A DNA stretch of 64,000 bases, taken from positions 32,001 through 96,000 of the IMG/VR virus record IMGVR_UViG_3300042337_000526. The stretch is one strand, 5' to 3'. The position numbers and the translations under genes are program-made. This document shows positions 1 through 64,000 of the stretch, piece after piece. The notes beneath the pieces are model-generated. The model saw only the letters and a list, made by a program, of their open reading frames with translations. It had not been told where the DNA came from and made no database searches. The stretch's first letter is position 1. Each line of letters starts with the position of its first letter. This DNA comes from a virus.

Positions 1-2
1 AT

Positions 3-296
3 CTACCAAAACGTTACAAAAATATATTTGATATGAGAAGTAAAAAACTTAGATATTTATTATATACAATGCCAACACTAGTAACTAATTATGAACTAAT
101 CAAGTATGAAGATTTTATAATGGATCCTACGAGTATACTTACTGAATGGTCTAAAAAATATAATCTTGAATTAAATTCAACATTCATGCCACCAATTAAA
201 AAAGAAGCCTATCCAATACCAGAAGAAATTAAAAAAAGTATCAATGAGGGAGTAGACTGGGAAATAGACAATAAATTAGGATACTATATTAAGTAG
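3..296 (+). CDS. 5'-truncated ORF, possibly the C-terminus of a sulfotransferase-like protein
   Basis: The frame is open from the window start (LPKRYKNIFDMRSKKL...). It contains IKYEDFIMDP, resembling the [IV]xYEDLxxDP motif of sulfotransferase folds. Confidence 0.4.
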   Translation, partial: LPKRYKNIFDMRSKKLRYLLYTMPTLVTNYELIKYEDFIMDPTSILTEWSKKYNLELNSTFMPPIKKEAYPIPEEIKKSINEGVDWEIDNKLGYYIK

Positions 297-308
297 GCGA
301 GAACCTTT

Positions 309-506
309 ATGAGTGACGAAACTACAAATTACCAATTCTATACTGACGGATATACTGATGGCTACGCAAATAAAGAATATAATCCATATCGTCTATTAAC
401 AAAGGTAACACAAGAAAACGATATAGATATTATGATAAAAGAATATGCTAAAGGATATGAAACTGGTAAATTTAATGCTGAAATAGATGAAAAAAATTAT
501 GAATAA
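309..506 (+). CDS. Small hypothetical phage protein
   Basis: 65-aa ORF with GYTDGY/GYETG repeats, overlapping the next start. Confidence 0.55.
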   Translation: MSDETTNYQFYTDGYTDGYANKEYNPYRLLTKVTQENDIDIMIKEYAKGYETGKFNAEIDEKNYE

Positions 507-1182
507 ACAAGAAAAAAAACAACTCGTTGATTCATATCGCCATTGGTGGCACTCTATAGATTTTGGTGATGGTATAATTTCTCAAGGAGAAAAAAGCACC
601 ATTGTTCACGAAAGAGAAAAAACTCAATGGTTTCCAAGTGATTTTTTTAAAGACAAAAGAGTTTTAGACGTAGGAACATGGGATGGATATTATGCGTTTT
701 ACGCAGAACAGGCTGGGGCATCAGAGGTTATAGCGGTGGATAAATTTGTATGGGAAGGAACTAGGGGCAGATGTAAACTAGGATTTGATATTGCTAAACA
801 AATTTTGAACTCTAAAGTTAAAGAACATGTCTTATATATTGAAGATATGACGCCTGAAATATTAGGAACATTTGATTCTATCATATTTACTGGAGTTTTT
901 TATCATCTTCAAAATCCTTATTGTGCATTAGAAATATTGGATAAGCTATTAAATAATAATGGAAGAATAATTATAGAAACTACAATGCGAAATTTAGAAA
1001 TTGATAAACCATTGATGGAATTTCATCCAAAAAAAACATTAAATAATGATCCAACTAATTTTTGGTCACCTAATACATTATGTTTAAGATTAATGTTTGA
1101 AGAAATTGGTAATTATGTTGTTGAGAAAATACACGAAGGAAAGCGTGGCATTATGATAGTAAAAAAGGGGATCACGATTTAA
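487..1182 (+). CDS. Class I SAM-dependent methyltransferase (CmoB-like)
   Basis: Motif I VLDVGTWDGYY, plus FDSIIFTGVFYHLQNP and N-terminal WWHSIDFGDG. Confidence 0.85.
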   Translation: MKKIMNKQEKKQLVDSYRHWWHSIDFGDGIISQGEKSTIVHEREKTQWFPSDFFKDKRVLDVGTWDGYYAFYAEQAGASEVIAVDKFVWEGTRGRCKLGFDIAKQILNSKVKEHVLYIEDMTPEILGTFDSIIFTGVFYHLQNPYCALEILDKLLNNNGRIIIETTMRNLEIDKPLMEFHPKKTLNNDPTNFWSPNTLCLRLMFEEIGNYVVEKIHEGKRGIMIVKKGITI

Positions 1183-1214
1183 AAATCCCATCTATCAGAT
1201 TCAAGTAGTGGCTC

Positions 1215-1243
1215 TTGACAAACCGATACCTGTAGTGTAGAAT
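1215..1243 (+). promoter_or_regulatory. Sigma70-type promoter TTGACA-N17-TAGAAT with CCGATA in the spacer
   Basis: ttgaca aaccgatacctgtagtg tagaat, upstream of a GGAG RBS and the ATG at 1279. Confidence 0.8.
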
Positions 1244-1278
1244 CGTAGCATCGTGCTATTAAACTTTTGGAGAAAGCC

Positions 1279-1980
1279 ATGATTGTTGAGAACTCTGTTA
1301 TTCCTGTTCAGAATAATACTTTGGATAAGACTAAGGCCGATATTTTCTTTGAGAATTTCCCTAAAGATAAGGTTGTTTCATACAAGGAATACTGGGAGAG
1401 TGTTCGTCCTCAGAATGCGGAGGATATTTTTCGTCGCTATCTCTTTGCCTATTGCTCTGTTCATACCACTTGGAAGGGTAATTGCTCAGGATATAATGCT
1501 ATCAAGAATTTTAACGAGTGGATTGACAATAAAGAGACTCTGCTAAATAAACTCCACAAGAGCGGCGTTGGACTTCACAATAATCGCACCAACTATATTT
1601 GGGATTTTAGTGAGAAGTTTTGGGCTAATCCTAAAGACTTTTACTTTACATCTAAGAAGGGTCATGTTAAGAAGCGTGACAGTATTCTGAATAAGATTAG
1701 TGGGATTGGTCTTGCTAAGATTAGTTTTGCTCTTGAAATGATTCATCCTAATGAGGCTAGGGTATTGTGTTTGGATGTTCATATGCTTCGTCTGTATGAT
1801 ATGGAACATTTGAAGTATAATAAGAGTAAAAATGGATCAACTACCTATAAAAAGGCTGAACGCCATTGGATGGTGAATTGTGGAAAAAATAAAATCCCAT
1901 CTTATATTGCCAGATGTGCTTATTGGGATAAGTTGCAGGGTAAAGAAGATTCTCGTTATTGGTCATTTTGTCTTGAATAA
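1279..1980 (+). CDS. HhH-superfamily N-glycosylase/DNA lyase (archaeal OGG-like)
   Basis: HhH motif KISGIGLAKISF followed by CLDVHML, which supplies the catalytic Asp. ATG at 1279 follows GGAG; the ORF track starts at TTG 1267. Confidence 0.7.
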   Translation: MIVENSVIPVQNNTLDKTKADIFFENFPKDKVVSYKEYWESVRPQNAEDIFRRYLFAYCSVHTTWKGNCSGYNAIKNFNEWIDNKETLLNKLHKSGVGLHNNRTNYIWDFSEKFWANPKDFYFTSKKGHVKKRDSILNKISGIGLAKISFALEMIHPNEARVLCLDVHMLRLYDMEHLKYNKSKNGSTTYKKAERHWMVNCGKNKIPSYIARCAYWDKLQGKEDSRYWSFCLE

Positions 1981-2625
1981 ATTATATGGAGAAAGACTCC
2001 AACCTTCTGTGGATTTGTATTTTCCGCTGATTAGACAACAAATACTACTATGTCTCATATTATATTTTTGTCTTAAATCATATGCTCTACCAACAAAAAT
2101 AGTTCCATTTTTATGATAGAATGTATGTATAGTAGGATTAATTAAATGAGTCTGTTCAGGTCTTTCTTTTATTTCATTTCGAATATCTACTAATAAGTAT
2201 TGAATTAATAACAAACCAAAACCATATTTTTGTTTAGCATATTTGAAAGTAGCAGCAGTATTATTATTGAGCCAATAATTTTTTATATCTTGTTTTTGTT
2301 TTTTAGTTACATTTTTTGGTTCTTGTCCACCAGCATGATATGTAGAATTGTAGTATTGTTTTCGATTCAGTTTCGCCTTATCCAAAAATGATTGCTCAAG
2401 ACTAATTAAATTATCCTTTGTACATTTTGCTTCAATATGGAATACAAAATTATTTTTGCCATATTTATTCCACGCTCTTTGAAGATAAATACAGTGATGA
2501 ATTCCTTTATTTAAATTTTGCTCGTGATGTCTCCATCTGCGAATTATATCACAACTAGAGCCGATATAACTTTTTCCATTAATTTTATTTGATATTGAAT
2601 ATATTCCATGAATCTTATTATTCAT
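1963..2625 (-). mobile_element. Free-standing GIY-YIG (Seg-like) homing endonuclease
   Basis: N-terminal GIYSISNKINGKSYIGSS...RRWRHH...LEQ and a C-terminal NUMOD-like SICCLISGKYKSTEGW. It is antisense to its neighbours. Confidence 0.85.
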
Positions 2626-2684
2626 ATTGACTCCTTGCTAATCGTCTTTGAACATACTATAATAGGTAGTACACCAAAAGACTA

Positions 2685-3248
2685 TTGGAGTTTTGTTCTA
2701 GAATGATAAATTATAAGTCTGTAAGATTTTTTCCTAGTTGGCAAACAGAAAACTCTACCCAAGTAGTTGGTCTTCTCAATATGTTAAACTATATTGTATC
2801 TATTAATCCTAATATAGAACATTATGTAGAAATAGGCTGCTATATTGGAGAATCCACAGCCTTGGTTTTGGGATTTCCTCAGATAAAAAATCTGCATTGT
2901 GTAGATGTATGGCCAGATTTAAATGTTAAAAATCTTTTTGATACTAGAATATCTACATCGGGTAAAAATCATGTTAAAATTCACCACACTTCTTCTAAAA
3001 AATTTGCAGAAACAGTCAACTACGAAATTGACGTTGTTTATATCGATGGAGATCATTCGTATAATTCTGTAAAACAAGACATATCTGTATGGTATCCAAA
3101 AATTAAAAAGGGTGGGTTTTTATGCGGTCATGATTATAATCAGGAATCTTGGCCCGACTGCAAAAGAGCAATAGACGAATTTATAAATAGCAATAATTTT
3201 CATTTACAAACTTTCTGTGATTGTAGTTGGTTAATTCAAAAGGTTTAA
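2685..3248 (+). CDS. Class I SAM methyltransferase (Methyltransf_24-like)
   Basis: VEIGCYIGES, YIDGDHSY and GGFLCGHDY motifs. Confidence 0.85.
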   Translation: MEFCSRMINYKSVRFFPSWQTENSTQVVGLLNMLNYIVSINPNIEHYVEIGCYIGESTALVLGFPQIKNLHCVDVWPDLNVKNLFDTRISTSGKNHVKIHHTSSKKFAETVNYEIDVVYIDGDHSYNSVKQDISVWYPKIKKGGFLCGHDYNQESWPDCKRAIDEFINSNNFHLQTFCDCSWLIQKV

Positions 3249-3254
3249 GATATT

Positions 3255-3383
3255 ATGAGCGAGAATGGTAAAGGTTCTAAAAAAAGACCGCGATCAGTAA
3301 GTCAAGAAACATGGGACAAAAACTATGAAAGAATCTTCAGAAAAAGCAAAAATACTAAACATGGTAAAGTTCGAAAAAAATAA
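3255..3383 (+). CDS. Small basic phage protein (42 aa, absent from the ORF track)
   Basis: Translated by hand as MSENGKGSKKRPRSVSQETWDKNYERIFRKSKNTKHGKVRKK*. It fills the gap between neighbours and resembles the recurring phage peptide GKGSxxRPxSV...W..IF. Confidence 0.6.
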   Translation: MSENGKGSKKRPRSVSQETWDKNYERIFRKSKNTKHGKVRKK

Positions 3384-3627
3384 AACCACATTCATATTGT
3401 GTGATTGTAGGAGTGAGGTTCTGGTATTAGAACACGATATTGAATATGAAATAACAGAACTGTCAATATATGAGAATATGTCATCTTATGGTCATAAAAT
3501 GTCATTTTGGCAGAAATTAAGGTATATTTATCAGGTTTTAATTCATAATCGCCCATACTCTGATCAAATTATTCTTAATAAAGACCAACTAAAAGATTTA
3601 GGTATGTTTATTAATGGGTGTATATAA
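3361..3627 (+). CDS. Hypothetical protein
   Basis: ORF 3325..3627. The ATG at 3361 is the more likely start given the upstream small ORF. Confidence 0.55.
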   Translation: MVKFEKNKTTFILCDCRSEVLVLEHDIEYEITELSIYENMSSYGHKMSFWQKLRYIYQVLIHNRPYSDQIILNKDQLKDLGMFINGCI

Positions 3628-3659
3628 TACTGTCTCTTAATACTATCAAGGAGGCTACT

Positions 3660-3845
3660 ATGATAATGAAAAATTATGTTGCTGATGAACTAGCAAATAA
3701 AGTATATCATCTAACTAAGGCTCTTAATCAGGCAGAGTCGATTATTAAAACTCTTGAAGTAGAGAATGATAATCTTAAAGAAACATTATCATTAATATAT
3801 GATAGAGAAAATTCAGTAAACAACGACTTTTTAGTAGAGGTATAA
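3660..3845 (+). CDS. Hypothetical coiled-coil protein
   Basis: GGAGG RBS before ATG 3660, a heptad pattern, and a GGTGTA motif at 3617. Confidence 0.6.
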   Translation: MIMKNYVADELANKVYHLTKALNQAESIIKTLEVENDNLKETLSLIYDRENSVNNDFLVEV

Positions 3846-3846
3846 T

Positions 3847-4032
3847 ATGGGTCGCCTAGCCAAAAATAGTCACGACAAAATGATATTCGGAGTTTGTGGA
3901 GGATTAGCCAAGGCCACGGGCATAGATTCATCACTAATAAGATTAGGATTTGTATTTGGAGCAATTTTTACAGGAAGTATTTTATTTTGGATTTATCTTC
4001 TACTTGGAATAGTTCTACCTATTGACGAATAA
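3847..4032 (+). CDS. PspC-domain membrane protein
   Basis: RLAKNSHDKMIFGVCGGLAKATGIDSSLIRLGF followed by a TM segment ending Y...IVLP, which is the canonical PspC pattern. Confidence 0.85.
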   Translation: MGRLAKNSHDKMIFGVCGGLAKATGIDSSLIRLGFVFGAIFTGSILFWIYLLLGIVLPIDE

Positions 4033-4595
4033 TGATTTATTTTATCTCCGATACCCACTTTGGACACAAGAATATTGTGGGTTATTGCAAAAGACCATTT
4101 ACTGATACTCACGAAATGAATAAGACCATTATTGATAATATCAATAGTGTTGTTAAGCCAAAGGATACTCTTTATTTTCTTGGAGATTTTTGTCATAGGG
4201 GTGGTGATCCTAAGAAATATAGAAAACAAATAAATTGTGAAGATATTCATGTGATTCTTGGCAACCATGACAATGAGGATAAATTTAGTGAAAAAGATTT
4301 TTCTTCTATAGCACTAATGAAAGAAATAACCTACTGTAATCAAAAGATAATTCTGTTTCACTATCCTATGAGAGCATGGAACAAAAGTTATCGTAAAAGT
4401 TGGATGCTTTATGGTCATGTTCACGGCAGACTTCACAATGAGGATGAATCACTAGGACGCTTTACGCTTGATGTGGGCGTGGATAATAAAAGGGAAGGTG
4501 TTGGGTTTGGCACTCCGTATAGTTTTAAAGAGATTCAGAAACTATTTGGCGACAGAGAGAAAAAATTCAAGGTCGCCCAGTTGACAAGCCGATAA
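4032..4595 (+). CDS. Calcineurin-like metallophosphoesterase
   Basis: DTHFGH, LGDF, LGNHD, FHYP and GHVH motifs. Confidence 0.9.
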   Translation: MIYFISDTHFGHKNIVGYCKRPFTDTHEMNKTIIDNINSVVKPKDTLYFLGDFCHRGGDPKKYRKQINCEDIHVILGNHDNEDKFSEKDFSSIALMKEITYCNQKIILFHYPMRAWNKSYRKSWMLYGHVHGRLHNEDESLGRFTLDVGVDNKREGVGFGTPYSFKEIQKLFGDREKKFKVAQLTSR

Positions 4596-4608
4596 TGGAT
4601 GTTAGAAT
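4581..4608 (+). promoter_or_regulatory. Sigma70-type promoter TTGACA-N16-TAGAAT with CCGATA
   Basis: ttgaca agccgataatggatgt tagaat. Confidence 0.75.
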
Positions 4609-4683
4609 GAAGGAGTCAAGCGAGAGTATCAGTCATGCGACTGACTCGCAAGACAAGACTTGGAAATGATTTGGAGGTTGATT

Positions 4684-4965
4684 ATGGCTGAAGTTACTAC
4701 GGTTGATAAGCAGAGTCGTGTTCGTTGCAGTGACGAGCAGTTCCTTGAGGCGGTTTTCTCCAGCAAGACTTATGCTGAGATTGCCGTTAAGACTGGTCAG
4801 AAGGTTGCTAGTACGATGGCTCGTTATGCTCGTACAAAGTCCGCTCTGACCAAGAAGGGTATTGAACTGCCCGCTATGGAACGTGCGAAGCCAACCAAGA
4901 CGGTTGACAACGTAGAGGCTATGGCAGAGGTTGTTCGTCGCCTCAAGGCTCATGCGAACGGTTGA
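4684..4965 (+). CDS. Hypothetical early protein, possibly DNA-binding
   Basis: GGAGG RBS before ATG 4684. The sequence is helical and has HTH-like character (TYAEIAVKTGQKVASTMARY). Confidence 0.7.
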   Translation: MAEVTTVDKQSRVRCSDEQFLEAVFSSKTYAEIAVKTGQKVASTMARYARTKSALTKKGIELPAMERAKPTKTVDNVEAMAEVVRRLKAHANG

Positions 4966-4978
4966 TTAAAACCAAAAG

Positions 4979-5056
4979 GTGATCGGCTACAACGGTTTAA
5001 ATGCTTGAGGCACACAAGTTTTCAACCTCAAATCATTGATTGTTGTAGTCGGTCAC
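4979..5056 (+). other. Long imperfect RNA hairpin immediately upstream of the tRNA
   Basis: gtgatcggctacaac (4979-4993) pairs with gttgtagtcggtcac (5042-5056) using G-U pairs. An inner ttgagg/cctcaa stem is also present. Confidence 0.55.
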
Positions 5057-5062
5057 TTATAT

Positions 5063-5137
5063 GGGAGCGTAGTCCAATTGGCAGCAGACAAAGGACTTAA
5101 AATCCTTCCAGTGTGGGTTCGACTCCCACCGCTCCTA
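5063..5137 (+). tRNA. trnL: tRNA-Leu (anticodon UAA), short variable arm, CCA not encoded
   Basis: Acceptor GGGAGCG/CGCTCCT, D-loop with GG, anticodon arm AAGGA-CTTAAAA-TCCTT, T arm GTGGG-TTCGACT-CCCAC. Confidence 0.9.
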
Positions 5138-5170
5138 TTTGTAGAATGATAATTATCGAAAGGAAAACCA

Positions 5171-5401
5171 ATGAGCAAAAATGTTCTAGAACTATATAAG
5201 ATTGGTAGTAAGGTTAAGTTGACAGGAGAAGGCACTGAATCTATTTATGGAAGTATTATTGGTATTAATATAACTGGAGATAATACAGTTACCTATTCTT
5301 GTGGCTGGTGGAATGGTCGCTCATACGATGTTCATGATTTTTCACCAAACCAGATCGAAGTTGTATTAGCAGAAAAGTTTAAGATAGGATTCTCCACATG
5401 A
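5171..5401 (+). CDS. Hypothetical protein (small beta-barrel-like)
   Basis: 76-aa ORF with a GGA RBS. Confidence 0.65.
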   Translation: MSKNVLELYKIGSKVKLTGEGTESIYGSIIGINITGDNTVTYSCGWWNGRSYDVHDFSPNQIEVVLAEKFKIGFST

Positions 5402-5814
5402 ATGAAAACTCCAATCCACTAGACTATTTAATTCAGTGCTGTGAAACAGCAATAAATACTGGGCGTTGGAATTTAACACGATTCACAGTATTAAATGCCA
5501 AGAATGAATTAGAAAAGTTACGAGAAGCCAAAAGAGATTTAGCACAAAATGCTTTCAATGCTAATCAGAATAGTGTTGAAGATAATAATCGTTGGTTAAG
5601 TTGTGAAAAAGAATTGGTCGCTCTGAAGGAAAAAATTAAAACCATTTTTAGTCAACCTGTTGCCTATGGTTTAATTAACGACAGACATGATCTATACAAT
5701 CTAACTTTGCATTATAATAGGTTTGATGACAAGGATGATAAACTAATACCTCTCTATTCAAACAGAGAAGAATTTCTAAAAGGGGATTGGAAAAGTGGTA
5801 AGTTATCCAAATAG
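5398..5814 (+). CDS. Hypothetical protein
   Basis: ATGA overlap with the upstream stop; partly coiled-coil. Confidence 0.65.
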   Translation: MNENSNPLDYLIQCCETAINTGRWNLTRFTVLNAKNELEKLREAKRDLAQNAFNANQNSVEDNNRWLSCEKELVALKEKIKTIFSQPVAYGLINDRHDLYNLTLHYNRFDDKDDKLIPLYSNREEFLKGDWKSGKLSK

Positions 5815-6133
5815 GTATTTTAAGGGATGGTGTTCTAATGAAGGTAATCCACGATCTCATATTCTTCATTATCATATTCTCACTATTCGAGATATTAGTG
5901 ACTATAATGGCGGACTTATACCAGAAGAAGTAAATTCTTTAGAAGAATACTTTAATGTTGATGGTATAGGAATTGATGATCCATATTATATGGTTACTGG
6001 AACATTCAAGTTTGATTTTGCACGAACTCCTATTAAAATTCTGGAAACAAGTGAACTAAAAATAGCCATTGATATTGTTGAACAACTAACAGGGAATATT
6101 ATCAGAGAAGATGAAGTATACAATTCACGATGA
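5795..6133 (+). CDS. Hypothetical protein
   Basis: 112-aa ORF in a tightly packed operon. Confidence 0.6.
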   Translation: MVSYPNRYFKGWCSNEGNPRSHILHYHILTIRDISDYNGGLIPEEVNSLEEYFNVDGIGIDDPYYMVTGTFKFDFARTPIKILETSELKIAIDIVEQLTGNIIREDEVYNSR

Positions 6134-6641
6134 TGGTTTTGGTTGTTTTGAAGAAGGTGGTTGTGCTGAATTCTATTGGATAAAAGAGGATAAAACTCTT
6201 GGATTCAAACAATTTGGCAGCAAAAAGAGTGCCACAGTTACTTACAACAAACAAAAACTACTAAGTAAATTTGATCTTGCCCCAAAAGTTATTGGCAAAA
6301 TCACCAAATTAAAATATGAATGGGGAGATGAAACAAATTGGGGATATGTTACAGAAAGAGCTAAAATTCTCGACGAAAAGGTGATGAAAAAACGATTACG
6401 AGATATTCAGAATCTTGTGGAAACTATTGAGAACAAAACTCGTCTAAGATTTTGGGATTGTCATTATTGGAATATTGGTTATGTGAAACGAAATAATAAG
6501 GCTAAACTGGTCTGTATTGATACTGGGCCTGAGAGTTTTAATCGTGATGCTGATGCTTGGGGCATGGGAACTCCTGGCCCAAAATGCGGTTATTGTAGTA
6601 GGTATCAATGTCGTTGTAGCGATTCTTATTGGTGTGATTAG
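6111..6641 (+). CDS. Minimal protein-kinase-fold protein
   Basis: Gly-rich loop (GFGCFEEGGCAEFY), beta3 Lys (LGFKQF), catalytic-loop-like DCHYWN and DFG-like IDTG, with a C-terminal Cys cluster. Confidence 0.65.
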   Translation: MKYTIHDDGFGCFEEGGCAEFYWIKEDKTLGFKQFGSKKSATVTYNKQKLLSKFDLAPKVIGKITKLKYEWGDETNWGYVTERAKILDEKVMKKRLRDIQNLVETIENKTRLRFWDCHYWNIGYVKRNNKAKLVCIDTGPESFNRDADAWGMGTPGPKCGYCSRYQCRCSDSYWCD

Positions 6642-6674
6642 ATGGTGTATTCTTTAGTATAAGGAGTATTATTT

Positions 6675-7028
6675 ATGTCTAAAGAATTTAACGATATAAT
6701 CAGAGAAATCAATAAGCAAAATAAAGAACTACATAGTATAGATAATAGCATATCTAAAGAAGTAGTTAAAGAAATATCTGATCTTAAAAAAAGTGTCAAA
6801 AACATAGAAAATAAAATACGATCTATGGATGACACTCTGATTAAATTATTTGACATACTCAATACTATAACTGTTTTTATTGAGGACGCTGAATCCATGA
6901 ATGGAGATGATTTAGACGATGAAGAAGACTGGACTCCTTATGATGAAAGAAATTTTTCATACAACAATGACGAAGATGATGATGATGAGGAGGAAAGCGA
7001 ATGGAATATTCATGAGGACGAAAGTTAA
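6675..7028 (+). CDS. Coiled-coil protein with an acidic tail
   Basis: AAGGAG RBS, a GGTGTA motif at 6644, and a D/E-rich C-terminus. Confidence 0.7.
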   Translation: MSKEFNDIIREINKQNKELHSIDNSISKEVVKEISDLKKSVKNIENKIRSMDDTLIKLFDILNTITVFIEDAESMNGDDLDDEEDWTPYDERNFSYNNDEDDDDEEESEWNIHEDES

Positions 7029-7270
7029 TGGCTAGTTTGGCATTACTAGTAACACTAATGTTTTTATTTGTGGTGCTACTTGGGCCAGCAACGTGGTTAT
7101 TAAGTAAATCAAGATTCATTCCAAAATTCGTAATATACATAATGGGACTTTTGAGCATTTTAATAGGAATATATTGGTGTTTTTTACCAGTTAATTTACT
7201 CAGATTTTTTGGACTCCTTACGGCATATTTAGGATGGATGGCGATACAATCTAAAGATAGAGGGGCTTGA
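7028..7270 (+). CDS. Small multi-TM membrane protein
   Basis: Three hydrophobic segments and a TAATG overlap. Confidence 0.6.
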   Translation: MASLALLVTLMFLFVVLLGPATWLLSKSRFIPKFVIYIMGLLSILIGIYWCFLPVNLLRFFGLLTAYLGWMAIQSKDRGA

Positions 7271-7294
7271 CAACCGATAACACTGTGGTATGAT
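7267..7294 (+). promoter_or_regulatory. Sigma70-type promoter TTGACA-N16-TATGAT with CCGATA
   Basis: ttgaca accgataacactgtgg tatgat, upstream of rIIA. Confidence 0.8.
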
Positions 7295-7339
7295 TGGACT
7301 ATCACAGGAACGATTCACAGGACATTTGGAGACATAAAG

Positions 7340-10000
7340 ATGAAGTTGGCAGATCGCGTTATTGAGACTCATAGTGCTGGTGTTCGTAGCGAGTCTGGTT
7401 TTACAATCGCTCAGACTAGCAAAATGTTTAAAATCCTTTCGGACTCTCTTTATTCCGATAAGGTGATGGCAGTTATTCGTGAACTGTCTACTAATGCTTA
7501 TGATAGTCATATTAGTGCTGGTAATAAGAATCCCTTCAAGGTGATCTTGCCAACATCTGCTAATCCTTCTTTTACCGTGCGTGATTATGGCACTGGTCTT
7601 AGTCAGGGAGATATGGAGAACCTGTATACAACTTACGGTGCTTCTAATAAGAATGATAGCAACGATTTTGTAGGTTGTCTTGGTCTTGGTAGCAAGAGTC
7701 CGTTTGCTTATACCAAGAGTTTTACCACCAGTTCTTATTTTAATGGAACTAAGTATACTTATATCGCCGCTATTGATGACAGCGGTGTTCCTACTCTGAA
7801 TCTTTTTAATACTTGTGAAACTGATGAGGCTAATGGTCTTGAAATCAGTTTTGCTGTTAAGAACCATGATTTTAGTGAGTTTACCAATAAGGCTATCAGG
7901 ATTTTCCATTATTTCCGAATGAAACCTATTATTGAGGGTGGACTTGGAGATAATCTGCAAGATCATAAGTATAGCAATACTAATATTGTGATCAGCGGTA
8001 ATGGCTGGAGAGTTTGCAGACTTAATAACGATACTCAGTATTATCCTAATAATTATCATCGTATTGATAGTGGTGTTGTTGCTATCATGGGAAATATTGC
8101 ATATCCTGTTCAGACCGCTCAGATTATTGGTCAGGAAAAGGAAGATCAACCAGATCATATTGCCAAGTGGAATAGGGCTTTCCAGAAAGCCGATATTGAT
8201 TCGTGGAAGAGTTTCGTTACTGAGATCATTAACTCTGGTCTTTATCTGGAACTTGATTTTGGTATTGGCGAACTGGAAATGGACGTTTCCCGTGAAGGTT
8301 TGCAGTATACTAAGAGCGTTATTAAAACTCTGCGTCAAAAGACTCAAGAGATTTATCTTGAGATGAAGGATGAATTTAGTAAGAAGATTTCTGCTGCTAA
8401 GACCAAGATTGAGGCTATCACAACATATTATCAGATGAATGAATTGTCTGGTGGATGGGGTGTTGGTGCATCTTGGACTGACCCTAATGGTAAGAGCCAC
8501 AATATTAATAGTGGTGCTGACCTTGAATATAAAATCAAGGCTGGCAAGAACCTGTACGTTTTTAATTACAAGAGCAGCGGGTATCGTTCACGACGCCTTA
8601 TTTCTCTAACAGACAAAATCCATCATGATACTCTTACTGGTAAGGGATATTCTTACTGGAATAGTCAGAAGAAGAATGGGAAAATTGCTTTTTTTGTTTG
8701 TGACGTTAAGGGTGAAGAAACTGCCAAGAAGATTGTGACACGTTATTGTAATCAAAATGATTGTTTTGCTTACATGATTATGGACACAAAGGATCATACT
8801 CAAAGCGACAAGGGTTTTGATGATCTGATTAATGATGTCGGTAGTGAGAATCTGCTCAAGGTTTCTGATTATAAACATCTTACTCAAAGTTCTGGCCCTC
8901 GTAAAAGTGGAGTCAGAAATAGTAATGGTAGTGTGAGCGATCAAGATATATTCTTTATTCATGGTCAGTCTAAGGATTCTGGTAAACTTAGTGTCGAATA
9001 TAACGATGCTCTTAGTTTGAAAACTCTTACAAGTGACGAACTAGACGAATTGAGTGATAGTGATTCTATCATTTATGTTCCTATTCTTCGTTATCAAAGC
9101 ACACCAGAGTTTCCTAAGATTAATAATATTGTATCGCTATTTGATAATGAGAATATCAAGGGACTATTTGGAGATGTGAAGGTTTATGCTATCAAGAGCA
9201 ATTTTGTAGCAAAAATGACCAGTGAAGGACACAATCTTGTTGACTTTAATACTTGGTTTAAAAAGATTCTCTCAACAAAGATTAAGAGTTATTTTAACAA
9301 TACCAATGAGTACAACTCTATTGTTGAATTCTACAAAAAGGAATTTATCAGTAAGGATGGTGATAACGATAATTATTATTACAATCATGGAACATTGGTT
9401 AGTCAGTTCTCTTGTCATATGTTGAGTATTTTTGGTCTTGAATATAAGAAATATATCAAGAATACTGAACTATCCAATATTATTGATAGTTTTCTTGTAA
9501 TGGAATTCTTTGCCGATACTATGCACAGAGCAACTTTTGATCTGAAACGATTCTCTCAGACTGAATATTTTGACCATATCAACTCTTTGCTCAAGGATCG
9601 AGGTATTGATCATCTTGATAGTAAGGAACTCAAGAAGAAAAATGTACAATATAACACTCTTATAAATATTCAACATCAGATGTTTGACCATTCTGATGAT
9701 ATTGAGGGATATACTAAATTGTTTAAGTCTGATGCTAAAGCAATCAAGTATAATTTGACCAAAGCGGCAGACTTGAAGAAAATTCTTAAAGTCGAGGTTG
9801 ACAAGAACCCGATGCTGAAGTATATTATGGGAAGCAACCAGATTAATGGCAATCTTAGAGATTTGGACAGCAAGTATAATCCTATCTCTCAATTTGCTGA
9901 TAATTATTATGGTAAGAGAAATAATGCTGTATGGGTTGAGAGTATGGATAGCGACAAGGTTGAATTGTTTAAGATTCAGTTGAGTAGTTTGATCAAGTAA
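7340..10000 (+). CDS. rIIA: rIIA-like protein (N-terminal GHKL/HSP90-like ATPase)
   Basis: LSDSLYSDKVMAVIRELSTNAYDSH, VRDYGTGLS and GCLGLGSKSPFAYT, with rIIB directly downstream. Confidence 0.9.
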   Translation: MKLADRVIETHSAGVRSESGFTIAQTSKMFKILSDSLYSDKVMAVIRELSTNAYDSHISAGNKNPFKVILPTSANPSFTVRDYGTGLSQGDMENLYTTYGASNKNDSNDFVGCLGLGSKSPFAYTKSFTTSSYFNGTKYTYIAAIDDSGVPTLNLFNTCETDEANGLEISFAVKNHDFSEFTNKAIRIFHYFRMKPIIEGGLGDNLQDHKYSNTNIVISGNGWRVCRLNNDTQYYPNNYHRIDSGVVAIMGNIAYPVQTAQIIGQEKEDQPDHIAKWNRAFQKADIDSWKSFVTEIINSGLYLELDFGIGELEMDVSREGLQYTKSVIKTLRQKTQEIYLEMKDEFSKKISAAKTKIEAITTYYQMNELSGGWGVGASWTDPNGKSHNINSGADLEYKIKAGKNLYVFNYKSSGYRSRRLISLTDKIHHDTLTGKGYSYWNSQKKNGKIAFFVCDVKGEETAKKIVTRYCNQNDCFAYMIMDTKDHTQSDKGFDDLINDVGSENLLKVSDYKHLTQSSGPRKSGVRNSNGSVSDQDIFFIHGQSKDSGKLSVEYNDALSLKTLTSDELDELSDSDSIIYVPILRYQSTPEFPKINNIVSLFDNENIKGLFGDVKVYAIKSNFVAKMTSEGHNLVDFNTWFKKILSTKIKSYFNNTNEYNSIVEFYKKEFISKDGDNDNYYYNHGTLVSQFSCHMLSIFGLEYKKYIKNTELSNIIDSFLVMEFFADTMHRATFDLKRFSQTEYFDHINSLLKDRGIDHLDSKELKKKNVQYNTLINIQHQMFDHSDDIEGYTKLFKSDAKAIKYNLTKAADLKKILKVEVDKNPMLKYIMGSNQINGNLRDLDSKYNPISQFADNYYGKRNNAVWVESMDSDKVELFKIQLSSLIK

Positions 10001-10036
10001 TTCACAAGGTAACTAAAAACAATAGGAGTTTATATC

Positions 10037-10897
10037 ATGAGTGTTCCGTTTATGTTTGTCGATGGTAATCTGACAGTTGTGCTGAACAACAAGAGTTTTC
10101 AAGTTCTGCCTGACCACCTTAACTACAAGATGATTCTGGAGGCATTGCCTACTGCAACATCTGACGAGTTGATTGAAATGATTGATATTGAGAAGGCGGT
10201 TGCTACTTTTAGTGACGGTCTTGTTGAGATCAAGAATGGTCAGGTAACTTATGAGGGTGAGGTTGTTCATGGGTCGATTAGCAAGAGAATTCTGGAGTTT
10301 ATGAGCAAGGGTCTGCCTTTTCAGCCTCTTGTTAATTTCCTGAATAATCTTATGGGTAATCCTAGTATGCAAAGTCAAAAGGAACTCTATGATTTCCTTG
10401 AGCATGAGCATCTGCCCATTACTGAGGATGGTTATTTCCTTGCTTATAAGGCAGTCAGAGCAGATTACATGGACAAATATCGCGGAGTATTTGATAATCA
10501 TGTTGGTAATGTTTGTGAAATGACCCGATCAAAGGTTGATGATGATCGTGGCCGAGGTTGCTCTAATGGGCTTCATGCTGGTGCATTGAATTATGTGGCC
10601 GGTTATGGCAGTCTTGAAAATGGCGATAAGATCGTTATCGTTAAGATTAATCCTGCTGATGTTGTGAGTGTTCCTAGTGATTGTAACTATGAGAAACTTC
10701 GCACTTGCCGATATGAAGTTGTCGGAGAGTATCAAGGCGAACTTCTCAAGCCTCTTTATTCATCTGTCTTTAGTGAGGATGATTACGAGGATGAGGATGA
10801 AGATTATGATAATGATTATGATTGGGGATGGAATGAGGATGATGACGAAGAGGCTTATGCTGAAGATGATGAGGAAGATTACGACGATTATAACTGA
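10037..10897 (+). CDS. rIIB: rIIB-like protein with an acidic tail
   Basis: LPITEDGYFLAYKAV, CSNGLHAG and KINPADVVSVPSD...KLRTCRYEVV, in its position after rIIA. Confidence 0.9.
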   Translation: MSVPFMFVDGNLTVVLNNKSFQVLPDHLNYKMILEALPTATSDELIEMIDIEKAVATFSDGLVEIKNGQVTYEGEVVHGSISKRILEFMSKGLPFQPLVNFLNNLMGNPSMQSQKELYDFLEHEHLPITEDGYFLAYKAVRADYMDKYRGVFDNHVGNVCEMTRSKVDDDRGRGCSNGLHAGALNYVAGYGSLENGDKIVIVKINPADVVSVPSDCNYEKLRTCRYEVVGEYQGELLKPLYSSVFSEDDYEDEDEDYDNDYDWGWNEDDDEEAYAEDDEEDYDDYN

Positions 10898-10910
10898 TTA
10901 ATAAAAATAA

Positions 10911-10996
10911 AGTGGAGTCTGGTGACTAAGATAATAGCCTCTGGTTGGGAAACTCAACAAACGCTATTTGAGAGAGGTTCAATTCCTCTCCCGCTA
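10911..10996 (+). ncRNA. tRNA-like structured RNA with an enlarged anticodon-position arm
   Basis: AGTGG/CCGCT acceptor-like stem, GTCT/AGAT D-like stem with GG in the loop, AATAGC/GCTATT stem enclosing a GTTGG-GAAA-CTCAAC hairpin, and T arm GAGAGG-TTCAATT-CCTCTC. Confidence 0.5.
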
Positions 10997-11075
10997 TTTT
11001 ATATCGCTAATGATAGTAGAGGTTGCTATCCCGATATTGGTTTGGGTTGTTTACAATTACAGGTAATGGTGAAAT

Positions 11076-12263
11076 ATGTTTAAGATGGAACTTGGTTTTA
11101 ATCCGTATGACAAGGCTAACAGCAGTGCTGAAAAGCGTTATGCTAATTCGTGGAATGGACTGCAAGAGCAGTTTCTAAATTCTTTTAATCTGGTTGGTCA
11201 TATCTTTTGCTATAATGGAGATCCTCGTAGAAAGATTAGTAGTATGAAGCATACTAATGATCTTGTTGAGGTTCGTAATGCTAATGAGAATAGCAACTCT
11301 GATGCTTACTTCTATGTTAACGGTGGACGAAAGCAGTATGCTATCAATACCATTGCTTGTTGTTTTGTAGATATTGATGCTGGACGAGACGCTGCTGGAA
11401 ACTATCTGCCCAGTAAAGAGGTTATGAAGTTTAAGCAGTCTGCTCTTGATAAGATCAATAACTTTGCTGTTAAGCCAAGTTGGGTAGTTGATACTCGTAA
11501 TGGTTATCAGATTTATTGGATTCTGGACGATCAGAGTCGAACTCTAGTTAATCAAACCACATGGAATGGTATTCAGAAGAAACTGGTAAATTACTTTGGT
11601 GGAGATGCACGAGCCATCAAGATTAATCAGATTTATCGAGTTCCTTATACTTGGTGGCGTAAGTGCTGGGAAAAGAAAGCATCTTACTTTACAAGTATTC
11701 TGACTGGCTCAACTGGTCATAGAATTAATGTTCAAGATTTAATCTCTGCATTAAATGGTCAGCCAGCAACAGTAACCATTGTTCCTAATGCTACTAGTGA
11801 TGCTTGGTTTGACCAGTGGAGAAAAACCTATAAGAAGTCTGATGCTACTGGACTTCCTGTAACGGTTGATGCTGCTGCAAAGATTCTGAATGAACTTAAT
11901 AGTCAAAGAGCAGTCTATACAAATAGCAGTGCCGATTATTGTGGTCAAAAGAATACTCAGGATAGTGTGTGGGTAGACTTTAATAAGGAACTTAACAGTC
12001 CACAAAAGCATAGTGACTATAAGTGCAACAACTTTTATACTAATAATTACGAGAAGGCTTATGGTGATCCGTCGCCAGTGTTGCCTTCTCATGCTGGTGA
12101 CAGTGGTTTAGTTTTGAGTGGGGAGCAGGCCAAACTTTTAAAAACGGTGGTCGAGTACCTCAACCAAGCATCTACAGCGTTGTATTTCAGTAACAACCGA
12201 TTCCTTTCTGGTGCTGCCAGAGACTTGGCAAGCCAGATTAGTGATAAGTTTTGCGTAGGTTGA
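11076..12263 (+). CDS. RepB'-like primase (AEP superfamily)
   Basis: FVDID (metal-binding DxD), PSWVVDTRNGYQIYWIL and D.RAIKINQIYRVP, the typical RepB primase motifs. His appears to be replaced by Gln in GYQIYW. Confidence 0.7.
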   Translation: MFKMELGFNPYDKANSSAEKRYANSWNGLQEQFLNSFNLVGHIFCYNGDPRRKISSMKHTNDLVEVRNANENSNSDAYFYVNGGRKQYAINTIACCFVDIDAGRDAAGNYLPSKEVMKFKQSALDKINNFAVKPSWVVDTRNGYQIYWILDDQSRTLVNQTTWNGIQKKLVNYFGGDARAIKINQIYRVPYTWWRKCWEKKASYFTSILTGSTGHRINVQDLISALNGQPATVTIVPNATSDAWFDQWRKTYKKSDATGLPVTVDAAAKILNELNSQRAVYTNSSADYCGQKNTQDSVWVDFNKELNSPQKHSDYKCNNFYTNNYEKAYGDPSPVLPSHAGDSGLVLSGEQAKLLKTVVEYLNQASTALYFSNNRFLSGAARDLASQISDKFCVG

Positions 12264-12266
12264 ATT

Positions 12267-12677
12267 ATGAACAATCAAGAATATCCAGAAAATAATGATC
12301 CTTATAAATTCTACTTTCAGATAGATACTGAATGGGTTAAGAAATATATGGATAGTCTGCTTAATAAGATAGAATATAAATGGATAACTAAGGATATTAT
12401 AGAGGATGTGTTGAATAAACTACCTCAATATAAGGTTGAACCTGTTGATGGATTTCCGTTTGTTTCGTTACCTGTGAATGATTACTTCTCCAATACAGCG
12501 GGGGATAAAACCTCCCTGTATTTGGGGAATAATCATTACAACGAAGGAATATGGAAAATTAAATATTTTGTTTATAAGAAACTTCAAAAAGAATATGAAT
12601 TACATTTACAGGCTCATGCTAAACATGTGGTTAGTCAGCCAAGATATTACGAATGTTTATTTGAAATACTTAATTAG
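12267..12677 (+). CDS. Hypothetical protein
   Basis: 136-aa ORF in the operon. Confidence 0.6.
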   Translation: MNNQEYPENNDPYKFYFQIDTEWVKKYMDSLLNKIEYKWITKDIIEDVLNKLPQYKVEPVDGFPFVSLPVNDYFSNTAGDKTSLYLGNNHYNEGIWKIKYFVYKKLQKEYELHLQAHAKHVVSQPRYYECLFEILN

Positions 12678-12685
12678 GAAGACTT

Positions 12686-13120
12686 ATGAAAGATAACTGG
12701 TATGTAATTCACGACATGGATGCGTTCACTAACCACGCCAGAGTATTAGTTTATAATGCTTTTGGCAGTGGTTTATCGGAAGATAAAGATGATCCAGAAA
12801 TTGATGATCTAATATCTGTTAAGCCAGAAGATAAGGATGAATTAGATAAAATATTATCTTTTGAAGAATCTTTGAATATCACAACCCAAATCGTTAAAAA
12901 ACAGAAAAACAAAAAGACAAATAGTATACGATATGTTGTAAACGATATTATATTTTCAGAAGTATTAGATTCTTTGAATGACAGAATGGTGAGTAATCTG
13001 TTGAATAACTTGGTAAATAAGGGAGTTCTTGAAACGGGATTTGATAATGAGACTAATGATTTCCTATTTTGGATAAAAGAAAATGATAAAAACAAATCTG
13101 AAAAGCCAGAAACCGATTGA
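12686..13120 (+). CDS. Hypothetical protein
   Basis: AGGA RBS, 144 aa. Confidence 0.7.
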   Translation: MKDNWYVIHDMDAFTNHARVLVYNAFGSGLSEDKDDPEIDDLISVKPEDKDELDKILSFEESLNITTQIVKKQKNKKTNSIRYVVNDIIFSEVLDSLNDRMVSNLLNNLVNKGVLETGFDNETNDFLFWIKENDKNKSEKPETD

Positions 13121-13493
13121 GACTGATGCCTCTTTTAAATATCAGTGTCCTTCAGAAGATTGTAATAATAAACATTGGCTATTTATAAGACAGGCTCAGG
13201 TTAAAAACTTTAAGATAGTCTGTGAGTGTGGTTTGGTTTTCAAGCCAAAACAGATAAAACATATTAAAATAATTTACGAAAAGCCCAAAAGGAAACGAAA
13301 GACATCAGAAGATATTGTTGATAGTATTCCTGTTGACCTTTTGAATCAATGTGCTAAAGTTCTGTCTGGCTATGGATTTGATTTGGACGAGTCTAAAGAA
13401 TTAATTAAGCAATCATATAATTCTTGCAAGACTAATGATATTGGATCTTTAATTAAAAACGCTTTAAAATCTTTTGGAGAAAAAAATGGCTAA
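13083..13493 (+). CDS. Zn-ribbon protein with a C-terminal RuvA domain III-like module
   Basis: CPSEDC...CECG at the N-terminus. The C-terminal VLSGYGFDLDESKELIKQ...SLIKNALK matches the RuvA_C pattern LxxLG[YF]xxxEA...LIxxAL. It overlaps ruvB. Confidence 0.65.
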   Translation: MIKTNLKSQKPIETDASFKYQCPSEDCNNKHWLFIRQAQVKNFKIVCECGLVFKPKQIKHIKIIYEKPKRKRKTSEDIVDSIPVDLLNQCAKVLSGYGFDLDESKELIKQSYNSCKTNDIGSLIKNALKSFGEKNG

Positions 13494-14397
13494 AGGTATT
13501 CGACCATCAACTTTTGACGAGATCATTGGACAGGATAATGTCAAAGAGCGTCTACGAGTCTCTGTGAGGGGTTGTAAAAACACAGGCACGGTGATGCCTC
13601 ACGTTTTAATAGACGGCCCTCCTGGCCTTGGAAAGACCACCATAGCGAGTGCCATAGCCAACGAGTTGGGGGTGAACCTTTATACCACCAATGCGGCAAA
13701 CATACGCAGCATCAAAAATATACTTCCGTATATTATGGGTATTGAGCCAAGATCAGTTTTGTTCATTGATGAAATCCACAGATTGCCTAAGATTGTGGAA
13801 GAATTTCTATATCCGATCATGGAAGATTTTGTTCTTAATATTACTGTTAAGAATGACGAAGATAAAGATGTTCCAGAAACTATTGATCTGCCAGTATTTA
13901 CTGTGGTTGGGGCCACAACTAGTGGCGGAAGTTTAAGTCAACCCTTTTATGATCGTTTCTGCATTAAAGAACATTTATCTTTTTATAATACTGATGATCT
14001 AGCTAAACTAGCAAGGTTGAACTCGTCTAAATTAGGGGTAGTCATAGAGGATTGCGACCTCTTGGAGATTGCTAAACGAAGCAAAGGAACTCCACGAATT
14101 CTAAATGCTAGATTGCAGTGGTATAAGAACTATATGTCTTGTAATCCTGATAAGGTTATTTCTATAGATGAGATATTTAATGTTCAAGGTATTGATCATA
14201 ATGGTCTTGATATTTATGACAGGTTATATATTGATATCTTGAAAAAGAGTAAAGGATCCCCACTTGGATTAAAAGCAATATCATCAATGACAGGCATCGC
14301 CATTGAAACCATTGAGAATAGTATTGAGCCTTTTCTTGTTAGACGAGGATATGTAATCAGAACCCAAAAGGGAAGAGTCTTAGGATCTCAACCATAA
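13474..14397 (+). CDS. ruvB: Holliday junction branch migration ATPase RuvB
   Basis: IRPSTFDEIIGQ, Walker A GPPGLGKTT, Walker B FIDEIH, GATT, DRF, GTPR and winged-helix IEPFL...RTQKGR. Confidence 0.95.
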   Translation: MEKKMAKGIRPSTFDEIIGQDNVKERLRVSVRGCKNTGTVMPHVLIDGPPGLGKTTIASAIANELGVNLYTTNAANIRSIKNILPYIMGIEPRSVLFIDEIHRLPKIVEEFLYPIMEDFVLNITVKNDEDKDVPETIDLPVFTVVGATTSGGSLSQPFYDRFCIKEHLSFYNTDDLAKLARLNSSKLGVVIEDCDLLEIAKRSKGTPRILNARLQWYKNYMSCNPDKVISIDEIFNVQGIDHNGLDIYDRLYIDILKKSKGSPLGLKAISSMTGIAIETIENSIEPFLVRRGYVIRTQKGRVLGSQP

Positions 14398-14434
14398 TAA
14401 TTTAATATCAATAAATATATAATGTCAAGATACT

Positions 14435-14463
14435 AAAGGGGCCTTTTTGGCCCCTTTTTTATT
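14435..14463 (+). terminator. Rho-independent terminator, possibly bidirectional
   Basis: aaaggggcc-tttt-tggcccc-tttttt after ruvB. Confidence 0.8.
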
Positions 14464-14497
14464 GGCATGGTGGTGTAAATCTACTTTAGAGGAAACT

Positions 14498-14812
14498 ATG
14501 GTAGATACTATACGCATACTATTGATCGTATTAATACTATTAAATATAGTATTTTTCTTTTTGGGATACTCTATTGGCCGATTAAATAATAGTCAGGCCA
14601 ATATTGAGAGTCAGCCAGTTTCTTTTTTTGGCAAACAAAAGTTAGTATCTGATGACAAAATAACAAATAAAGTTACTATTGATGAGAGCAAATTTGTAAC
14701 AGATATTAAAACGTCTGGCATGGAGAAAAAATACGAAAATCTTGGTGAAACTAAAATTTCTACTGAAAATATAGAATCTTCAATCAATAAACTAAAAAAT
14801 ATAAAGAGGTAA
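14498..14812 (+). CDS. N-terminally membrane-anchored protein
   Basis: Single TM (ILLIVLILLNIVFFFLGY). ATG 14498 follows GAGG and a GGTGTA motif at 14472. Confidence 0.7.
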   Translation: MVDTIRILLIVLILLNIVFFFLGYSIGRLNNSQANIESQPVSFFGKQKLVSDDKITNKVTIDESKFVTDIKTSGMEKKYENLGETKISTENIESSINKLKNIKR

Positions 14813-14815
14813 ATT

Positions 14816-15817
14816 ATGAGTAAAGGTTTAGATGTTGGAACTAGTTATATTGTTTTATCTCAAGATTCTAAAGATGGCATCGTCTATAAAGATTTTAGGG
14901 ATGCTTTCTATATTATAAAACCAACTACTCCTGTTGCAACCAAAATGATTGAAAAAGGACTATCGGGAAAAGTTTTTGTTAAGGATGCAGACGGATCATT
15001 TTTAATTTTAGGTAAGGATGCCATAGAAAAAGCCATTGAACGTAACGACAACGCTAAAAGACCCATGAGCAAAGGCGTTGTGTCTGCTAAAGAGAAGGAC
15101 GCAAAGCGTGTGCTGGCTTTCATTTTAAAAGAAGTGGCTGGTCAGGCATCAGAACTAAATGAAAAACTGGTATTCTGCGTACCCGCACAGCCTGTTGATC
15201 AAGAAGATGAGGATTTTGACGTTGGATATCATGAAGATGTAGTCAAGGCCATTTTGGGTGAATGTGGATATGATGCTAAAGCCATTAATGAGGCTGAAGC
15301 TTTATGCTATGCTGAATTGGGTGATGAAGATTATACTGGTATTGCCGTATCATGTGGTGCAGGAATGACTAATGTTTGTGTTATGTTGAATGGTGAACCA
15401 ACGGTGGTATTTAGTACAACAAAGTCGGGCGATTGGGTAGATCGTATGAGTGCTGTTGCAACAGGAGAAAAGGATAGTGTTGTTCAAGCCGAAAAAGAAG
15501 GTGGTGGATTTACAATTGGCGAACATAGTGATAATCCTGTTTTATCTGCTGTATCTTCATATTATGAAAGATTAATTGATTATACTACTAAACAATTAAC
15601 AGCAGCATTATCTGATCATAAAGCACTACCAAAATTTAAAAGCCCATTAACCGTTGTTGTTGCTGGTGGAACTTCTCAAGCAAAGGGTTATGTTGAGAAT
15701 TTTACTAAAAAACTATCAGAAAATAATTTTCCTTTACAGGTTAAGGTAGTCAAGCACGCCTCAGACCCCTTACATGCGGTTTCTAAAGGTTGTTTAATAG
15801 CAGCAAAAGTTCTTTAA
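14816..15817 (+). CDS. Actin-like ATPase (MreB/FtsA/MamK superfamily)
   Basis: Phosphate-1 GLDVGTS, connect INEAEAL, phosphate-2 SCGAGMTNV, and adenosine VVAGGTS. Confidence 0.85.
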   Translation: MSKGLDVGTSYIVLSQDSKDGIVYKDFRDAFYIIKPTTPVATKMIEKGLSGKVFVKDADGSFLILGKDAIEKAIERNDNAKRPMSKGVVSAKEKDAKRVLAFILKEVAGQASELNEKLVFCVPAQPVDQEDEDFDVGYHEDVVKAILGECGYDAKAINEAEALCYAELGDEDYTGIAVSCGAGMTNVCVMLNGEPTVVFSTTKSGDWVDRMSAVATGEKDSVVQAEKEGGGFTIGEHSDNPVLSAVSSYYERLIDYTTKQLTAALSDHKALPKFKSPLTVVVAGGTSQAKGYVENFTKKLSENNFPLQVKVVKHASDPLHAVSKGCLIAAKVL

Positions 15818-15829
15818 GGATTATTTAAA

Positions 15830-16036
15830 ATGATTCCGAATAAAAAAATAAAATCAGATTGTTTTAAATGTACACAAGGACCAACACCAACACCAACAAG
15901 AACTCCTAGACCAACAATTACTCCTAGCAGAACGCCAAAACCAACAATTACTCCTAGTAGAACAAATAGGCTTATTACTCCAACACCAAGTTCTAGCTAT
16001 AATATAAAAATAAAAACTTTAAATTTCATACCATAG
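15830..16036 (+). CDS. Short Thr/Pro-repeat protein with a KIKSDC leader
   Basis: AAGGA RBS. It has the same leader and TPTRTPRPT start as the downstream giant proteins. Confidence 0.55.
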   Translation: MIPNKKIKSDCFKCTQGPTPTPTRTPRPTITPSRTPKPTITPSRTNRLITPTPSSSYNIKIKTLNFIP

Positions 16037-16077
16037 GATATGTATGATACTACAATAATCTTTGAGATTTTAATGTT

Positions 16078-17853
16078 ATGAAAATAAAATCAGATTGTTG
16101 TGGTGGAAAATGGGTAGTCAATAAAACACCAACACCAACCCAAACACCCAAACAAACAGTAACACCAAGCATAACAGTTACAGCAACGCCATCGTCAATA
16201 AGCGGTGACACTCCTACTCCAACGCCAAGCATAACAGTTACAGCAACGCCATCATCAACAAGCGGCGACACTCCTACTCCAACGCCAAGCATAACAGTCA
16301 CAGCAACGCCATCGTCAACAAGCGGCGACACTCCTACTCCAACGCCAAGCATAACAGCCACAGCAACGCCATCATCAACAAGCGGTGACACTCCTACTCC
16401 AACGCCAACGATAGGCAGTACTCAAACACCAACCAGAACAACAACCAACACTAACACACCCACCAAAACAATCATAAACACAAAAACGCCAACACCAAGT
16501 GTCACGCCAAGCATTAGTTTAAGCCCTACTGTTACTCCCACTATAACAAACACGCCCACTATAACGGTTAGTATTAGTCCAACAAAGAGTACTACTCCAA
16601 GCGTAACTCCAACGGTCACTACTACGGTAACAAACACCCCAACAGTAACTCCAACCATAACATCGAATTTTGCGCAACCAATAAACATAAAATGCATAAC
16701 CGATATGGGCAAGCAGTGGGGAATAACCTATAATGTAAGAGATTATTCTGTTGTGTATGGGCTAGATTCTGGAGCACAATGGAGAAACATAGCTTCTGAA
16801 GAATATCCTTATTCAATAGTTCAAACAGAAACAACCATAAAAAACTCAATTGATTTTGAAATAAATGAACCATTAATGATATTTGTCGCACAGACCACAA
16901 GTTCTTCTGATGGCATAACTGATAATTACATATTAAAACAAAAAACAATTAATAAAAATAATAAAAACATATTAGTTTTAGATTGTATAGATAAAAATAA
17001 AACACAAATTGAAAAATCAGATAAATTTAATTCTAAATATGCTCCTGCTAATTTTAATGTTTTAGTATATGGTTCTATGTGTGTTGTAGATTGGTCCTAT
17101 CCAATTGAAGCACCTAGTCGATTTGATACACCTAACTTGTATAGGCTGAATATGTCTAGCACAAATGATCTTTCAAAGATAAAACAAATCGACTCGTGGC
17201 TAACTGGAGATTTTGATCTAGAAAATAGTTTTATTATTAAACCGGGTGGTGGAGGTTTGAGCGTTCTTACATCGTTTACTGTTTTTTGTAAAAGGCCTGA
17301 TTATAATCCTAAAGCGTCTTTTATAACTGTGTTTGCAGACTATAATAGGCCTGTTGATTTAAACATACAAGATCCTTGGGATATGAATAATAATAATGGC
17401 AAAATTTGGCCTGCGGGGTCTTATGCTATTATATGGGGCGATAGTTCACCTTATGATACTGTATCAACGATTGCCCCAAAATTGACAACGGCCCCACTTA
17501 CATCGTACGATGGCAGGATTAGGATGGTGTGGAATGGATCATCATACAGAGTTGCTCAAATGATAAACATAAATGGAGTATGTTTAGATAATGATTTTAA
17601 TTATTATAGAATTGGAATGTATAAATATAATGCAAGTACTATGGAATATGATTTTTATAAAGCTGTTAAAATTAGAAAAACAGTATTAAATCAGATTTAT
17701 AGCTATGAATTTGACAACATTCTTAACGGACTTTATAAGGTGTATGTCTTTGCAGACTATAGCGTGGATGATGGTGCGTTTGGTGATAATATTGATCCAT
17801 TTTCAATAACATCTACCATAGCTTCTAATGTTTTTATTTATTCAGTAATATAA
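16078..17853 (+). CDS. Mucin-like Thr/Pro-repeat protein with a globular C-terminal region (putative virion fibre)
   Basis: KIKSDCC leader, about 185 aa of TPT repeats, then about 390 aa of unique sequence. Confidence 0.8.
   Translation: MKIKSDCCGGKWVVNKTPTPTQTPKQTVTPSITVTATPSSISGDTPTPTPSITVTATPSSTSGDTPTPTPSITVTATPSSTSGDTPTPTPSITATATPSSTSGDTPTPTPTIGSTQTPTRTTTNTNTPTKTIINTKTPTPSVTPSISLSPTVTPTITNTPTITVSISPTKSTTPSVTPTVTTTVTNTPTVTPTITSNFAQPINIKCITDMGKQWGITYNVRDYSVVYGLDSGAQWRNIASEEYPYSIVQTETTIKNSIDFEINEPLMIFVAQTTSSSDGITDNYILKQKTINKNNKNILVLDCIDKNKTQIEKSDKFNSKYAPANFNVLVYGSMCVVDWSYPIEAPSRFDTPNLYRLNMSSTNDLSKIKQIDSWLTGDFDLENSFIIKPGGGGLSVLTSFTVFCKRPDYNPKASFITVFADYNRPVDLNIQDPWDMNNNNGKIWPAGSYAIIWGDSSPYDTVSTIAPKLTTAPLTSYDGRIRMVWNGSSYRVAQMININGVCLDNDFNYYRIGMYKYNASTMEYDFYKAVKIRKTVLNQIYSYEFDNILNGLYKVYVFADYSVDDGAFGDNIDPFSITSTIASNVFIYSVI
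16161..16408 (+). repeat. 60-bp tandem repeat, about 4 copies (TPTPTPSITVTATPSSTSGD)
   Basis: Successive 60-nt lines 16201-16380 are nearly identical. Confidence 0.95.
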
Positions 17854-17861
17854 GGGCTGGT

Positions 17862-20800
17862 ATGAATAACAAAATTAAATCAAATTGTTGTGACTGTGTA
17901 ATAATTTCTCCAACACCAACACGCACACCAAGACCAACAGCAACACCAACAAAAACCCCAAAACCAACAGTAACTTCAAGTCGAAAACTTAAAGTTCCAA
18001 CTCCAACGCCAACCACTTCGCTGAGAGCAACAGTAACGCCAACAGCCACGCTAGGAGCAACAACAACACCAACAACCACGCTAAGAGCAACAGTAACGCC
18101 AACAGCCACGCTAGGAGCAACAACAACACCAACAACCACGCTAAGAGCAACAGTAACGCCAACAACTACGCTAAGAGCAACAACAACGCCGACAACCACG
18201 CTAGGAGCAACAACAACGCCAACATCAACATTGCAAAGAACAGCAACTCCAACTCTTACGGTCACACCAACAAAAACAACCGAATCATTGACATGTCCAC
18301 CTATAGATTCATGGCCTATGGGTATGGTTGGCTATCAAAGAGAGGCTGGTATGTCCATTGTTGGTTTAACATCTGGAGCAATAAGAACATCGAGCACAAC
18401 AAGAACAGAAGGACAATATCAATGGACATTTATCAAGGCTTTAGGACCTAATCCACAACAAGGAACAATTACTTCCGCAGAATTATTTGTTAATGATGCT
18501 GGCAGTAATAATATTCCGTTCATTATTGGAGAACGCATAACAGTATATACTATGGCTCTAAATATACAGAATCATAACGGAACATACTATTTACATAACT
18601 ATAGAATTATTGATTCGCCAGATGGTCAATTGGGAGAGATAACGGTATCTTGTAGTCAATTAAGTCAAACGACTTTAACACCAACTCCAACAGCCACGCT
18701 ACAGCAAACACCAACTCCAACAGCCACGCTACAGCAAACAGCAACTCCAACAGCCACGCTACAGCAAACACCAACCCCAACTAAAAGATCACAGTCAGGA
18801 GGAGCATTTCCAGCAGCTCCTTCTAATCTTGTTGCTCTGGAGGGTAACCTAGCAATTGACCTTAGTTGGGATGCTCCGGTCAGTATTAGACCAGGAGATA
18901 CAGGATATGCATTCGCACACAGAGTTAAAGGAGCAGCTAATTGGATATACTATGGTTATAACACTTTAAACGAAAGAAGAAAAATTATCACAGGACTAAT
19001 TAACGATACAGAGTATGAGATAAAAGTTGGAACAACTAGTGGCGGACCATTTGATAATGCTGTATGGTCAGTGCCAATATTTGCTACGCCAACAGCACAA
19101 AATATTCCGCCAACTCCGCTTAATCTAATCGCTCTTGAAGGCAACCAAGCAATTGACCTCAGTTGGGATGCTCCGGCAAGCATTAGGCCAGGAGATACAG
19201 GATATGCATTCGCACACAGAGTTAAAGGAGCAGCTAATTGGATATACTATGGTTATAACACTTTAAACGAAAGAAGAAAAATTATCACAGGACTAATTAA
19301 CGATACAGAGTATGAGATAAAAGTTGGAACAACTAGTGGCGGACCATTTGATAATGCTGTATGGTCGTTGTCAATCTTTGCTACGCCTCGTAGCGGAGGT
19401 GGCGGAGGATCATCGCCCATTAACGGTACTCCTAGTAATATAGATTCAATTATTGTTACTGATACATCACGATCATCCGTTATGGTTTCGTGGACGGTTC
19501 CAGTTAGCGCCGGGAGTTCTGAAATAACAGACTATATACTGGAATACAGTAGTAATAATAAAGCCTCATGGACAACCGCAAGTCGTCCAGCTGGAACAAG
19601 CACAAAAGCTGATATTAATTTAGGAAACGCTGTCTACTTTTTTAGAGTAGCAGCGGTAAATAAAGCGGGACGTGGGCAGTATTCGACAACTTCTGATGGT
19701 CATGCTAAGCCCAGCAAAGTTATTATTCCAACCACAAGACTTAATCCCGTAACAAAGATTTTTATGCTTTTACTAGGCAAAACTAACGACCTATATTTAG
19801 ACGATGATACGGTAGGATTTGATGAGCAACAGAGTTTACAACAAGTATTTAGTAATGCAACCCCTTTTGATGCCATGGAGCGACCCGACCGTTGGTTTTA
19901 CACAGATAAAATAACTCTTGGAAATCCCCCACTTAGATCTCTTTGGAGATTAACAGATGGGAAGACTGTAAATAGATTTTTTAGTATTAATGATATTAAG
20001 GTTGGAATGGGAGTTAGCGCAGCAGGTATTCCGTTCGGCACGACCGTTAAAGCTGTTGATATTTATAATAACAGAATTACTCTTAGCAAAGAGCTTCGTA
20101 CAGGATCACCTAATTTGATACTCACCGGTGGCGGAGATCCTAGTCCGGTAATAATTACTCTACCAGAAGCCGAAAGTAATTTTTATCAGAGTATTTATGC
20201 AACTGACACAACGGTATATGCCGGAACGAACACTGGTTTAAAAATATCTACGTTAGATGGACTTGGTTGGAATACTTTCACTACAGTTAATGGTTTAGGA
20301 AATAATGTAGTTAGAGACGTTTATGTTATTGATACTACTATCTATGCGGCAACCAATGGAGGTTTGAGTATCTCAAATGATAATGGATTAAATTGGACTA
20401 ATTTTACTACAGAAAATGGTTTATCTAGTTCTGTTGTGAAAAAAGTTTTTGTTGATAATAATAAAATTTATGTTGCAACAGCTAATGGGATAAGCATCTC
20501 TAACAATAATGGATTAAATTGGACTAATTTTACTACAGCAAATGGTTTGGGTAGCAATGAAATAAGAGATATTCAAATTATAAATAATAAAATTTATGCA
20601 GCAACCACCGCTGGGGTCAGTATATCTAGTAACGATGGATTAACATGGACTAATTCGACTACTTCTAATGGTTTAGGAAGCAATAGTATTCAAAAAATAT
20701 ATTGCGTACAGAATACTATATATGCAGCTACGGACAATGGACTAAGTATTTCTACTAACGATGGTTCAACTTGGGTTAACCGTAATGAATATGATGGATT

Positions 20801-22241
20801 AGCCGGAAATAAAGTTATAAATGTTTATACTAAAAATAATAAGGTTTATGCATTAACTGATAAGGGTTTTTATGATTCCAGTGACTTAGGTAATAATTGG
20901 AGATATGAAGGATTTGGGTTAAGCTATAATTCAATATATAATTCTAAAATTAAAGATTTTAAAGTAATAAGTACAGAAACCAAAGAAATTCCCAGACTCA
21001 CAGTTTATAGAGGTATTTCAACGAACTACAGAGGTCAGGTCGAAATCTCTTATGATACAGGAGCAACTTGGAAATCAACAGTACTAACTGATATCCAAAC
21101 TTTTAAAGTGATTGACAATTCAATTTTTGCAATTACCGATAAGAATTTATTACTTTCAAATGATGGTGGAGAAAGTTTTAATAGTTATTCTACGCCAGGA
21201 ATTTTAAATAGCAATTTATTTGTTGATAAAACAAAAATTTGTATATCATCTTTAAACGGATTGCATATTTCAACAGATAACGGGGTTAGCTTTAGCACTA
21301 AGACAATGAGTGATGGTTTGGGTTCTAATCTAGTACGAGACGTATATGCATCCGGTAATACTATTTATGCCGCTACTAGTAACGGCTTAAGCTTTTCAAT
21401 AAATAATGGTTTGACATTTGATAATATTTTATCTGATAGTAGTAACCCTAATGATTATAGTCTCTCTTCAAATAATATTCGTCGTGTATATTTAGATACT
21501 GTTAGACGCAGACTCTATATTCAGAACGACAAAGGTATACAAGTTAATGATGGTCCATTAGACGAAAATGGAATACCTTTACTAACTCTGGCTCCTCTGC
21601 TTAATGGAAATTTGCAAATAGAACTATTGAGATGGAGTACATTATCCGACGATACAGGAGAGTTATCAAAAAATTATTTTTATTCACAAAAATGGAGAGG
21701 ACCATATGCATTTTCTCCATCAGGATATTTACCGTACAACGGTGTGCTCAGCGGGACGGTCGATTTTCCCAAAGGAAGACCACAGCCTGTGCCTCCGTTA
21801 ATACCTATAATTAGGGCTACAGCAGTTGATCCATTATATCCATTTGATCCCAATAGCCACATTCCTGCAACAGCCGCAAACTATGCTACGGATTATCCTC
21901 CTCCTGTAATGGGTCCGGTTCCTGCTAAGCCGATAATTCCAATAAATGTAAGATGCTATAAACCATCAACAGCACCCTTATCAGCAGAGGTGTTATGGTC
22001 AACTGATAACTTTAATGACGTAAAAAGTTATTTTGTAGAATATAAAAATATAACACTCCAATCTAATTGGACAAGATATTCAAGCAATATTCCAAAATCA
22101 ACTAATGTTGGTATTTCAAGTTCAAGTGAGTCTTCAGTCAGAATACCAATAAACCACCTACATAAGTACATATTTAGAGTTGGAGCAACCAACGCTAAAG
22201 GACAGTCATTCGTCCAAGAGTCAAATATACTTGATCCATAA
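17862..22241 (+). CDS. 1459-aa mucin-like protein with FN3 domains and an Asp-box beta-propeller
   Basis: KIKSNCC leader, TPT repeats, FN3 motifs (LSWDAP...YEIKV; VSWTVP...YFFRVAAVN), and repeated SxDxGxxW Asp-boxes. Confidence 0.85.
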   Translation: MNNKIKSNCCDCVIISPTPTRTPRPTATPTKTPKPTVTSSRKLKVPTPTPTTSLRATVTPTATLGATTTPTTTLRATVTPTATLGATTTPTTTLRATVTPTTTLRATTTPTTTLGATTTPTSTLQRTATPTLTVTPTKTTESLTCPPIDSWPMGMVGYQREAGMSIVGLTSGAIRTSSTTRTEGQYQWTFIKALGPNPQQGTITSAELFVNDAGSNNIPFIIGERITVYTMALNIQNHNGTYYLHNYRIIDSPDGQLGEITVSCSQLSQTTLTPTPTATLQQTPTPTATLQQTATPTATLQQTPTPTKRSQSGGAFPAAPSNLVALEGNLAIDLSWDAPVSIRPGDTGYAFAHRVKGAANWIYYGYNTLNERRKIITGLINDTEYEIKVGTTSGGPFDNAVWSVPIFATPTAQNIPPTPLNLIALEGNQAIDLSWDAPASIRPGDTGYAFAHRVKGAANWIYYGYNTLNERRKIITGLINDTEYEIKVGTTSGGPFDNAVWSLSIFATPRSGGGGGSSPINGTPSNIDSIIVTDTSRSSVMVSWTVPVSAGSSEITDYILEYSSNNKASWTTASRPAGTSTKADINLGNAVYFFRVAAVNKAGRGQYSTTSDGHAKPSKVIIPTTRLNPVTKIFMLLLGKTNDLYLDDDTVGFDEQQSLQQVFSNATPFDAMERPDRWFYTDKITLGNPPLRSLWRLTDGKTVNRFFSINDIKVGMGVSAAGIPFGTTVKAVDIYNNRITLSKELRTGSPNLILTGGGDPSPVIITLPEAESNFYQSIYATDTTVYAGTNTGLKISTLDGLGWNTFTTVNGLGNNVVRDVYVIDTTIYAATNGGLSISNDNGLNWTNFTTENGLSSSVVKKVFVDNNKIYVATANGISISNNNGLNWTNFTTANGLGSNEIRDIQIINNKIYAATTAGVSISSNDGLTWTNSTTSNGLGSNSIQKIYCVQNTIYAATDNGLSISTNDGSTWVNRNEYDGLAGNKVINVYTKNNKVYALTDKGFYDSSDLGNNWRYEGFGLSYNSIYNSKIKDFKVISTETKEIPRLTVYRGISTNYRGQVEISYDTGATWKSTVLTDIQTFKVIDNSIFAITDKNLLLSNDGGESFNSYSTPGILNSNLFVDKTKICISSLNGLHISTDNGVSFSTKTMSDGLGSNLVRDVYASGNTIYAATSNGLSFSINNGLTFDNILSDSSNPNDYSLSSNNIRRVYLDTVRRRLYIQNDKGIQVNDGPLDENGIPLLTLAPLLNGNLQIELLRWSTLSDDTGELSKNYFYSQKWRGPYAFSPSGYLPYNGVLSGTVDFPKGRPQPVPPLIPIIRATAVDPLYPFDPNSHIPATAANYATDYPPPVMGPVPAKPIIPINVRCYKPSTAPLSAEVLWSTDNFNDVKSYFVEYKNITLQSNWTRYSSNIPKSTNVGISSSSESSVRIPINHLHKYIFRVGATNAKGQSFVQESNILDP
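18030..18240 (+). repeat. 30-bp tandem repeats (TPTxTL[RG]AT[VT])
   Basis: Repeated caacaaccacgctaagagcaacagtaacgc-type units. Confidence 0.85.
18891..19366 (+). repeat. Near-perfect internal duplication of an FN3 domain (297-bp period)
   Basis: 18891-19069 is identical to 19188-19366 (179 bp by direct comparison). Confidence 0.9.
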
Positions 22242-22268
22242 AATATATTTTTAAATTAGGACGATCTG

Positions 22269-24803
22269 ATGGCCAAAATAAATGTTTTTGATAAATCAGA
22301 ACCAGATAAAATTATTCCTAAAAAATCAAAGTTATTTTCTAACTGCTGTTCATGTGTCACGGATGAAAAAGAAGAACCAGTAATTTCGCCAACCCCAACT
22401 TCAAGTGTTGCTATTACTGCCACCTCAAAAGGAATACTAACTCCAACGCCAACCGCAAAAAATATACCAACTCAAACTCCAACAACGAGTATTACTCCCA
22501 GCCCATCATCATCATTAATTCCTTCTAGTCCAACACCAACCTCGAAATTGATAATAACGGCAACACCAACCTCAACATTTAAAATACCTTCTACACCAAC
22601 AAAAACAGCAACGCCCACAAAGAGTATATCACCAACATCAACATCTCAAGCAACCCCAACCCCAACAAAAACAGCAACGCCAACAAAGAGTACAACCCCA
22701 ACCAAAAGTATCACTCCTACCAAAACAGTAACACGAACGCCCACAAAAAAACCAATAATTATTTCATCTCAACCTCTTTTTGACAAATCCTCTTGGTCAT
22801 CTGTGCCAGAACCATATTTAAGCTATTTAAATGAAGCAGCAGATCGATGGTCTAGGTATATAAAATATAATTCAACAACATACCAACTTATAAAAAATGA
22901 TTATGCTAAAAGTAACAAGATATGGAATGGACTAGCCTTAGATTTAACTAAATTTACTTTTTATAATGACGTATCAGTTACGACGATAGCATCATGTGGG
23001 CCGCTTGATGGATATGATTTAGACGATGGAAAAGGAATTAAATTTAATTCATCAACATTTCAATTAAAAATAAATAGTTATTATAGTGGACCATGGGTAG
23101 TAGATGGTAAGACGTATATTTTTAATGATAAAGATTGGATAAACATTATAACGCATGAGCTAGGACATGCTTTAGGTATTGGCATATTTTGGAGAAAAGA
23201 AGTAATATCTTATACAGATGGCGTACCACCAATAAATAATTTATTAGATGGAAGTGTATACACTAACGCTAAAAATGCTTATAATTCTATAACATCATTA
23301 ACTAGAACAAAAATACCACTAGAAAACAGTAGCGAAGACGGCGGCGTCGATGGACATTGGGAAAATTCTTACAGATTTCCATTAAATGGAGAACAAGTAT
23401 ATTATGGTTTATCAAATGAATTAATGGTAGGAGAAGTGTCTCCTGGAGCAACTAGAATAATTTCATCTTTAAGTATTAAAACTTTAGTTGATTTTGGTTA
23501 TGAAGAAGTATTTCCAGGGTCTAGCGAGGGAAAACCAACAGTAATATCTTCTGCTTTTAATCCATTCGGGTTGATGTCTATAGAAAATAATTTATCAACC
23601 ATTAAAATGAATTGCTCTTGTGAGTATAAACCAATAATTAAAAAACTAGCAAAAGATGATAAACAAAAAATTAATGTTGTAATAAAAAATACAGATTGGA
23701 ATATAAAAACTGAATGTGAACCAAGGTTATTTTCTAATTGTTGTGAATGTTCTGATCCTTTTATTCGTCCAAGTAGAACACCGCGGCCAACAATTACTCC
23801 CACAAAAACCCCGAAACCAACAACATCTCCAACCAGAACACCAACTAAAACAGCAACGCCAACAAAAAGCATCACACCAACTAAGACAACAACGCCAACC
23901 AATAGCATTACGCCAACTAAAACAACGACACCAACTAAAACAGCAACACCAACAATCACAGTAACGCCAACAGCCACGGTAACACCAACGGTCACAGTAA
24001 CGTCAACTAAAACAGCAACGCCAACAAAAAGCATCACACCAACTAAGACAACAACGCCCACCAATAGTATTACGCCAACTAAAACAGCAACGCCAACTAA
24101 AACAGCAACGCCAACAAAAAGCATCACACCAACTAAGACAACAACGCCAACCAATAGTATCACGCCAACTAAAACAGCAACGCCAACAACCACAGTAACT
24201 CCAACAGTCACAGCAACGCCAACAGTCACAGCAACGCCAACAGTCACAGCAACGCCAACAACCACAGCAACGCCAACAGTCACAGCAACGCCAACAACCA
24301 CAGTAACTCCAACAGTCACAGCAACGCCAACAGTCACAGCAACGCCAACAGTCACAGCAACGCCAACAGTCACAGCAACGCCAACAACCACAGCAACGCC
24401 AACACTCACACCAACGCCAACAGTCACAGCAACACCAACAGTTACAATAACGGCCACAAATACGCTAACTCCATCAACAACACTAACAGCAACTCAAACA
24501 AAAACTCCTACTCCAACCCTAACTCCAACGTCAACAGATACTACTCCCGTATTGCCAACTTTTGTTGCTTGTGATAATATAAATAATATAATAGATAATC
24601 CATGGGATCCTGCTAATTCCTGCGATGCAGCAATCGATAATGGCCTAGTGTTTAATATAACATTACCTGTCAATAATTATATTTATGGAATTGATGATAC
24701 TATTGTTTTCTTAGCAACCTATAGTCAAATACAACCAGACACATTAATTAATATGGTAGCAAGCTTATATACAAGATATTACACTCCAAAAATATGTGAA
24801 TAA
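22269..24803 (+). CDS. Mucin-like protein with a central leishmanolysin/M8-like zinc metalloprotease
   Basis: HELGHALGIG (HExxH), a downstream GHWE and NELM (Met-turn), flanked by two TPT tracts that are each preceded by LFSNCC. Confidence 0.8.
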   Translation: MAKINVFDKSEPDKIIPKKSKLFSNCCSCVTDEKEEPVISPTPTSSVAITATSKGILTPTPTAKNIPTQTPTTSITPSPSSSLIPSSPTPTSKLIITATPTSTFKIPSTPTKTATPTKSISPTSTSQATPTPTKTATPTKSTTPTKSITPTKTVTRTPTKKPIIISSQPLFDKSSWSSVPEPYLSYLNEAADRWSRYIKYNSTTYQLIKNDYAKSNKIWNGLALDLTKFTFYNDVSVTTIASCGPLDGYDLDDGKGIKFNSSTFQLKINSYYSGPWVVDGKTYIFNDKDWINIITHELGHALGIGIFWRKEVISYTDGVPPINNLLDGSVYTNAKNAYNSITSLTRTKIPLENSSEDGGVDGHWENSYRFPLNGEQVYYGLSNELMVGEVSPGATRIISSLSIKTLVDFGYEEVFPGSSEGKPTVISSAFNPFGLMSIENNLSTIKMNCSCEYKPIIKKLAKDDKQKINVVIKNTDWNIKTECEPRLFSNCCECSDPFIRPSRTPRPTITPTKTPKPTTSPTRTPTKTATPTKSITPTKTTTPTNSITPTKTTTPTKTATPTITVTPTATVTPTVTVTSTKTATPTKSITPTKTTTPTNSITPTKTATPTKTATPTKSITPTKTTTPTNSITPTKTATPTTTVTPTVTATPTVTATPTVTATPTTTATPTVTATPTTTVTPTVTATPTVTATPTVTATPTVTATPTTTATPTLTPTPTVTATPTVTITATNTLTPSTTLTATQTKTPTPTLTPTSTDTTPVLPTFVACDNINNIIDNPWDPANSCDAAIDNGLVFNITLPVNNYIYGIDDTIVFLATYSQIQPDTLINMVASLYTRYYTPKICE
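23810..24530 (+). repeat. 18-bp tandem repeats encoding TPT[KV]T[AV] hexapeptides
   Basis: Many copies of acgccaacagtcacagca and acgccaactaaaacagca. Confidence 0.9.
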
Positions 24804-26697
24804 AAGGAAATTTATGACTCAAGATCTGTACTTATCAACTAAAATAACAATTAAAATACCAAATGATCCAATATTTAGTGGCACATATACTTTTAGTAGA
24901 AATCAGTCTACTAACAAATGGGAATTAATGACCGGGGCAAGTCTTCCATTGTACGGCCCAGGGTGGCCAGATCCTAATGTTAACACCCTTTTATTTGACA
25001 CTTCTCTGCCAAAGTATTCGCATGCTGGTAATCCCCTTAATAATACATATCTTATTAAATTAAATTCAGTTTTTGACGCTGGCGCATCGCCTTATTATCC
25101 AGGATATCTTGAAACATTGGCAAAATATAACGACCTAAGTCCGGAAGCAGGATTCACTTATACAAGTGGATTTGCTTGGCCAGCACATTTTATTATGACA
25201 GCCATAAAACCACCGTGTTCCAGTTGCTCTGATTATCAAAGCGGATATGGAGATGGGGCCAACAGACCATCAGGATCGGGACACAGACTTGTTGTTGGTT
25301 TTTCTCTTCCTTTAAGATATAGAGAAATAACTCAAAATTGGATAGTTGTAGACTACCCTGCTCAAACAGAACCAAACAGATATCATGCATTAAGCGGTAT
25401 TAATAATAGTAATGTTAATACATTTAATTATATAACAGGAGTGCCCCCAATAATAAGTAACTCAAATGGGGATTTCTGTCAGATAAAAGACTTTAAAACA
25501 ACAAATAATCCACTGTTTGATCCCAATCCCAATAGCTTATTTGATCTGTCTGTATCTGCTCCTACTTCAGATTTACAACTGGTATGTACCGGAATTAAAG
25601 ATATTGGATTTGCTTTTAGGTCCAGTGGAAGCGGATTAGGGTATGCTAGTCCATCTAATATTGAAACTAATATAATAGACGGTTGGGGAGACTTTAGAAA
25701 TAACTTTTATGTTGCGTCAGATTCATATGCTACAGATACATATGATGGTAATGGTAGATATTTTAACGGAGCTTTTTATGATAAAGTTAGTGTAGACGCA
25801 TCTGTAAAATTTTACAGTTCTTGCAGAGTAGGAGTTGCCTGTGAAGCAATCATACCTGATGCTCCCCATAGTGTTACTGGAGTTTTGTGTGTTACTAGCT
25901 CTCAAATTTTTGCAAACTCAGAATGTAACGGGAGTGAAATAGATAATTCTTATATAAATAATTACAACTCTAACACTAATTTAAATACTGTTGATGTTTT
26001 TTTTATTGGACCATCTGGATTCTGTCCTTGCATAAAAAGACCATCATCCTCGCCTCAGGACTATATCATATATGAGTCTGTAAACCAAGAGACTTTAAAG
26101 GTTAAGATACCATATGCCGGATCATTACAGTATAACAGTCTTCTGTCTTGGATAAAGGATGATTTTGCGATTATTAAGCCTTATGCCGGGATTGGATTAT
26201 TAAAAAATCTTTCAAATATAAATAATTTATGTTATAATCAATATCCTGTTATTGATGTTTCTTGGAATTTTCAGTCTAATGCTACTAGTGGAAGCATAAT
26301 TATTAAACCAACAGACATAAGAATAAAATATCCAAGAATATCTGTAACGGGGGCAAATATTAGCGTATTAAATGGCGACTACTCTTGGGCTGATAATCAT
26401 CAGTCATTTATTAAGTATGTTTACGATGCCGGTGGCTCTCAGATTATTAATTCTTTAATTATTAAAAAAGTTAATGAATCATATTTAAGCAATACATACA
26501 ACTATGTGCTAGGTTCTGGATCTTTTGCTAATTGTAATGATAAAATACCATACTCATTTAAATCTTTATATTTTTTACCTAATCTTTCACCCGGAGTTTC
26601 TCCGTTATTGAATACTCAACAATATCATTTATGGTCGAATAATCCTCCAACAACCTACGGTCTTAGTCCAGTACCGTCATCTATTGCTAAATTATGA
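24796..26697 (+). CDS. Large hypothetical protein, probably structural
   Basis: 633 aa, S/N/P/G-rich with several Cys pairs and no PT tract. Confidence 0.7.
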   Translation: MNKRKFMTQDLYLSTKITIKIPNDPIFSGTYTFSRNQSTNKWELMTGASLPLYGPGWPDPNVNTLLFDTSLPKYSHAGNPLNNTYLIKLNSVFDAGASPYYPGYLETLAKYNDLSPEAGFTYTSGFAWPAHFIMTAIKPPCSSCSDYQSGYGDGANRPSGSGHRLVVGFSLPLRYREITQNWIVVDYPAQTEPNRYHALSGINNSNVNTFNYITGVPPIISNSNGDFCQIKDFKTTNNPLFDPNPNSLFDLSVSAPTSDLQLVCTGIKDIGFAFRSSGSGLGYASPSNIETNIIDGWGDFRNNFYVASDSYATDTYDGNGRYFNGAFYDKVSVDASVKFYSSCRVGVACEAIIPDAPHSVTGVLCVTSSQIFANSECNGSEIDNSYINNYNSNTNLNTVDVFFIGPSGFCPCIKRPSSSPQDYIIYESVNQETLKVKIPYAGSLQYNSLLSWIKDDFAIIKPYAGIGLLKNLSNINNLCYNQYPVIDVSWNFQSNATSGSIIIKPTDIRIKYPRISVTGANISVLNGDYSWADNHQSFIKYVYDAGGSQIINSLIIKKVNESYLSNTYNYVLGSGSFANCNDKIPYSFKSLYFLPNLSPGVSPLLNTQQYHLWSNNPPTTYGLSPVPSSIAKL

Positions 26698-27056
26698 AAA
26701 AGATATTTAATTTTTACACTAGTAGATCATCAAAATGGACCAATGTTAGAAAACAACACTTAACAGAAAATAACAGTTGTTGTGGATGTGGCAAGAAAGA
26801 CAAATTGGAAGTTCATCATATTGAGCCCGTTCATGTTAATTCGAATAGAGAATTAGATCCGTCAAATCTGGTCACATTGTGCAAAAGTTGCCATTTCACA
26901 ATTGGTCATTTAATGGATTGGAGCAGTTGGAATATTGATGTTGTGAGTGACTGTAGGGTGTATCTAAATAAAGTGAGTAACAGACCATATAAGTTAACCT
27001 CTCAAAACTTAAGTTTTATTCAAAAAATCAAAAATTATATTAACATTAGGATATAA
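26694..27056 (+). CDS. HNH endonuclease
   Basis: CCGCG...LEVHHIEP...NLVTLCKSCH. Confidence 0.85.
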   Translation: MKKIFNFYTSRSSKWTNVRKQHLTENNSCCGCGKKDKLEVHHIEPVHVNSNRELDPSNLVTLCKSCHFTIGHLMDWSSWNIDVVSDCRVYLNKVSNRPYKLTSQNLSFIQKIKNYINIRI

Positions 27057-27058
27057 AT

Positions 27059-30000
27059 ATGGCCGAATCTGATATTAGTTTTACAGCCCTTGCTGATTTT
27101 CAGCCGCTAACATGGTATAATTTAGATAGTCAAAAGGTCTTTAAGCGCATTTATTATATTAGCGATGATGGAAATACTGCTGTTGGAATACCAAAAAATG
27201 ATCAGTACAATAGACTATATACTTTTAAAAAATCTATAAATAATGGAACGATAGTTTGGAATACTGATAAATATATAGCTTTACCAATACCCACAACAGG
27301 ATCTATTGAAGTATATAATAATACTATTATATATAAAGATTATGCTAATGTAAATATTACAATATATAAATTCGATATTGTGTCAGGACAGGCTAGTTTA
27401 TTGAGTCAGTACACAACCCCAAGAGAAAGTATTGGATATAATTTATATAATATAGAAATTTTTAAAATATTAGTTTCAGATAATGGTTCTACAATATGTT
27501 ATGCTGCTAAGAAACCAACTAATATGGGGGTATCTGTTGCTTATGTATATTGCTCTAAAGACTATGGAAAAACTTTTACTAAAATAACAGAAGATGAATA
27601 TATTGTTAATTTTAATTTTAGTCCAAAAATTTTATTATCTGCAGATGGCAGTATAGTATGTTTTAATAATAAATATATAAGTTCTCAAAATGGTTCAACA
27701 GTTATAAAAAATGAAATTTTTAAATTTAATACATCAACACAAAAATTTAACAATATACCAGTAACATTTCCAATAATATCAGTACAACCACCAGTAAGAA
27801 TACAAAATCGTCGAATGTATGATATTTATAGTATATCTAAAAATAATACCATATATGGGCGCATGGTTGCAACCTCAATTTCTGATGTAAATTTTAATAT
27901 TAGTGACTCAGAATATAACATAGTTAGCAAAGATGGTGGATTGACTTGGGATTTTAGTGGTGGCGAAGCAGCTTCAAGGCCGGGATATACTAGAGTGGGA
28001 ACATTCGCCAATGATGCTGGTGATAGGTATTTGTTAGCCTATGAATTTTCTAATAAAACAATATCGAATTTACCACTTGTTGTGAATTCTGTAATATATG
28101 AAAATTATGGAAAAACAGTCTATGATCTGCCATTATTAACAATAAATAATGCAGCAATAGGTATGAGTATTGATATTAAATTTATAAATAATACCATATA
28201 TTTATATACAACAAATCAATCAGGATACGGATCACCAGAATATTACTATTATGTTTTATATTTGTCTTCAACTTCTGCGCCCACTAATCCAAACAATCCT
28301 ATAGCAATAACTCCAACCCCAACAAAAAAAGCAAATCAATCATTTATTCCTTTAAAATTATATGATCTTGATCCAGAAAATAGATTTGAAAGAATTTTTC
28401 ATATAAGCGAAGATCTTAATGAAATTATTGCTATTGAAAGAAACGACAACCAATTATGTTCGTATATTAGAAATGAATATAATACCTGGAATTTAAAAAA
28501 TAATTATAACCTTAGAATAGCACTTACAGACATACGCGATGTATATATATCTAAGAATAAAAAAATAATAGGAATATTAGGAGAAACATCCTCTAATTAT
28601 TGGAAAAATTCTGCTCAACCACGAATCCGCAATCTACTTATCTACGATATTTCCACGGGGGTAGCAATATTTACAAATAATATTTCTGGAGATATTGATT
28701 TATTTTCAAGATTTGGAGCACCAAGCGAATATGATTCCCCTCCTTATTCTAATTTTTCCATGTCTGATGATGGAAAAGTAATGATTCTTGTTCGATCTCA
28801 ACAAAAAAATGTTATTTATATTAGTGGGGCAGGCAAAACGAGTGAAAAGCAATTTGCTTACAGAACAAGTATTTCTACTGATTATGGTAAAAGTTTTGTC
28901 GCTGTACCATTTTTACAAAATATACTTAAGATTTCCTATGCAAATATTGATTTTAAAATATCTAAAGATAATACTGAATTTTTATTTTTTATTTGGTATG
29001 ATACGGAAACAGATAATGCTTTGTTGAGAACCAGTCCTTTAACATTATATAAAGGTAAAATAAATGGTTCAAATATAATAGATAATGGTTCAAATATAAT
29101 AAATTACTCAAATTGGGAAAATAAATTTAAATCAGCATCTGATGATTTAAAGACTATTTATATATCTAATACTAATCCTACAGAAACATCGACATCTTCA
29201 GCATCTACATACACAGAAAAAGGACTGTTATCAAAAGACGGTGGAGCAACGTTTGTAGAATCATATGCCCCCAACGGAACGAGAGAATATGGCAACGGAA
29301 TTTCACTAAGGAACGATGTGACAATTTGCAATCCAGACGGAGATAAGTATTTCTCTATTGTTAGAAACGATTTTCTTTGGGCTGGGTACAAAGATAATTT
29401 ATCTTTAACATATTTTGAAAATTATGGACAAAAACTTATTACAGAAATATCATTAAATGAAGATAATGACCCAATTAAAAATCAGTATTTTGGAGTTTGG
29501 GGAACCTATATTGGTGCAAAATGGTTGAATAATAATACTGTTGTTGTAAACTATGCTTTTCAAGGACCAGGTAGATCTGGTTATCTATACAAAAGTCGTA
29601 TTTTTTTAACGGGGTCAAGTACGTCACTACCAGTAACTCCAACCCCCACAAAAAAGGCAACAAACTTAGGCATTACAAGGACACCAACCAGAACAAAAGC
29701 AGCAATAACCCCAACAAGAACTCCCACCAGAACAAAAGCAGCAATAGTTCCAACAAGAACACCATCATCAACGATACCAGGAAAAACTGTTAGGAATATT
29801 GTAGCAACTGGCGGAAATGAATGTGTTCGCTTAACATGGGATATGCCAGAAGATACCAGTAATCTTCTTGGATATAAATTATATTATTCTTATTCTACAA
29901 CGAACTTTCAATTTGTGCCAGCATTTGATCCAACATATGGCGACACTCTCACTCCTAATATAACGAGTGCCACAATAACAAATGTTCCAAATGATACCGG

Positions 30001-33000
30001 ATATCAAGTTCAAATTAGAATTGAAACTGTATATTCTAATGGAAAAACATATCCAGCAGAAATTATGCAGTTTACAGACAAAACAAAATCTGTTCTAAAT
30101 TCCTCTATATTAACTTTAACAAATCCATCAACTAGCTCTACAGCAAATTTAACATGGACTCCTCCGATAGTTCAAAGGATTGGTCGCTTTACATGGACAA
30201 CTCAATTATCTCTATTAATTTATAATAATGACGTACTAGAATTTCAATCTGATTATTTATCTAATTTTTATTCATATACTATTACTAATAAAAATGGAAA
30301 TTATTCTTTTGAAATATCAGCAAGATATGTAAATGATTTTACCAATTCTTCTTTGATATATGTTAAATCTAATAGAGTAACTAAAACTTTAAATGCTGTA
30401 ATAGCAACCTCAACTCCTACTCCAACCAACACTGTAACTCCCACAGTAACCCCAACAACAACTCCAATAATTTTACCTGAATTTGTTAATATTTTCTTAC
30501 AAGAAAATAGCTTTAATAAATCTAATAACTATTTTAATATAGATATATCAAACATATCATCTAATTATCCAGTATTAGTATCTGATAGTTATGATATAGA
30601 AATCAATGGGCCTTATCCATTTGATGATATTCTTCATGTTGCAGCAATACAGTCGAATGAGGCTAGCGAAGAAATTATTACCCAACCTTGGAGAAAAACA
30701 GAAACAAGAACAGCAAATGCGATATCGGATAAAATCTACATAACTCCAGAAGTTTTGGGAATATATTATGTTAGAATCAAACGAATAGTATCTAATACAT
30801 ATTCTAATATTCAATCGTTCTTTAGATCTTTTGATATTATAGAAGTGCCTCCAACACCAACAGTCACTCCTACAGCAACAAATACGCCGACAGTAACAAA
30901 TACGCCATCGGTAACTCCACAAATTAATCCAACTCCTACTAGAACTCCAACAAAACAAATTCCTGGATTAACAGCTATACCAACTAGTACTCCTAGTCAA
31001 ACACCCACTAGAACACCATTTGTACCAAGACCCATAAATGAACTTGATTATACAACAGCTCAGATCGCGGTAAGAGATAGTAGCACTCCGGGAGCAGGAT
31101 ACTCACTAGACTGCAACATATCATTTAATCAACCAATAAGTTACGGTGGACAAAATTGGGAACAAGTATTCTTAAATTTTAATGGTAATTATATAAAAGC
31201 TCTATATGATAATGAAAATTTACCCAAAACACATAGAACATATACAACAACAGAAGCATTCTTTAAAACAAACACCTCTAATGTATTAGGTCTTCATCAG
31301 TTAAAAAATACAACTCTGGTCATAGAACCTAAAGGAAACAATAAATATTTATGGATAGTAAAAACACAATACGATAAAAATAGTTTTAATTTATCAACGC
31401 CAATGTATGCTGCTGGTACAGTATTAACTTTTGAAATATTGTTAGATTATAGTCAAGGCAAAAAAACAAGTGCTACTTTTCTTAGCGCACGAGCAAATGC
31501 TCCTTACCCATATAGTGTTTGGGAATATTCTTATGATCCGTCACAATTTTTAATAGATTTTGATATTAACGTAGATGCTACATCAATACCTGTAACGCCA
31601 ACAGTGACGCCAACAGTTACTCCAACAATATCATTAACTCCCACAAATACTCAAACAAATACTCCAACAAATACTAGCACACCATCAGCAACAGTTACTC
31701 CAACCCCAACTAATATTGATACTAGCGTAACTAGAACACCAACCCCTACTAATACAATAACTTCGACAAATACAGCAACTCCTACAATTACAGCAACGCC
31801 AACAGTAACTCCGTCAACGTCGGCTGCTCCAAGTCTTGAAGTATATTCTGCTGGAGATAATCTTTATGGACAATTATCTAATCCGTTCGTAAGTTTTTCT
31901 TCAGAGTTCTCTAAAACTTATGATTCATTATTTATGAGTAGTAAAGAAATTTCGTGCGGAAATTATCATACATGTTTTGTAGCCAACGATGGAAATGTTT
32001 ATAGTGTTGGACGTAATGCTCAAGGACAACTAGGAAGAGCAAGTTCTTCCATAAATAGTTTACAACATGGAGTTGTTCTATTCCCTGGAGGTGATTCGTC
32101 TCCATTTACACAAGTTTCTTGTGGAGCATCTCACACATTTGCGTTAAACTCTAAGGGGGAATTATATTCTTGGGGAAATAATACTAACGGACAATTAAGC
32201 TTAGGAGATAATATTGATAGAGCAACGCCGGTTCTAGTCAGTGGCATGATTAATGGGGCCCCATCTAATCCTGGAGTTTGGAAATATGTGGCCTGTGGTT
32301 CGTTTCATACTTTGGCGATTAATGTTAATGGAGAATTATATGCTTGCGGATTAAATACTGATGGTCAACTAGGATTAGGAGACAATAGAGATAGGCTAAA
32401 ATTAAGAAAAGTTACTGTTGATGGAAATTGGGTTAGTGCTGTTGGTGGAGGATATCATACGTTAGCAATAAACTCTGCTGGACAGCTATATTCTTGTGGA
32501 AATAACTCTAAGGGTCAGTTGGGAGCAGGAACAGTAGGAGTTAATACTAATGTTCTAGGATTAAGTAATGGTAATATTACAAAAATATCCGCAGGACTAT
32601 ATCACTCTGTTTGCTTAAACAACTCATCTCCAACAGAGGTTTATGGATGTGGAGAAAATTCATTTAATCAAATATCTAATGTTTCTAATAATTATCAACC
32701 ATCTCCGTCGGTTGTTGGTTGGAGGTCTATAACATCTTATGGTACAGAAATCTCTTGTGGATATAATCATACTTTAATACTAAAAAATAATAATCTTTTA
32801 TATGGTTGCGGAGATAATAGTAAAGGTCAGTTAGGAATAAAAAATAATACATCTAATAATAATATTCTCACTCAGATAGGAGATAATAGTATTGTTAGAA
32901 AATTAGCTAATAAACAAGGATCAACACATTCTCTAATATTTATAGACGAAGGATCTACAATATACTTACCACCAACTCCAACTCGTAGCAATACTCCAAC

Positions 33001-34933
33001 CCCTACTCCAACAAAAAGACCCCCAGGATCAACAGCAACACCAACACCAACAAATAGTGTTACTCCAACAAGAACGCCAACATCAAGCAAAGTTCCAGGT
33101 ATTATATTGGATCAAAGCGTATTCCAACCGAAATTTAATATTGTTGGAAGAAATAGGTCTTATTTGGTATCATATACCGGCCAACCTATCAGTTATAGAT
33201 ATAACACAGGAACTGTGTATGAGGACCCACGTACGGGAGCTCTTTACACAACATATGATTATGGCAATAGATATGCTAGAACTTCTCAAGATCAACTAAG
33301 TCGAGTTGGAGGATATGTGCCGGGTCTAGGGGCTAGTACTTCTATTACAGACGATAAAAATTTATTACTTATAATATATGATCAGGATTGGAATATTTTT
33401 AAATATTTTAATGCAAATGAATTATTATCATATACAAGAAATTCCGATAACTCACAAACCTATTCATTGGGTTATGCTGGTGGCAATGGTAAAATTGTTA
33501 ATACATCTAATATATATAGTTATGACACTGGTAGTGGAACCTCTTATTATAATCCAAGTACAGTGTCCTTGTTGCCCCGCACGGTTGAAGTAAGTGAAAG
33601 AACAACTCAAATATTAGAGTTTCCTATTCAAGATGTAAATTTGCCGAGAGCTGGCCAACCAAACTATATTGTGTTATATGGTTACAACGTATCAGAAGAA
33701 TATAATTTAGATACATTAGTTAATGAATATTTAAATAGAACAACAGCAGATTACGGTTATAATAGTGTGAATATTAAATTTACACCTTTGGGTTGGTATA
33801 AAACAGATCCGTCAAAAACTACAGCAATTAGCCAATTAAACGAATATTCTGGAAATTTAGAGGTTAGTAATATACAAGATTATATAACAGCAAAAGTTAC
33901 AACATATAAGAATAATTCAGTACGATTAAGGATTGGAACTACCAGTGGTACCACCCCCTCAGTAATAGATACTATTCTTCCAAATGATGATTATCCTCTT
34001 AAATATAGCGAAGGAAATACACCAATTCCAAATCCATATGCTACAGTAAGAGTTAAAACTAATGCTACAGGAGAGTTTTCAGTATCATTACAAGGGATAG
34101 ATGGAATTAACAGTTCCTCACAATTTTGGAAAAATTTTTACAATCTATCCGGCCCAGACAAAACACTTACAATTAGTTCAATAGCCCCAAATCCTATTGT
34201 ATCTCCAACAAACACAAAAACGCCGACGCCAACAAAAACGCCATCACAAACACCAACATCAGCCGCAAAAACTATTATAGCCCCAATATCAAATTACGTT
34301 CCTGGTAGCACCAGTATCTATACTCCGTATAAAACCTCCGGGGCTGTTTGCATATTTAACGAGCCCGATGGATCAGATTATATAAGAAATCAAATTAATG
34401 ATCCTAAAGTGTATGCAAACGCTAGTACAAGTAAAATTATGGGAAATTGTTTGGTGCCACGAGTTCCAAACCCTACTAATGACTCGCCGTATCCCACAAT
34501 AACTGCAGGAACTACTGAAGATATAGTCCCTAATTTTACAATAGAATATTATTTTTATTTAAATAGTAATAAAGATACTACAATATATTCTAGTAATGCT
34601 AGTTACTATGACTCTGCTGCAAAAACGAATATAGACGCAAAATGGAAGTTAAAATATAGTCCTTTGAGTGGTTTAGTATCAGAACAAAATCAGGGCAATA
34701 TTGAACTTAATACAAAGCTACAAACAGGATGGTATCATTTTGCTGTAAGTTTTGATAAAGGAGATTTTAGATATTTTATAAATGGTAAACAAATAGCATT
34801 CAAATTTAATATTTTTATTAAATCGACAGCAATTAGACCACGCGTTATGACATATGTAGATCAATTAGACGCTTTAAGAATAACTAATGAATCTTTATAC
34901 TATGTTCCTTTTGCAACGCTACCTCATATGTGA
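27059..34933 (+). CDS. 2624-aa multidomain protein (Asp-box propellers, FN3, RCC1 repeats, LamG-like C-terminus, TPT linkers)
   Basis: SKDYGKTF, SKDGGLTW and STDYGKSF Asp-boxes; VRLTWDMP FN3; about 7 RCC1 repeats (GxNxxGQLG...V.CGxxHT); and a C-terminal WYHFAVSFD..FRYFINGK. Confidence 0.85.
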   Translation: MAESDISFTALADFQPLTWYNLDSQKVFKRIYYISDDGNTAVGIPKNDQYNRLYTFKKSINNGTIVWNTDKYIALPIPTTGSIEVYNNTIIYKDYANVNITIYKFDIVSGQASLLSQYTTPRESIGYNLYNIEIFKILVSDNGSTICYAAKKPTNMGVSVAYVYCSKDYGKTFTKITEDEYIVNFNFSPKILLSADGSIVCFNNKYISSQNGSTVIKNEIFKFNTSTQKFNNIPVTFPIISVQPPVRIQNRRMYDIYSISKNNTIYGRMVATSISDVNFNISDSEYNIVSKDGGLTWDFSGGEAASRPGYTRVGTFANDAGDRYLLAYEFSNKTISNLPLVVNSVIYENYGKTVYDLPLLTINNAAIGMSIDIKFINNTIYLYTTNQSGYGSPEYYYYVLYLSSTSAPTNPNNPIAITPTPTKKANQSFIPLKLYDLDPENRFERIFHISEDLNEIIAIERNDNQLCSYIRNEYNTWNLKNNYNLRIALTDIRDVYISKNKKIIGILGETSSNYWKNSAQPRIRNLLIYDISTGVAIFTNNISGDIDLFSRFGAPSEYDSPPYSNFSMSDDGKVMILVRSQQKNVIYISGAGKTSEKQFAYRTSISTDYGKSFVAVPFLQNILKISYANIDFKISKDNTEFLFFIWYDTETDNALLRTSPLTLYKGKINGSNIIDNGSNIINYSNWENKFKSASDDLKTIYISNTNPTETSTSSASTYTEKGLLSKDGGATFVESYAPNGTREYGNGISLRNDVTICNPDGDKYFSIVRNDFLWAGYKDNLSLTYFENYGQKLITEISLNEDNDPIKNQYFGVWGTYIGAKWLNNNTVVVNYAFQGPGRSGYLYKSRIFLTGSSTSLPVTPTPTKKATNLGITRTPTRTKAAITPTRTPTRTKAAIVPTRTPSSTIPGKTVRNIVATGGNECVRLTWDMPEDTSNLLGYKLYYSYSTTNFQFVPAFDPTYGDTLTPNITSATITNVPNDTGYQVQIRIETVYSNGKTYPAEIMQFTDKTKSVLNSSILTLTNPSTSSTANLTWTPPIVQRIGRFTWTTQLSLLIYNNDVLEFQSDYLSNFYSYTITNKNGNYSFEISARYVNDFTNSSLIYVKSNRVTKTLNAVIATSTPTPTNTVTPTVTPTTTPIILPEFVNIFLQENSFNKSNNYFNIDISNISSNYPVLVSDSYDIEINGPYPFDDILHVAAIQSNEASEEIITQPWRKTETRTANAISDKIYITPEVLGIYYVRIKRIVSNTYSNIQSFFRSFDIIEVPPTPTVTPTATNTPTVTNTPSVTPQINPTPTRTPTKQIPGLTAIPTSTPSQTPTRTPFVPRPINELDYTTAQIAVRDSSTPGAGYSLDCNISFNQPISYGGQNWEQVFLNFNGNYIKALYDNENLPKTHRTYTTTEAFFKTNTSNVLGLHQLKNTTLVIEPKGNNKYLWIVKTQYDKNSFNLSTPMYAAGTVLTFEILLDYSQGKKTSATFLSARANAPYPYSVWEYSYDPSQFLIDFDINVDATSIPVTPTVTPTVTPTISLTPTNTQTNTPTNTSTPSATVTPTPTNIDTSVTRTPTPTNTITSTNTATPTITATPTVTPSTSAAPSLEVYSAGDNLYGQLSNPFVSFSSEFSKTYDSLFMSSKEISCGNYHTCFVANDGNVYSVGRNAQGQLGRASSSINSLQHGVVLFPGGDSSPFTQVSCGASHTFALNSKGELYSWGNNTNGQLSLGDNIDRATPVLVSGMINGAPSNPGVWKYVACGSFHTLAINVNGELYACGLNTDGQLGLGDNRDRLKLRKVTVDGNWVSAVGGGYHTLAINSAGQLYSCGNNSKGQLGAGTVGVNTNVLGLSNGNITKISAGLYHSVCLNNSSPTEVYGCGENSFNQISNVSNNYQPSPSVVGWRSITSYGTEISCGYNHTLILKNNNLLYGCGDNSKGQLGIKNNTSNNNILTQIGDNSIVRKLANKQGSTHSLIFIDEGSTIYLPPTPTRSNTPTPTPTKRPPGSTATPTPTNSVTPTRTPTSSKVPGIILDQSVFQPKFNIVGRNRSYLVSYTGQPISYRYNTGTVYEDPRTGALYTTYDYGNRYARTSQDQLSRVGGYVPGLGASTSITDDKNLLLIIYDQDWNIFKYFNANELLSYTRNSDNSQTYSLGYAGGNGKIVNTSNIYSYDTGSGTSYYNPSTVSLLPRTVEVSERTTQILEFPIQDVNLPRAGQPNYIVLYGYNVSEEYNLDTLVNEYLNRTTADYGYNSVNIKFTPLGWYKTDPSKTTAISQLNEYSGNLEVSNIQDYITAKVTTYKNNSVRLRIGTTSGTTPSVIDTILPNDDYPLKYSEGNTPIPNPYATVRVKTNATGEFSVSLQGIDGINSSSQFWKNFYNLSGPDKTLTISSIAPNPIVSPTNTKTPTPTKTPSQTPTSAAKTIIAPISNYVPGSTSIYTPYKTSGAVCIFNEPDGSDYIRNQINDPKVYANASTSKIMGNCLVPRVPNPTNDSPYPTITAGTTEDIVPNFTIEYYFYLNSNKDTTIYSSNASYYDSAAKTNIDAKWKLKYSPLSGLVSEQNQGNIELNTKLQTGWYHFAVSFDKGDFRYFINGKQIAFKFNIFIKSTAIRPRVMTYVDQLDALRITNESLYYVPFATLPHM

Positions 34934-34947
34934 GTGGAGAACAAGCA

Positions 34948-35700
34948 ATGAAAATTTTATTATATTTAGTAGTTGCTTATCTAATAATGTTAACCACAAT
35001 AACTATAGCAGGAACAATTGATCCTAAAATTGCTGATAGTGAATATTTATCATACGGATCAAAATTTAAGTGTGTTGTTGGATTATGTGGAACGGAGCAA
35101 GATGATCAGTTATATTGCGCTTCTGGAGTAGTTATAAAACCCAGATGGATACTAACTGCTGCACATGTTATTAAAAAAGCAAAAACTTGCCATATAACAG
35201 TTGATGATAAAAAAATAAATGTGTCAATATTATTTCCTCATAAAAAGTTTGATAGTGATAATTTTGGATATTATGATATTGGATTGGTTTATTGTGATGA
35301 AGATGTTTTATTAGATTTTTATCCAGAATTATATAATCAAGAAGATGAACTTGGAAAAACTTGTGCAATATCGGGATATGGTATAGCGGGAACATTCAAT
35401 ACTGGGGCAAAGATTGGTGATCGTAAACGAAGAGCAGGATCTAATAGGATTAATAATATTGATAGACAATTATTAATGTGTGATCTTAAAGATAAATATA
35501 CGGCCTTAGAGTTTTTAATAGCTAGTGGAGATAGTGGCGGTGGATTATTTATTGATAAAAAACTAGCAGGAATAAATTCTTGTGTAATAACATCTGATGG
35601 TCGTACAGATTCTAATCATAATGATGAAAGTGGTCATACTAGAATTAGTCAACACATAGAATGGATAGAAAGCACAATCAATGAAAATGAAAAGAAATAA
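34948..35700 (+). CDS. Secreted trypsin-like serine protease
   Basis: Signal-peptide-like N-terminus, with triad motifs LTAAHV, YDIGL and GDSGG. Confidence 0.9.
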   Translation: MKILLYLVVAYLIMLTTITIAGTIDPKIADSEYLSYGSKFKCVVGLCGTEQDDQLYCASGVVIKPRWILTAAHVIKKAKTCHITVDDKKINVSILFPHKKFDSDNFGYYDIGLVYCDEDVLLDFYPELYNQEDELGKTCAISGYGIAGTFNTGAKIGDRKRRAGSNRINNIDRQLLMCDLKDKYTALEFLIASGDSGGGLFIDKKLAGINSCVITSDGRTDSNHNDESGHTRISQHIEWIESTINENEKK

Positions 35701-36616
35701 AAATAAAGTAAGCCTATTACCATACATATCAGAAGAACTGAGCGGATACTCAACTTCATCTCCGCAACAGAATGGTTGGGAATTAGATAAATTTAATATT
35801 CAATCATTATGGCCAAAAGCGCAAGGAGAAAATGTTGTTGTGGCAGTAATTGATACAGGGTGTGATTTGAATCATCCAGACTTAAAAGACAATCTGCTCT
35901 CTGGTAAAAACTTTGTTGACGGCACAAAACCTCCACAAGACGATAACGGTCACGGAAGTCATGTTTCGTCAACTATTGCGGCCATTAATAACGGAATAGG
36001 AATGGTAGGTTTGGCCCCAAAAACAAAAATATTACCAGTAAAAGCTCTGGATGACCAAGGATCAGGAGTTATGGACAATATAATTAACTCTATTATTTAT
36101 GCTGCAGATTATGGTGGAGTTGATTTTATAACTATGAGTTTAGGTTCTCCAAATGGTATCCCAAGACTAGAAGAAGCAATAAACTATGCAAATAGTAAGG
36201 GTTGTGTAATATTCTGTGCGGCTGGAAATAGTGGAGAAAATTCAGAGATCATGTATCCTGCTAAATATGAGAAAACAATAAGCATTGGGGCTGTTGATGA
36301 GAATTTAGATAGAACTAGTTTTACTTGTAGCGGAGAGTCTTTAGACTTTTTAGCTCCTGGACATAATATATTGGGTTGTGTGCAGGGTGGGAGGTATGCT
36401 ATTATGAGTGGAACTAGTATGAGTAATCCATTTGCTGTAGGATGTGCGTGTTTACTTTTAAGCCATAATAAAAAGCATCATAAATACAGTTTAAACACTT
36501 ATCAAGATTACATACAAGTATTTAAAACAACGGCTCTGGAGCTTGCTAATGAAAGGTACAGAGGCAAAAGGAAGTATCAAGGATACGGGGTCATAAACCC
36601 TGTCGGTCTTCTGTAA
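35681..36616 (+). CDS. Subtilisin-like S8 protease
   Basis: VAVIDTG, NGHGSHV, AAGNSG and SGTSMS. Confidence 0.92.
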   Translation: MKMKRNKNKVSLLPYISEELSGYSTSSPQQNGWELDKFNIQSLWPKAQGENVVVAVIDTGCDLNHPDLKDNLLSGKNFVDGTKPPQDDNGHGSHVSSTIAAINNGIGMVGLAPKTKILPVKALDDQGSGVMDNIINSIIYAADYGGVDFITMSLGSPNGIPRLEEAINYANSKGCVIFCAAGNSGENSEIMYPAKYEKTISIGAVDENLDRTSFTCSGESLDFLAPGHNILGCVQGGRYAIMSGTSMSNPFAVGCACLLLSHNKKHHKYSLNTYQDYIQVFKTTALELANERYRGKRKYQGYGVINPVGLL

Positions 36617-36918
36617 TATGGATATGGGTTAATATTTGGCTGTATTTGATTTTGCTGCTGCATTTGTTGAGGCTGTTGTCTATTGATCATATTTCTATTG
36701 ATCATATTTTCAGATTCTTGGTGATATTTATCACAAGCTGCTGATCTTCGTTCAGTATCTATTAATGATCTAGGATCAGAAAATGGAACAGGATCTTTGG
36801 TGAAGAAATATATGAAACTGGTCATAGAGTCTGACAACATTCGATTCTCAACATTCGGATATTGGGCGGAGCATTGTGTTGCAATTACAACTAATAAAAA
36901 TGTAATATAGTATTTCAT
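36577..36918 (-). CDS. Small secreted Q/P-rich protein
   Basis: Signal peptide MKYYITFLLVVIATQCSA. Confidence 0.6.
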   Translation of the reverse strand: MKYYITFLLVVIATQCSAQYPNVENRMLSDSMTSFIYFFTKDPVPFSDPRSLIDTERRSAACDKYHQESENMINRNMINRQQPQQMQQQNQIQPNINPYPYYRRPTGFMTPYP

Positions 36919-36919
36919 G

Positions 36920-37300
36920 TTAGTAACTGTATGTTCTCAAAGGGTATTGGTTATTGTGATATAAATTATTTAGTTCTTGAACATTCCATGATCCAGAATA
37001 CTTAGCCTCTCTGATAGCTTCTTTTTGTAGTTGCTCCAGTTCTCTATAGTAAGTATTCATTTGTCTTCGCTGAAAATAAGAATCAACAGCAGTGACCCTA
37101 TTCTGTAGATACATAGAATATGCTGTTTGTTGATTCATAGAGGCGATTGAGTAATCAACTGATGCCCGACCGTCTGAATAAGCTATGGCGGCTTGTCCAT
37201 AATCATATGCCTGATACGGAGAAGAGGCATAATCAGAATAAACAACCTGGCCCATAGAAACATTTTGCATCAAAAATAGGACAAGAATAAAGTATCTCAT
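36920..37300 (-). CDS. Small secreted helical protein
   Basis: The real start is probably Met46 of the 36920..37435 ORF, which has a GGAG RBS and the signal peptide MRYFILVLFLMQNVSMG. Confidence 0.65.
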   Translation of the reverse strand: MRYFILVLFLMQNVSMGQVVYSDYASSPYQAYDYGQAAIAYSDGRASVDYSIASMNQQTAYSMYLQNRVTAVDSYFQRRQMNTYYRELEQLQKEAIREAKYSGSWNVQELNNLYHNNQYPLRTYSY

Positions 37301-37343
37301 GAGAGTAAGTAATCTCCAAGGCGAGTTATATGGCCATTTATAC

Positions 37344-37371
37344 ATAATATCACTTTCAACAAACTTGTCAA
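37344..37371 (-). promoter_or_regulatory. Sigma70-type promoter TTGACA-N16-TATTAT (minus strand)
   Basis: The reverse complement reads ttgaca agtttgttgaaagtga tattat, upstream of ATG 37300. Confidence 0.65.
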
Positions 37372-37421
37372 GAGCACGCTCATACTTTTTGCAGAAATGG
37401 TCATGAACCAGTTTTAATAAC

Positions 37422-38372
37422 TTATAATATATCATTTTCTATGATAATTTGTTTTAAGAAATCAATTTGTTTTATTGGGTTAGCATTTTTATTAAACCAT
37501 TCATATGCATTAAATAGAATATATTGTTTTTCTTCTTGAGATATATTCATAATTTTATCAATTATTTCATTACTTATTATTTTATAATTTTTTGTGTTGT
37601 ATATTTTATTAATGGTGTCGTTATCTATGATGGTTTTATAATGCATATTTTCAATAATTGGATCATGCGTAATAATATTTAGTTTTTCTCTTAAGCATAA
37701 GGTTCTTGTGCCAAAATATTCTAGATCACGATAGCAAATTTGTGCTGCTCCATTTAAAGATAATCCATATTCATACTTAGTGATATTTTTGTAATAATCT
37801 GTTTTATTTAGAAACTCATCACCTATTGATTTATTTTTCATTATGAAAAAATCATTAGTTTTTAAGCAATCCGTTACTGGCTGGCGATGTCCATAACACA
37901 GTCCATTAAAATAACAATTATTTTTTTTATCACTATTATGCCGTGCTAACTCTATATGTTCGTGATCATTCCAATTCTCTAAAATATAAAACGATGGTAA
38001 TATTTTAACTTTTACATGTTTGTATCTATCAAAAACATCATTAGTAAAATTAGAAGAAAAACAAAAAGTAGTTATATTAAGTTTTTGCAATGCTGCGTCA
38101 TGCTCTAAGAATACTGGAGCATAATCAGATAAGGAGTGGACGAACCCCTTTTGGGTTATGGTATTATATACTATTAAATTATAAATATTAAATAAAGAAG
38201 GTAAAGAATTTTCTCGATTATCATATGGTTCATTATAGGTCTTTGCTAATTCGTTAATAGGAATAATATTAATATCACTAAATTGATTTTGCATATGAAT
38301 TGCAAATGCTTCGTACAACTCTCCAACATACCAATTGTGTTGATATTTATTATATGATATAATTATAGCCAT
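37422..38372 (-). CDS. Putative glycosyltransferase (GT-B-like C-terminus)
   Basis: YFNG...R, YEYGLSLNG...CYRDLE motifs, located in the glycosylation operon. Confidence 0.55.
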   Translation of the reverse strand: MAIIISYNKYQHNWYVGELYEAFAIHMQNQFSDINIIPINELAKTYNEPYDNRENSLPSLFNIYNLIVYNTITQKGFVHSLSDYAPVFLEHDAALQKLNITTFCFSSNFTNDVFDRYKHVKVKILPSFYILENWNDHEHIELARHNSDKKNNCYFNGLCYGHRQPVTDCLKTNDFFIMKNKSIGDEFLNKTDYYKNITKYEYGLSLNGAAQICYRDLEYFGTRTLCLREKLNIITHDPIIENMHYKTIIDNDTINKIYNTKNYKIISNEIIDKIMNISQEEKQYILFNAYEWFNKNANPIKQIDFLKQIIIENDIL

Positions 38373-39196
38373 GATGTAACTTTTGTTTTATTAACTATTG
38401 GATAAAATAGAAAATTCGATATTCTATGCCAGGAGGTTAATAAAAAAATTTCTTTAGCATAGTTTATAGCCAATATTTCTGCGGCAGACAATAAGGTTTT
38501 TTGTTTGGCTATATCATTTGGTATTTTGTTTCTATAACAATGGTGACTTCCCATACTGTCTTCTAGGGGATGTTGTATTGATATTGTTTTAGATAATTTT
38601 AACAATTCTTTTTTAATAGAAAAGCTATTAGAGCAAACAAAAATTGTATTATATTGATCATATAAATTATTAATTTTATCTAAATTATTTTCATATAAAT
38701 ACATTTCGTCATTTAAGTCTTGTGTGCGAACATGTAAACAAATATAATCATTTTTAAGTTTTAAGTTATTATAAATGTCATAAACCTCAGAAGAAAAATC
38801 AATTAAATTAAAATTTGGAATATTATTAAAATCGTGTCCGACATTAGGAAAAGTATCTATTATAGAAGGATCGATAGGATAATCAGTAAACAGATCCCAC
38901 CAATGCAGCCCCGCTTCTCTAGCTCCGTATGATAAATGAGAAATTTCAAAATTATTTATTGTTTTATAAGTAGAACTTATATGATCTATGTTATCAAATA
39001 AATTTATAAAGTTATGTTCATTTAATATATCAAATAAATTTAAATTATTGTAATAGAGATTATTTTCTGTATATATTTTTAAATCTATTGAAAAACCTAA
39101 TGACTTTAATTTTTGTGCCGTACTAATATACTCTGTACAAGCAACAATGCAGTCTCCTAAACCCGATGTGAAATTGTGTTGTATTATAGCTTTCAT
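38363..39196 (-). CDS. Putative fucosyltransferase (O-FucT/NodZ-like GT-B)
   Basis: N-terminal GLGD, CLHVRTQD (HxR motif), IFVCSN and a C-terminal AAEILAI...SNF. Confidence 0.65.
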   Translation of the reverse strand: MKAIIQHNFTSGLGDCIVACTEYISTAQKLKSLGFSIDLKIYTENNLYYNNLNLFDILNEHNFINLFDNIDHISSTYKTINNFEISHLSYGAREAGLHWWDLFTDYPIDPSIIDTFPNVGHDFNNIPNFNLIDFSSEVYDIYNNLKLKNDYICLHVRTQDLNDEMYLYENNLDKINNLYDQYNTIFVCSNSFSIKKELLKLSKTISIQHPLEDSMGSHHCYRNKIPNDIAKQKTLLSAAEILAINYAKEIFLLTSWHRISNFLFYPIVNKTKVTSWL

Positions 39197-39199
39197 AAT

Positions 39200-40093
39200 T
39201 TAAGCAATATTTTGATTGTCTATAAATAATATGCAATTATTAAAACTTTGTCTCATTAGCGGAACAATAGTTAGCATATTGCCAGGGTACGATACGAAAT
39301 AATTACATTGAGATGCTATATGAGTAATTGCTAAAAATTTTTTAAGATAATCTATTTTGGACATATTGTGCCGATTCATAAAATCAGCATTAGAAACATT
39401 ATATAAATGACTATGGAATCCTTTATTGGTGTCGTTAGATGTCGGCAACTCATTTAAGACTATTATTCGGTCATCAATAGTTTTTATTATAGCAATTTCT
39501 TCTAATATAGAAACATCATCAGTTTGAAAATATATTTTTTTAATATTAGTATTATCTAATTGTTTAATGTAATCAATAGTATTAGGAATACGTGATTCTG
39601 TTACTTTGTCTGTCTTTCTTGCCCATATGAAAGCAGACATACTATAGTTTATATTATAAGTATTCAAAATATTTTCTATCTCATATTTTATGTCATTATT
39701 AATGGTAAAAAATTTGTTATATAATTTTATAAGTATAGGCAAGAGTTCTGTTAGTTTTTGTTTATTGAATCTATGACTTAAATCAGACAGTCCATAATTA
39801 GTAGGATGCAAATTGTTTACAACTAGGTTTGCTTCTTCTTCGCTAATCTCAAATGAGTTTTGTTGTGTTTGAAAAAAATCATTATAAAAATCATAATTGT
39901 GTTCGTACTCATTAAGACACAATCTAATATTAGATACTCTATAGGAAGTTTGTTTTAACATGCAAACACCAAATAATGACATAATAATATTAGAATATAA
40001 TCCATATGGTCTATTAATAGTTAGGGTTTCAGAAGCAATATCATAAGAATTATTGCCTCCCCATAAGCTAAAATCATTAATATTGTCTATCAT
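39200..40093 (-). CDS. FUT8/NodZ (GT23)-like fucosyltransferase
   Basis: ARKTDKVTES (compare FUT8 VRRTDKVGTE), IYFQTDD (compare VYLATDD) and ASQCNYFV. Confidence 0.7.
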   Translation of the reverse strand: MIDNINDFSLWGGNNSYDIASETLTINRPYGLYSNIIMSLFGVCMLKQTSYRVSNIRLCLNEYEHNYDFYNDFFQTQQNSFEISEEEANLVVNNLHPTNYGLSDLSHRFNKQKLTELLPILIKLYNKFFTINNDIKYEIENILNTYNINYSMSAFIWARKTDKVTESRIPNTIDYIKQLDNTNIKKIYFQTDDVSILEEIAIIKTIDDRIIVLNELPTSNDTNKGFHSHLYNVSNADFMNRHNMSKIDYLKKFLAITHIASQCNYFVSYPGNMLTIVPLMRQSFNNCILFIDNQNIA

Positions 40094-41049
40094 TTATAGG
40101 TTTCCATAAATGAATCTATAGTTTTTTTTAAGCCTTCATCTATTCCGATAGTTGGCTCCCATCCTAGTAATGATTTAGCTTTGTTAATATTTAATAATCT
40201 TTTTGGCTGACCCTCTGGCTTTGTTGTGTCCCAAATAATATTACCATTATAAGATAATAAATTTTTGATCTTGTGTGTAATATCTTTTATGCTAGTTTCT
40301 GAACCTCCTCCAATATTTATAGGATCTGGGTCATTAATATTTAATGCTGCTAATAAAATAGCCCTTGCTGCGTCTTCTACATATAGGAAATCTCTAGTGG
40401 CTTCTCCGCTTCCCCAGCATTGAAGATATTCTTGGTTTTTTTGTTTCGCTAAAAATATTTTAGTAACTATAGCAGGAATAACGTGGCTTCTTTTGTCAAA
40501 AAAATGATCATTTGGACCATACAAATTACTTGGAATTACTACAGAACTATTTAAATTGAACTGTTTTTTGTATGCCTGTAGCATAACAATAAGACTTTTT
40601 TTAGGTATCGCATAATAAGATATTAATTCTTCTGGAAATCCATTCCATAAATCGTTTTCGTTGAACGGAATAGGACAGTGTTTTGGGTAGGAGCACCCAG
40701 ATGATACAAATGATAATTTATCAACACCAAATTTATGTGCATATTTGACTATATACAATCCCATAATCATGTTATCAAAAAAAATATCTCCAGCATTATT
40801 GCATATAGTATCTATGCCTCCGACATTAGCAGCTAAATGAATAACAATATTAGGACGTGTACTTTCATATAAATTCTGAACATCTTTTTCAGAAGTTAAA
40901 TCGTATTCTTTTGACGATGGGGCTATGACGGTATGGGATTTTGATAGGCTGTTACCGGCAAGGTTCTTAACGTAACTGCCTAAAAATCCGTTGCCTCCTG
41001 TTATTAGTATTGTTTTTTTCATAGTGTTCCAGTTATTGGATCTGCCCAT
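40090..41049 (-). CDS. fcl: GDP-L-fucose synthase (epimerase/reductase)
   Basis: ITGGNGFLG, IHLAANVGGI, SSGCSYPK, YAIPKK, PSNLYGPND and WGSGEATRDFLYVED. Confidence 0.85.
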   Translation of the reverse strand: MGRSNNWNTMKKTILITGGNGFLGSYVKNLAGNSLSKSHTVIAPSSKEYDLTSEKDVQNLYESTRPNIVIHLAANVGGIDTICNNAGDIFFDNMIMGLYIVKYAHKFGVDKLSFVSSGCSYPKHCPIPFNENDLWNGFPEELISYYAIPKKSLIVMLQAYKKQFNLNSSVVIPSNLYGPNDHFFDKRSHVIPAIVTKIFLAKQKNQEYLQCWGSGEATRDFLYVEDAARAILLAALNINDPDPINIGGGSETSIKDITHKIKNLLSYNGNIIWDTTKPEGQPKRLLNINKAKSLLGWEPTIGIDEGLKKTIDSFMETYK

Positions 41050-42308
41050 CCTTTACTAATACTATGTGGCCACACTATCCAGGTTGTGGGTTTTATATCG
41101 GTTTGAAATTCTCTCCAAACCTTACAATATCCATCTGGATCATTTTTCATATTATTAATTTCATTAGCATCAGCATCTTGTCTATGTATATCATTTCCGT
41201 CTTTGTCTTTAAATGCTACCGCCCAGAAATCATAATCTTTCTCAGGAACTTGGTCATATGCAACATCAATACAGTGTTTAAAAATACTCATCAAGGCTTT
41301 ATCAAACTCTTCATCAGAAGCATTTTGCATAATATCTGGTGGTGGTTTATGTTCCTGAACTTGCTTTGTTATTCCTCTTTTCTTAAAACATAATCCAGAA
41401 TATTTTTCATAGTCATTTAGAGATCTTACAGATCCAAATCCATATTTACCAAAATCAACATCTCTTTTTTCACCGTCCATTTCGAATAATTTTCTGTTCT
41501 TTAAATGGCAGTAATCATTTCTTTTTACCCATTCTTTATCATCATCCCACTGTTTTGTTCTTCCTTTTCGGGTATACTCATGCCAACAAACAACCTTATT
41601 AGGATGAAATATATCATATCCCCAGGTATAAGCTCTAACGGCTATGCTTATTTCTTCTCCGTGAAAATAATACTCTGGATCATGTTGAACCTCGTTACAA
41701 AAATCACCAACACTAAATGCAAAGTGTGCGCTATAAAATCTTCCTGGTAATGGTTGATCTTTATTATCCCATGAATCAAAAGAGGCTGGCAAAAAGAATA
41801 CTGCACCTTCTGGTATAAATCTGTCAAAGTTCATTTTCCATGGTTCATTAACTCTTCCAGAAGGATCGTTATCGGGATCAAAACTTGGAATATATGATGT
41901 TATCAATGGTTTTTTATGTCCATTTTTTTGTAATCCCTTTAACATATCTATAAGTTCGGTATCCCAATTTTTTACAAATCTATGATGACTATCTAATTGA
42001 AGAGTATATTTTTCTCCGTTATATAATTGTTGTACAGAGTTCCTGGCCCAGCATACGCCTTTAGATTCCAAATAATTTACATCTATTATTCTGAACCTAG
42101 GATCGTCTTTATATTTGTCCAAGGTATCCCATGGGTCATCGGCAGAATGCTGCCAACATATTCCTAGTCTTAAATTCTCTGGGTGTTCAGCTTTGTCAAA
42201 CATGTCCTCTAATGTTGGTAACAGTTGAGGATCTCGATAAGATGCAATCTGAATAAAGATAGTGTTTTTTTTATCTTTTTTAATTTTCTCTTCTTTCTGA
42301 CGCTTCAT
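41019..42308 (-). CDS. GT60 family polypeptide alpha-GlcNAc-transferase homolog (Dictyostelium Gnt1/Gnt2-like)
   Basis: IFIQIASYRD, KGVCWAR, YTLQLDSHHRF (DxH), and FHGEEISIAVRAYTWGYD...HEY. Confidence 0.85.
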   Translation of the reverse strand: MKRQKEEKIKKDKKNTIFIQIASYRDPQLLPTLEDMFDKAEHPENLRLGICWQHSADDPWDTLDKYKDDPRFRIIDVNYLESKGVCWARNSVQQLYNGEKYTLQLDSHHRFVKNWDTELIDMLKGLQKNGHKKPLITSYIPSFDPDNDPSGRVNEPWKMNFDRFIPEGAVFFLPASFDSWDNKDQPLPGRFYSAHFAFSVGDFCNEVQHDPEYYFHGEEISIAVRAYTWGYDIFHPNKVVCWHEYTRKGRTKQWDDDKEWVKRNDYCHLKNRKLFEMDGEKRDVDFGKYGFGSVRSLNDYEKYSGLCFKKRGITKQVQEHKPPPDIMQNASDEEFDKALMSIFKHCIDVAYDQVPEKDYDFWAVAFKDKDGNDIHRQDADANEINNMKNDPDGYCKVWREFQTDIKPTTWIVWPHSISKGWADPITGTL

Positions 42309-43941
42309 AAAAATGCACCCTATTATGTGTTATGGGACTTGCTAATAAAATTGCCGGATTGATTTTATTCTCAACAGTAAGAGAATATATATGACTCATC
42401 CAGGTTTGTTCGAATGGATTATTCCATGTCGTATCCAAGAAGAGCTTTTGATTTCCTTCTTGATCTATAATATGGGGCCAATTACAATAGTAAATCTCAC
42501 CATTAGCATACGGAACACCATTAAATGTTTTAATGTTTTTATATTTCATTGGTGGTCTTTTTGATGATTTACCAAAATATTTAACCCTATTTTCTGATGG
42601 AACATTATGCCAACTCCATTGATCTCCGTTATGTCCATAGAATTCACTAAAACTTAATTTCAAAAAGTCGAAATTTTCCAGATCCATAATCCTAATACAG
42701 TTATTAAATAAATTATCAACTTTTTTATTAAATCCAAAATTACACCTACCATCAAAATCTAATAACATATCGTCTTCAAAGAAGAACATATATTTATATC
42801 CATTATCATTAAAATGTTCAGCAGCCAATTGTCTTGCTCTGCATATTCCAAGATTTCCTTTCTTGATATGTTCTTTGAAATTATATTTGTCACAGATATT
42901 GTCATACTCGGCAAATACATTATTTTCTGTAGAATTATTAATTAATATTTTAGTAGTTTTTTCTAGGAATAATTTGTCGTATTTTTCAAAACTATCAAGA
43001 ACCATTTTAAGTTGAGCAGGAAAATTGAAAGCATTAATATATAATGCTATTTCTTTGTTCTTGTGTTTTTTTCTTTCTGGAGCATTTGTTTGTTGTATTT
43101 TTAATTTGGTATTATTTTTTAAATTCTCAAAAAAGGTTGAGATTAATCCATTGTCTTCTATTGGTGAAAAATTATATGTATCTTCATCCAAATAGGTCAT
43201 TATTGTAAATATACTCTCTTCTGTGCCCATATATCCGGACTTTAAGGAGTCATTTAGTAGTGAGTAGTATAGATTATTCGCTTGTGAGATTGTTTCTATG
43301 TGTCCTCCAAAAAATCCTCCCCTAGCGACCCTGTTAACTTCACTATTTCCTGCGAATTCTTTTAGTTTATTAATTTCAAATCCATGAATCTCTGTAGAAG
43401 TTTCATAAGGAAAACAAATAAACATAAATTTTTTAACTAAATCTTCAAGCTTGTGTAATACTTTGTCATGGCTAAAGTAGCCTGGGTGAACAGTATTTGT
43501 TATTCCACCATCTAGCCAAAACATGTATTCTGTATTAAAAGGATTATAACACTTAGCATTATGCAATAAGAACATTTTACTCATAACCATAGGATTATAG
43601 TATTCCATTTTGGCTTGAGTACTTTCAGCTAACCATCCAACTTGATTTACCCATTTCTTATCGTTCCTTATTCTTTGAACATCGTTGAAAAATGGGAAAA
43701 AAGAACCAGAAAATTGATCTTTTGAATGATTATATACTACAGTGTTTTCTTTATTCCTGTATTTCCATACTATATGTTCGTGCTGTTTATCTATAAATAC
43801 TATTAAAGGAACGTCATCGCCTAATGATTCTAGCAGACTGCTGAAGTGGGCGATATAATGATCAAATCCTCTGCCCCAACCCTCAGAAAGAGAATCTCTT
43901 CCCAAATCCCATATGCCGGTGACTATTGTTGAGTTTATCAT
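42280..43941 (-). CDS. HtrL/YibB-like domain fused to a GT-A-like domain
   Basis: N-terminal TIVTGIWDLGR...SKMFLL...FWLDGG...GGFFGG...GTEE. The C-terminal half has NLGICRARQ and FFEDD. Confidence 0.7.
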   Translation of the reverse strand: MINSTIVTGIWDLGRDSLSEGWGRGFDHYIAHFSSLLESLGDDVPLIVFIDKQHEHIVWKYRNKENTVVYNHSKDQFSGSFFPFFNDVQRIRNDKKWVNQVGWLAESTQAKMEYYNPMVMSKMFLLHNAKCYNPFNTEYMFWLDGGITNTVHPGYFSHDKVLHKLEDLVKKFMFICFPYETSTEIHGFEINKLKEFAGNSEVNRVARGGFFGGHIETISQANNLYYSLLNDSLKSGYMGTEESIFTIMTYLDEDTYNFSPIEDNGLISTFFENLKNNTKLKIQQTNAPERKKHKNKEIALYINAFNFPAQLKMVLDSFEKYDKLFLEKTTKILINNSTENNVFAEYDNICDKYNFKEHIKKGNLGICRARQLAAEHFNDNGYKYMFFFEDDMLLDFDGRCNFGFNKKVDNLFNNCIRIMDLENFDFLKLSFSEFYGHNGDQWSWHNVPSENRVKYFGKSSKRPPMKYKNIKTFNGVPYANGEIYYCNWPHIIDQEGNQKLFLDTTWNNPFEQTWMSHIYSLTVENKINPAILLASPITHNRVHFYEASERREN

Positions 43942-44043
43942 GGGTTAGTTAGTATTATTACTTATAAGTATTATATCCACCGGAGCTGCATAATCATAGT
44001 TCCATTTCGTAGTTTGGTCAAGTTGGAAAAATTTAAACCTCTG

Positions 44044-44071
44044 TTGACACCCAAACTTTTTCTACTATTAT
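44044..44071 (+). promoter_or_regulatory. Sigma70-type promoter TTGACA-N16-TATTAT at the divergence point
   Basis: ttgaca cccaaactttttctac tattat. Confidence 0.65.
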
Positions 44072-44102
44072 GAGATTAGTCACATTGGAGTTTTGAGGAA
44101 AA

Positions 44103-44306
44103 ATGACAAATATAGAAGATTTCGACGAAGACAAGAAAAATTCGGGCAGAAGACAAAAGTTTACTAGTAAAAAAAAGCATAACAAAAAAGATATGCTTGA
44201 TGATGAAATTATTAGTAGAAATTATGAAAAGAAGCATATAAAAAAAATAAAAGAAAGCTTTAGCGACGAAGAATGGGAAGATTGGGATAAATATTACAAT
44301 CGTTAA
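44103..44306 (+). CDS. Small highly charged protein
   Basis: GAGG RBS, 67 aa. Confidence 0.6.
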   Translation: MTNIEDFDEDKKNSGRRQKFTSKKKHNKKDMLDDEIISRNYEKKHIKKIKESFSDEEWEDWDKYYNR

Positions 44307-44311
44307 TAACT

Positions 44312-44563
44312 ATGAAATATTTAGAAGAATTAGATATTGGTGATTGCTTTTCATTTTCTGGTAATCATTTTATATTAACAGCAGACTTTAAAAAAAATGG
44401 TGATAAATTAGCAGTATGTTTATCTAATGGATTATCTCAGTGGGTAGGTTTAAGTTGTATTATTGACCCAATTGACATATTTACTCTTGATACAGAAAAT
44501 AACATCATAGCTATGAAAGAGAGAAAGAAAGATGCTGCTAATACGAATTCAAACATTTCTTAA
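44312..44563 (+). CDS. Hypothetical protein
   Basis: 83-aa ORF in the operon. Confidence 0.6.
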   Translation: MKYLEELDIGDCFSFSGNHFILTADFKKNGDKLAVCLSNGLSQWVGLSCIIDPIDIFTLDTENNIIAMKERKKDAANTNSNIS

Positions 44564-44783
44564 GTCTTTATTCTTTCATGTTTGGCACGGATTTCCAAAG
44601 ACCACCCAATCAGAAATTTTAGACAGATATTCTATATGCCTAGATTGTCCTGATTTTAATAAAGAGAAATCAGAATGTAAAATATGCGGATGTTCTATTA
44701 GTAAAAAGAGCAAATTCCTTAACAAATTAGCATGGGCTGATCAAGAATGCCCCGCTGGCAAATGGTTAAAAATAATCAGGTGA
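44532..44783 (+). CDS. Small Cys-rich phage protein
   Basis: RYSICLDC...CKICGC...CPAGKW. Confidence 0.7.
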   Translation: MLLIRIQTFLKSLFFHVWHGFPKTTQSEILDRYSICLDCPDFNKEKSECKICGCSISKKSKFLNKLAWADQECPAGKWLKIIR

Positions 44784-44787
44784 TCTA

Positions 44788-45357
44788 ATGGCAATCAAAA
44801 CAATAAACAAAAAAAATTCAAATAATATAGTATATTCAAATTATGATCTATTTGAGATGGTAAGAACCAGAGTTTCTTCAGGAAACGAAGGAGCAACAGT
44901 ATTTGTTCCTCATGTATGCAATAATATAGATCTTTTTGGTGCGGGGTTTGCTGCTCAGGTAGCATTAAAGTATCCTGTGGTCAAAGAAAATTACCACTTA
45001 TTGGGTAAGAGTTTTCTTAAAACAAATCTTGGATATTGCCAGATAGTCAAAGTATATGAAAATGATAAATATAAACATAAGCTATGTTTTGTGAATATGA
45101 TAGGGCAAAATGGAGTAAAAAGCAGCACTAATAATAGACCATTAAACTATTTAGCTCTTGTAAGATCCATGAACGCACTCTCTCAGCACATACATACTAA
45201 TACTGGATTCTTAAATAAAAATGAGAAAATAGAAATCCATTGCCCCAAGTTCGGTAGCGGGCTCGCTGGTGGAGATTGGGATTTCATAACAAATCTAATA
45301 GAAGATATCTGGGGCAAATTTTTTGTAACAGTATATAATTATCCTCCTAAAAAATAA
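44788..45357 (+). CDS. Macro domain protein (ADP-ribose processing, Poa1/DarG-like)
   Basis: HVCNNIDLFGAGFA, VNMIGQ and CPKFGSGLAGGDW. Confidence 0.8.
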   Translation: MAIKTINKKNSNNIVYSNYDLFEMVRTRVSSGNEGATVFVPHVCNNIDLFGAGFAAQVALKYPVVKENYHLLGKSFLKTNLGYCQIVKVYENDKYKHKLCFVNMIGQNGVKSSTNNRPLNYLALVRSMNALSQHIHTNTGFLNKNEKIEIHCPKFGSGLAGGDWDFITNLIEDIWGKFFVTVYNYPPKK

Positions 45358-45358
45358 T

Positions 45359-46006
45359 ATGAAAAAAGTTATTAGTTTTAGTTTGTGGGGTGATAATCCT
45401 AAATATACAATAGGTGCTATAGAGAATGCTAAATTAGCACAAGAAATATATCCAGGGTGGGATTGTTATTTTTTCTTAGGATCATCTGTTACTGATAACA
45501 TACAAGATAGACTATTGTCTATTCCTAATGTTGTTTTATTTTATAAGGACCATCCTGGAGATTGGAGTGGTATGTTTTGGAGATTCGAAACCTCTTATGA
45601 TTTAGAGGTTGACATTTCTATTTTTAGAGATACAGATTCCAGATTAAGCTTAAGAGAAAAATATGCTGTAGACGAATGGATACAGTCGGACAAAACTTTT
45701 CATATTATGAGAGATCATCCCCATCATGGATTTCCTATTTTAGGAGGTATGTGGGGATATAAATCCAATAATAAATATCCAATTAAAGAACTATTAGGTT
45801 CATTCAATAAAAATGATAGATATGGCACAGACTATGAATTTTTTTATAATTCACTGTATCCATTAATAAATGATGACAAAGTGGTTCATGATCCCTTTTT
45901 TGATAAAATAGATTTTCCACAACCAAGAGATGGAACAGAATTTGTAGGCGATGTATTTGACGAAAATAATATTAGACATCCAGAATACCATAATTATATA
46001 ATATGA
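45359..46006 (+). CDS. Putative glycosyltransferase (uncharacterised GT-A-like)
   Basis: ISFSLWG, GMFWRF, FRDTDSR (DxD) and HIMRDHP. Confidence 0.65.
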   Translation: MKKVISFSLWGDNPKYTIGAIENAKLAQEIYPGWDCYFFLGSSVTDNIQDRLLSIPNVVLFYKDHPGDWSGMFWRFETSYDLEVDISIFRDTDSRLSLREKYAVDEWIQSDKTFHIMRDHPHHGFPILGGMWGYKSNNKYPIKELLGSFNKNDRYGTDYEFFYNSLYPLINDDKVVHDPFFDKIDFPQPRDGTEFVGDVFDENNIRHPEYHNYII

Positions 46007-46581
46007 ATATTTACAATATTTCAAAAAGAGACAATATATGTCAATACATAAACACACTGAAAGACCCAATCATTTGCGAAGTTGGAACAAGAAAAGGTGA
46101 ATTTTTTGATAAACTATTTACATCAAATTGCTCATTAGGAGTAATGGTTGATATATGGACGGATACTGGAAATCTATATCAGAATGACAATACTTATACT
46201 CAAATAGATTTGAATGAACAATATAGATATGTCTTTACTAAATTTTTAAACCAGCACAATATTAAAATAATTAGAGAATTTAGTCATATTGCTAGTACTT
46301 TTTTTCCAGATAATTTTTTTGATTTTATATACATAGATGCTGATCATAGCAAAGAAGGATGCTATAAAGACCTGACTTGCTGGTATCCAAAAGTTAAAAA
46401 GGGTGGTATAATTTCCGGTCATGACTACATATCAAAAGAAAAAACTATAATATATGGACATACAGTTGAATTTGGAGTTATAGAAGCCGTAAAAGAGTTC
46501 CGTGAACTGAATAATATTACAGATAATAATTTTCACTTAACAAGTGAAGAATATGCAACTTATTTTATTATTAAATCATGA
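46003..46581 (+). CDS. Class I SAM methyltransferase (Methyltransf_24-like)
   Basis: EVGTRKG, YIDADH and GGIISGHDY. Confidence 0.85.
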   Translation: MNIYNISKRDNICQYINTLKDPIICEVGTRKGEFFDKLFTSNCSLGVMVDIWTDTGNLYQNDNTYTQIDLNEQYRYVFTKFLNQHNIKIIREFSHIASTFFPDNFFDFIYIDADHSKEGCYKDLTCWYPKVKKGGIISGHDYISKEKTIIYGHTVEFGVIEAVKEFRELNNITDNNFHLTSEEYATYFIIKS

Positions 46582-47270
46582 CCACAACACCTCGTAGAAT
46601 TTTTTGTATATGGTCTGGGGATAATGAGATGTCTGATAATAGAAAAAAATGTTTGGAACTAATAAGACAAAATTCACAGACTGTTGTTGATCTAGTAACT
46701 CCTGCTAATTTATCAGATTGGATAAAGGATCCACTACATGACTCTTATGATTATCTCAGTTTAACACACAAAGCAGATTATTTACGATGCTACTTGATGT
46801 ATCACTATGGTTCAGGATATTGCGATATTAAACCCATATTTTTTAGTTGGCAACCATATTTTGATATTCTAGAGAATAGTTTCTTTGATTTTATAGGATA
46901 CTCAGAACTAAGTCCCCTACACATAGCATCAGATATCAAAGAAATACAATCATCTTATAGTCGCTTGTGTGGATGCTGTCACTTTATATTTAAACCTAAG
47001 AGCAGTTTTGCAGCACAGTGGCTCAGTAGTGTTAATACAATTCTAGATAAGAAAATTCATCTTTTAAAAAAATTTCCTGGAACATACCATCCTAGAGCAA
47101 TCTTTGGAGGAGTTCATCATCCAGAGATAGATAATCTATATAAAGATTCCCAATACCCGTTATGTTGGAACGAAATACTTGGTCAAGTTATACATAAATT
47201 AATGTATAATAATTTTGGTGATTATACATCTGGTATGCCTTATGTCAATTTAACCTCTCAATATAGATAG
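46578..47270 (+). CDS. GT32-like glycosyltransferase
   Basis: IFCIWSG and HKADYLRCYLMYHYGSGYCDIK. Confidence 0.7.
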   Translation: MTTTPRRIFCIWSGDNEMSDNRKKCLELIRQNSQTVVDLVTPANLSDWIKDPLHDSYDYLSLTHKADYLRCYLMYHYGSGYCDIKPIFFSWQPYFDILENSFFDFIGYSELSPLHIASDIKEIQSSYSRLCGCCHFIFKPKSSFAAQWLSSVNTILDKKIHLLKKFPGTYHPRAIFGGVHHPEIDNLYKDSQYPLCWNEILGQVIHKLMYNNFGDYTSGMPYVNLTSQYR

Positions 47271-47277
47271 AGAATAA

Positions 47278-47931
47278 ATGTCAATCAGCTTATGCATAAC
47301 ATCTTATAGTCAAGACTACTCTTTAGTTTATGGTCTATTAGAAGAATTTAAGAAACAAATATTACCACCATCAGAAATAATTTTCTATTGCAGTGATGTC
47401 ATAAGTGTTGAAATGCCAAAGTTTTTATCAATAAAATCATGCAATATTCCTATACATACAATATATAGCTCTAAAAGAACCAATCAAGCCACCGCTAGAA
47501 ATATATCTGCTAAAATATCAAGTTCTGAATATGTAATGTTTTTTGATGTCGATGATATTCCGCATCCTATGAAAATAAAGATTACAACAGATATTTTAAA
47601 TAAAACACAAGCAGATTTTATGCTTCATAATTATCATGAAATTAATGAATCATCTAATATATTTGAGCAGATACCACTTGATGTTGATTTATACCCTTTA
47701 AATGAAATAGATAAAAATTCTACTAATGTGGTATGCGGAGATCACTACATCCATCATGCCCATATCTCTGTGAAAAGATCAATATTTGAAAAAATAAACT
47801 TTAATGAATCTATGGAATACTACAGAAGAGAGGATGGTAAATTTTGTCAAGACTTAATAATAAATGGATATTCTGGAGTTTATTGTCCTATAAAACTTGT
47901 CAATTATACTCCGTCATATCTTAGAAAATAA
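47278..47931 (+). CDS. GT2 family glycosyltransferase
   Basis: ARNISA, MFFDVDD and REDGKF. Confidence 0.75.
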   Translation: MSISLCITSYSQDYSLVYGLLEEFKKQILPPSEIIFYCSDVISVEMPKFLSIKSCNIPIHTIYSSKRTNQATARNISAKISSSEYVMFFDVDDIPHPMKIKITTDILNKTQADFMLHNYHEINESSNIFEQIPLDVDLYPLNEIDKNSTNVVCGDHYIHHAHISVKRSIFEKINFNESMEYYRREDGKFCQDLIINGYSGVYCPIKLVNYTPSYLRK

Positions 47932-47934
47932 ATC

Positions 47935-48615
47935 ATGAGTAATATTACAATATATCATCACTTGGGTCTTGGCGACCATATTGCTTGCAATGGATTAGTA
48001 AGACACTTCGCCGAGTCTGCACCAGTAAAGCTAATATGCTATAAGAAAAATATACGTAATGTATCTTATATGTATAGAGATAATTCTATGATTGACTTTA
48101 TTGGCGTTGATAGCGATGGTGAAGCCAGTGGAATAGTCGCATTTCATACCAATGTTAAAAGATTAGGATTTATATTCAATCCGTCGTATGCTAATATGAT
48201 GTCTTATGACAGGGCTTTTTATGCTATGGCAAATATAGATTTTAATATTAGATTCAACAAATTTTTTCTTCAAAGAGATCAAGAGACAGAAGATAAAGTC
48301 TATAAGGCTTTAAATCCAAATAGTGATCCATATATTTATGTGCATGATGATAAAACATTAAATTATGTAATTGATAACAAAAAACATAGAAATGATCTTA
48401 AAGTAATTTATAATGATATGAATTATGGTATGTTTGAGATGGGAAAAATTATGGAAAATGCAACAGAAATACATACTATGCAAACAGGATTCCTCGATTT
48501 ATGTCATAGCATGGACATAAAGTGTCCTATATACATACATCTCTATGTTAGAAATTATCCTCAAAGCCATTTTTCAGTTTGTAGAGATTCAAATAATTAT
48601 ATTCTAGTTTATTAA
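47935..48615 (+). CDS. Putative glycosyltransferase (GT-B-like, LGLGD)
   Basis: HHLGLGDH at the N-terminus; genomic context. Confidence 0.5.
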   Translation: MSNITIYHHLGLGDHIACNGLVRHFAESAPVKLICYKKNIRNVSYMYRDNSMIDFIGVDSDGEASGIVAFHTNVKRLGFIFNPSYANMMSYDRAFYAMANIDFNIRFNKFFLQRDQETEDKVYKALNPNSDPYIYVHDDKTLNYVIDNKKHRNDLKVIYNDMNYGMFEMGKIMENATEIHTMQTGFLDLCHSMDIKCPIYIHLYVRNYPQSHFSVCRDSNNYILVY

Positions 48616-48642
48616 ATATTAATCATAAATAAGGATTTAACA

Positions 48643-48993
48643 ATGGAAACTATTGATAGTTTTATAAAAAATAAAGTTCAAGAAGTACTTTCTCAGAATG
48701 ATGGTTCGGAACTTCCTGACACCACAGATTTTATAGCCACAGACAATCTAGGAGAGGTTATAGAAAAATTAATAATACTTCATATTAGAATGTGGATGAT
48801 AGAAGATTCAATGGAGGCGGTATATGAAGATGATATTAAGATTGCTGATTTAAAAAGAAAACTCGATATTTGCTTTAAACAAAAAAGACCCAAATTTGTT
48901 CAAGCTATAAATAGATTAGTAGAATCATCAATTAAACATGAAAAATCACTTATTGAAGATAGTGTAAAAATATATAAAGGTTTTGAGGAATAA
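48643..48993 (+). CDS. Hypothetical helical protein
   Basis: AAGGA RBS; LGEVIEKLIILHIRMWMIED. Confidence 0.7.
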   Translation: METIDSFIKNKVQEVLSQNDGSELPDTTDFIATDNLGEVIEKLIILHIRMWMIEDSMEAVYEDDIKIADLKRKLDICFKQKRPKFVQAINRLVESSIKHEKSLIEDSVKIYKGFEE

Positions 48994-48995
48994 TA

Positions 48996-49736
48996 ATGCC
49001 TGATAAAAAATATAAATGTTCATCTTTCTGCTCACTATACAAAGGACAAAAATTTATTCAAGGCTATGTGGAGGATATGCTCAAGCAATCAGTATTTACT
49101 GATATTGAATTCGTTTTTTTGGATTGTAATTCGCCAGAGAATGAAAAAGATATTATAGAACCATTAGCTCAAAAATATGAAAATATTAAATATTTTAAAT
49201 TAGACTCTGATCCTGGTCTATATCCGGCTTGGAATATCGCTATTAAAAAATGTTCTGCTGATATAATTGGGAATTGGAATATTGATGATAGAAAAAATGC
49301 TAATAGTTTTGAGATATTATTAAAAGCTTTTGAAAGAGACCCTGGGCTAGATTTAGTATACGGAATTACTTATGTTTCAACAGAAGCTAATGAAAAATAT
49401 GAAAATAATAATTATCAACATATATATCCGTGCTTACCTCATTCTTTAAATAATCTACTGGTAAATAACAGTCCACACTGTATGCCGTTATGGAAAAAGA
49501 GTTTGCACGATAGATTTGGTTTCTTTGACGAATCATACAAAACGGCATCAGATGGAGATATGTGGTTGCGTTCTTGCGTCGGAGGTGCTAAGATATCTAT
49601 GGTCAACCATCCGGTTGGCTTGTACTACCACAACCCACAAGGTCGATCAACCGATCCTAAAACTATTGTGGAAATGGTTGCGGAAGTTCAAACTATGAGA
49701 CAAAAATATAAAGAGTATTTGAGTACCAATGAATAA
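48996..49736 (+). CDS. GT2 family glycosyltransferase
   Basis: FLDCNSPEN, GLYPAWN, NWNIDD and ASDGDMWLR. Confidence 0.8.
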   Translation: MPDKKYKCSSFCSLYKGQKFIQGYVEDMLKQSVFTDIEFVFLDCNSPENEKDIIEPLAQKYENIKYFKLDSDPGLYPAWNIAIKKCSADIIGNWNIDDRKNANSFEILLKAFERDPGLDLVYGITYVSTEANEKYENNNYQHIYPCLPHSLNNLLVNNSPHCMPLWKKSLHDRFGFFDESYKTASDGDMWLRSCVGGAKISMVNHPVGLYYHNPQGRSTDPKTIVEMVAEVQTMRQKYKEYLSTNE

Positions 49737-49833
49737 TTTTATCCTATTGTGTTTATCTATTTCTTTGATTCTAGGTATTTTATCAGGAATAAGAGATATG
49801 ATGAAGTCTTCAAGAAGTTTTTTTTAGAGAATA

Positions 49834-50364
49834 ATGAATAGATTAAAAAATCAAAGAGTGTATCTGGCCGGTGCTATGGACAGAGTAAAGGATAGAGGTA
49901 GCACATGGAGAGATAATATAACTCCATTCCTTGAGTCTCTCGGAGTAATAGTTTTCAACCCTCTGAATAAGCCCAGTAATATTGGGATGGAAGATACAGA
50001 GGTTCATTTAGTTAAGAAAAAACTAAAAGAACGAGAGAATTATGACGAATTATCCAGCATGATGAAAACGATTCGTGGAGTTGATCTTAGACTAGTTGAT
50101 ATTAGCGATTTTTTAATTGTTAATCTGGATATAGATACCCATCCTTGTGGCACTCTTGAAGAGATTTTCTGGGCAAATAGGCAGAAAAAACCTATTATAA
50201 TACATATGGAACAAGGGAAAAGTAATACTCCAGATTGGTTATTTGGCACAATACCTCACCAGATGATTTTTTCCACATGGGACGAAGTAAAAGAATATCT
50301 TTTACATATAAATAATACTGCAAATATAGAATCATATAAAAGATGGTATTTCTTTTCTATTTAA
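49834..50364 (+). CDS. Nucleoside 2-deoxyribosyltransferase-like protein
   Basis: VYLAGAMD, VFNP, DLRLVDISD and GTLEEIFWA. Confidence 0.75.
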   Translation: MNRLKNQRVYLAGAMDRVKDRGSTWRDNITPFLESLGVIVFNPLNKPSNIGMEDTEVHLVKKKLKERENYDELSSMMKTIRGVDLRLVDISDFLIVNLDIDTHPCGTLEEIFWANRQKKPIIIHMEQGKSNTPDWLFGTIPHQMIFSTWDEVKEYLLHINNTANIESYKRWYFFSI

Positions 50365-50379
50365 TGAGCTGCTAATGCT

Positions 50380-50583
50380 ATGCCTAAATACTATGTTAAG
50401 TCTGGACAGATTAGATTTATAGTAGACTGTACAGATCATTTATGTGCGATATTAGCAGCACTTACTCATTACAAAGGCAAAGGAATAGTTACGGGACCAA
50501 AAATATGTGTTGGTGAACAGGGATTTGAAGATTTTAAAAAATGGAAATGTTACGATACAGATAAGTATCTAAAAGGAATATAA
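50380..50583 (+). CDS. Hypothetical protein
   Basis: 67-aa ORF with a TAATG overlap with guaC. Confidence 0.6.
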   Translation: MPKYYVKSGQIRFIVDCTDHLCAILAALTHYKGKGIVTGPKICVGEQGFEDFKKWKCYDTDKYLKGI

Positions 50584-51710
50584 TGCAAAAAATTATAAAT
50601 GAAATCAAGTTGGACTTTGATGATGTCCTTATTCGCCCAAAAAGATCAACATTAAATAGTCGATCAGAGGTTTGTATCCAGCGAGAATTTAAATTTAAGT
50701 ATTCTCCACGAAAATTATTAGCTGTGCCTATTATGGTAGCTAATATGGATACTGTTGGCACATTTAAAATGGCGGAATCCTTAACAAAAAATCAAACCAT
50801 AGTATGTTTACATAAGCATTATAAAATTAATGAATACGTTGCTTTTTATACTGATCCTAGTATTGTAAATAAAAATCTTGCATTTTATTCAATCGGCACA
50901 AGCCAGACAGATCTGGAAAAATTAACTGAAGTATTCAATCAAATTAAAAAATATAACTATCCTACTCCTAATATCTGTTTAGATGTAGCAAATGGATATA
51001 CAGAACAGTTTGTTAAAGCTGCTCGTAAAATAAGAAATTTATATCCAGAATCAGTTATAATGGCCGGAAATGTAGTAACTCCTGAAATGACAGAAGAATT
51101 AATTATTCATGGTCAGGTTGATATAGTCAAGGTTGGTATAGGATCAGGTAGTGTTTGTACCACTCGTTTAAAAACTGGCGTAGGATATCCTCAATTGAGT
51201 GCTGTGATGGAATGTACGGATGCTGCCCACGGCCTTGGTGGACACGTTTGTTCAGACGGCGGGTGCAAAGTGGTTGGAGATATTTGCAAAGCGTTTGGTG
51301 CTAATAGCGATTTTGTAATGCTAGGAAGCATATTCGCAGGCACAGACGAATGTGAAGGAGAATGGAAATACGAATATTTAGTAGAAGCAGGATCATCTGC
51401 TCCTGGGTTTTGGCAATCTATAGATCCAGAAAACAATAATATAAAAAGAAAAGTATCTTTACAATATTATGGAATGAGTAGTTCGGAAGCGATGGATAAG
51501 CACCATAATGGAGTTGCTGACTACAGAACAGCAGAGGGTAAGTGCGTTACTGTTCCATATAAAGGTATGGCAGAAGAAATTGTTCAAGATATTTATGGCG
51601 GAATACGAAGTGCTTGTACCTATATAGGCGCTAGTAAAATAAAAGATTTTGGTAAAAAAACAACATTTATACAAGTTAACAATACTCATAATAAGATATA
51701 CGAAAAATGA
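50583..51710 (+). CDS. guaC: GMP reductase
   Basis: LDFDDVLIRPKRS, ANMDTVG, LDVANGY, KVGIGSGSVCTTR (catalytic Cys), YYGMSS and EGK. Confidence 0.92.
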   Translation: MQKIINEIKLDFDDVLIRPKRSTLNSRSEVCIQREFKFKYSPRKLLAVPIMVANMDTVGTFKMAESLTKNQTIVCLHKHYKINEYVAFYTDPSIVNKNLAFYSIGTSQTDLEKLTEVFNQIKKYNYPTPNICLDVANGYTEQFVKAARKIRNLYPESVIMAGNVVTPEMTEELIIHGQVDIVKVGIGSGSVCTTRLKTGVGYPQLSAVMECTDAAHGLGGHVCSDGGCKVVGDICKAFGANSDFVMLGSIFAGTDECEGEWKYEYLVEAGSSAPGFWQSIDPENNNIKRKVSLQYYGMSSSEAMDKHHNGVADYRTAEGKCVTVPYKGMAEEIVQDIYGGIRSACTYIGASKIKDFGKKTTFIQVNNTHNKIYEK

Positions 51711-52765
51711 AAATAAATTATTCAAGTCCAATTAATAATACTGGCTATGGCTTAGCATCAATCAATATTTTACGAGAACTAGCACAAATAGCAGACGTAA
51801 CTTATTACCCTATAGGTCAGCCATCTGTTAATAATCAAAATGATCATGATCTAATAATGTCCTTATTAAGAAAAAGGATGGAAGTTGATATTAATGCTAT
51901 TAACTTTAAGATATGGCATCAGTTCGATTTGCTAGAACATATTGGACGAGGTAAATATATTGCTTACCCATTTTTTGAGTTAGACACATTTAATGACTAT
52001 GAAAAAAATAATTTAAAAGTCCCAGACAGCATATGTGTCAGCAGTAAATGGGGTCAGGAAGTTTTATTAAAGAATGGTATAGATTCTGAATCATTCGTCG
52101 TTCCACTGGGTGTTAATAGAAATATTTTTAATAATACCATCAAAAGAACTAGATCAGATGACAAATATGTTTTTCTAAATATAGGGAAATGGGAAGTTCG
52201 TAAAGGACACGATATTCTATTTTCTTTATTCAATGAGGCTTTTCCAGATCAAAAGGATGTTGAGCTATGGATATTAGCATCAGAAAAAACTAATTCATAT
52301 TCATCTCCTGATGAGTTAAAACAATGGAAAAATATGTATGGTTCAGATAGAATAAAATTATTTAACGGATTTGATACTCAAGAAGAAATAGCTCAATTAA
52401 TAGCAGATGCTGATTGTGGATTATATCCATCAAGAGCAGAAGGATGGAATTTGGAACTATTAGAAACCATGAGCATGGGAAAGCCCACCATAGCAACCAA
52501 CTATTCTGCACACACAGAATTCTGCACATCAGATAACTGTTATTTGGTCAATATTGACGAGACAGAAAAAGCTTTTGATGGAAAAGCATTTCAAGGCCAA
52601 GGGAATTGGGCCAAACTGGGAAAGAACCAGATAGAAAATATTATTGAGCATATGAGGTATGTTTATAAGAACAGAATAATGGCTAATCCATATGGAATAG
52701 AAACGGCCAAAAAGTATTCTTGGGAGAATGCTGCTCAACAACTTGTGAGGTGTATTTCTAAGTAG
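51707..52765 (+). CDS. GT4 family glycosyltransferase
   Basis: TGYG, IGKWEVRKGHD and YPSRAEGWNLELLE. Confidence 0.85.
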   Translation: MKINYSSPINNTGYGLASINILRELAQIADVTYYPIGQPSVNNQNDHDLIMSLLRKRMEVDINAINFKIWHQFDLLEHIGRGKYIAYPFFELDTFNDYEKNNLKVPDSICVSSKWGQEVLLKNGIDSESFVVPLGVNRNIFNNTIKRTRSDDKYVFLNIGKWEVRKGHDILFSLFNEAFPDQKDVELWILASEKTNSYSSPDELKQWKNMYGSDRIKLFNGFDTQEEIAQLIADADCGLYPSRAEGWNLELLETMSMGKPTIATNYSAHTEFCTSDNCYLVNIDETEKAFDGKAFQGQGNWAKLGKNQIENIIEHMRYVYKNRIMANPYGIETAKKYSWENAAQQLVRCISK

Positions 52766-52775
52766 GAGATACTAT

Positions 52776-53288
52776 ATGCCAATACCATCTAAAAAAGAAA
52801 ATGAAGATAAGCAAAAGTTTGTAGCTCGTTGCATGGGTGATGAGACTATGAAAAAGGACTATCCTGACAGTAAGCAACGTGTTGCTATCTGCATAGGACA
52901 AAGCAAAAAAAATAAATCATCATTAATAGAAGATGTTCATGATGAACTATTAGCCAATAATTGCACATGGGATGACGAATGGAATGAGTTTGTCTGGGAA
53001 GTAGAAGCAACAGAAATTTTTGACGAAGACGGCAAGATTATTGCCGCTGAAAAAAATGGACGCAAAGTAACTTTGAACAAACCCTTTAGAACACCCGATG
53101 GGCCTAAAAAGTTTAGTGTCTATGTAAAGAACGGAAGCGGTAATGTTGTTAAGGTTAATTTTGGCGATCCCAATATGAAAATTAAAAAATATATTCCCGA
53201 AAGACGCAAGAGCTTTAGGGCTCGTCATAACTGTGATAATCCTGGTCCCAAGTGGAAAAGTCGATATTGGAGTTGCAAGGCATGGTGA
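52776..53288 (+). CDS. Conserved hypothetical phage protein
   Basis: GGAG RBS; MPIP...FVARCM N-terminus and a C-terminal VNFGDPNM...RKSFRARHNC...YWSCKAW. Confidence 0.75.
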   Translation: MPIPSKKENEDKQKFVARCMGDETMKKDYPDSKQRVAICIGQSKKNKSSLIEDVHDELLANNCTWDDEWNEFVWEVEATEIFDEDGKIIAAEKNGRKVTLNKPFRTPDGPKKFSVYVKNGSGNVVKVNFGDPNMKIKKYIPERRKSFRARHNCDNPGPKWKSRYWSCKAW

Positions 53289-53289
53289 T

Positions 53290-53778
53290 ATGAGAAAATG
53301 CAGAAAATGTAAAATAACTTTAGTTTTAGAATCCAAAAAATATTGTGAGAAATGTAAACTAAAAAAGAAGACTTGTCCATGTGGTATGGTTTTTAAGTCA
53401 AATAAATGGGATTTTTGTAAAAAATGTAGAGGCTCACAAGGAAAAACAGGAAATTGTTATGGATGTGAACAGAACAAAAAACTATATTGGTCAACAGGCT
53501 TATGTCAAGGGTGCTATAAATATACCATAAAATATAATCTTGATAAAGATACTGTTAAACGACTTAGTTCTATTAAATTTTGTCAAATATGTGGAATTAC
53601 ATTACATCATAAACCAGGAAATTCGAATGATAGGGCTGTAATTGATCATTGTCATAAAACAGGTATAGTTAGAGGTATACTATGTAATAGGTGTAATATA
53701 ATAGAAGGAATGATACGAGACGAACAACATTTAGAACAATTTTATATCAACTATAAAAAATGGATTTTAAAATCATGA
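53290..53778 (+). mobile_element. Endonuclease VII-type (His-Me finger) homing endonuclease
   Basis: CQICG...VIDHCHKTGIVRGILCNRCN, with N-terminal CxxC repeats. It abuts or overlaps both neighbours. Confidence 0.8.
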
Positions 53779-54368
53779 AAAGTATTGAAGAACTAATCAA
53801 AAATCAAGAGGTAATAATGGACAGCCAATCAGAAGAAACTCTATCGCCAAATGAAGAAGCAACTCTTCCAGAAGCTGAAATACAAGCACAAGAAGTTCCC
53901 GGCTATACTTCTGATAGTGTTATTGAATTACTAAAAAAATCACTCAACATTCACTGGCAACAAACAACCAGCCTTTCTGCCCAAGCGGTACATTTAGAGC
54001 GTTGGGGATATAAAAAACTAGCTGATATAATTAGACAAGATGCAGAAGAAGAACATCAGCACTCTATGATTAATCTAAAAAGATTAGAATTTTTTGATAC
54101 TGACTATCAGCCATTAATGATAAACCCACCGGTCTGGAAAAGACACGATATGTTAGCAATGATTCAGTATAATCTTAATTCTGTTAGAGAAGCCTCTGTT
54201 ACTGAAAGAGCAACAATAGTTGCTGCCAGAGCGGTGGGCGATGAAATAACTGCAAATATGATGATACCACTACTACAAGGTAGCGAAAATGGTATTGAAT
54301 TATATGAAGGATATTTAAAGCTTATCGAACAGATGGGTCTGGACAATTTCCTAAGTATCCAGGTCTAA
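53775..54368 (+). CDS. Bacterioferritin-like four-helix-bundle protein
   Basis: HLERWGYKKLA...EEEHQH...LKRLEFF mirrors Bfr (NWGLKRL...DEMKH...ERILFL). Confidence 0.75.
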   Translation: MKSIEELIKNQEVIMDSQSEETLSPNEEATLPEAEIQAQEVPGYTSDSVIELLKKSLNIHWQQTTSLSAQAVHLERWGYKKLADIIRQDAEEEHQHSMINLKRLEFFDTDYQPLMINPPVWKRHDMLAMIQYNLNSVREASVTERATIVAARAVGDEITANMMIPLLQGSENGIELYEGYLKLIEQMGLDNFLSIQV

Positions 54369-54372
54369 ATAA

Positions 54373-55029
54373 ATGACAAGGAATAAATTACTATCTGAAT
54401 TTAGTTCAGTAATACCTTCTATCAACATAGATAATATTAAGTATACAGCCAAGACAGTAGAAGATCAAAAGGTTTCAAAACTTATTGATTTTGACTATAA
54501 GTCTATTCTTGATAATCCTCCTATAAATAGTAGTGGTTCTACACTAAAAGAATTAATTTACATATCTAAGATTACCAATAATAGAGACAATAAAGATATC
54601 GAATTTCTCAATAAAATAGACAAAAATCCGGCATCTTTGGTTATAGACTTTTGTAAAAATAAAAAAATTACTTTTCCACAAAAGGATTTTGATAACCTAT
54701 ATGATATTATTAAACCTCTTATTCTTAATGTCAAATACTATTTTAATAGAGCAAGACCCTATCAATTGGCCAAATTATACGGATTAACAATTGACGTTAT
54801 TGAAACAGATACTCATCAAACTCCATCCTACCCATCTGGACACACGGTGTATGCTAGACTAGCAGGCAATCTTGTAACAATTTCTCATCCAGAGTTCAAA
54901 TACGAATTGGATCAAATTGTGAACAGGAGCGCTTATGCTAGGGTTTTGCAAGGCGTTCATTATCCCTCAGACAATACGGCTTCAATTATTTTTACTGATT
55001 TTATTTTTCACAAACTATATAAGAGATAA
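54373..55029 (+). CDS. PAP2/vanadium-haloperoxidase-like phosphatase
   Basis: KYYFNRARP, SYPSGH and ARVLQGVHYPSD. Confidence 0.85.
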   Translation: MTRNKLLSEFSSVIPSINIDNIKYTAKTVEDQKVSKLIDFDYKSILDNPPINSSGSTLKELIYISKITNNRDNKDIEFLNKIDKNPASLVIDFCKNKKITFPQKDFDNLYDIIKPLILNVKYYFNRARPYQLAKLYGLTIDVIETDTHQTPSYPSGHTVYARLAGNLVTISHPEFKYELDQIVNRSAYARVLQGVHYPSDNTASIIFTDFIFHKLYKR

Positions 55030-55034
55030 TAATT

Positions 55035-55895
55035 ATGGACAGAATTTACGATCTATTAAATAATGTAGAAAAGCTTATTAAAAAAACCGAAGGAACAATG
55101 CTACCTGTTCCAACCGTAGAAGTTCAACCAGAGGTTGATCCAAACTCTAAGCCACCAATTAAACCAGAATTAGTAGATACAGACACTAATGAGGATTCTC
55201 TTAATTCTCAAAGAGAAAAAATTAATCAACTAAAAATCAAAAATCCAAACGAACAAGTTTCCTTACCAAATGGAGATAGTTCAGTCGCTGGTTGTAAGCT
55301 AATGGCTGGAGATAAAATTAAAAATACTAATCCTGCTTGTATGGAATATGGTAGTGAAGGCATTGTTGAAACCATAGAAGAGATGCCAGAAAATATAGGA
55401 TATGTTATTGGTTATCGAACCACGAATTCTGGACCATCGTGGACAGTAGATCAATATTTGAGAAAAACGGAGGATCAATTAAGTCTAATAGATTCTCTCG
55501 ATGATTATGGGCTGGCCGAAGAAGAAATGGAATCGCCAGAAGAAGAATTAAATGAATATAAAGAAGATTTTTTTGAAATGAGTGTTGGCTCACTTAGAGC
55601 AATAGCCACACATGCTCAAGAAATAATGAATTCTTTGGACAATCCATCCGTAAAAGAAAACTTGACAGAGAGCTGGTTGCAGGGTAAGATCGCCATAACT
55701 GAGGACTACATGAGAACAATTCATGATTTTGTCATGTATGTCTCAGACTCTGACGATACTATATCTGCTGCTGACAAGCAAGGTCTTTGGGATAACATAC
55801 GAAAAAAGAAAGAGAGAGAAGGAAAGAAGTATAGACCAGCAAAGCCAGGAGACAAAGATAGGCCAGATCCAAAACAATGGAAAAAGCTGACGTAG
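55035..55895 (+). CDS. Multi-module hypothetical phage protein
   Basis: 286 aa with an acidic linker and a basic C-terminal GLWDNIRKKKER module. Confidence 0.7.
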   Translation: MDRIYDLLNNVEKLIKKTEGTMLPVPTVEVQPEVDPNSKPPIKPELVDTDTNEDSLNSQREKINQLKIKNPNEQVSLPNGDSSVAGCKLMAGDKIKNTNPACMEYGSEGIVETIEEMPENIGYVIGYRTTNSGPSWTVDQYLRKTEDQLSLIDSLDDYGLAEEEMESPEEELNEYKEDFFEMSVGSLRAIATHAQEIMNSLDNPSVKENLTESWLQGKIAITEDYMRTIHDFVMYVSDSDDTISAADKQGLWDNIRKKKEREGKKYRPAKPGDKDRPDPKQWKKLT

Positions 55896-55947
55896 TACGA
55901 AGTTAATAGGACTAACTGCTTAATTTATAAACTCAATAAAGGACATC

Positions 55948-56550
55948 TTGATCATGGAAAGACAGTATGACAGTCTGGATACGTATATTAATTTAGCTAA
56001 AAAAACTATATCAAAATTTGGCCCTAAATTTTATAATGGTTTATCTGCTGAGATGCTAAAAAATAGTGATGCAATATCTGATGTTGCAACTGCTATAATG
56101 TATGCTGATTGGCGATTTGACCCAACAAGAACAGGAAAAGAAGGACAAAAGAAAACTCTATATTCTTATAGAAATCAGTGTGCTATTTGGGCGATAAAAA
56201 CCTATATTACTAACAAATATAAAAAACAAAACGATAATTATGATACTATTAGTTTAAACTTCAATAGTGAAGATGCTTCTGAGATATCATCAACAATTCA
56301 GGATAAAAAGTGCTTAAGTCCTGTGGATATTCTGATCGATAGAGAAGAATCAGAAAATATAACTAGTTATATTAATGTTCTATTAAGTAGTGATATTTTA
56401 TCATCTAAGCAAAAAGAACAAATTAGAATGTATTATTTAGACAATCTAACCCTATCTGCTATAGGTAAAAAATTTGGAGTGTCCAGAGAAGCCATTCGTC
56501 AGAATATAAAAAGAGCTATAGAGATTATAAAATCTTATGATAAGTGTTAA
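55948..56550 (+). CDS. Phage sigma70-family sigma factor
   Basis: Region 2-like YSYRNQCAIWAIKTYI and region 4 HTH LTLSAIGKKFGVSREAIRQNIKRA. Confidence 0.85.
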   Translation: MIMERQYDSLDTYINLAKKTISKFGPKFYNGLSAEMLKNSDAISDVATAIMYADWRFDPTRTGKEGQKKTLYSYRNQCAIWAIKTYITNKYKKQNDNYDTISLNFNSEDASEISSTIQDKKCLSPVDILIDREESENITSYINVLLSSDILSSKQKEQIRMYYLDNLTLSAIGKKFGVSREAIRQNIKRAIEIIKSYDKC

Positions 56551-56881
56551 ATTAAATATAATACCAATATTTTTTGATCATAAAGAAATCAAATCTAAAA
56601 TATTAACTTCTAAAGACTCAAAATTTCCCCAAATAATTGTTGAACCCTCTTTGGATATAAATGCAGCACTAAACCATATTATTTCTTTGTATATAGATTC
56701 AGAAATTAAATTAAATAATTTCAAATTAACGGATGTTGTTATTACAGAAGATCAGTTAGACATATACTATATTCTATTCATCAACTATGAAACTAATTTA
56801 AAAAATAATGCTATATTACTAAATATAGAAGAAAAATTAGACATACCAAATAATGCTAAAAAAATTATTGAACTACTTTAA
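56537..56881 (+). CDS. Hypothetical protein
   Basis: Overlapping operon ORF. Confidence 0.6.
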   Translation: MISVKLNIIPIFFDHKEIKSKILTSKDSKFPQIIVEPSLDINAALNHIISLYIDSEIKLNNFKLTDVVITEDQLDIYYILFINYETNLKNNAILLNIEEKLDIPNNAKKIIELL

Positions 56882-57254
56882 GAGCTTATTCAAATGGCCT
56901 TCTTCAAAACAAAGAGAGCCAGATAATGTTTGTTCTATTAAAATAGACATGCGTTCTGATTTAGACATAGATGTTAAATTGTATTATGATCCGTCTATAG
57001 TTAATATTAGCAACGTTATTGGTACCGCAGAAAAATATGCAGAATTATTAGTCTATATTAGTACTAATGCGTTTAAAAAAAGACTTGGTGAGATTTTAGA
57101 AGAAAAAATAAAATTAAGCACTAATATTAATGAACAATTATTATTAGACAATATTATATCATTTCAAGATTTGATCAAAAAAGAAATACAAAACGCATCG
57201 GCCGTTAATTATACTCCAATAATTAGACCAATATCTGTGTTTAATCCCCGATAA
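56853..57254 (+). CDS. Hypothetical protein
   Basis: Overlapping operon ORF. Confidence 0.6.
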   Translation: MLKKLLNYFKSLFKWPSSKQREPDNVCSIKIDMRSDLDIDVKLYYDPSIVNISNVIGTAEKYAELLVYISTNAFKKRLGEILEEKIKLSTNINEQLLLDNIISFQDLIKKEIQNASAVNYTPIIRPISVFNPR

Positions 57255-57330
57255 TTCGTTGTGGGCCGGATTTTCTTTCTTACTATGAATATATAGAAAT
57301 CTAGTCCAATTATCAAACTAGGCTATAAAT

Positions 57331-57774
57331 ATGGAATTAACTAATAAAATAATATGGCAGAAGTGGCTTGATCCTTTTGGGAATGAGTCTGACGATACGG
57401 AGCATGATCCGTATACTGGTAACTATTATGACGAAGAACACTATAACGATACCGAAGAAGAAGAGGATGAAGACGAAATACTTAAGAAAAATCTTACAAA
57501 AAATAAACAAGTTAAAGTTATAGCCACTCCCATGGGAATAATACCAATGAATGAAAATACCATGAGTGGAAAAATATTTAATTTTTGGATGGGTCATACC
57601 AACTTTAATATTACAAAAAAAATTGCAGACATTATTGAACAAACCGACGGCGTAGAAACTTTAGACATTTTTACCAGATATAGATTTCGAATCGGAGTAG
57701 GCAAAGCATTTGATGATTCGTCTGTTATGAGAACAATTAATAAAAGGGTTTACGGTGAAATAAATCATGCCTAG
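57331..57774 (+). CDS. Conserved hypothetical protein
   Basis: WQKWLDPFG, an acidic tract, and GVETLDIFTRYRFRIGVGKAF. Confidence 0.7.
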   Translation: MELTNKIIWQKWLDPFGNESDDTEHDPYTGNYYDEEHYNDTEEEEDEDEILKKNLTKNKQVKVIATPMGIIPMNENTMSGKIFNFWMGHTNFNITKKIADIIEQTDGVETLDIFTRYRFRIGVGKAFDDSSVMRTINKRVYGEINHA

Positions 57775-58426
57775 ACCAAATACCACCACAGACGAAATCC
57801 AAATAATACATTCTTATGGTTTGGATGTTAAAAATAGAGAAATTTATTTACATTCATACTTGGGTGATGAAGATGAAGGTGGTGTTGATTATAGGTCTGC
57901 GATAGTTTTTGAAAAAAATATTAGATACTTAAATCTTATCTCAAATGATCCAATATTCATTCATATGCATCTTCCTGGTGGTGATTGGGAGGATTGTTTG
58001 GGAATATATGACACTATTAAACATTCAAGATCAAAAACTATTATACTCGCTTATTCTAAAGTACAATCTGCAAGTAGTATAATTTTTCAAGCAGCAGATA
58101 CTAGGGTGTTAATGCCTAATGTAAATATTTTAATACATTATGGATCTATAAGTATTGACGATGAACACAAAGCAGCAATAAGTAGTCTGCAATGGAGCGA
58201 AAAAGAATCATCAAAAATGATTGATATTTTTGTTGATAAGTGGATGACTTCTCCAATGTCAAAAGAAAAAAATTGGAAAAGACAATTTGCTAAAAAACAT
58301 ATCCAAAGTCAATTAGCCACTAAGAGCGATTGGATACTAACAGCAGAAGAATCGGTGTATTATGGTTTTGCAGATAGCATTCTTGGAGATAAAAAATATC
58401 CAACCATAGACTCACTTAAAAAATAA
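57767..58426 (+). CDS. clpP: ClpP-like protease
   Basis: REIYL, HLPGG, QSASS (Ser), LIHYG (His) and DWILTAEESVYYGFAD (Asp). Confidence 0.8.
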   Translation: MPRPNTTTDEIQIIHSYGLDVKNREIYLHSYLGDEDEGGVDYRSAIVFEKNIRYLNLISNDPIFIHMHLPGGDWEDCLGIYDTIKHSRSKTIILAYSKVQSASSIIFQAADTRVLMPNVNILIHYGSISIDDEHKAAISSLQWSEKESSKMIDIFVDKWMTSPMSKEKNWKRQFAKKHIQSQLATKSDWILTAEESVYYGFADSILGDKKYPTIDSLKK

Positions 58427-58427
58427 A

Positions 58428-59084
58428 ATGATAATTGAATATTGTTATTATGATACAGCATCCAAAGATCTTGAGCTAGTAGAAAATATTAATAAGGCTA
58501 TAAAATATAATATTAGCTCATTGTCGGTGCTACCATCACAAATAAAACCAATAAGGTCAATATTGCCAGATAATATCAAGTTATCCACACCCATAGATTA
58601 TCCCTTTGGGATTTTAGATACTCAGTCAAGGATGTCTATTGTTGAGTATGCTATAAAAAATGGGGCGCAAATTATAGACGTTGTGTGCCCAACTTATTAT
58701 TTATGCAATAGAAAATACGAAAAATTTCGTGAAGATATTAAAAATATTCAATCTCTTTGCTCAGAATCAACTGAGGTTCGATACATATTAGAATATCGTC
58801 AATTTACATACGAACTATTATACAAAATAGCTCAAATATTATTTGACTTTAATATTAAAACAATCTATCCTGCTAGTGGATATTCATTAGACGATATATC
58901 TGATAATATCCTGGCTGCTGCACTAATCAACAAAAGAGTACCACAAATTAATATAATTTCTAACGGAAATCTTTGGAATGATAGTCATATTAAACTGGTC
59001 AAAAATAGCATTTTATATGGTCTTAGGGTTAACTCATTAAATGCTCTTGAATTGTTGTCAAAAGAAAACATTTTAGAAAATTAA
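58428..59084 (+). CDS. DeoC (deoxyribose-phosphate aldolase)-like TIM barrel, catalytic lysines apparently absent
   Basis: IDYPFG, AIKNGAQIIDVV and VRYILE. TIYPASG sits where DeoC has FVKTSTG. Confidence 0.7.
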   Translation: MIIEYCYYDTASKDLELVENINKAIKYNISSLSVLPSQIKPIRSILPDNIKLSTPIDYPFGILDTQSRMSIVEYAIKNGAQIIDVVCPTYYLCNRKYEKFREDIKNIQSLCSESTEVRYILEYRQFTYELLYKIAQILFDFNIKTIYPASGYSLDDISDNILAAALINKRVPQINIISNGNLWNDSHIKLVKNSILYGLRVNSLNALELLSKENILEN

Positions 59085-59147
59085 CCTTTTAGGTGTACTA
59101 AATTATAGATTTTAAACAATCTTCACAGAACAAAACGGAGATATACA

Positions 59148-59726
59148 ATGGCTATAGCTACATCGGCAGGCGCTAATTACACAACACAACCAAACATCAA
59201 TGGCAGCGGATCAAAGAACAACGGTGGTTCTGCTACCAGAGTCGGAACATCTGTAAAGTTAAACAATGTTGCAGTCAGCAAAGATACAACCGGAGTTGTT
59301 GGCTCAGTTGTTGTTGACGGAGCAGACACAGACAGAGCAGTTGACGGCGGAACAATCGCCCACAATCACGTTAAGCCAATCTCTGCCAAAGTCACAACAG
59401 AGATCGCAGGATTAGCCAGCTCAGTTCTATCTAGCAGTGCTAATAATCCAGCTCAATTAAGAGCCATCAATAAGGTTGAAAGTGTCAAGAGCAATGGAGT
59501 GGCCACAGCTATTAGAGCTGGTTACTTTAATATCTATACTGGTAGGTTCTCGACCAATCCAACACCAGTAACAGTTTATCCAACTGGAGTTCCAACAACT
59601 AACCAAGCATGGGTTGGCACTGACGATGCTGCCACACCAACCAGAAGTGCTCCTGGTGAACTTGTTTTCAGAACTGGTGCTAAGCTACCCGTTAGAGACA
59701 GAGACTATTCTGCCAAGAACGGCTGA
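59148..59726 (+). CDS. Hypothetical A/G/T/V-rich protein, probably structural
   Basis: GGAG RBS, its own GGTGTA motif at 59092, and a downstream terminator. Confidence 0.75.
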   Translation: MAIATSAGANYTTQPNINGSGSKNNGGSATRVGTSVKLNNVAVSKDTTGVVGSVVVDGADTDRAVDGGTIAHNHVKPISAKVTTEIAGLASSVLSSSANNPAQLRAINKVESVKSNGVATAIRAGYFNIYTGRFSTNPTPVTVYPTGVPTTNQAWVGTDDAATPTRSAPGELVFRTGAKLPVRDRDYSAKNG

Positions 59727-59750
59727 TAGTAATAGAATAAAATTTAAGTT

Positions 59751-59794
59751 AAAAGAGCAAAGCCAGCAATTATATTGTTGGCTTTTTGCTTTTT
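59751..59794 (+). terminator. Rho-independent terminator
   Basis: aaaagagcaaagccagcaat-tata-ttgttggctttttgctttt. Confidence 0.75.
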
Positions 59795-59835
59795 AGTGTA
59801 TCTAATAATACCACCACAATAAAAGGGTTTTAATT

Positions 59836-60156
59836 ATGAGTGATACCATAGTTCACTTTTGGGAAAGCATAGCAACTACCAGTATTGGTATCATTATTAC
59901 TATGATTGGTTTTTGGGTTGCAATAGGCAAAAATATGGCCACCAAATCAGAAGTTGCAGAAATGATAGAAACAAAATCCCCATATCTGCATGATAGACAA
60001 TTTATCATGGAAAGACTAGCGGTAAACAAAGAGACCCAGGCCGCTTTAACAAACATGCTTCAGAGAAATACTGAAGTTATGAACGAACTAAAAATTCAAA
60101 TAGCAACACTTGGTAAAACATTAGAAGCACTAGAAGAAAGAATAGAAAGAACTTGA
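59836..60156 (+). CDS. Single-TM coiled-coil protein (holin- or spanin-like?)
   Basis: N-terminal TM (IGIIITMIGFWVAIG) and a C-terminal coiled coil. Confidence 0.7.
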   Translation: MSDTIVHFWESIATTSIGIIITMIGFWVAIGKNMATKSEVAEMIETKSPYLHDRQFIMERLAVNKETQAALTNMLQRNTEVMNELKIQIATLGKTLEALEERIERT

Positions 60157-60164
60157 GGTAAAAT

Positions 60165-60356
60165 ATGGCAATTGATATTGAATTAGCAAATACTAATAAT
60201 CCAATTAAAAACGGAACAACCGTAACTACTTGTTCATTCTCTGGTAATTTTAATACTATGAATACATATGTTAATAATAAACCAGTTATAACAGATATAG
60301 AATCAAAATATGATGAATTATTTGATGATGTTACATACTATACATTAGGAAACTAA
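60165..60356 (+). CDS. Hypothetical protein
   Basis: GAGG RBS, 63 aa. Confidence 0.6.
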   Translation: MAIDIELANTNNPIKNGTTVTTCSFSGNFNTMNTYVNNKPVITDIESKYDELFDDVTYYTLGN

Positions 60357-60358
60357 TT

Positions 60359-61594
60359 ATGGTTATTGATATACCGTCTCGTTATTTAATGAAATCTACC
60401 AGATCCACATATAGATTAAGTGGCACTCTGGACGGAAGACTGACTAACGCTCAACTTCCAGAAACAGTAGAAGCAAGACTTTGCGTACTCAATGATACAG
60501 ATTCTGTGCTATCTCAACAATTATTATATAATGGAGAACTAGCAGCCCCAACAGACAAAAATTATTTACGCAGAGGTGACGGTATTACCTCAGGGGGAAC
60601 AATATTAGCAAATGGAAATACTTATATAGAGAACAACGTACCGTCTTCGCCGTCAATTATTGGTTTTACTACAAATGGTAGTGGGCTCGCTTCTTTTTCT
60701 TCTATTTCTGTTATTCCAAGTCAGAACTTTTATTTTCAGGTTAACAATAGTGGAGAATTATTTAAATACGATGGATTATGGACAGGAGCCCTCAATTTTA
60801 GTGACGGATTTAGTACTATCGTATCTATTACAGTTAATAACGTTATTGGAGCAACCTCTGTTTCTTTTGCTAGTTATTCTAATTTAGTATCTGTTTCTAT
60901 GCCATCTTTAAAGATTTGTACTGGCGATTTTAGAAATAACTCATCATCGGCAAACCAAACAATTCTAGATTTACCGTCTTTAGTAGTAGTTGGAGGTGCT
61001 TTTCTTCCAAATGGTAATAATATTACAACATTGAATATTCCATTACTTAAGAGTGTTGGATCAACTTTTGGTCCATCTGGAATGACCAATCTTGTTAATT
61101 TTAATATTTCATCATTAAAATATGTTATAGGATCATTCTCTCCTGGAGGATCTAGCATTTCTTTTAATAATATGAATAGTTTAATTACTATAAATGCTAG
61201 TTCCTTAGAATTTGTAGGATCAATATCTCTTGGGGCAATGTCTTCTTTAACAACAGTGAGTTTTCCATCATTAGTAACAGTTAATGGACTCATAAACATC
61301 ACCTCGTCAGCAACAGGATCGAATCTTACTAATTTTAGCATAGGCTCTGGCTTAAAACACATAGGAGGAAATGTTACGATTACTGGTCAAAAGTTAACAG
61401 CAGCATCTATAGAAAATATATTAGTTAGATTAGCGGCTTTAGACGGAACAAGCAGCACCATATCTTACGAAACTGGTCGCACAGTTAATCTTAGTGGCGG
61501 AACAAGTTCTGGGTTATCAGCCCTTACAACAAATGCCAGCAATGCTAGGGCAACGTTACTAGCCAGAGGCGTTACAGTAACACTCAATGACTAG
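60359..61594 (+). CDS. Leucine-rich-repeat/L-domain-like protein
   Basis: About 7 repeats of roughly 22-25 aa of the form [SP]LxxVgGxF...N..L.. Confidence 0.7.
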   Translation: MVIDIPSRYLMKSTRSTYRLSGTLDGRLTNAQLPETVEARLCVLNDTDSVLSQQLLYNGELAAPTDKNYLRRGDGITSGGTILANGNTYIENNVPSSPSIIGFTTNGSGLASFSSISVIPSQNFYFQVNNSGELFKYDGLWTGALNFSDGFSTIVSITVNNVIGATSVSFASYSNLVSVSMPSLKICTGDFRNNSSSANQTILDLPSLVVVGGAFLPNGNNITTLNIPLLKSVGSTFGPSGMTNLVNFNISSLKYVIGSFSPGGSSISFNNMNSLITINASSLEFVGSISLGAMSSLTTVSFPSLVTVNGLINITSSATGSNLTNFSIGSGLKHIGGNVTITGQKLTAASIENILVRLAALDGTSSTISYETGRTVNLSGGTSSGLSALTTNASNARATLLARGVTVTLND

Positions 61595-61602
61595 GAGAAT
61601 AT

Positions 61603-61788
61603 ATGAATAATAGTGAATCAGAAAATAGTTGGAGATTAATTTATACAAATAATATGGTTTTAGATTTATTTGAAAGCGAAGGCATTACGTCTACTATATA
61701 TAATTTATTTGTTTCAAAAAATAAACAAGACTGTTTAGATCAAATATCTTCTTTAAATCTGTATTATAATAATGAAAATAATAGCTAA
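61603..61788 (+). CDS. Hypothetical protein
   Basis: AGGAG RBS, 61 aa. Confidence 0.6.
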   Translation: MNNSESENSWRLIYTNNMVLDLFESEGITSTIYNLFVSKNKQDCLDQISSLNLYYNNENNS

Positions 61789-62968
61789 TACTAACAGTCC
61801 TAAAGTTTCAGTAACTAAAGCTTTTGATTTATTGTCTTTAGACGCTATAGGTTCTATCAGAGCTATTGATACCCAAGGTTCTGTTACTTATTCGACAATT
61901 CAAGACAGAATTTATGCTTCTTATCCGAGCATAACTTGTGTTCGTGACTATCAAATGAATCTTATTACCATAGGTCAAAAACAAAACTCAAATGAAAATG
62001 TTGTTTGGTCATCGAGCAACACATCCGTAGCAACGATCAACTCTAATGGTTATGTTTCGCACGTATCTGATGGAAACTCCAACATAACTGCTTCTATAGG
62101 TGGAAAAACATTATCTAAAAATCTAACATTCTTAGTAATTAATGCTGTAAATACGATATTTAGCGATTACGCCTCTTCTTCTTTAGCAAAATCTATTATT
62201 AGCACAATGGATTCAAGAATATCTGGTAAAGATCCGTCAACAAGCAAAAATATTTTTTCATTACAAAATCATGCTAATGGAATTTATACTCGGAATACAC
62301 AATGCTGGGCACACGGCTTAGACTTGACTTGTTTTAGTCCGTGGAATTCATTAGGCGGACCACAAAGAGCCGGAACTCTTATAAGTCCTAGGCATATAAT
62401 TTGCGCCGAACACTATCCTTTAGCTGTCGGCACCACCATTAGATTCGTTCGTTTAGATAATACTGTTGTTACCAAAACCATAACGGCCATAGGGGATATA
62501 TATAATACAGACATACAAATAGCACTATTAGACTCTGATGTTGGACCAGGAATATCTTTTGCTCAAATTTTACCAGAAAATTGGTATAACTATTTACCTT
62601 CTTTATACTCTAATCAAAGTCTTAATATTAATCGTGACTTTGCATTGCCTGCGTTATGTTTAGACCAAGAAGAAAAAGCATTGAGACTCGACCTTGCTAG
62701 AATATCTTCTTCCCTCCGTAGTACCACTTATTATAAATCATTAAAACTTACAGATAGTGCATTTTATGAAGATATTATTGGTGGAGATAGTGGAAATCCA
62801 GCATTTTTAATAATTAATAATATATTAGTATTAACAAACACGTGGTATAATCCTGGATCAGGGCCTTTTGTTTCGTACTATAAATCGGAAATTAATAGTC
62901 TCATGTCTCAACTAGGAGGAAACTATCAGCTCACAGAGATTGATCTTAGTTCATTTTCAACATATTAA
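61772..62968 (+). CDS. Ig-like (Big_2) domain fused to a trypsin-like serine protease
   Basis: VVWSSSNTSVATINSNGYV..V..GNSNITAS (Big_2), then GTLISPRHIICAEH, TDIQIA and GGDSGNP. Confidence 0.8.
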   Translation: MKIIANTNSPKVSVTKAFDLLSLDAIGSIRAIDTQGSVTYSTIQDRIYASYPSITCVRDYQMNLITIGQKQNSNENVVWSSSNTSVATINSNGYVSHVSDGNSNITASIGGKTLSKNLTFLVINAVNTIFSDYASSSLAKSIISTMDSRISGKDPSTSKNIFSLQNHANGIYTRNTQCWAHGLDLTCFSPWNSLGGPQRAGTLISPRHIICAEHYPLAVGTTIRFVRLDNTVVTKTITAIGDIYNTDIQIALLDSDVGPGISFAQILPENWYNYLPSLYSNQSLNINRDFALPALCLDQEEKALRLDLARISSSLRSTTYYKSLKLTDSAFYEDIIGGDSGNPAFLIINNILVLTNTWYNPGSGPFVSYYKSEINSLMSQLGGNYQLTEIDLSSFSTY

Positions 62969-63000
62969 TATTGGTGTAATAATAATTATGGAGAAATATA

Positions 63001-63327
63001 ATGATTAAACCTGGTTATAGAACAAGTGAATTTTGGTTTACTTTAGTAAGTTTCATTTTTAGTGGAGCTTATTTATTTGGAGTATTAGATGACTTCAATC
63101 AAAAAGAAGATTTAATACAAGAAACAAGCAAAGGAGTAGAGGCAGTTATATTAATTATTGGTCAATTAACATTATTATTTAGATACATAAAAGGAAGAAC
63201 AGATCTTAAAAAGACTTGGTGGGATACAGCAACTCCAGAAGAGAGAAAAACGGTCGTTAAAAGGAACTCTACTAAGTCTAAAGCTAAAAAGAAAGTTAAA
63301 AAACCAATTCAGCCCAAAGTTGAGTAG
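63001..63327 (+). CDS. Two-TM membrane protein (holin-like)
   Basis: KPGYRTSEFW, then two hydrophobic segments and a basic C-terminus. Confidence 0.6.
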   Translation: MIKPGYRTSEFWFTLVSFIFSGAYLFGVLDDFNQKEDLIQETSKGVEAVILIIGQLTLLFRYIKGRTDLKKTWWDTATPEERKTVVKRNSTKSKAKKKVKKPIQPKVE

Positions 63328-63384
63328 ACAGTCTTGGTCGGTGTATTATAATATATAGGGCGTTTTTTCAAAAAGGATATTTTT

Positions 63385-63828
63385 ATGGTAGAAACAGCTT
63401 CAATAGACTCAATAAAAATTAAAATGAACGAATTCATGACTCAGGTTAAAATCTCTTTAGGGGAGGTTAAGTCTGTTGCCATATCTCAAGCTTGGAAAAT
63501 TCTGCAACTTGCTGTTGCTCAAACCGTACAAATATTAGAGCAGAATTCAGCTAATTTAGCTGGTCCAGATAAAAAAGCTATGGCTATGGACTATTTATCA
63601 AAATTTTATGATAGTGTTTTTACCATCATTGACGTTCCTATGATTCCAAACTTCATTCAACCAATTATTAGTAAATATGTAAAAGTATTTTTAATGGCAC
63701 TAGTAAGTTCCAGTATTGATGCTATGGTCACCACATTCAGACAAGTTGGAGTCTTTAAAACACAACCATTAGTTTCACAATCTATCAAGTCCAACCCCAA
63801 AGTTAAAAGAGTGAGGAAAAAGAAATGA
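63385..63828 (+). CDS. Hypothetical helical protein
   Basis: AAGGA RBS and a GGTGTA motif at 63340. Confidence 0.7.
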   Translation: MVETASIDSIKIKMNEFMTQVKISLGEVKSVAISQAWKILQLAVAQTVQILEQNSANLAGPDKKAMAMDYLSKFYDSVFTIIDVPMIPNFIQPIISKYVKVFLMALVSSSIDAMVTTFRQVGVFKTQPLVSQSIKSNPKVKRVRKKK

Positions 63829-64000
63829 ATTACACAGAAAGTTTTGAGCAATTTGCTAGCAGAGTAACACCAACAGATCTAGCCCTATATGCTGGGGCAG
63901 GAATTATCCTATGGATCCTATTCAAGGATAAACTAAGTCCAGTACAAAAATTCCTAGGAGACTTGGTTGGTGGATTAAAATCAAAACTTAACAATGGATC
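63825..64000 (+). CDS. 3'-truncated membrane protein
   Basis: ATGA overlap; MNYTESFEQFASRVTPTDLALYAGAGIILWILF... is open to the window end. Confidence 0.65.
   Translation, partial: MNYTESFEQFASRVTPTDLALYAGAGIILWILFKDKLSPVQKFLGDLVGGLKSKLNNG

Follow-up and report, generated by a model that had tools for sequence, protein, structure and literature searches.

A GT60-family glycosyltransferase and the Thr/Pro-repeat proteins of a large T4-like phage: evidence for probable self-glycosylation

Does a phage that encodes both a polypeptide glycosyltransferase of the GT60 family and giant proteins rich in threonine/proline (TP) repeats use the one to glycosylate the other? The question is raised by the window analysed here, a stretch of 64,000 nucleotides that is part of the genome of an uncultivated large T4-like phage; the bins that carry the closest GT60 genes among the matches listed hint at a freshwater Bacteroidota host. 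An earlier sequence-only reading had proposed that the enzyme acts on the phage's own repeat proteins. Judging from its genes, this phage very probably does sugar-coat its own TP-repeat proteins. For the fuller reading, in which the GT60 enzyme initiates, a partner extends and accessory enzymes decorate glycans on the TP linkers of likely virion appendages, we estimate a probability of roughly two in three. The features concerned are collected in Table 1.

Table 1. Candidate acceptor and sugar-related genes of the window
Feature	Coordinates	Strand	Basis
Short TP-family ORF	15830..16036	plus	68 aa; N-terminal KIKSDCFKC motif, then TP tract (translation, TP scan)
TP-repeat protein, candidate acceptor	16078..17853	plus	591 aa; N-terminal KIKSDCC motif
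TP-repeat protein, candidate acceptor	17862..22241	plus	1,459 aa; KIKSNCCDC motif
TP-repeat protein, candidate acceptor	22269..24803	plus	844 aa; LFSNCCSC motif and second internal copy
TP-repeat protein, candidate acceptor	27059..34933	plus	2,624 aa; no Cys motif
NodZ/FUT8/O-FucT-like protein (lead only)	38363..39196	minus	277 aa; protein atlas
NodZ/FUT8/O-FucT-like protein (lead only)	39200..40093	minus	297 aa; protein atlas
GDP-L-fucose-synthase-like short-chain epimerase/reductase	40090..41049	minus	Directly downstream of GT60; PF01370 E 3.5e-46
GT60-family polypeptide glycosyltransferase	41019..42308	minus	429 aa; PF11397 E 2.2e-70, motifs, predicted fold
GT60 partner, two-domain glycosyltransferase	42280..43941	minus	553 aa; HtrL/YibB-like N-terminal half, GT-A C-terminal half
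Class I SAM methyltransferase (Methyltransf_24)	46003..46581	plus	PF13578 E 2.1e-13; in 5/80 listed related loci
GT32-like / capsular-synthesis-like protein (weak)	46578..47270	plus	PF05704 E 1.2e-4, PF04488 E 2.6e-3, both sub-threshold
GT2-family glycosyltransferase, variable accessory	47278..47931	plus	PF00535 E 7e-9; in 1/80 listed loci
GT2-family glycosyltransferase, variable accessory	48996..49736	plus	PF00535 E 5.3e-15; in 7/80 listed loci
GT4-family (GT-B) glycosyltransferase, variable accessory	51707..52765	plus	PF13692 E 2.3e-14; in 9/80 listed loci

On sequence grounds, the central gene encodes a true GT60/PF11397 protein. The Pfam match that the sequence-only reading had predicted was obtained (PF11397, "GlcNAc"; 238 bits, cut-off 21), PHROG 24687 ("glycosyltransferase") also matches (E 6e-178), and the four signature motifs that it had listed are all present (IFIQIASYRD, KGVCWAR, LQLDSHHRF and FHGEEISI), on a strand that it had left unstated. 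With its hydrophilic N-terminus and no transmembrane segment, the protein is predicted to be soluble. A GT-A core (about residues 12-340) is followed by a C-terminal beta domain (about 340-429); in an alignment the DxH metal site (D106-S107-H108) is conserved and H243 invariant, matching the conserved DxH and C-terminal His of GT27/GT60 (PMC7185993). Although no PDB chain matches at the sequence level, the best PDB matches of the AF2 model (pLDDT 94.2, pTM 0.90) are all GT27 polypeptide GalNAc-transferases (Foldseek probability 1.0), with Z scores of 19-22.4 and an rmsd of about 3.5 A over about 275 residues, compared with at most 17.6 for other GT-A enzymes. The product of the characterised GT60 enzyme TcOGNT1 is GlcNAc-alpha-1-O-Thr on mucin-like proteins (PMC9472816); by extrapolation from such protist relatives, the same donor sugar, Thr acceptor and anomeric linkage are plausible for the phage enzyme.

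The candidate acceptors are TP-repeat proteins of the same window. Five ORFs with hundreds of repeat residues had been claimed at 15.8-34.9 kb, and together they do contain about 1,106 TP-rich residues (20-aa windows with at least 55% T+P), in tracts that are Thr-dominated (T 12-23%, P 6-11%); the same scan gives no TP-rich tract in the ORF at 24796..26697, which lies between two of them. All 37 matches in the window to a TPT-x-TPT-x-TPT DNA pattern lie within 15.8-35 kb; the repeats are thus far from random and restricted to the TP genes. The shortest ORF is a fragment or short copy of the family. The 591-aa protein has some 186 TP-rich residues (aa 14-201) and then a globular C-terminal part, with nothing significant in a Pfam search, and the 1,459-aa protein joins tracts at aa 11-149 and 266-308 to FN3 domains (fn3 E 6e-17), BNR/propeller-like repeats and DUF6242. 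The 844-aa protein has 368 TP-rich residues, with one tract of 273 aa (aa 496-768), and a zinc-protease-like motif, HELGHALG; its sole PHROG match, PHROG 15511 (unknown function), covers the repeat region. The largest protein has six TP linkers (325 residues) between globular modules that include an RCC1-like propeller (WD40_RLD E 2.7e-94) and a LamG-like domain (Laminin_G_3).

What ties enzyme to repeats is a coupling, both statistical and positional, that is seen in phages and in bacteria. In the window itself 6 kb separate GT60 from the nearest TP gene, which is on the opposite strand. Among 80 related GT60 loci listed from IMG/VR, a partly redundant set, TP tracts lie within 10 kb of GT60 in 62, and in 39 a TP-repeat ORF ends no more than 300 bp upstream of it on the same strand; the proteins encoded just upstream are modular, with a shared N-terminal domain, a TP linker and a variable C-terminus. 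Conversely, PF11397 is encoded by 18 of 46 listed TP-repeat contigs and by none of 35 composition-matched controls (Fisher p = 7e-6). The sequence-only reading had asked for a co-occurrence test across related phages, and these comparisons strongly support the link. It had also held that GT60 in phages without such proteins would refute the idea; one contig of this kind exists (219 kb, 88% complete, with GT60 and partner, and no TP/STP tract found), and the link is consequently frequent rather than obligate. It is obligate in neither direction: 4 of the 8 viral genomes at least 90% complete that have TP tracts, among the matches listed, are without GT60, and two complete relatives have no TP tract closer to GT60 than 15 to >23 kb. 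We found no publication that describes the pairing.

Isolated phages show the same association. GT60 occurs in 4 of 50,697 isolate records, and the three that were scanned, XacN1, Xoo-sp13 and RAS14, all have TP tracts (36, 27 and 4 pattern matches among the three), whereas nine GT60-negative large phages (2.67 Mb, RsoM2USA included) have no match. The bacterial loci, from many phyla, are divided, with a TP tract within 10 kb in 36 of the 80 listed and none within that distance in 44. Five bacterial genomes of 3-6 Mb from five classes, chosen from loci already known to have a neighbouring tract, each have their only or main TP tract within about 1 kb of GT60.

The sequence-only reading had counted about ten further glycosyltransferase, fucose and methyltransferase genes around GT60; the count is reasonable, although family-level support is solid for only about seven. 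What is new here is that one of them, the 553-aa two-domain enzyme, constantly accompanies GT60 as its partner, whereas the remaining sugar genes vary. Its gene overlaps the start of GT60 by 29 nt; the protein matches PF09612 (E 1.4e-10), residues 291-552 adopt a predicted GT-A fold (Z 14-16) with an invariant E389-D390-D391, and the whole resembles the two-domain glycosyltransferases LH3, LARGE1, K4CP and R699. The partner is found in 74 of the 80 viral loci, every time on the strand of GT60, in 35 of the 80 bacterial loci and, among isolates, in exactly the four that carry GT60; in one locus (L387) the two are fused in a single protein. It is probably a chain-extending bifunctional glycosyltransferase, and chain elongation is plausible mainly on account of this one conserved enzyme, which the sequence-only reading had not singled out.

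The genes for fucose and methyl groups are accessories that vary between lineages. The fucose-synthase-like protein scores 251 bits with NCBIfam GDPFucSynFcl (equivalog cut-off 500) and, with a homologue in none of the 80 related viral loci, is a lineage-specific accessory. In the protein atlas, the 297-aa and 277-aa NodZ/FUT8-like proteins have feature scores of 0.94-0.96 each and TM scores of 0.65-0.79 (to NodZ/FUT8_N_cat-bearing clusters) and 0.63-0.70, respectively; neither has a Pfam, NCBIfam or PHROG match. The methyltransferase, another variable accessory, is possibly a sugar O-methyltransferase. Fucosylation and methylation of the linkers are plausible; in XacN1, a carbamoyltransferase gene adjoins GT60 in place of the fucose and methyl genes.

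From these elements a pathway can be proposed. In the cytoplasm of the infected cell, the soluble GT60 enzyme would transfer a first sugar, alpha-GlcNAc by analogy with characterised family members, from a UDP-sugar to threonines of the linkers that connect modules within the giant proteins of the phage itself (15830-24803, 27059-34933). The translationally coupled partner would extend this sugar, and the Fcl-like enzyme, the two fucosyltransferase-like proteins, the methyltransferase and the GT2/GT4 enzymes would decorate the chain in a lineage-specific manner. The product would be mucin-like, stiffened, protease-resistant stalks with variable distal domains (FN3, propellers, RCC1, LamG, zinc protease), most likely appendages on the virion surface. 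The donor sugar, Thr as acceptor, the order of these steps and the virion location are what we infer.

That location has a competitor, which we think unlikely: GT60 would glycosylate the TP tracts, but the proteins would serve within or beyond the infected cell as adhesins, lysis-associated factors or released enzymes, and there would be no virion "mucin coat". The TP genes here do adjoin replication genes, flanked by a clamp loader/actin-like gene on one side and protease genes on the other, with no recognised head or tail module at the site; none of their products matches a known virion family in Pfam or PHROG, one carries the protease motif, and the TP protein beside GT60 in Ralstonia is a secreted T6SS VgrG spike. 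VgrG, however, is itself a homologue of the phage tail spike, and a conserved N-terminal anchor motif, a linker and a variable distal domain are the typical layout of a virion fibre. XacN1 argues in the same direction. Its GT60 and partner are 48% and 40% identical to those of our phage, the GT60 homologue, ORF334, is one of only two glycosyltransferase genes that it has, its TP tracts include those of ORF350/369/370/372, and several of its TP genes come directly after the tail sheath genes; its purified virions contain at least two Schiff-positive glycoprotein bands, whose proteins were not identified (PMC5852040). Virion fibres with a mucin-like coat are plausible in our phage.

Improbable, in our estimation, is that GT60 and its neighbours make or modify another glycoconjugate (host envelope polysaccharide/LPS, a capsule-like layer or another protein), with the TP tracts as unglycosylated flexible linkers and the co-occurrence due to shared ancestry or habitat. 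The only other known setting of HtrL/YibB-family proteins is LOS/LPS loci (PMC4172580), the accessory set is as variable as surface-polysaccharide loci are, and GT60 and TP tracts do occur apart, as described above. But the characterised GT60 enzymes that we found described all glycosylate polypeptide (PMC9472816, PMC7185993), and the nearest fold is that of polypeptide GalNAc-transferases. Ancestry or habitat, moreover, cannot account for the only or main TP tract adjoining GT60 in five bacterial genomes of five classes, and within a single clade (PMC8504454) XacN1 has both GT60 and TP tracts whereas RsoM2USA has neither. The claim that GT60 acts on the phage's own repeat proteins accordingly keeps strong neighbourhood and phyletic support, together with the stained XacN1 virions, though not as an obligate link. 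Very improbable is a hydroxyproline acceptor, made by a prolyl 4-hydroxylase in the tracts before GT60 adds GlcNAc, as with Gnt1 and Skp1: the enzyme is soluble like Gnt1, Pro positions are as plentiful as Thr positions and one relative (G006) has a PF13640 2OG-oxygenase 8 kb from GT60, but the tracts here are Thr-dominated and no 2OG-oxygenase/P4H was found in the Pfam-scanned ORFs of the window, in the closest relative (G008, 95% complete), in G001 and G003 or in XacN1.

Viruses that glycosylate their own structural proteins with self-encoded enzymes, independently of the host secretory pathway, are known among the chloroviruses and mimiviruses, and mycobacteriophages reportedly do likewise; the glycosyltransferase families and acceptor sites of these systems differ from the GT60/TP case, and we know of no GT60 initiator on Thr/Pro tandem repeats in any of them. 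The animal mucin-type initiators of family GT27, the nearest solved fold, have a DxH metal site and a C-terminal accessory domain like the phage enzyme and act on similar Ser/Thr/Pro tandem repeats, but they are a family apart, their accessory domain is a ricin-type lectin, in contrast to the unassigned beta domain of the phage enzyme, and the donor sugar probably differs. Gnt1, the Skp1-hydroxyproline GlcNAc-transferase of Dictyostelium and Toxoplasma, is a soluble, cytoplasmic GT60 as well; it acts on a single hydroxyproline of a single protein and needs a prolyl 4-hydroxylase, whereas in the phage hundreds of repeat residues are candidate acceptors. The protist UDP-GlcNAc:polypeptide alpha-GlcNAc-transferases of CAZy GT60 (Trypanosoma cruzi TcOGNT1/2; Dictyostelium Golgi pp-alphaGlcNAcT) share PF11397 and the DxH with the phage enzyme, and their acceptors are likewise Thr-rich, Pro-containing mucin-like repeats (PMC9472816; PMC7185993). 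They are, however, Golgi type II membrane proteins, whereas the phage enzyme, known from sequence and model, must act in the bacterial cytoplasm and has an extra C-terminal beta domain and a conserved two-domain partner. Another close system is the Xanthomonas jumbo phage XacN1, whose authors, naming neither the enzyme family nor the TP tracts nor the partner, guessed that "phage glycosyltransferases" were responsible for its glycoproteins (Yoshikawa et al. 2018, PMC5852040): it has the same GT60, the same partner and the same kind of TP-tract proteins, and its virions stain for glycoprotein.

The transferase on which this system would depend is well defined. A sequence-only reading had proposed that the phage initiates mucin-type O-glycans on its own Thr/Pro-repeat proteins with a GT60 polypeptide GlcNAc-transferase, and that neighboring genes elongate, fucosylate and methylate them. 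The four motifs by which it had recognized the enzyme (IFxxIASYRD, KGxCWAR, LQLDSHxRF and FxGEEISI) are all present in the translated ORF, and the PF11397 match it had anticipated was obtained at E 2.2e-70 (238 bits, cut-off 21), in two stretches covering profile positions of about 1-350; relatives gave 126-215 bits in whole-record searches. In an alignment of 40 sequences (36-87% identity), D106-S107-H108 shows at least 90% conservation and H243 does not vary; a DxH in place of DxD, together with a C-terminal metal-binding His, sets GT27 and GT60 apart from the other GT-A families (PMC7185993). Neither the single sequence nor the 40-sequence profile found a solved relative in the PDB, the copy searched holding no GT60 structure, and the comparison was therefore made at the level of the fold. 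The 29 best PDB entries for the AlphaFold (AF2) model (pLDDT 94, pTM 0.90) are all GT27 polypeptide GalNAc-transferases (Z 19.1-22.4, rmsd ~3.5 Å over ~275 residues), with the next GT-A enzymes at Z 17.6 or below; residues ~340-429 form an additional beta domain in the model. Since its N-terminus is hydrophilic and without a membrane anchor, the phage enzyme is predicted to be soluble. Membership in the GT60 family is solid. To our knowledge, what is known of GT60 function is limited to protists, and our literature searches found no publication on a phage or bacterial GT60/TP-linker system. TcOGNT1, a characterized GT60 enzyme, forms GlcNAc-alpha-1-O-Thr on mucin-like proteins (PMC9472816); the putative activity of the phage protein would be to transfer GlcNAc from UDP-GlcNAc, with retention of configuration, onto Thr (or Hyp) in a polypeptide. 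Public metagenomes also contain giant proteins with up to four tandem GT60 domains (e.g., P0122, of 2,461 aa, P0123 and P0124).

The window has a GC content of ~0.33 and carries the hallmark genes rIIA (E 3e-110), rIIB (E 2e-71) and clamp loader (E 2.5e-21), along with endonuclease VII, a ClpP-like protease, a sigma-70 region-4 protein and one tRNA-Leu. Because of these hallmark genes, the lack of a close DNA-level relative among isolated phages in a search of the phage collection, and the large size of its IMG/VR relatives (contigs of 131-238 kb, of which some carry direct terminal repeats), its source is an uncultivated large T4-like (rII-bearing) phage. The most similar GT60 genes in "bacterial" bins (57-77% identity) belong to Saprospiraceae, Chitinophagia and Cytophagaceae MAGs, which hints at a freshwater Bacteroidota host. 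Three nuclease genes are present, of which the HNH gene is an insertion between genes for Thr/Pro-repeat (TP) proteins. A homologue of the Volactin actins, originally defined in archaea, lies between the clamp loader and the TP-protein genes.

Features of the window, with positions in its own numbering
Feature	Position	Strand	Remarks
GIY-YIG nuclease	1963..2625	minus	
Volactin-family actin homologue	14816..15817	plus	PF25216, E 4e-64
TP ORF	15830..16036	plus	68-aa fragment
TP ORF	16078..17853	plus	TP tract(s)
TP ORF	17862..22241	plus	TP tract(s)
TP ORF	22269..24803	plus	TP tract(s)
ORF among the TP ORFs	24796..26697		no TP tract in the same scan
HNH nuclease	26694..27056	plus	
TP ORF	27059..34933	plus	TP tract(s)
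Trypsin-like serine protease	34930..35700	plus	
Subtilisin-like serine protease	35681..36616	plus	
GT60 gene	41019..42308	minus	429 aa; all four motifs and PF11397
Two-domain glycosyltransferase (partner)	42280..43941	minus	553 aa; 29-nt overlap with GT60 start
Nucleoside 2-deoxyribosyltransferase-like gene	49834..50364	plus	sub-threshold match
GMP reductase/IMPDH-family gene	50583..51710	plus	
Endonuclease VII	53233..53778	plus	

The presumed substrates were also where they had been placed: five ORFs at 15.8-34.9 kb, 6-25 kb from the GT60 gene, carry TP tracts (20-residue windows with at least 55% Thr plus Pro) that amount to ~1,106 residues, and a DNA pattern encoding TPT-x-TPT-x-TPT has 37 matches in the window, all at 15.8-35 kb. 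An origin of these tracts as wrong-frame artefacts was rejected, as they lie in long coding-strand ORFs with GV repeats in the antisense frames, and because annotated CDSs of the matching strand contain those of the cultivated phage XacN1 too. Directly before the first tract, four of the five ORFs (those starting at 15830, 16078, 17862 and 22269) have a K-I-K-S-[DN]-C-[CF]-x-C-like motif, possibly an anchoring or metal-binding module; its variant in 22269-24803 is LFSNCCxC, with a second, internal copy at ~aa 480, and it is absent from 27059-34933. The TP proteins of the sister clade begin with another conserved domain (IEIT..PY..CD.T.TYCY). The last TP gene is followed, ahead of the sugar genes, by two serine protease genes, both of them kept in 14/20 loci of the sub-clade to which the window belongs; no sister-clade locus has them.

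The TP linkers lie between modules of several kinds (FN3, BNR-like propeller, RCC1-like propeller, LamG and zinc-protease-like). Neither PHROGs nor Pfam assigns the window's TP proteins to a structural family, their sole matches being phrog_15511 (of unknown function) over the repeats and the RCC1, FN3 and LamG domains, and their genes adjoin replication genes. Both observations would suit a phage in which GT60 glycosylates the TP tracts of proteins that are not on the virion, a reading that we consider unlikely. An experimental comparison is offered by XacN1, for which only two glycosyltransferase genes were reported; its purified virions gave at least two Schiff-positive glycoprotein bands, which the text and supplement tie to no ORF and which they accompany with no statement on TP ORFs in the virion proteome (PMC5852040). 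The GT60 homologue of this phage is ORF334, and its TP tracts, of 100-300 residues each, occur in ORF369/370/372, which immediately follow the tail sheath genes, and in ORF350, adjoining a structural protein, with others in the paralogues ORF233-236, in ORF174 and in ORF384.

The link between enzyme and repeats was examined by comparison of related loci. Among the 80 IMG/VR loci listed, which are partly redundant and whose GT60 is 62-86% identical (in distant loci it was placed by tblastn), TP tracts lie within 10 kb of GT60 in 62, and in 39 a TP-repeat ORF on the same strand ends no more than 300 bp upstream of it. These upstream proteins are modular, with a common N-terminal domain followed by a TP linker and then by diverse C-terminal domains. 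In the window's own sub-clade, the window included, a TP gene lies 5-7 kb from GT60 on the opposite strand; there are therefore two gene orders, both of which keep GT60 and TP genes close. Scans of whole contigs, which left out L004, L011, L099 and other loci, found TP tracts in seven of eight long GT60 contigs, within ~10 kb of GT60 in five of the eight; the tracts of two complete genomes with GT60 are 15 to >23 kb away. The reverse test started from contigs chosen solely by the TP-repeat DNA pattern, and PF11397 was found in 18/46 of those listed (12/19 of those of at least 90 kb) versus 0/35 of the listed controls, chosen by the same pattern read backwards (Fisher p = 7e-6). The expected co-occurrence thus holds in both directions but is not invariable, since one GT60-bearing contig that is 88% complete (G002) has no TP tract anywhere, and four of eight near-complete TP-bearing genomes have no GT60. 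In place of TP tracts, two close GT60 loci have Pro/Ser tracts, which read (PPS)n and PPAPSPPP... (L002 20314-21111 and L014 18751-21252); the composition of the acceptor repeat may differ between GT60 lineages.

In cultivated phages GT60 is rare, being found in only 4 of 50,697 records (XacN1, Xoo-sp13, CM1 and RAS14). The three of these that were scanned (XacN1, Xoo-sp13 and RAS14) have 36, 27 and 4 matches to the TP pattern, and no match occurs in 2.67 Mb from nine large phages lacking GT60; the nine include RsoM2USA, which falls within XacN1's clade in published trees (PMC8504454). A 765-aa carbamoyltransferase gene directly follows GT60 in XacN1 (L081 11415-13712), Xoo-sp13 and RAS14, which suggests that the sugar of the Xanthomonas/Stenotrophomonas jumbo phages may be O-carbamoylated, in replacement of the window's fucose and methyl genes.

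The pairing extends to bacteria, where TP tracts occur within 10 kb of GT60 in 36 of the 80 loci listed, from Gemmatimonadota, Verrucomicrobiota, Acidobacteriota, Planctomycetota, Actinomycetota and several proteobacterial classes. Five bacterial genomes, of five classes, were scanned whole; they had been chosen for having a neighboring tract and therefore gauge the background density of such sites rather than the frequency of pairing. The Gemmatimonadaceae and Opitutaceae genomes (3.3-3.8 Mb) each have a single TP match, adjoining GT60; in Ralstonia sp. 25C, 54/57 matches belong to one tract, at 1.1 kb from GT60, and 12/20 and 6/8 adjoin it in an Acidimicrobiaceae and an alphaproteobacterial MAG. 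A genome thus has a background of between one and a few such sites, whereas 45% of GT60 loci have a tract nearby. That the TP tracts are plain linkers and that GT60 and its neighbors make a glycan for something else is distinctly improbable, as this fails to explain an adjacency of GT60 and TP tract that is unique in the genomes of unrelated bacteria. On the Ralstonia sp. 25C chromosome (L380 9953-15134), GT60 lies in a type VI secretion cluster beside a 954-aa VgrG-like spike, whose C-terminus of ~65 Thr-Pro dipeptides is essentially the sole TP tract of a 6-Mb genome. This strain, Xanthomonas phage XacN1 and Stenotrophomonas phages CM1 and RAS14 are cultivable bearers of GT60.

The two-domain partner is present in 74/80 viral loci listed, always on GT60's strand, in 35/80 bacterial loci listed, and, among cultivated phages, in exactly the four that have GT60 (e.g., ORF330 of XacN1). 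In a Vicinamibacterales MAG, a single 1,484-aa ORF (L387 7351-11805) joins a GT60 domain to the partner's HtrL-like domain and is a natural fusion of the two genes. The N-terminal half of the partner is HtrL/YibB-like, a family otherwise known only from LOS loci (PMC4172580); the C-terminal half is clearly a GT-A domain (Z 14-16) with an invariant EDD motif, and the whole resembles the two-domain glycosyltransferases LH3, LARGE1, chondroitin polymerase (K4CP) and Mimivirus R699. A ~285-aa protein common to the sister clade and XacN1 (ORF332) is absent from the window. There, GT60 is flanked by a GDP-fucose-synthase-like (Fcl-like) gene, a Methyltransf_24 gene, two GT2 genes, one GT4 gene and a weak GT32-like gene, and a protein-language-model atlas places two proteins with the NodZ/FUT8/O-FucT fucosyltransferases, as a lead only. 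The candidate elongating enzymes of the window are the partner and several of these GT2, GT4 and FucT-like genes. The Fcl-like, FucT-like, methyltransferase and GT2/GT4 genes recur in a small number of related loci or in none at all. Because the partner alone among the window's sugar genes travels with GT60, the conserved core consists of these two genes, with the putative fucose and methyl decorations specific to lineages. Two genes of nucleotide metabolism inside the sugar-gene block, shared by 9/20 sub-clade loci, have no relation to protein glycosylation. As the partner's nearest structural neighbors are bifunctional co-polymerases (LARGE1, K4CP and heparosan synthase), GT60 might only prime the TP linker and the partner, with its two tandem GT-A-like domains, polymerize a repeating disaccharide on that primer, a proposal to which we give little credence. 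If it were true, the phage fibers and bacterial proteins such as the T6SS VgrG spike would be proteoglycans, bearing matriglycan- or glycosaminoglycan-like chains made in a prokaryotic cytoplasm.

That the acceptor is hydroxyproline rather than threonine, by a Gnt1-like route of prolyl hydroxylase plus GT60, is very improbable for the window's lineage, where this route was tested and is unsupported: none of the window ORFs that were scanned with Pfam has a 2OG-oxygenase domain, several small ORFs being left without an assignment, and PF13640 is absent from the nearest relative (G008), G001, G003 and XacN1. A PF13640 2OG-Fe(II) oxygenase, possibly a prolyl hydroxylase, does lie 8 kb from GT60 in the record of locus L009 (G006 122733-122951), and some GT60 lineages may use hydroxyproline.

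Taken together, the proposal that the phage O-glycosylates its own TP proteins stands in its central part: genome comparison, together with one indirect experiment on XacN1 (the Schiff-positive bands), gives good support to a functional link of GT60 to the TP repeats. The fucosylation and methylation that it includes would depend on lineage-specific genes. The identity of the sugar, the acceptor residue, the chemistry of elongation and a glycan coat on the virion are inferences. We propose that phage and bacterial GT60 enzymes would initiate mucin-like O-glycans in the cytoplasm on Thr/Pro linkers, both in phage appendage proteins and in bacterial proteins such as the T6SS spike. Such a role would account for the abundance of Thr/Pro linkers in large environmental phages and would mean that phage particles become glycosylated by a second, unrelated route, which is relevant to their stability, protease resistance and adsorption and to the immune recognition of therapeutic phages. 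It would further bear on the origin of the mucin-type glycosylation of eukaryotes.
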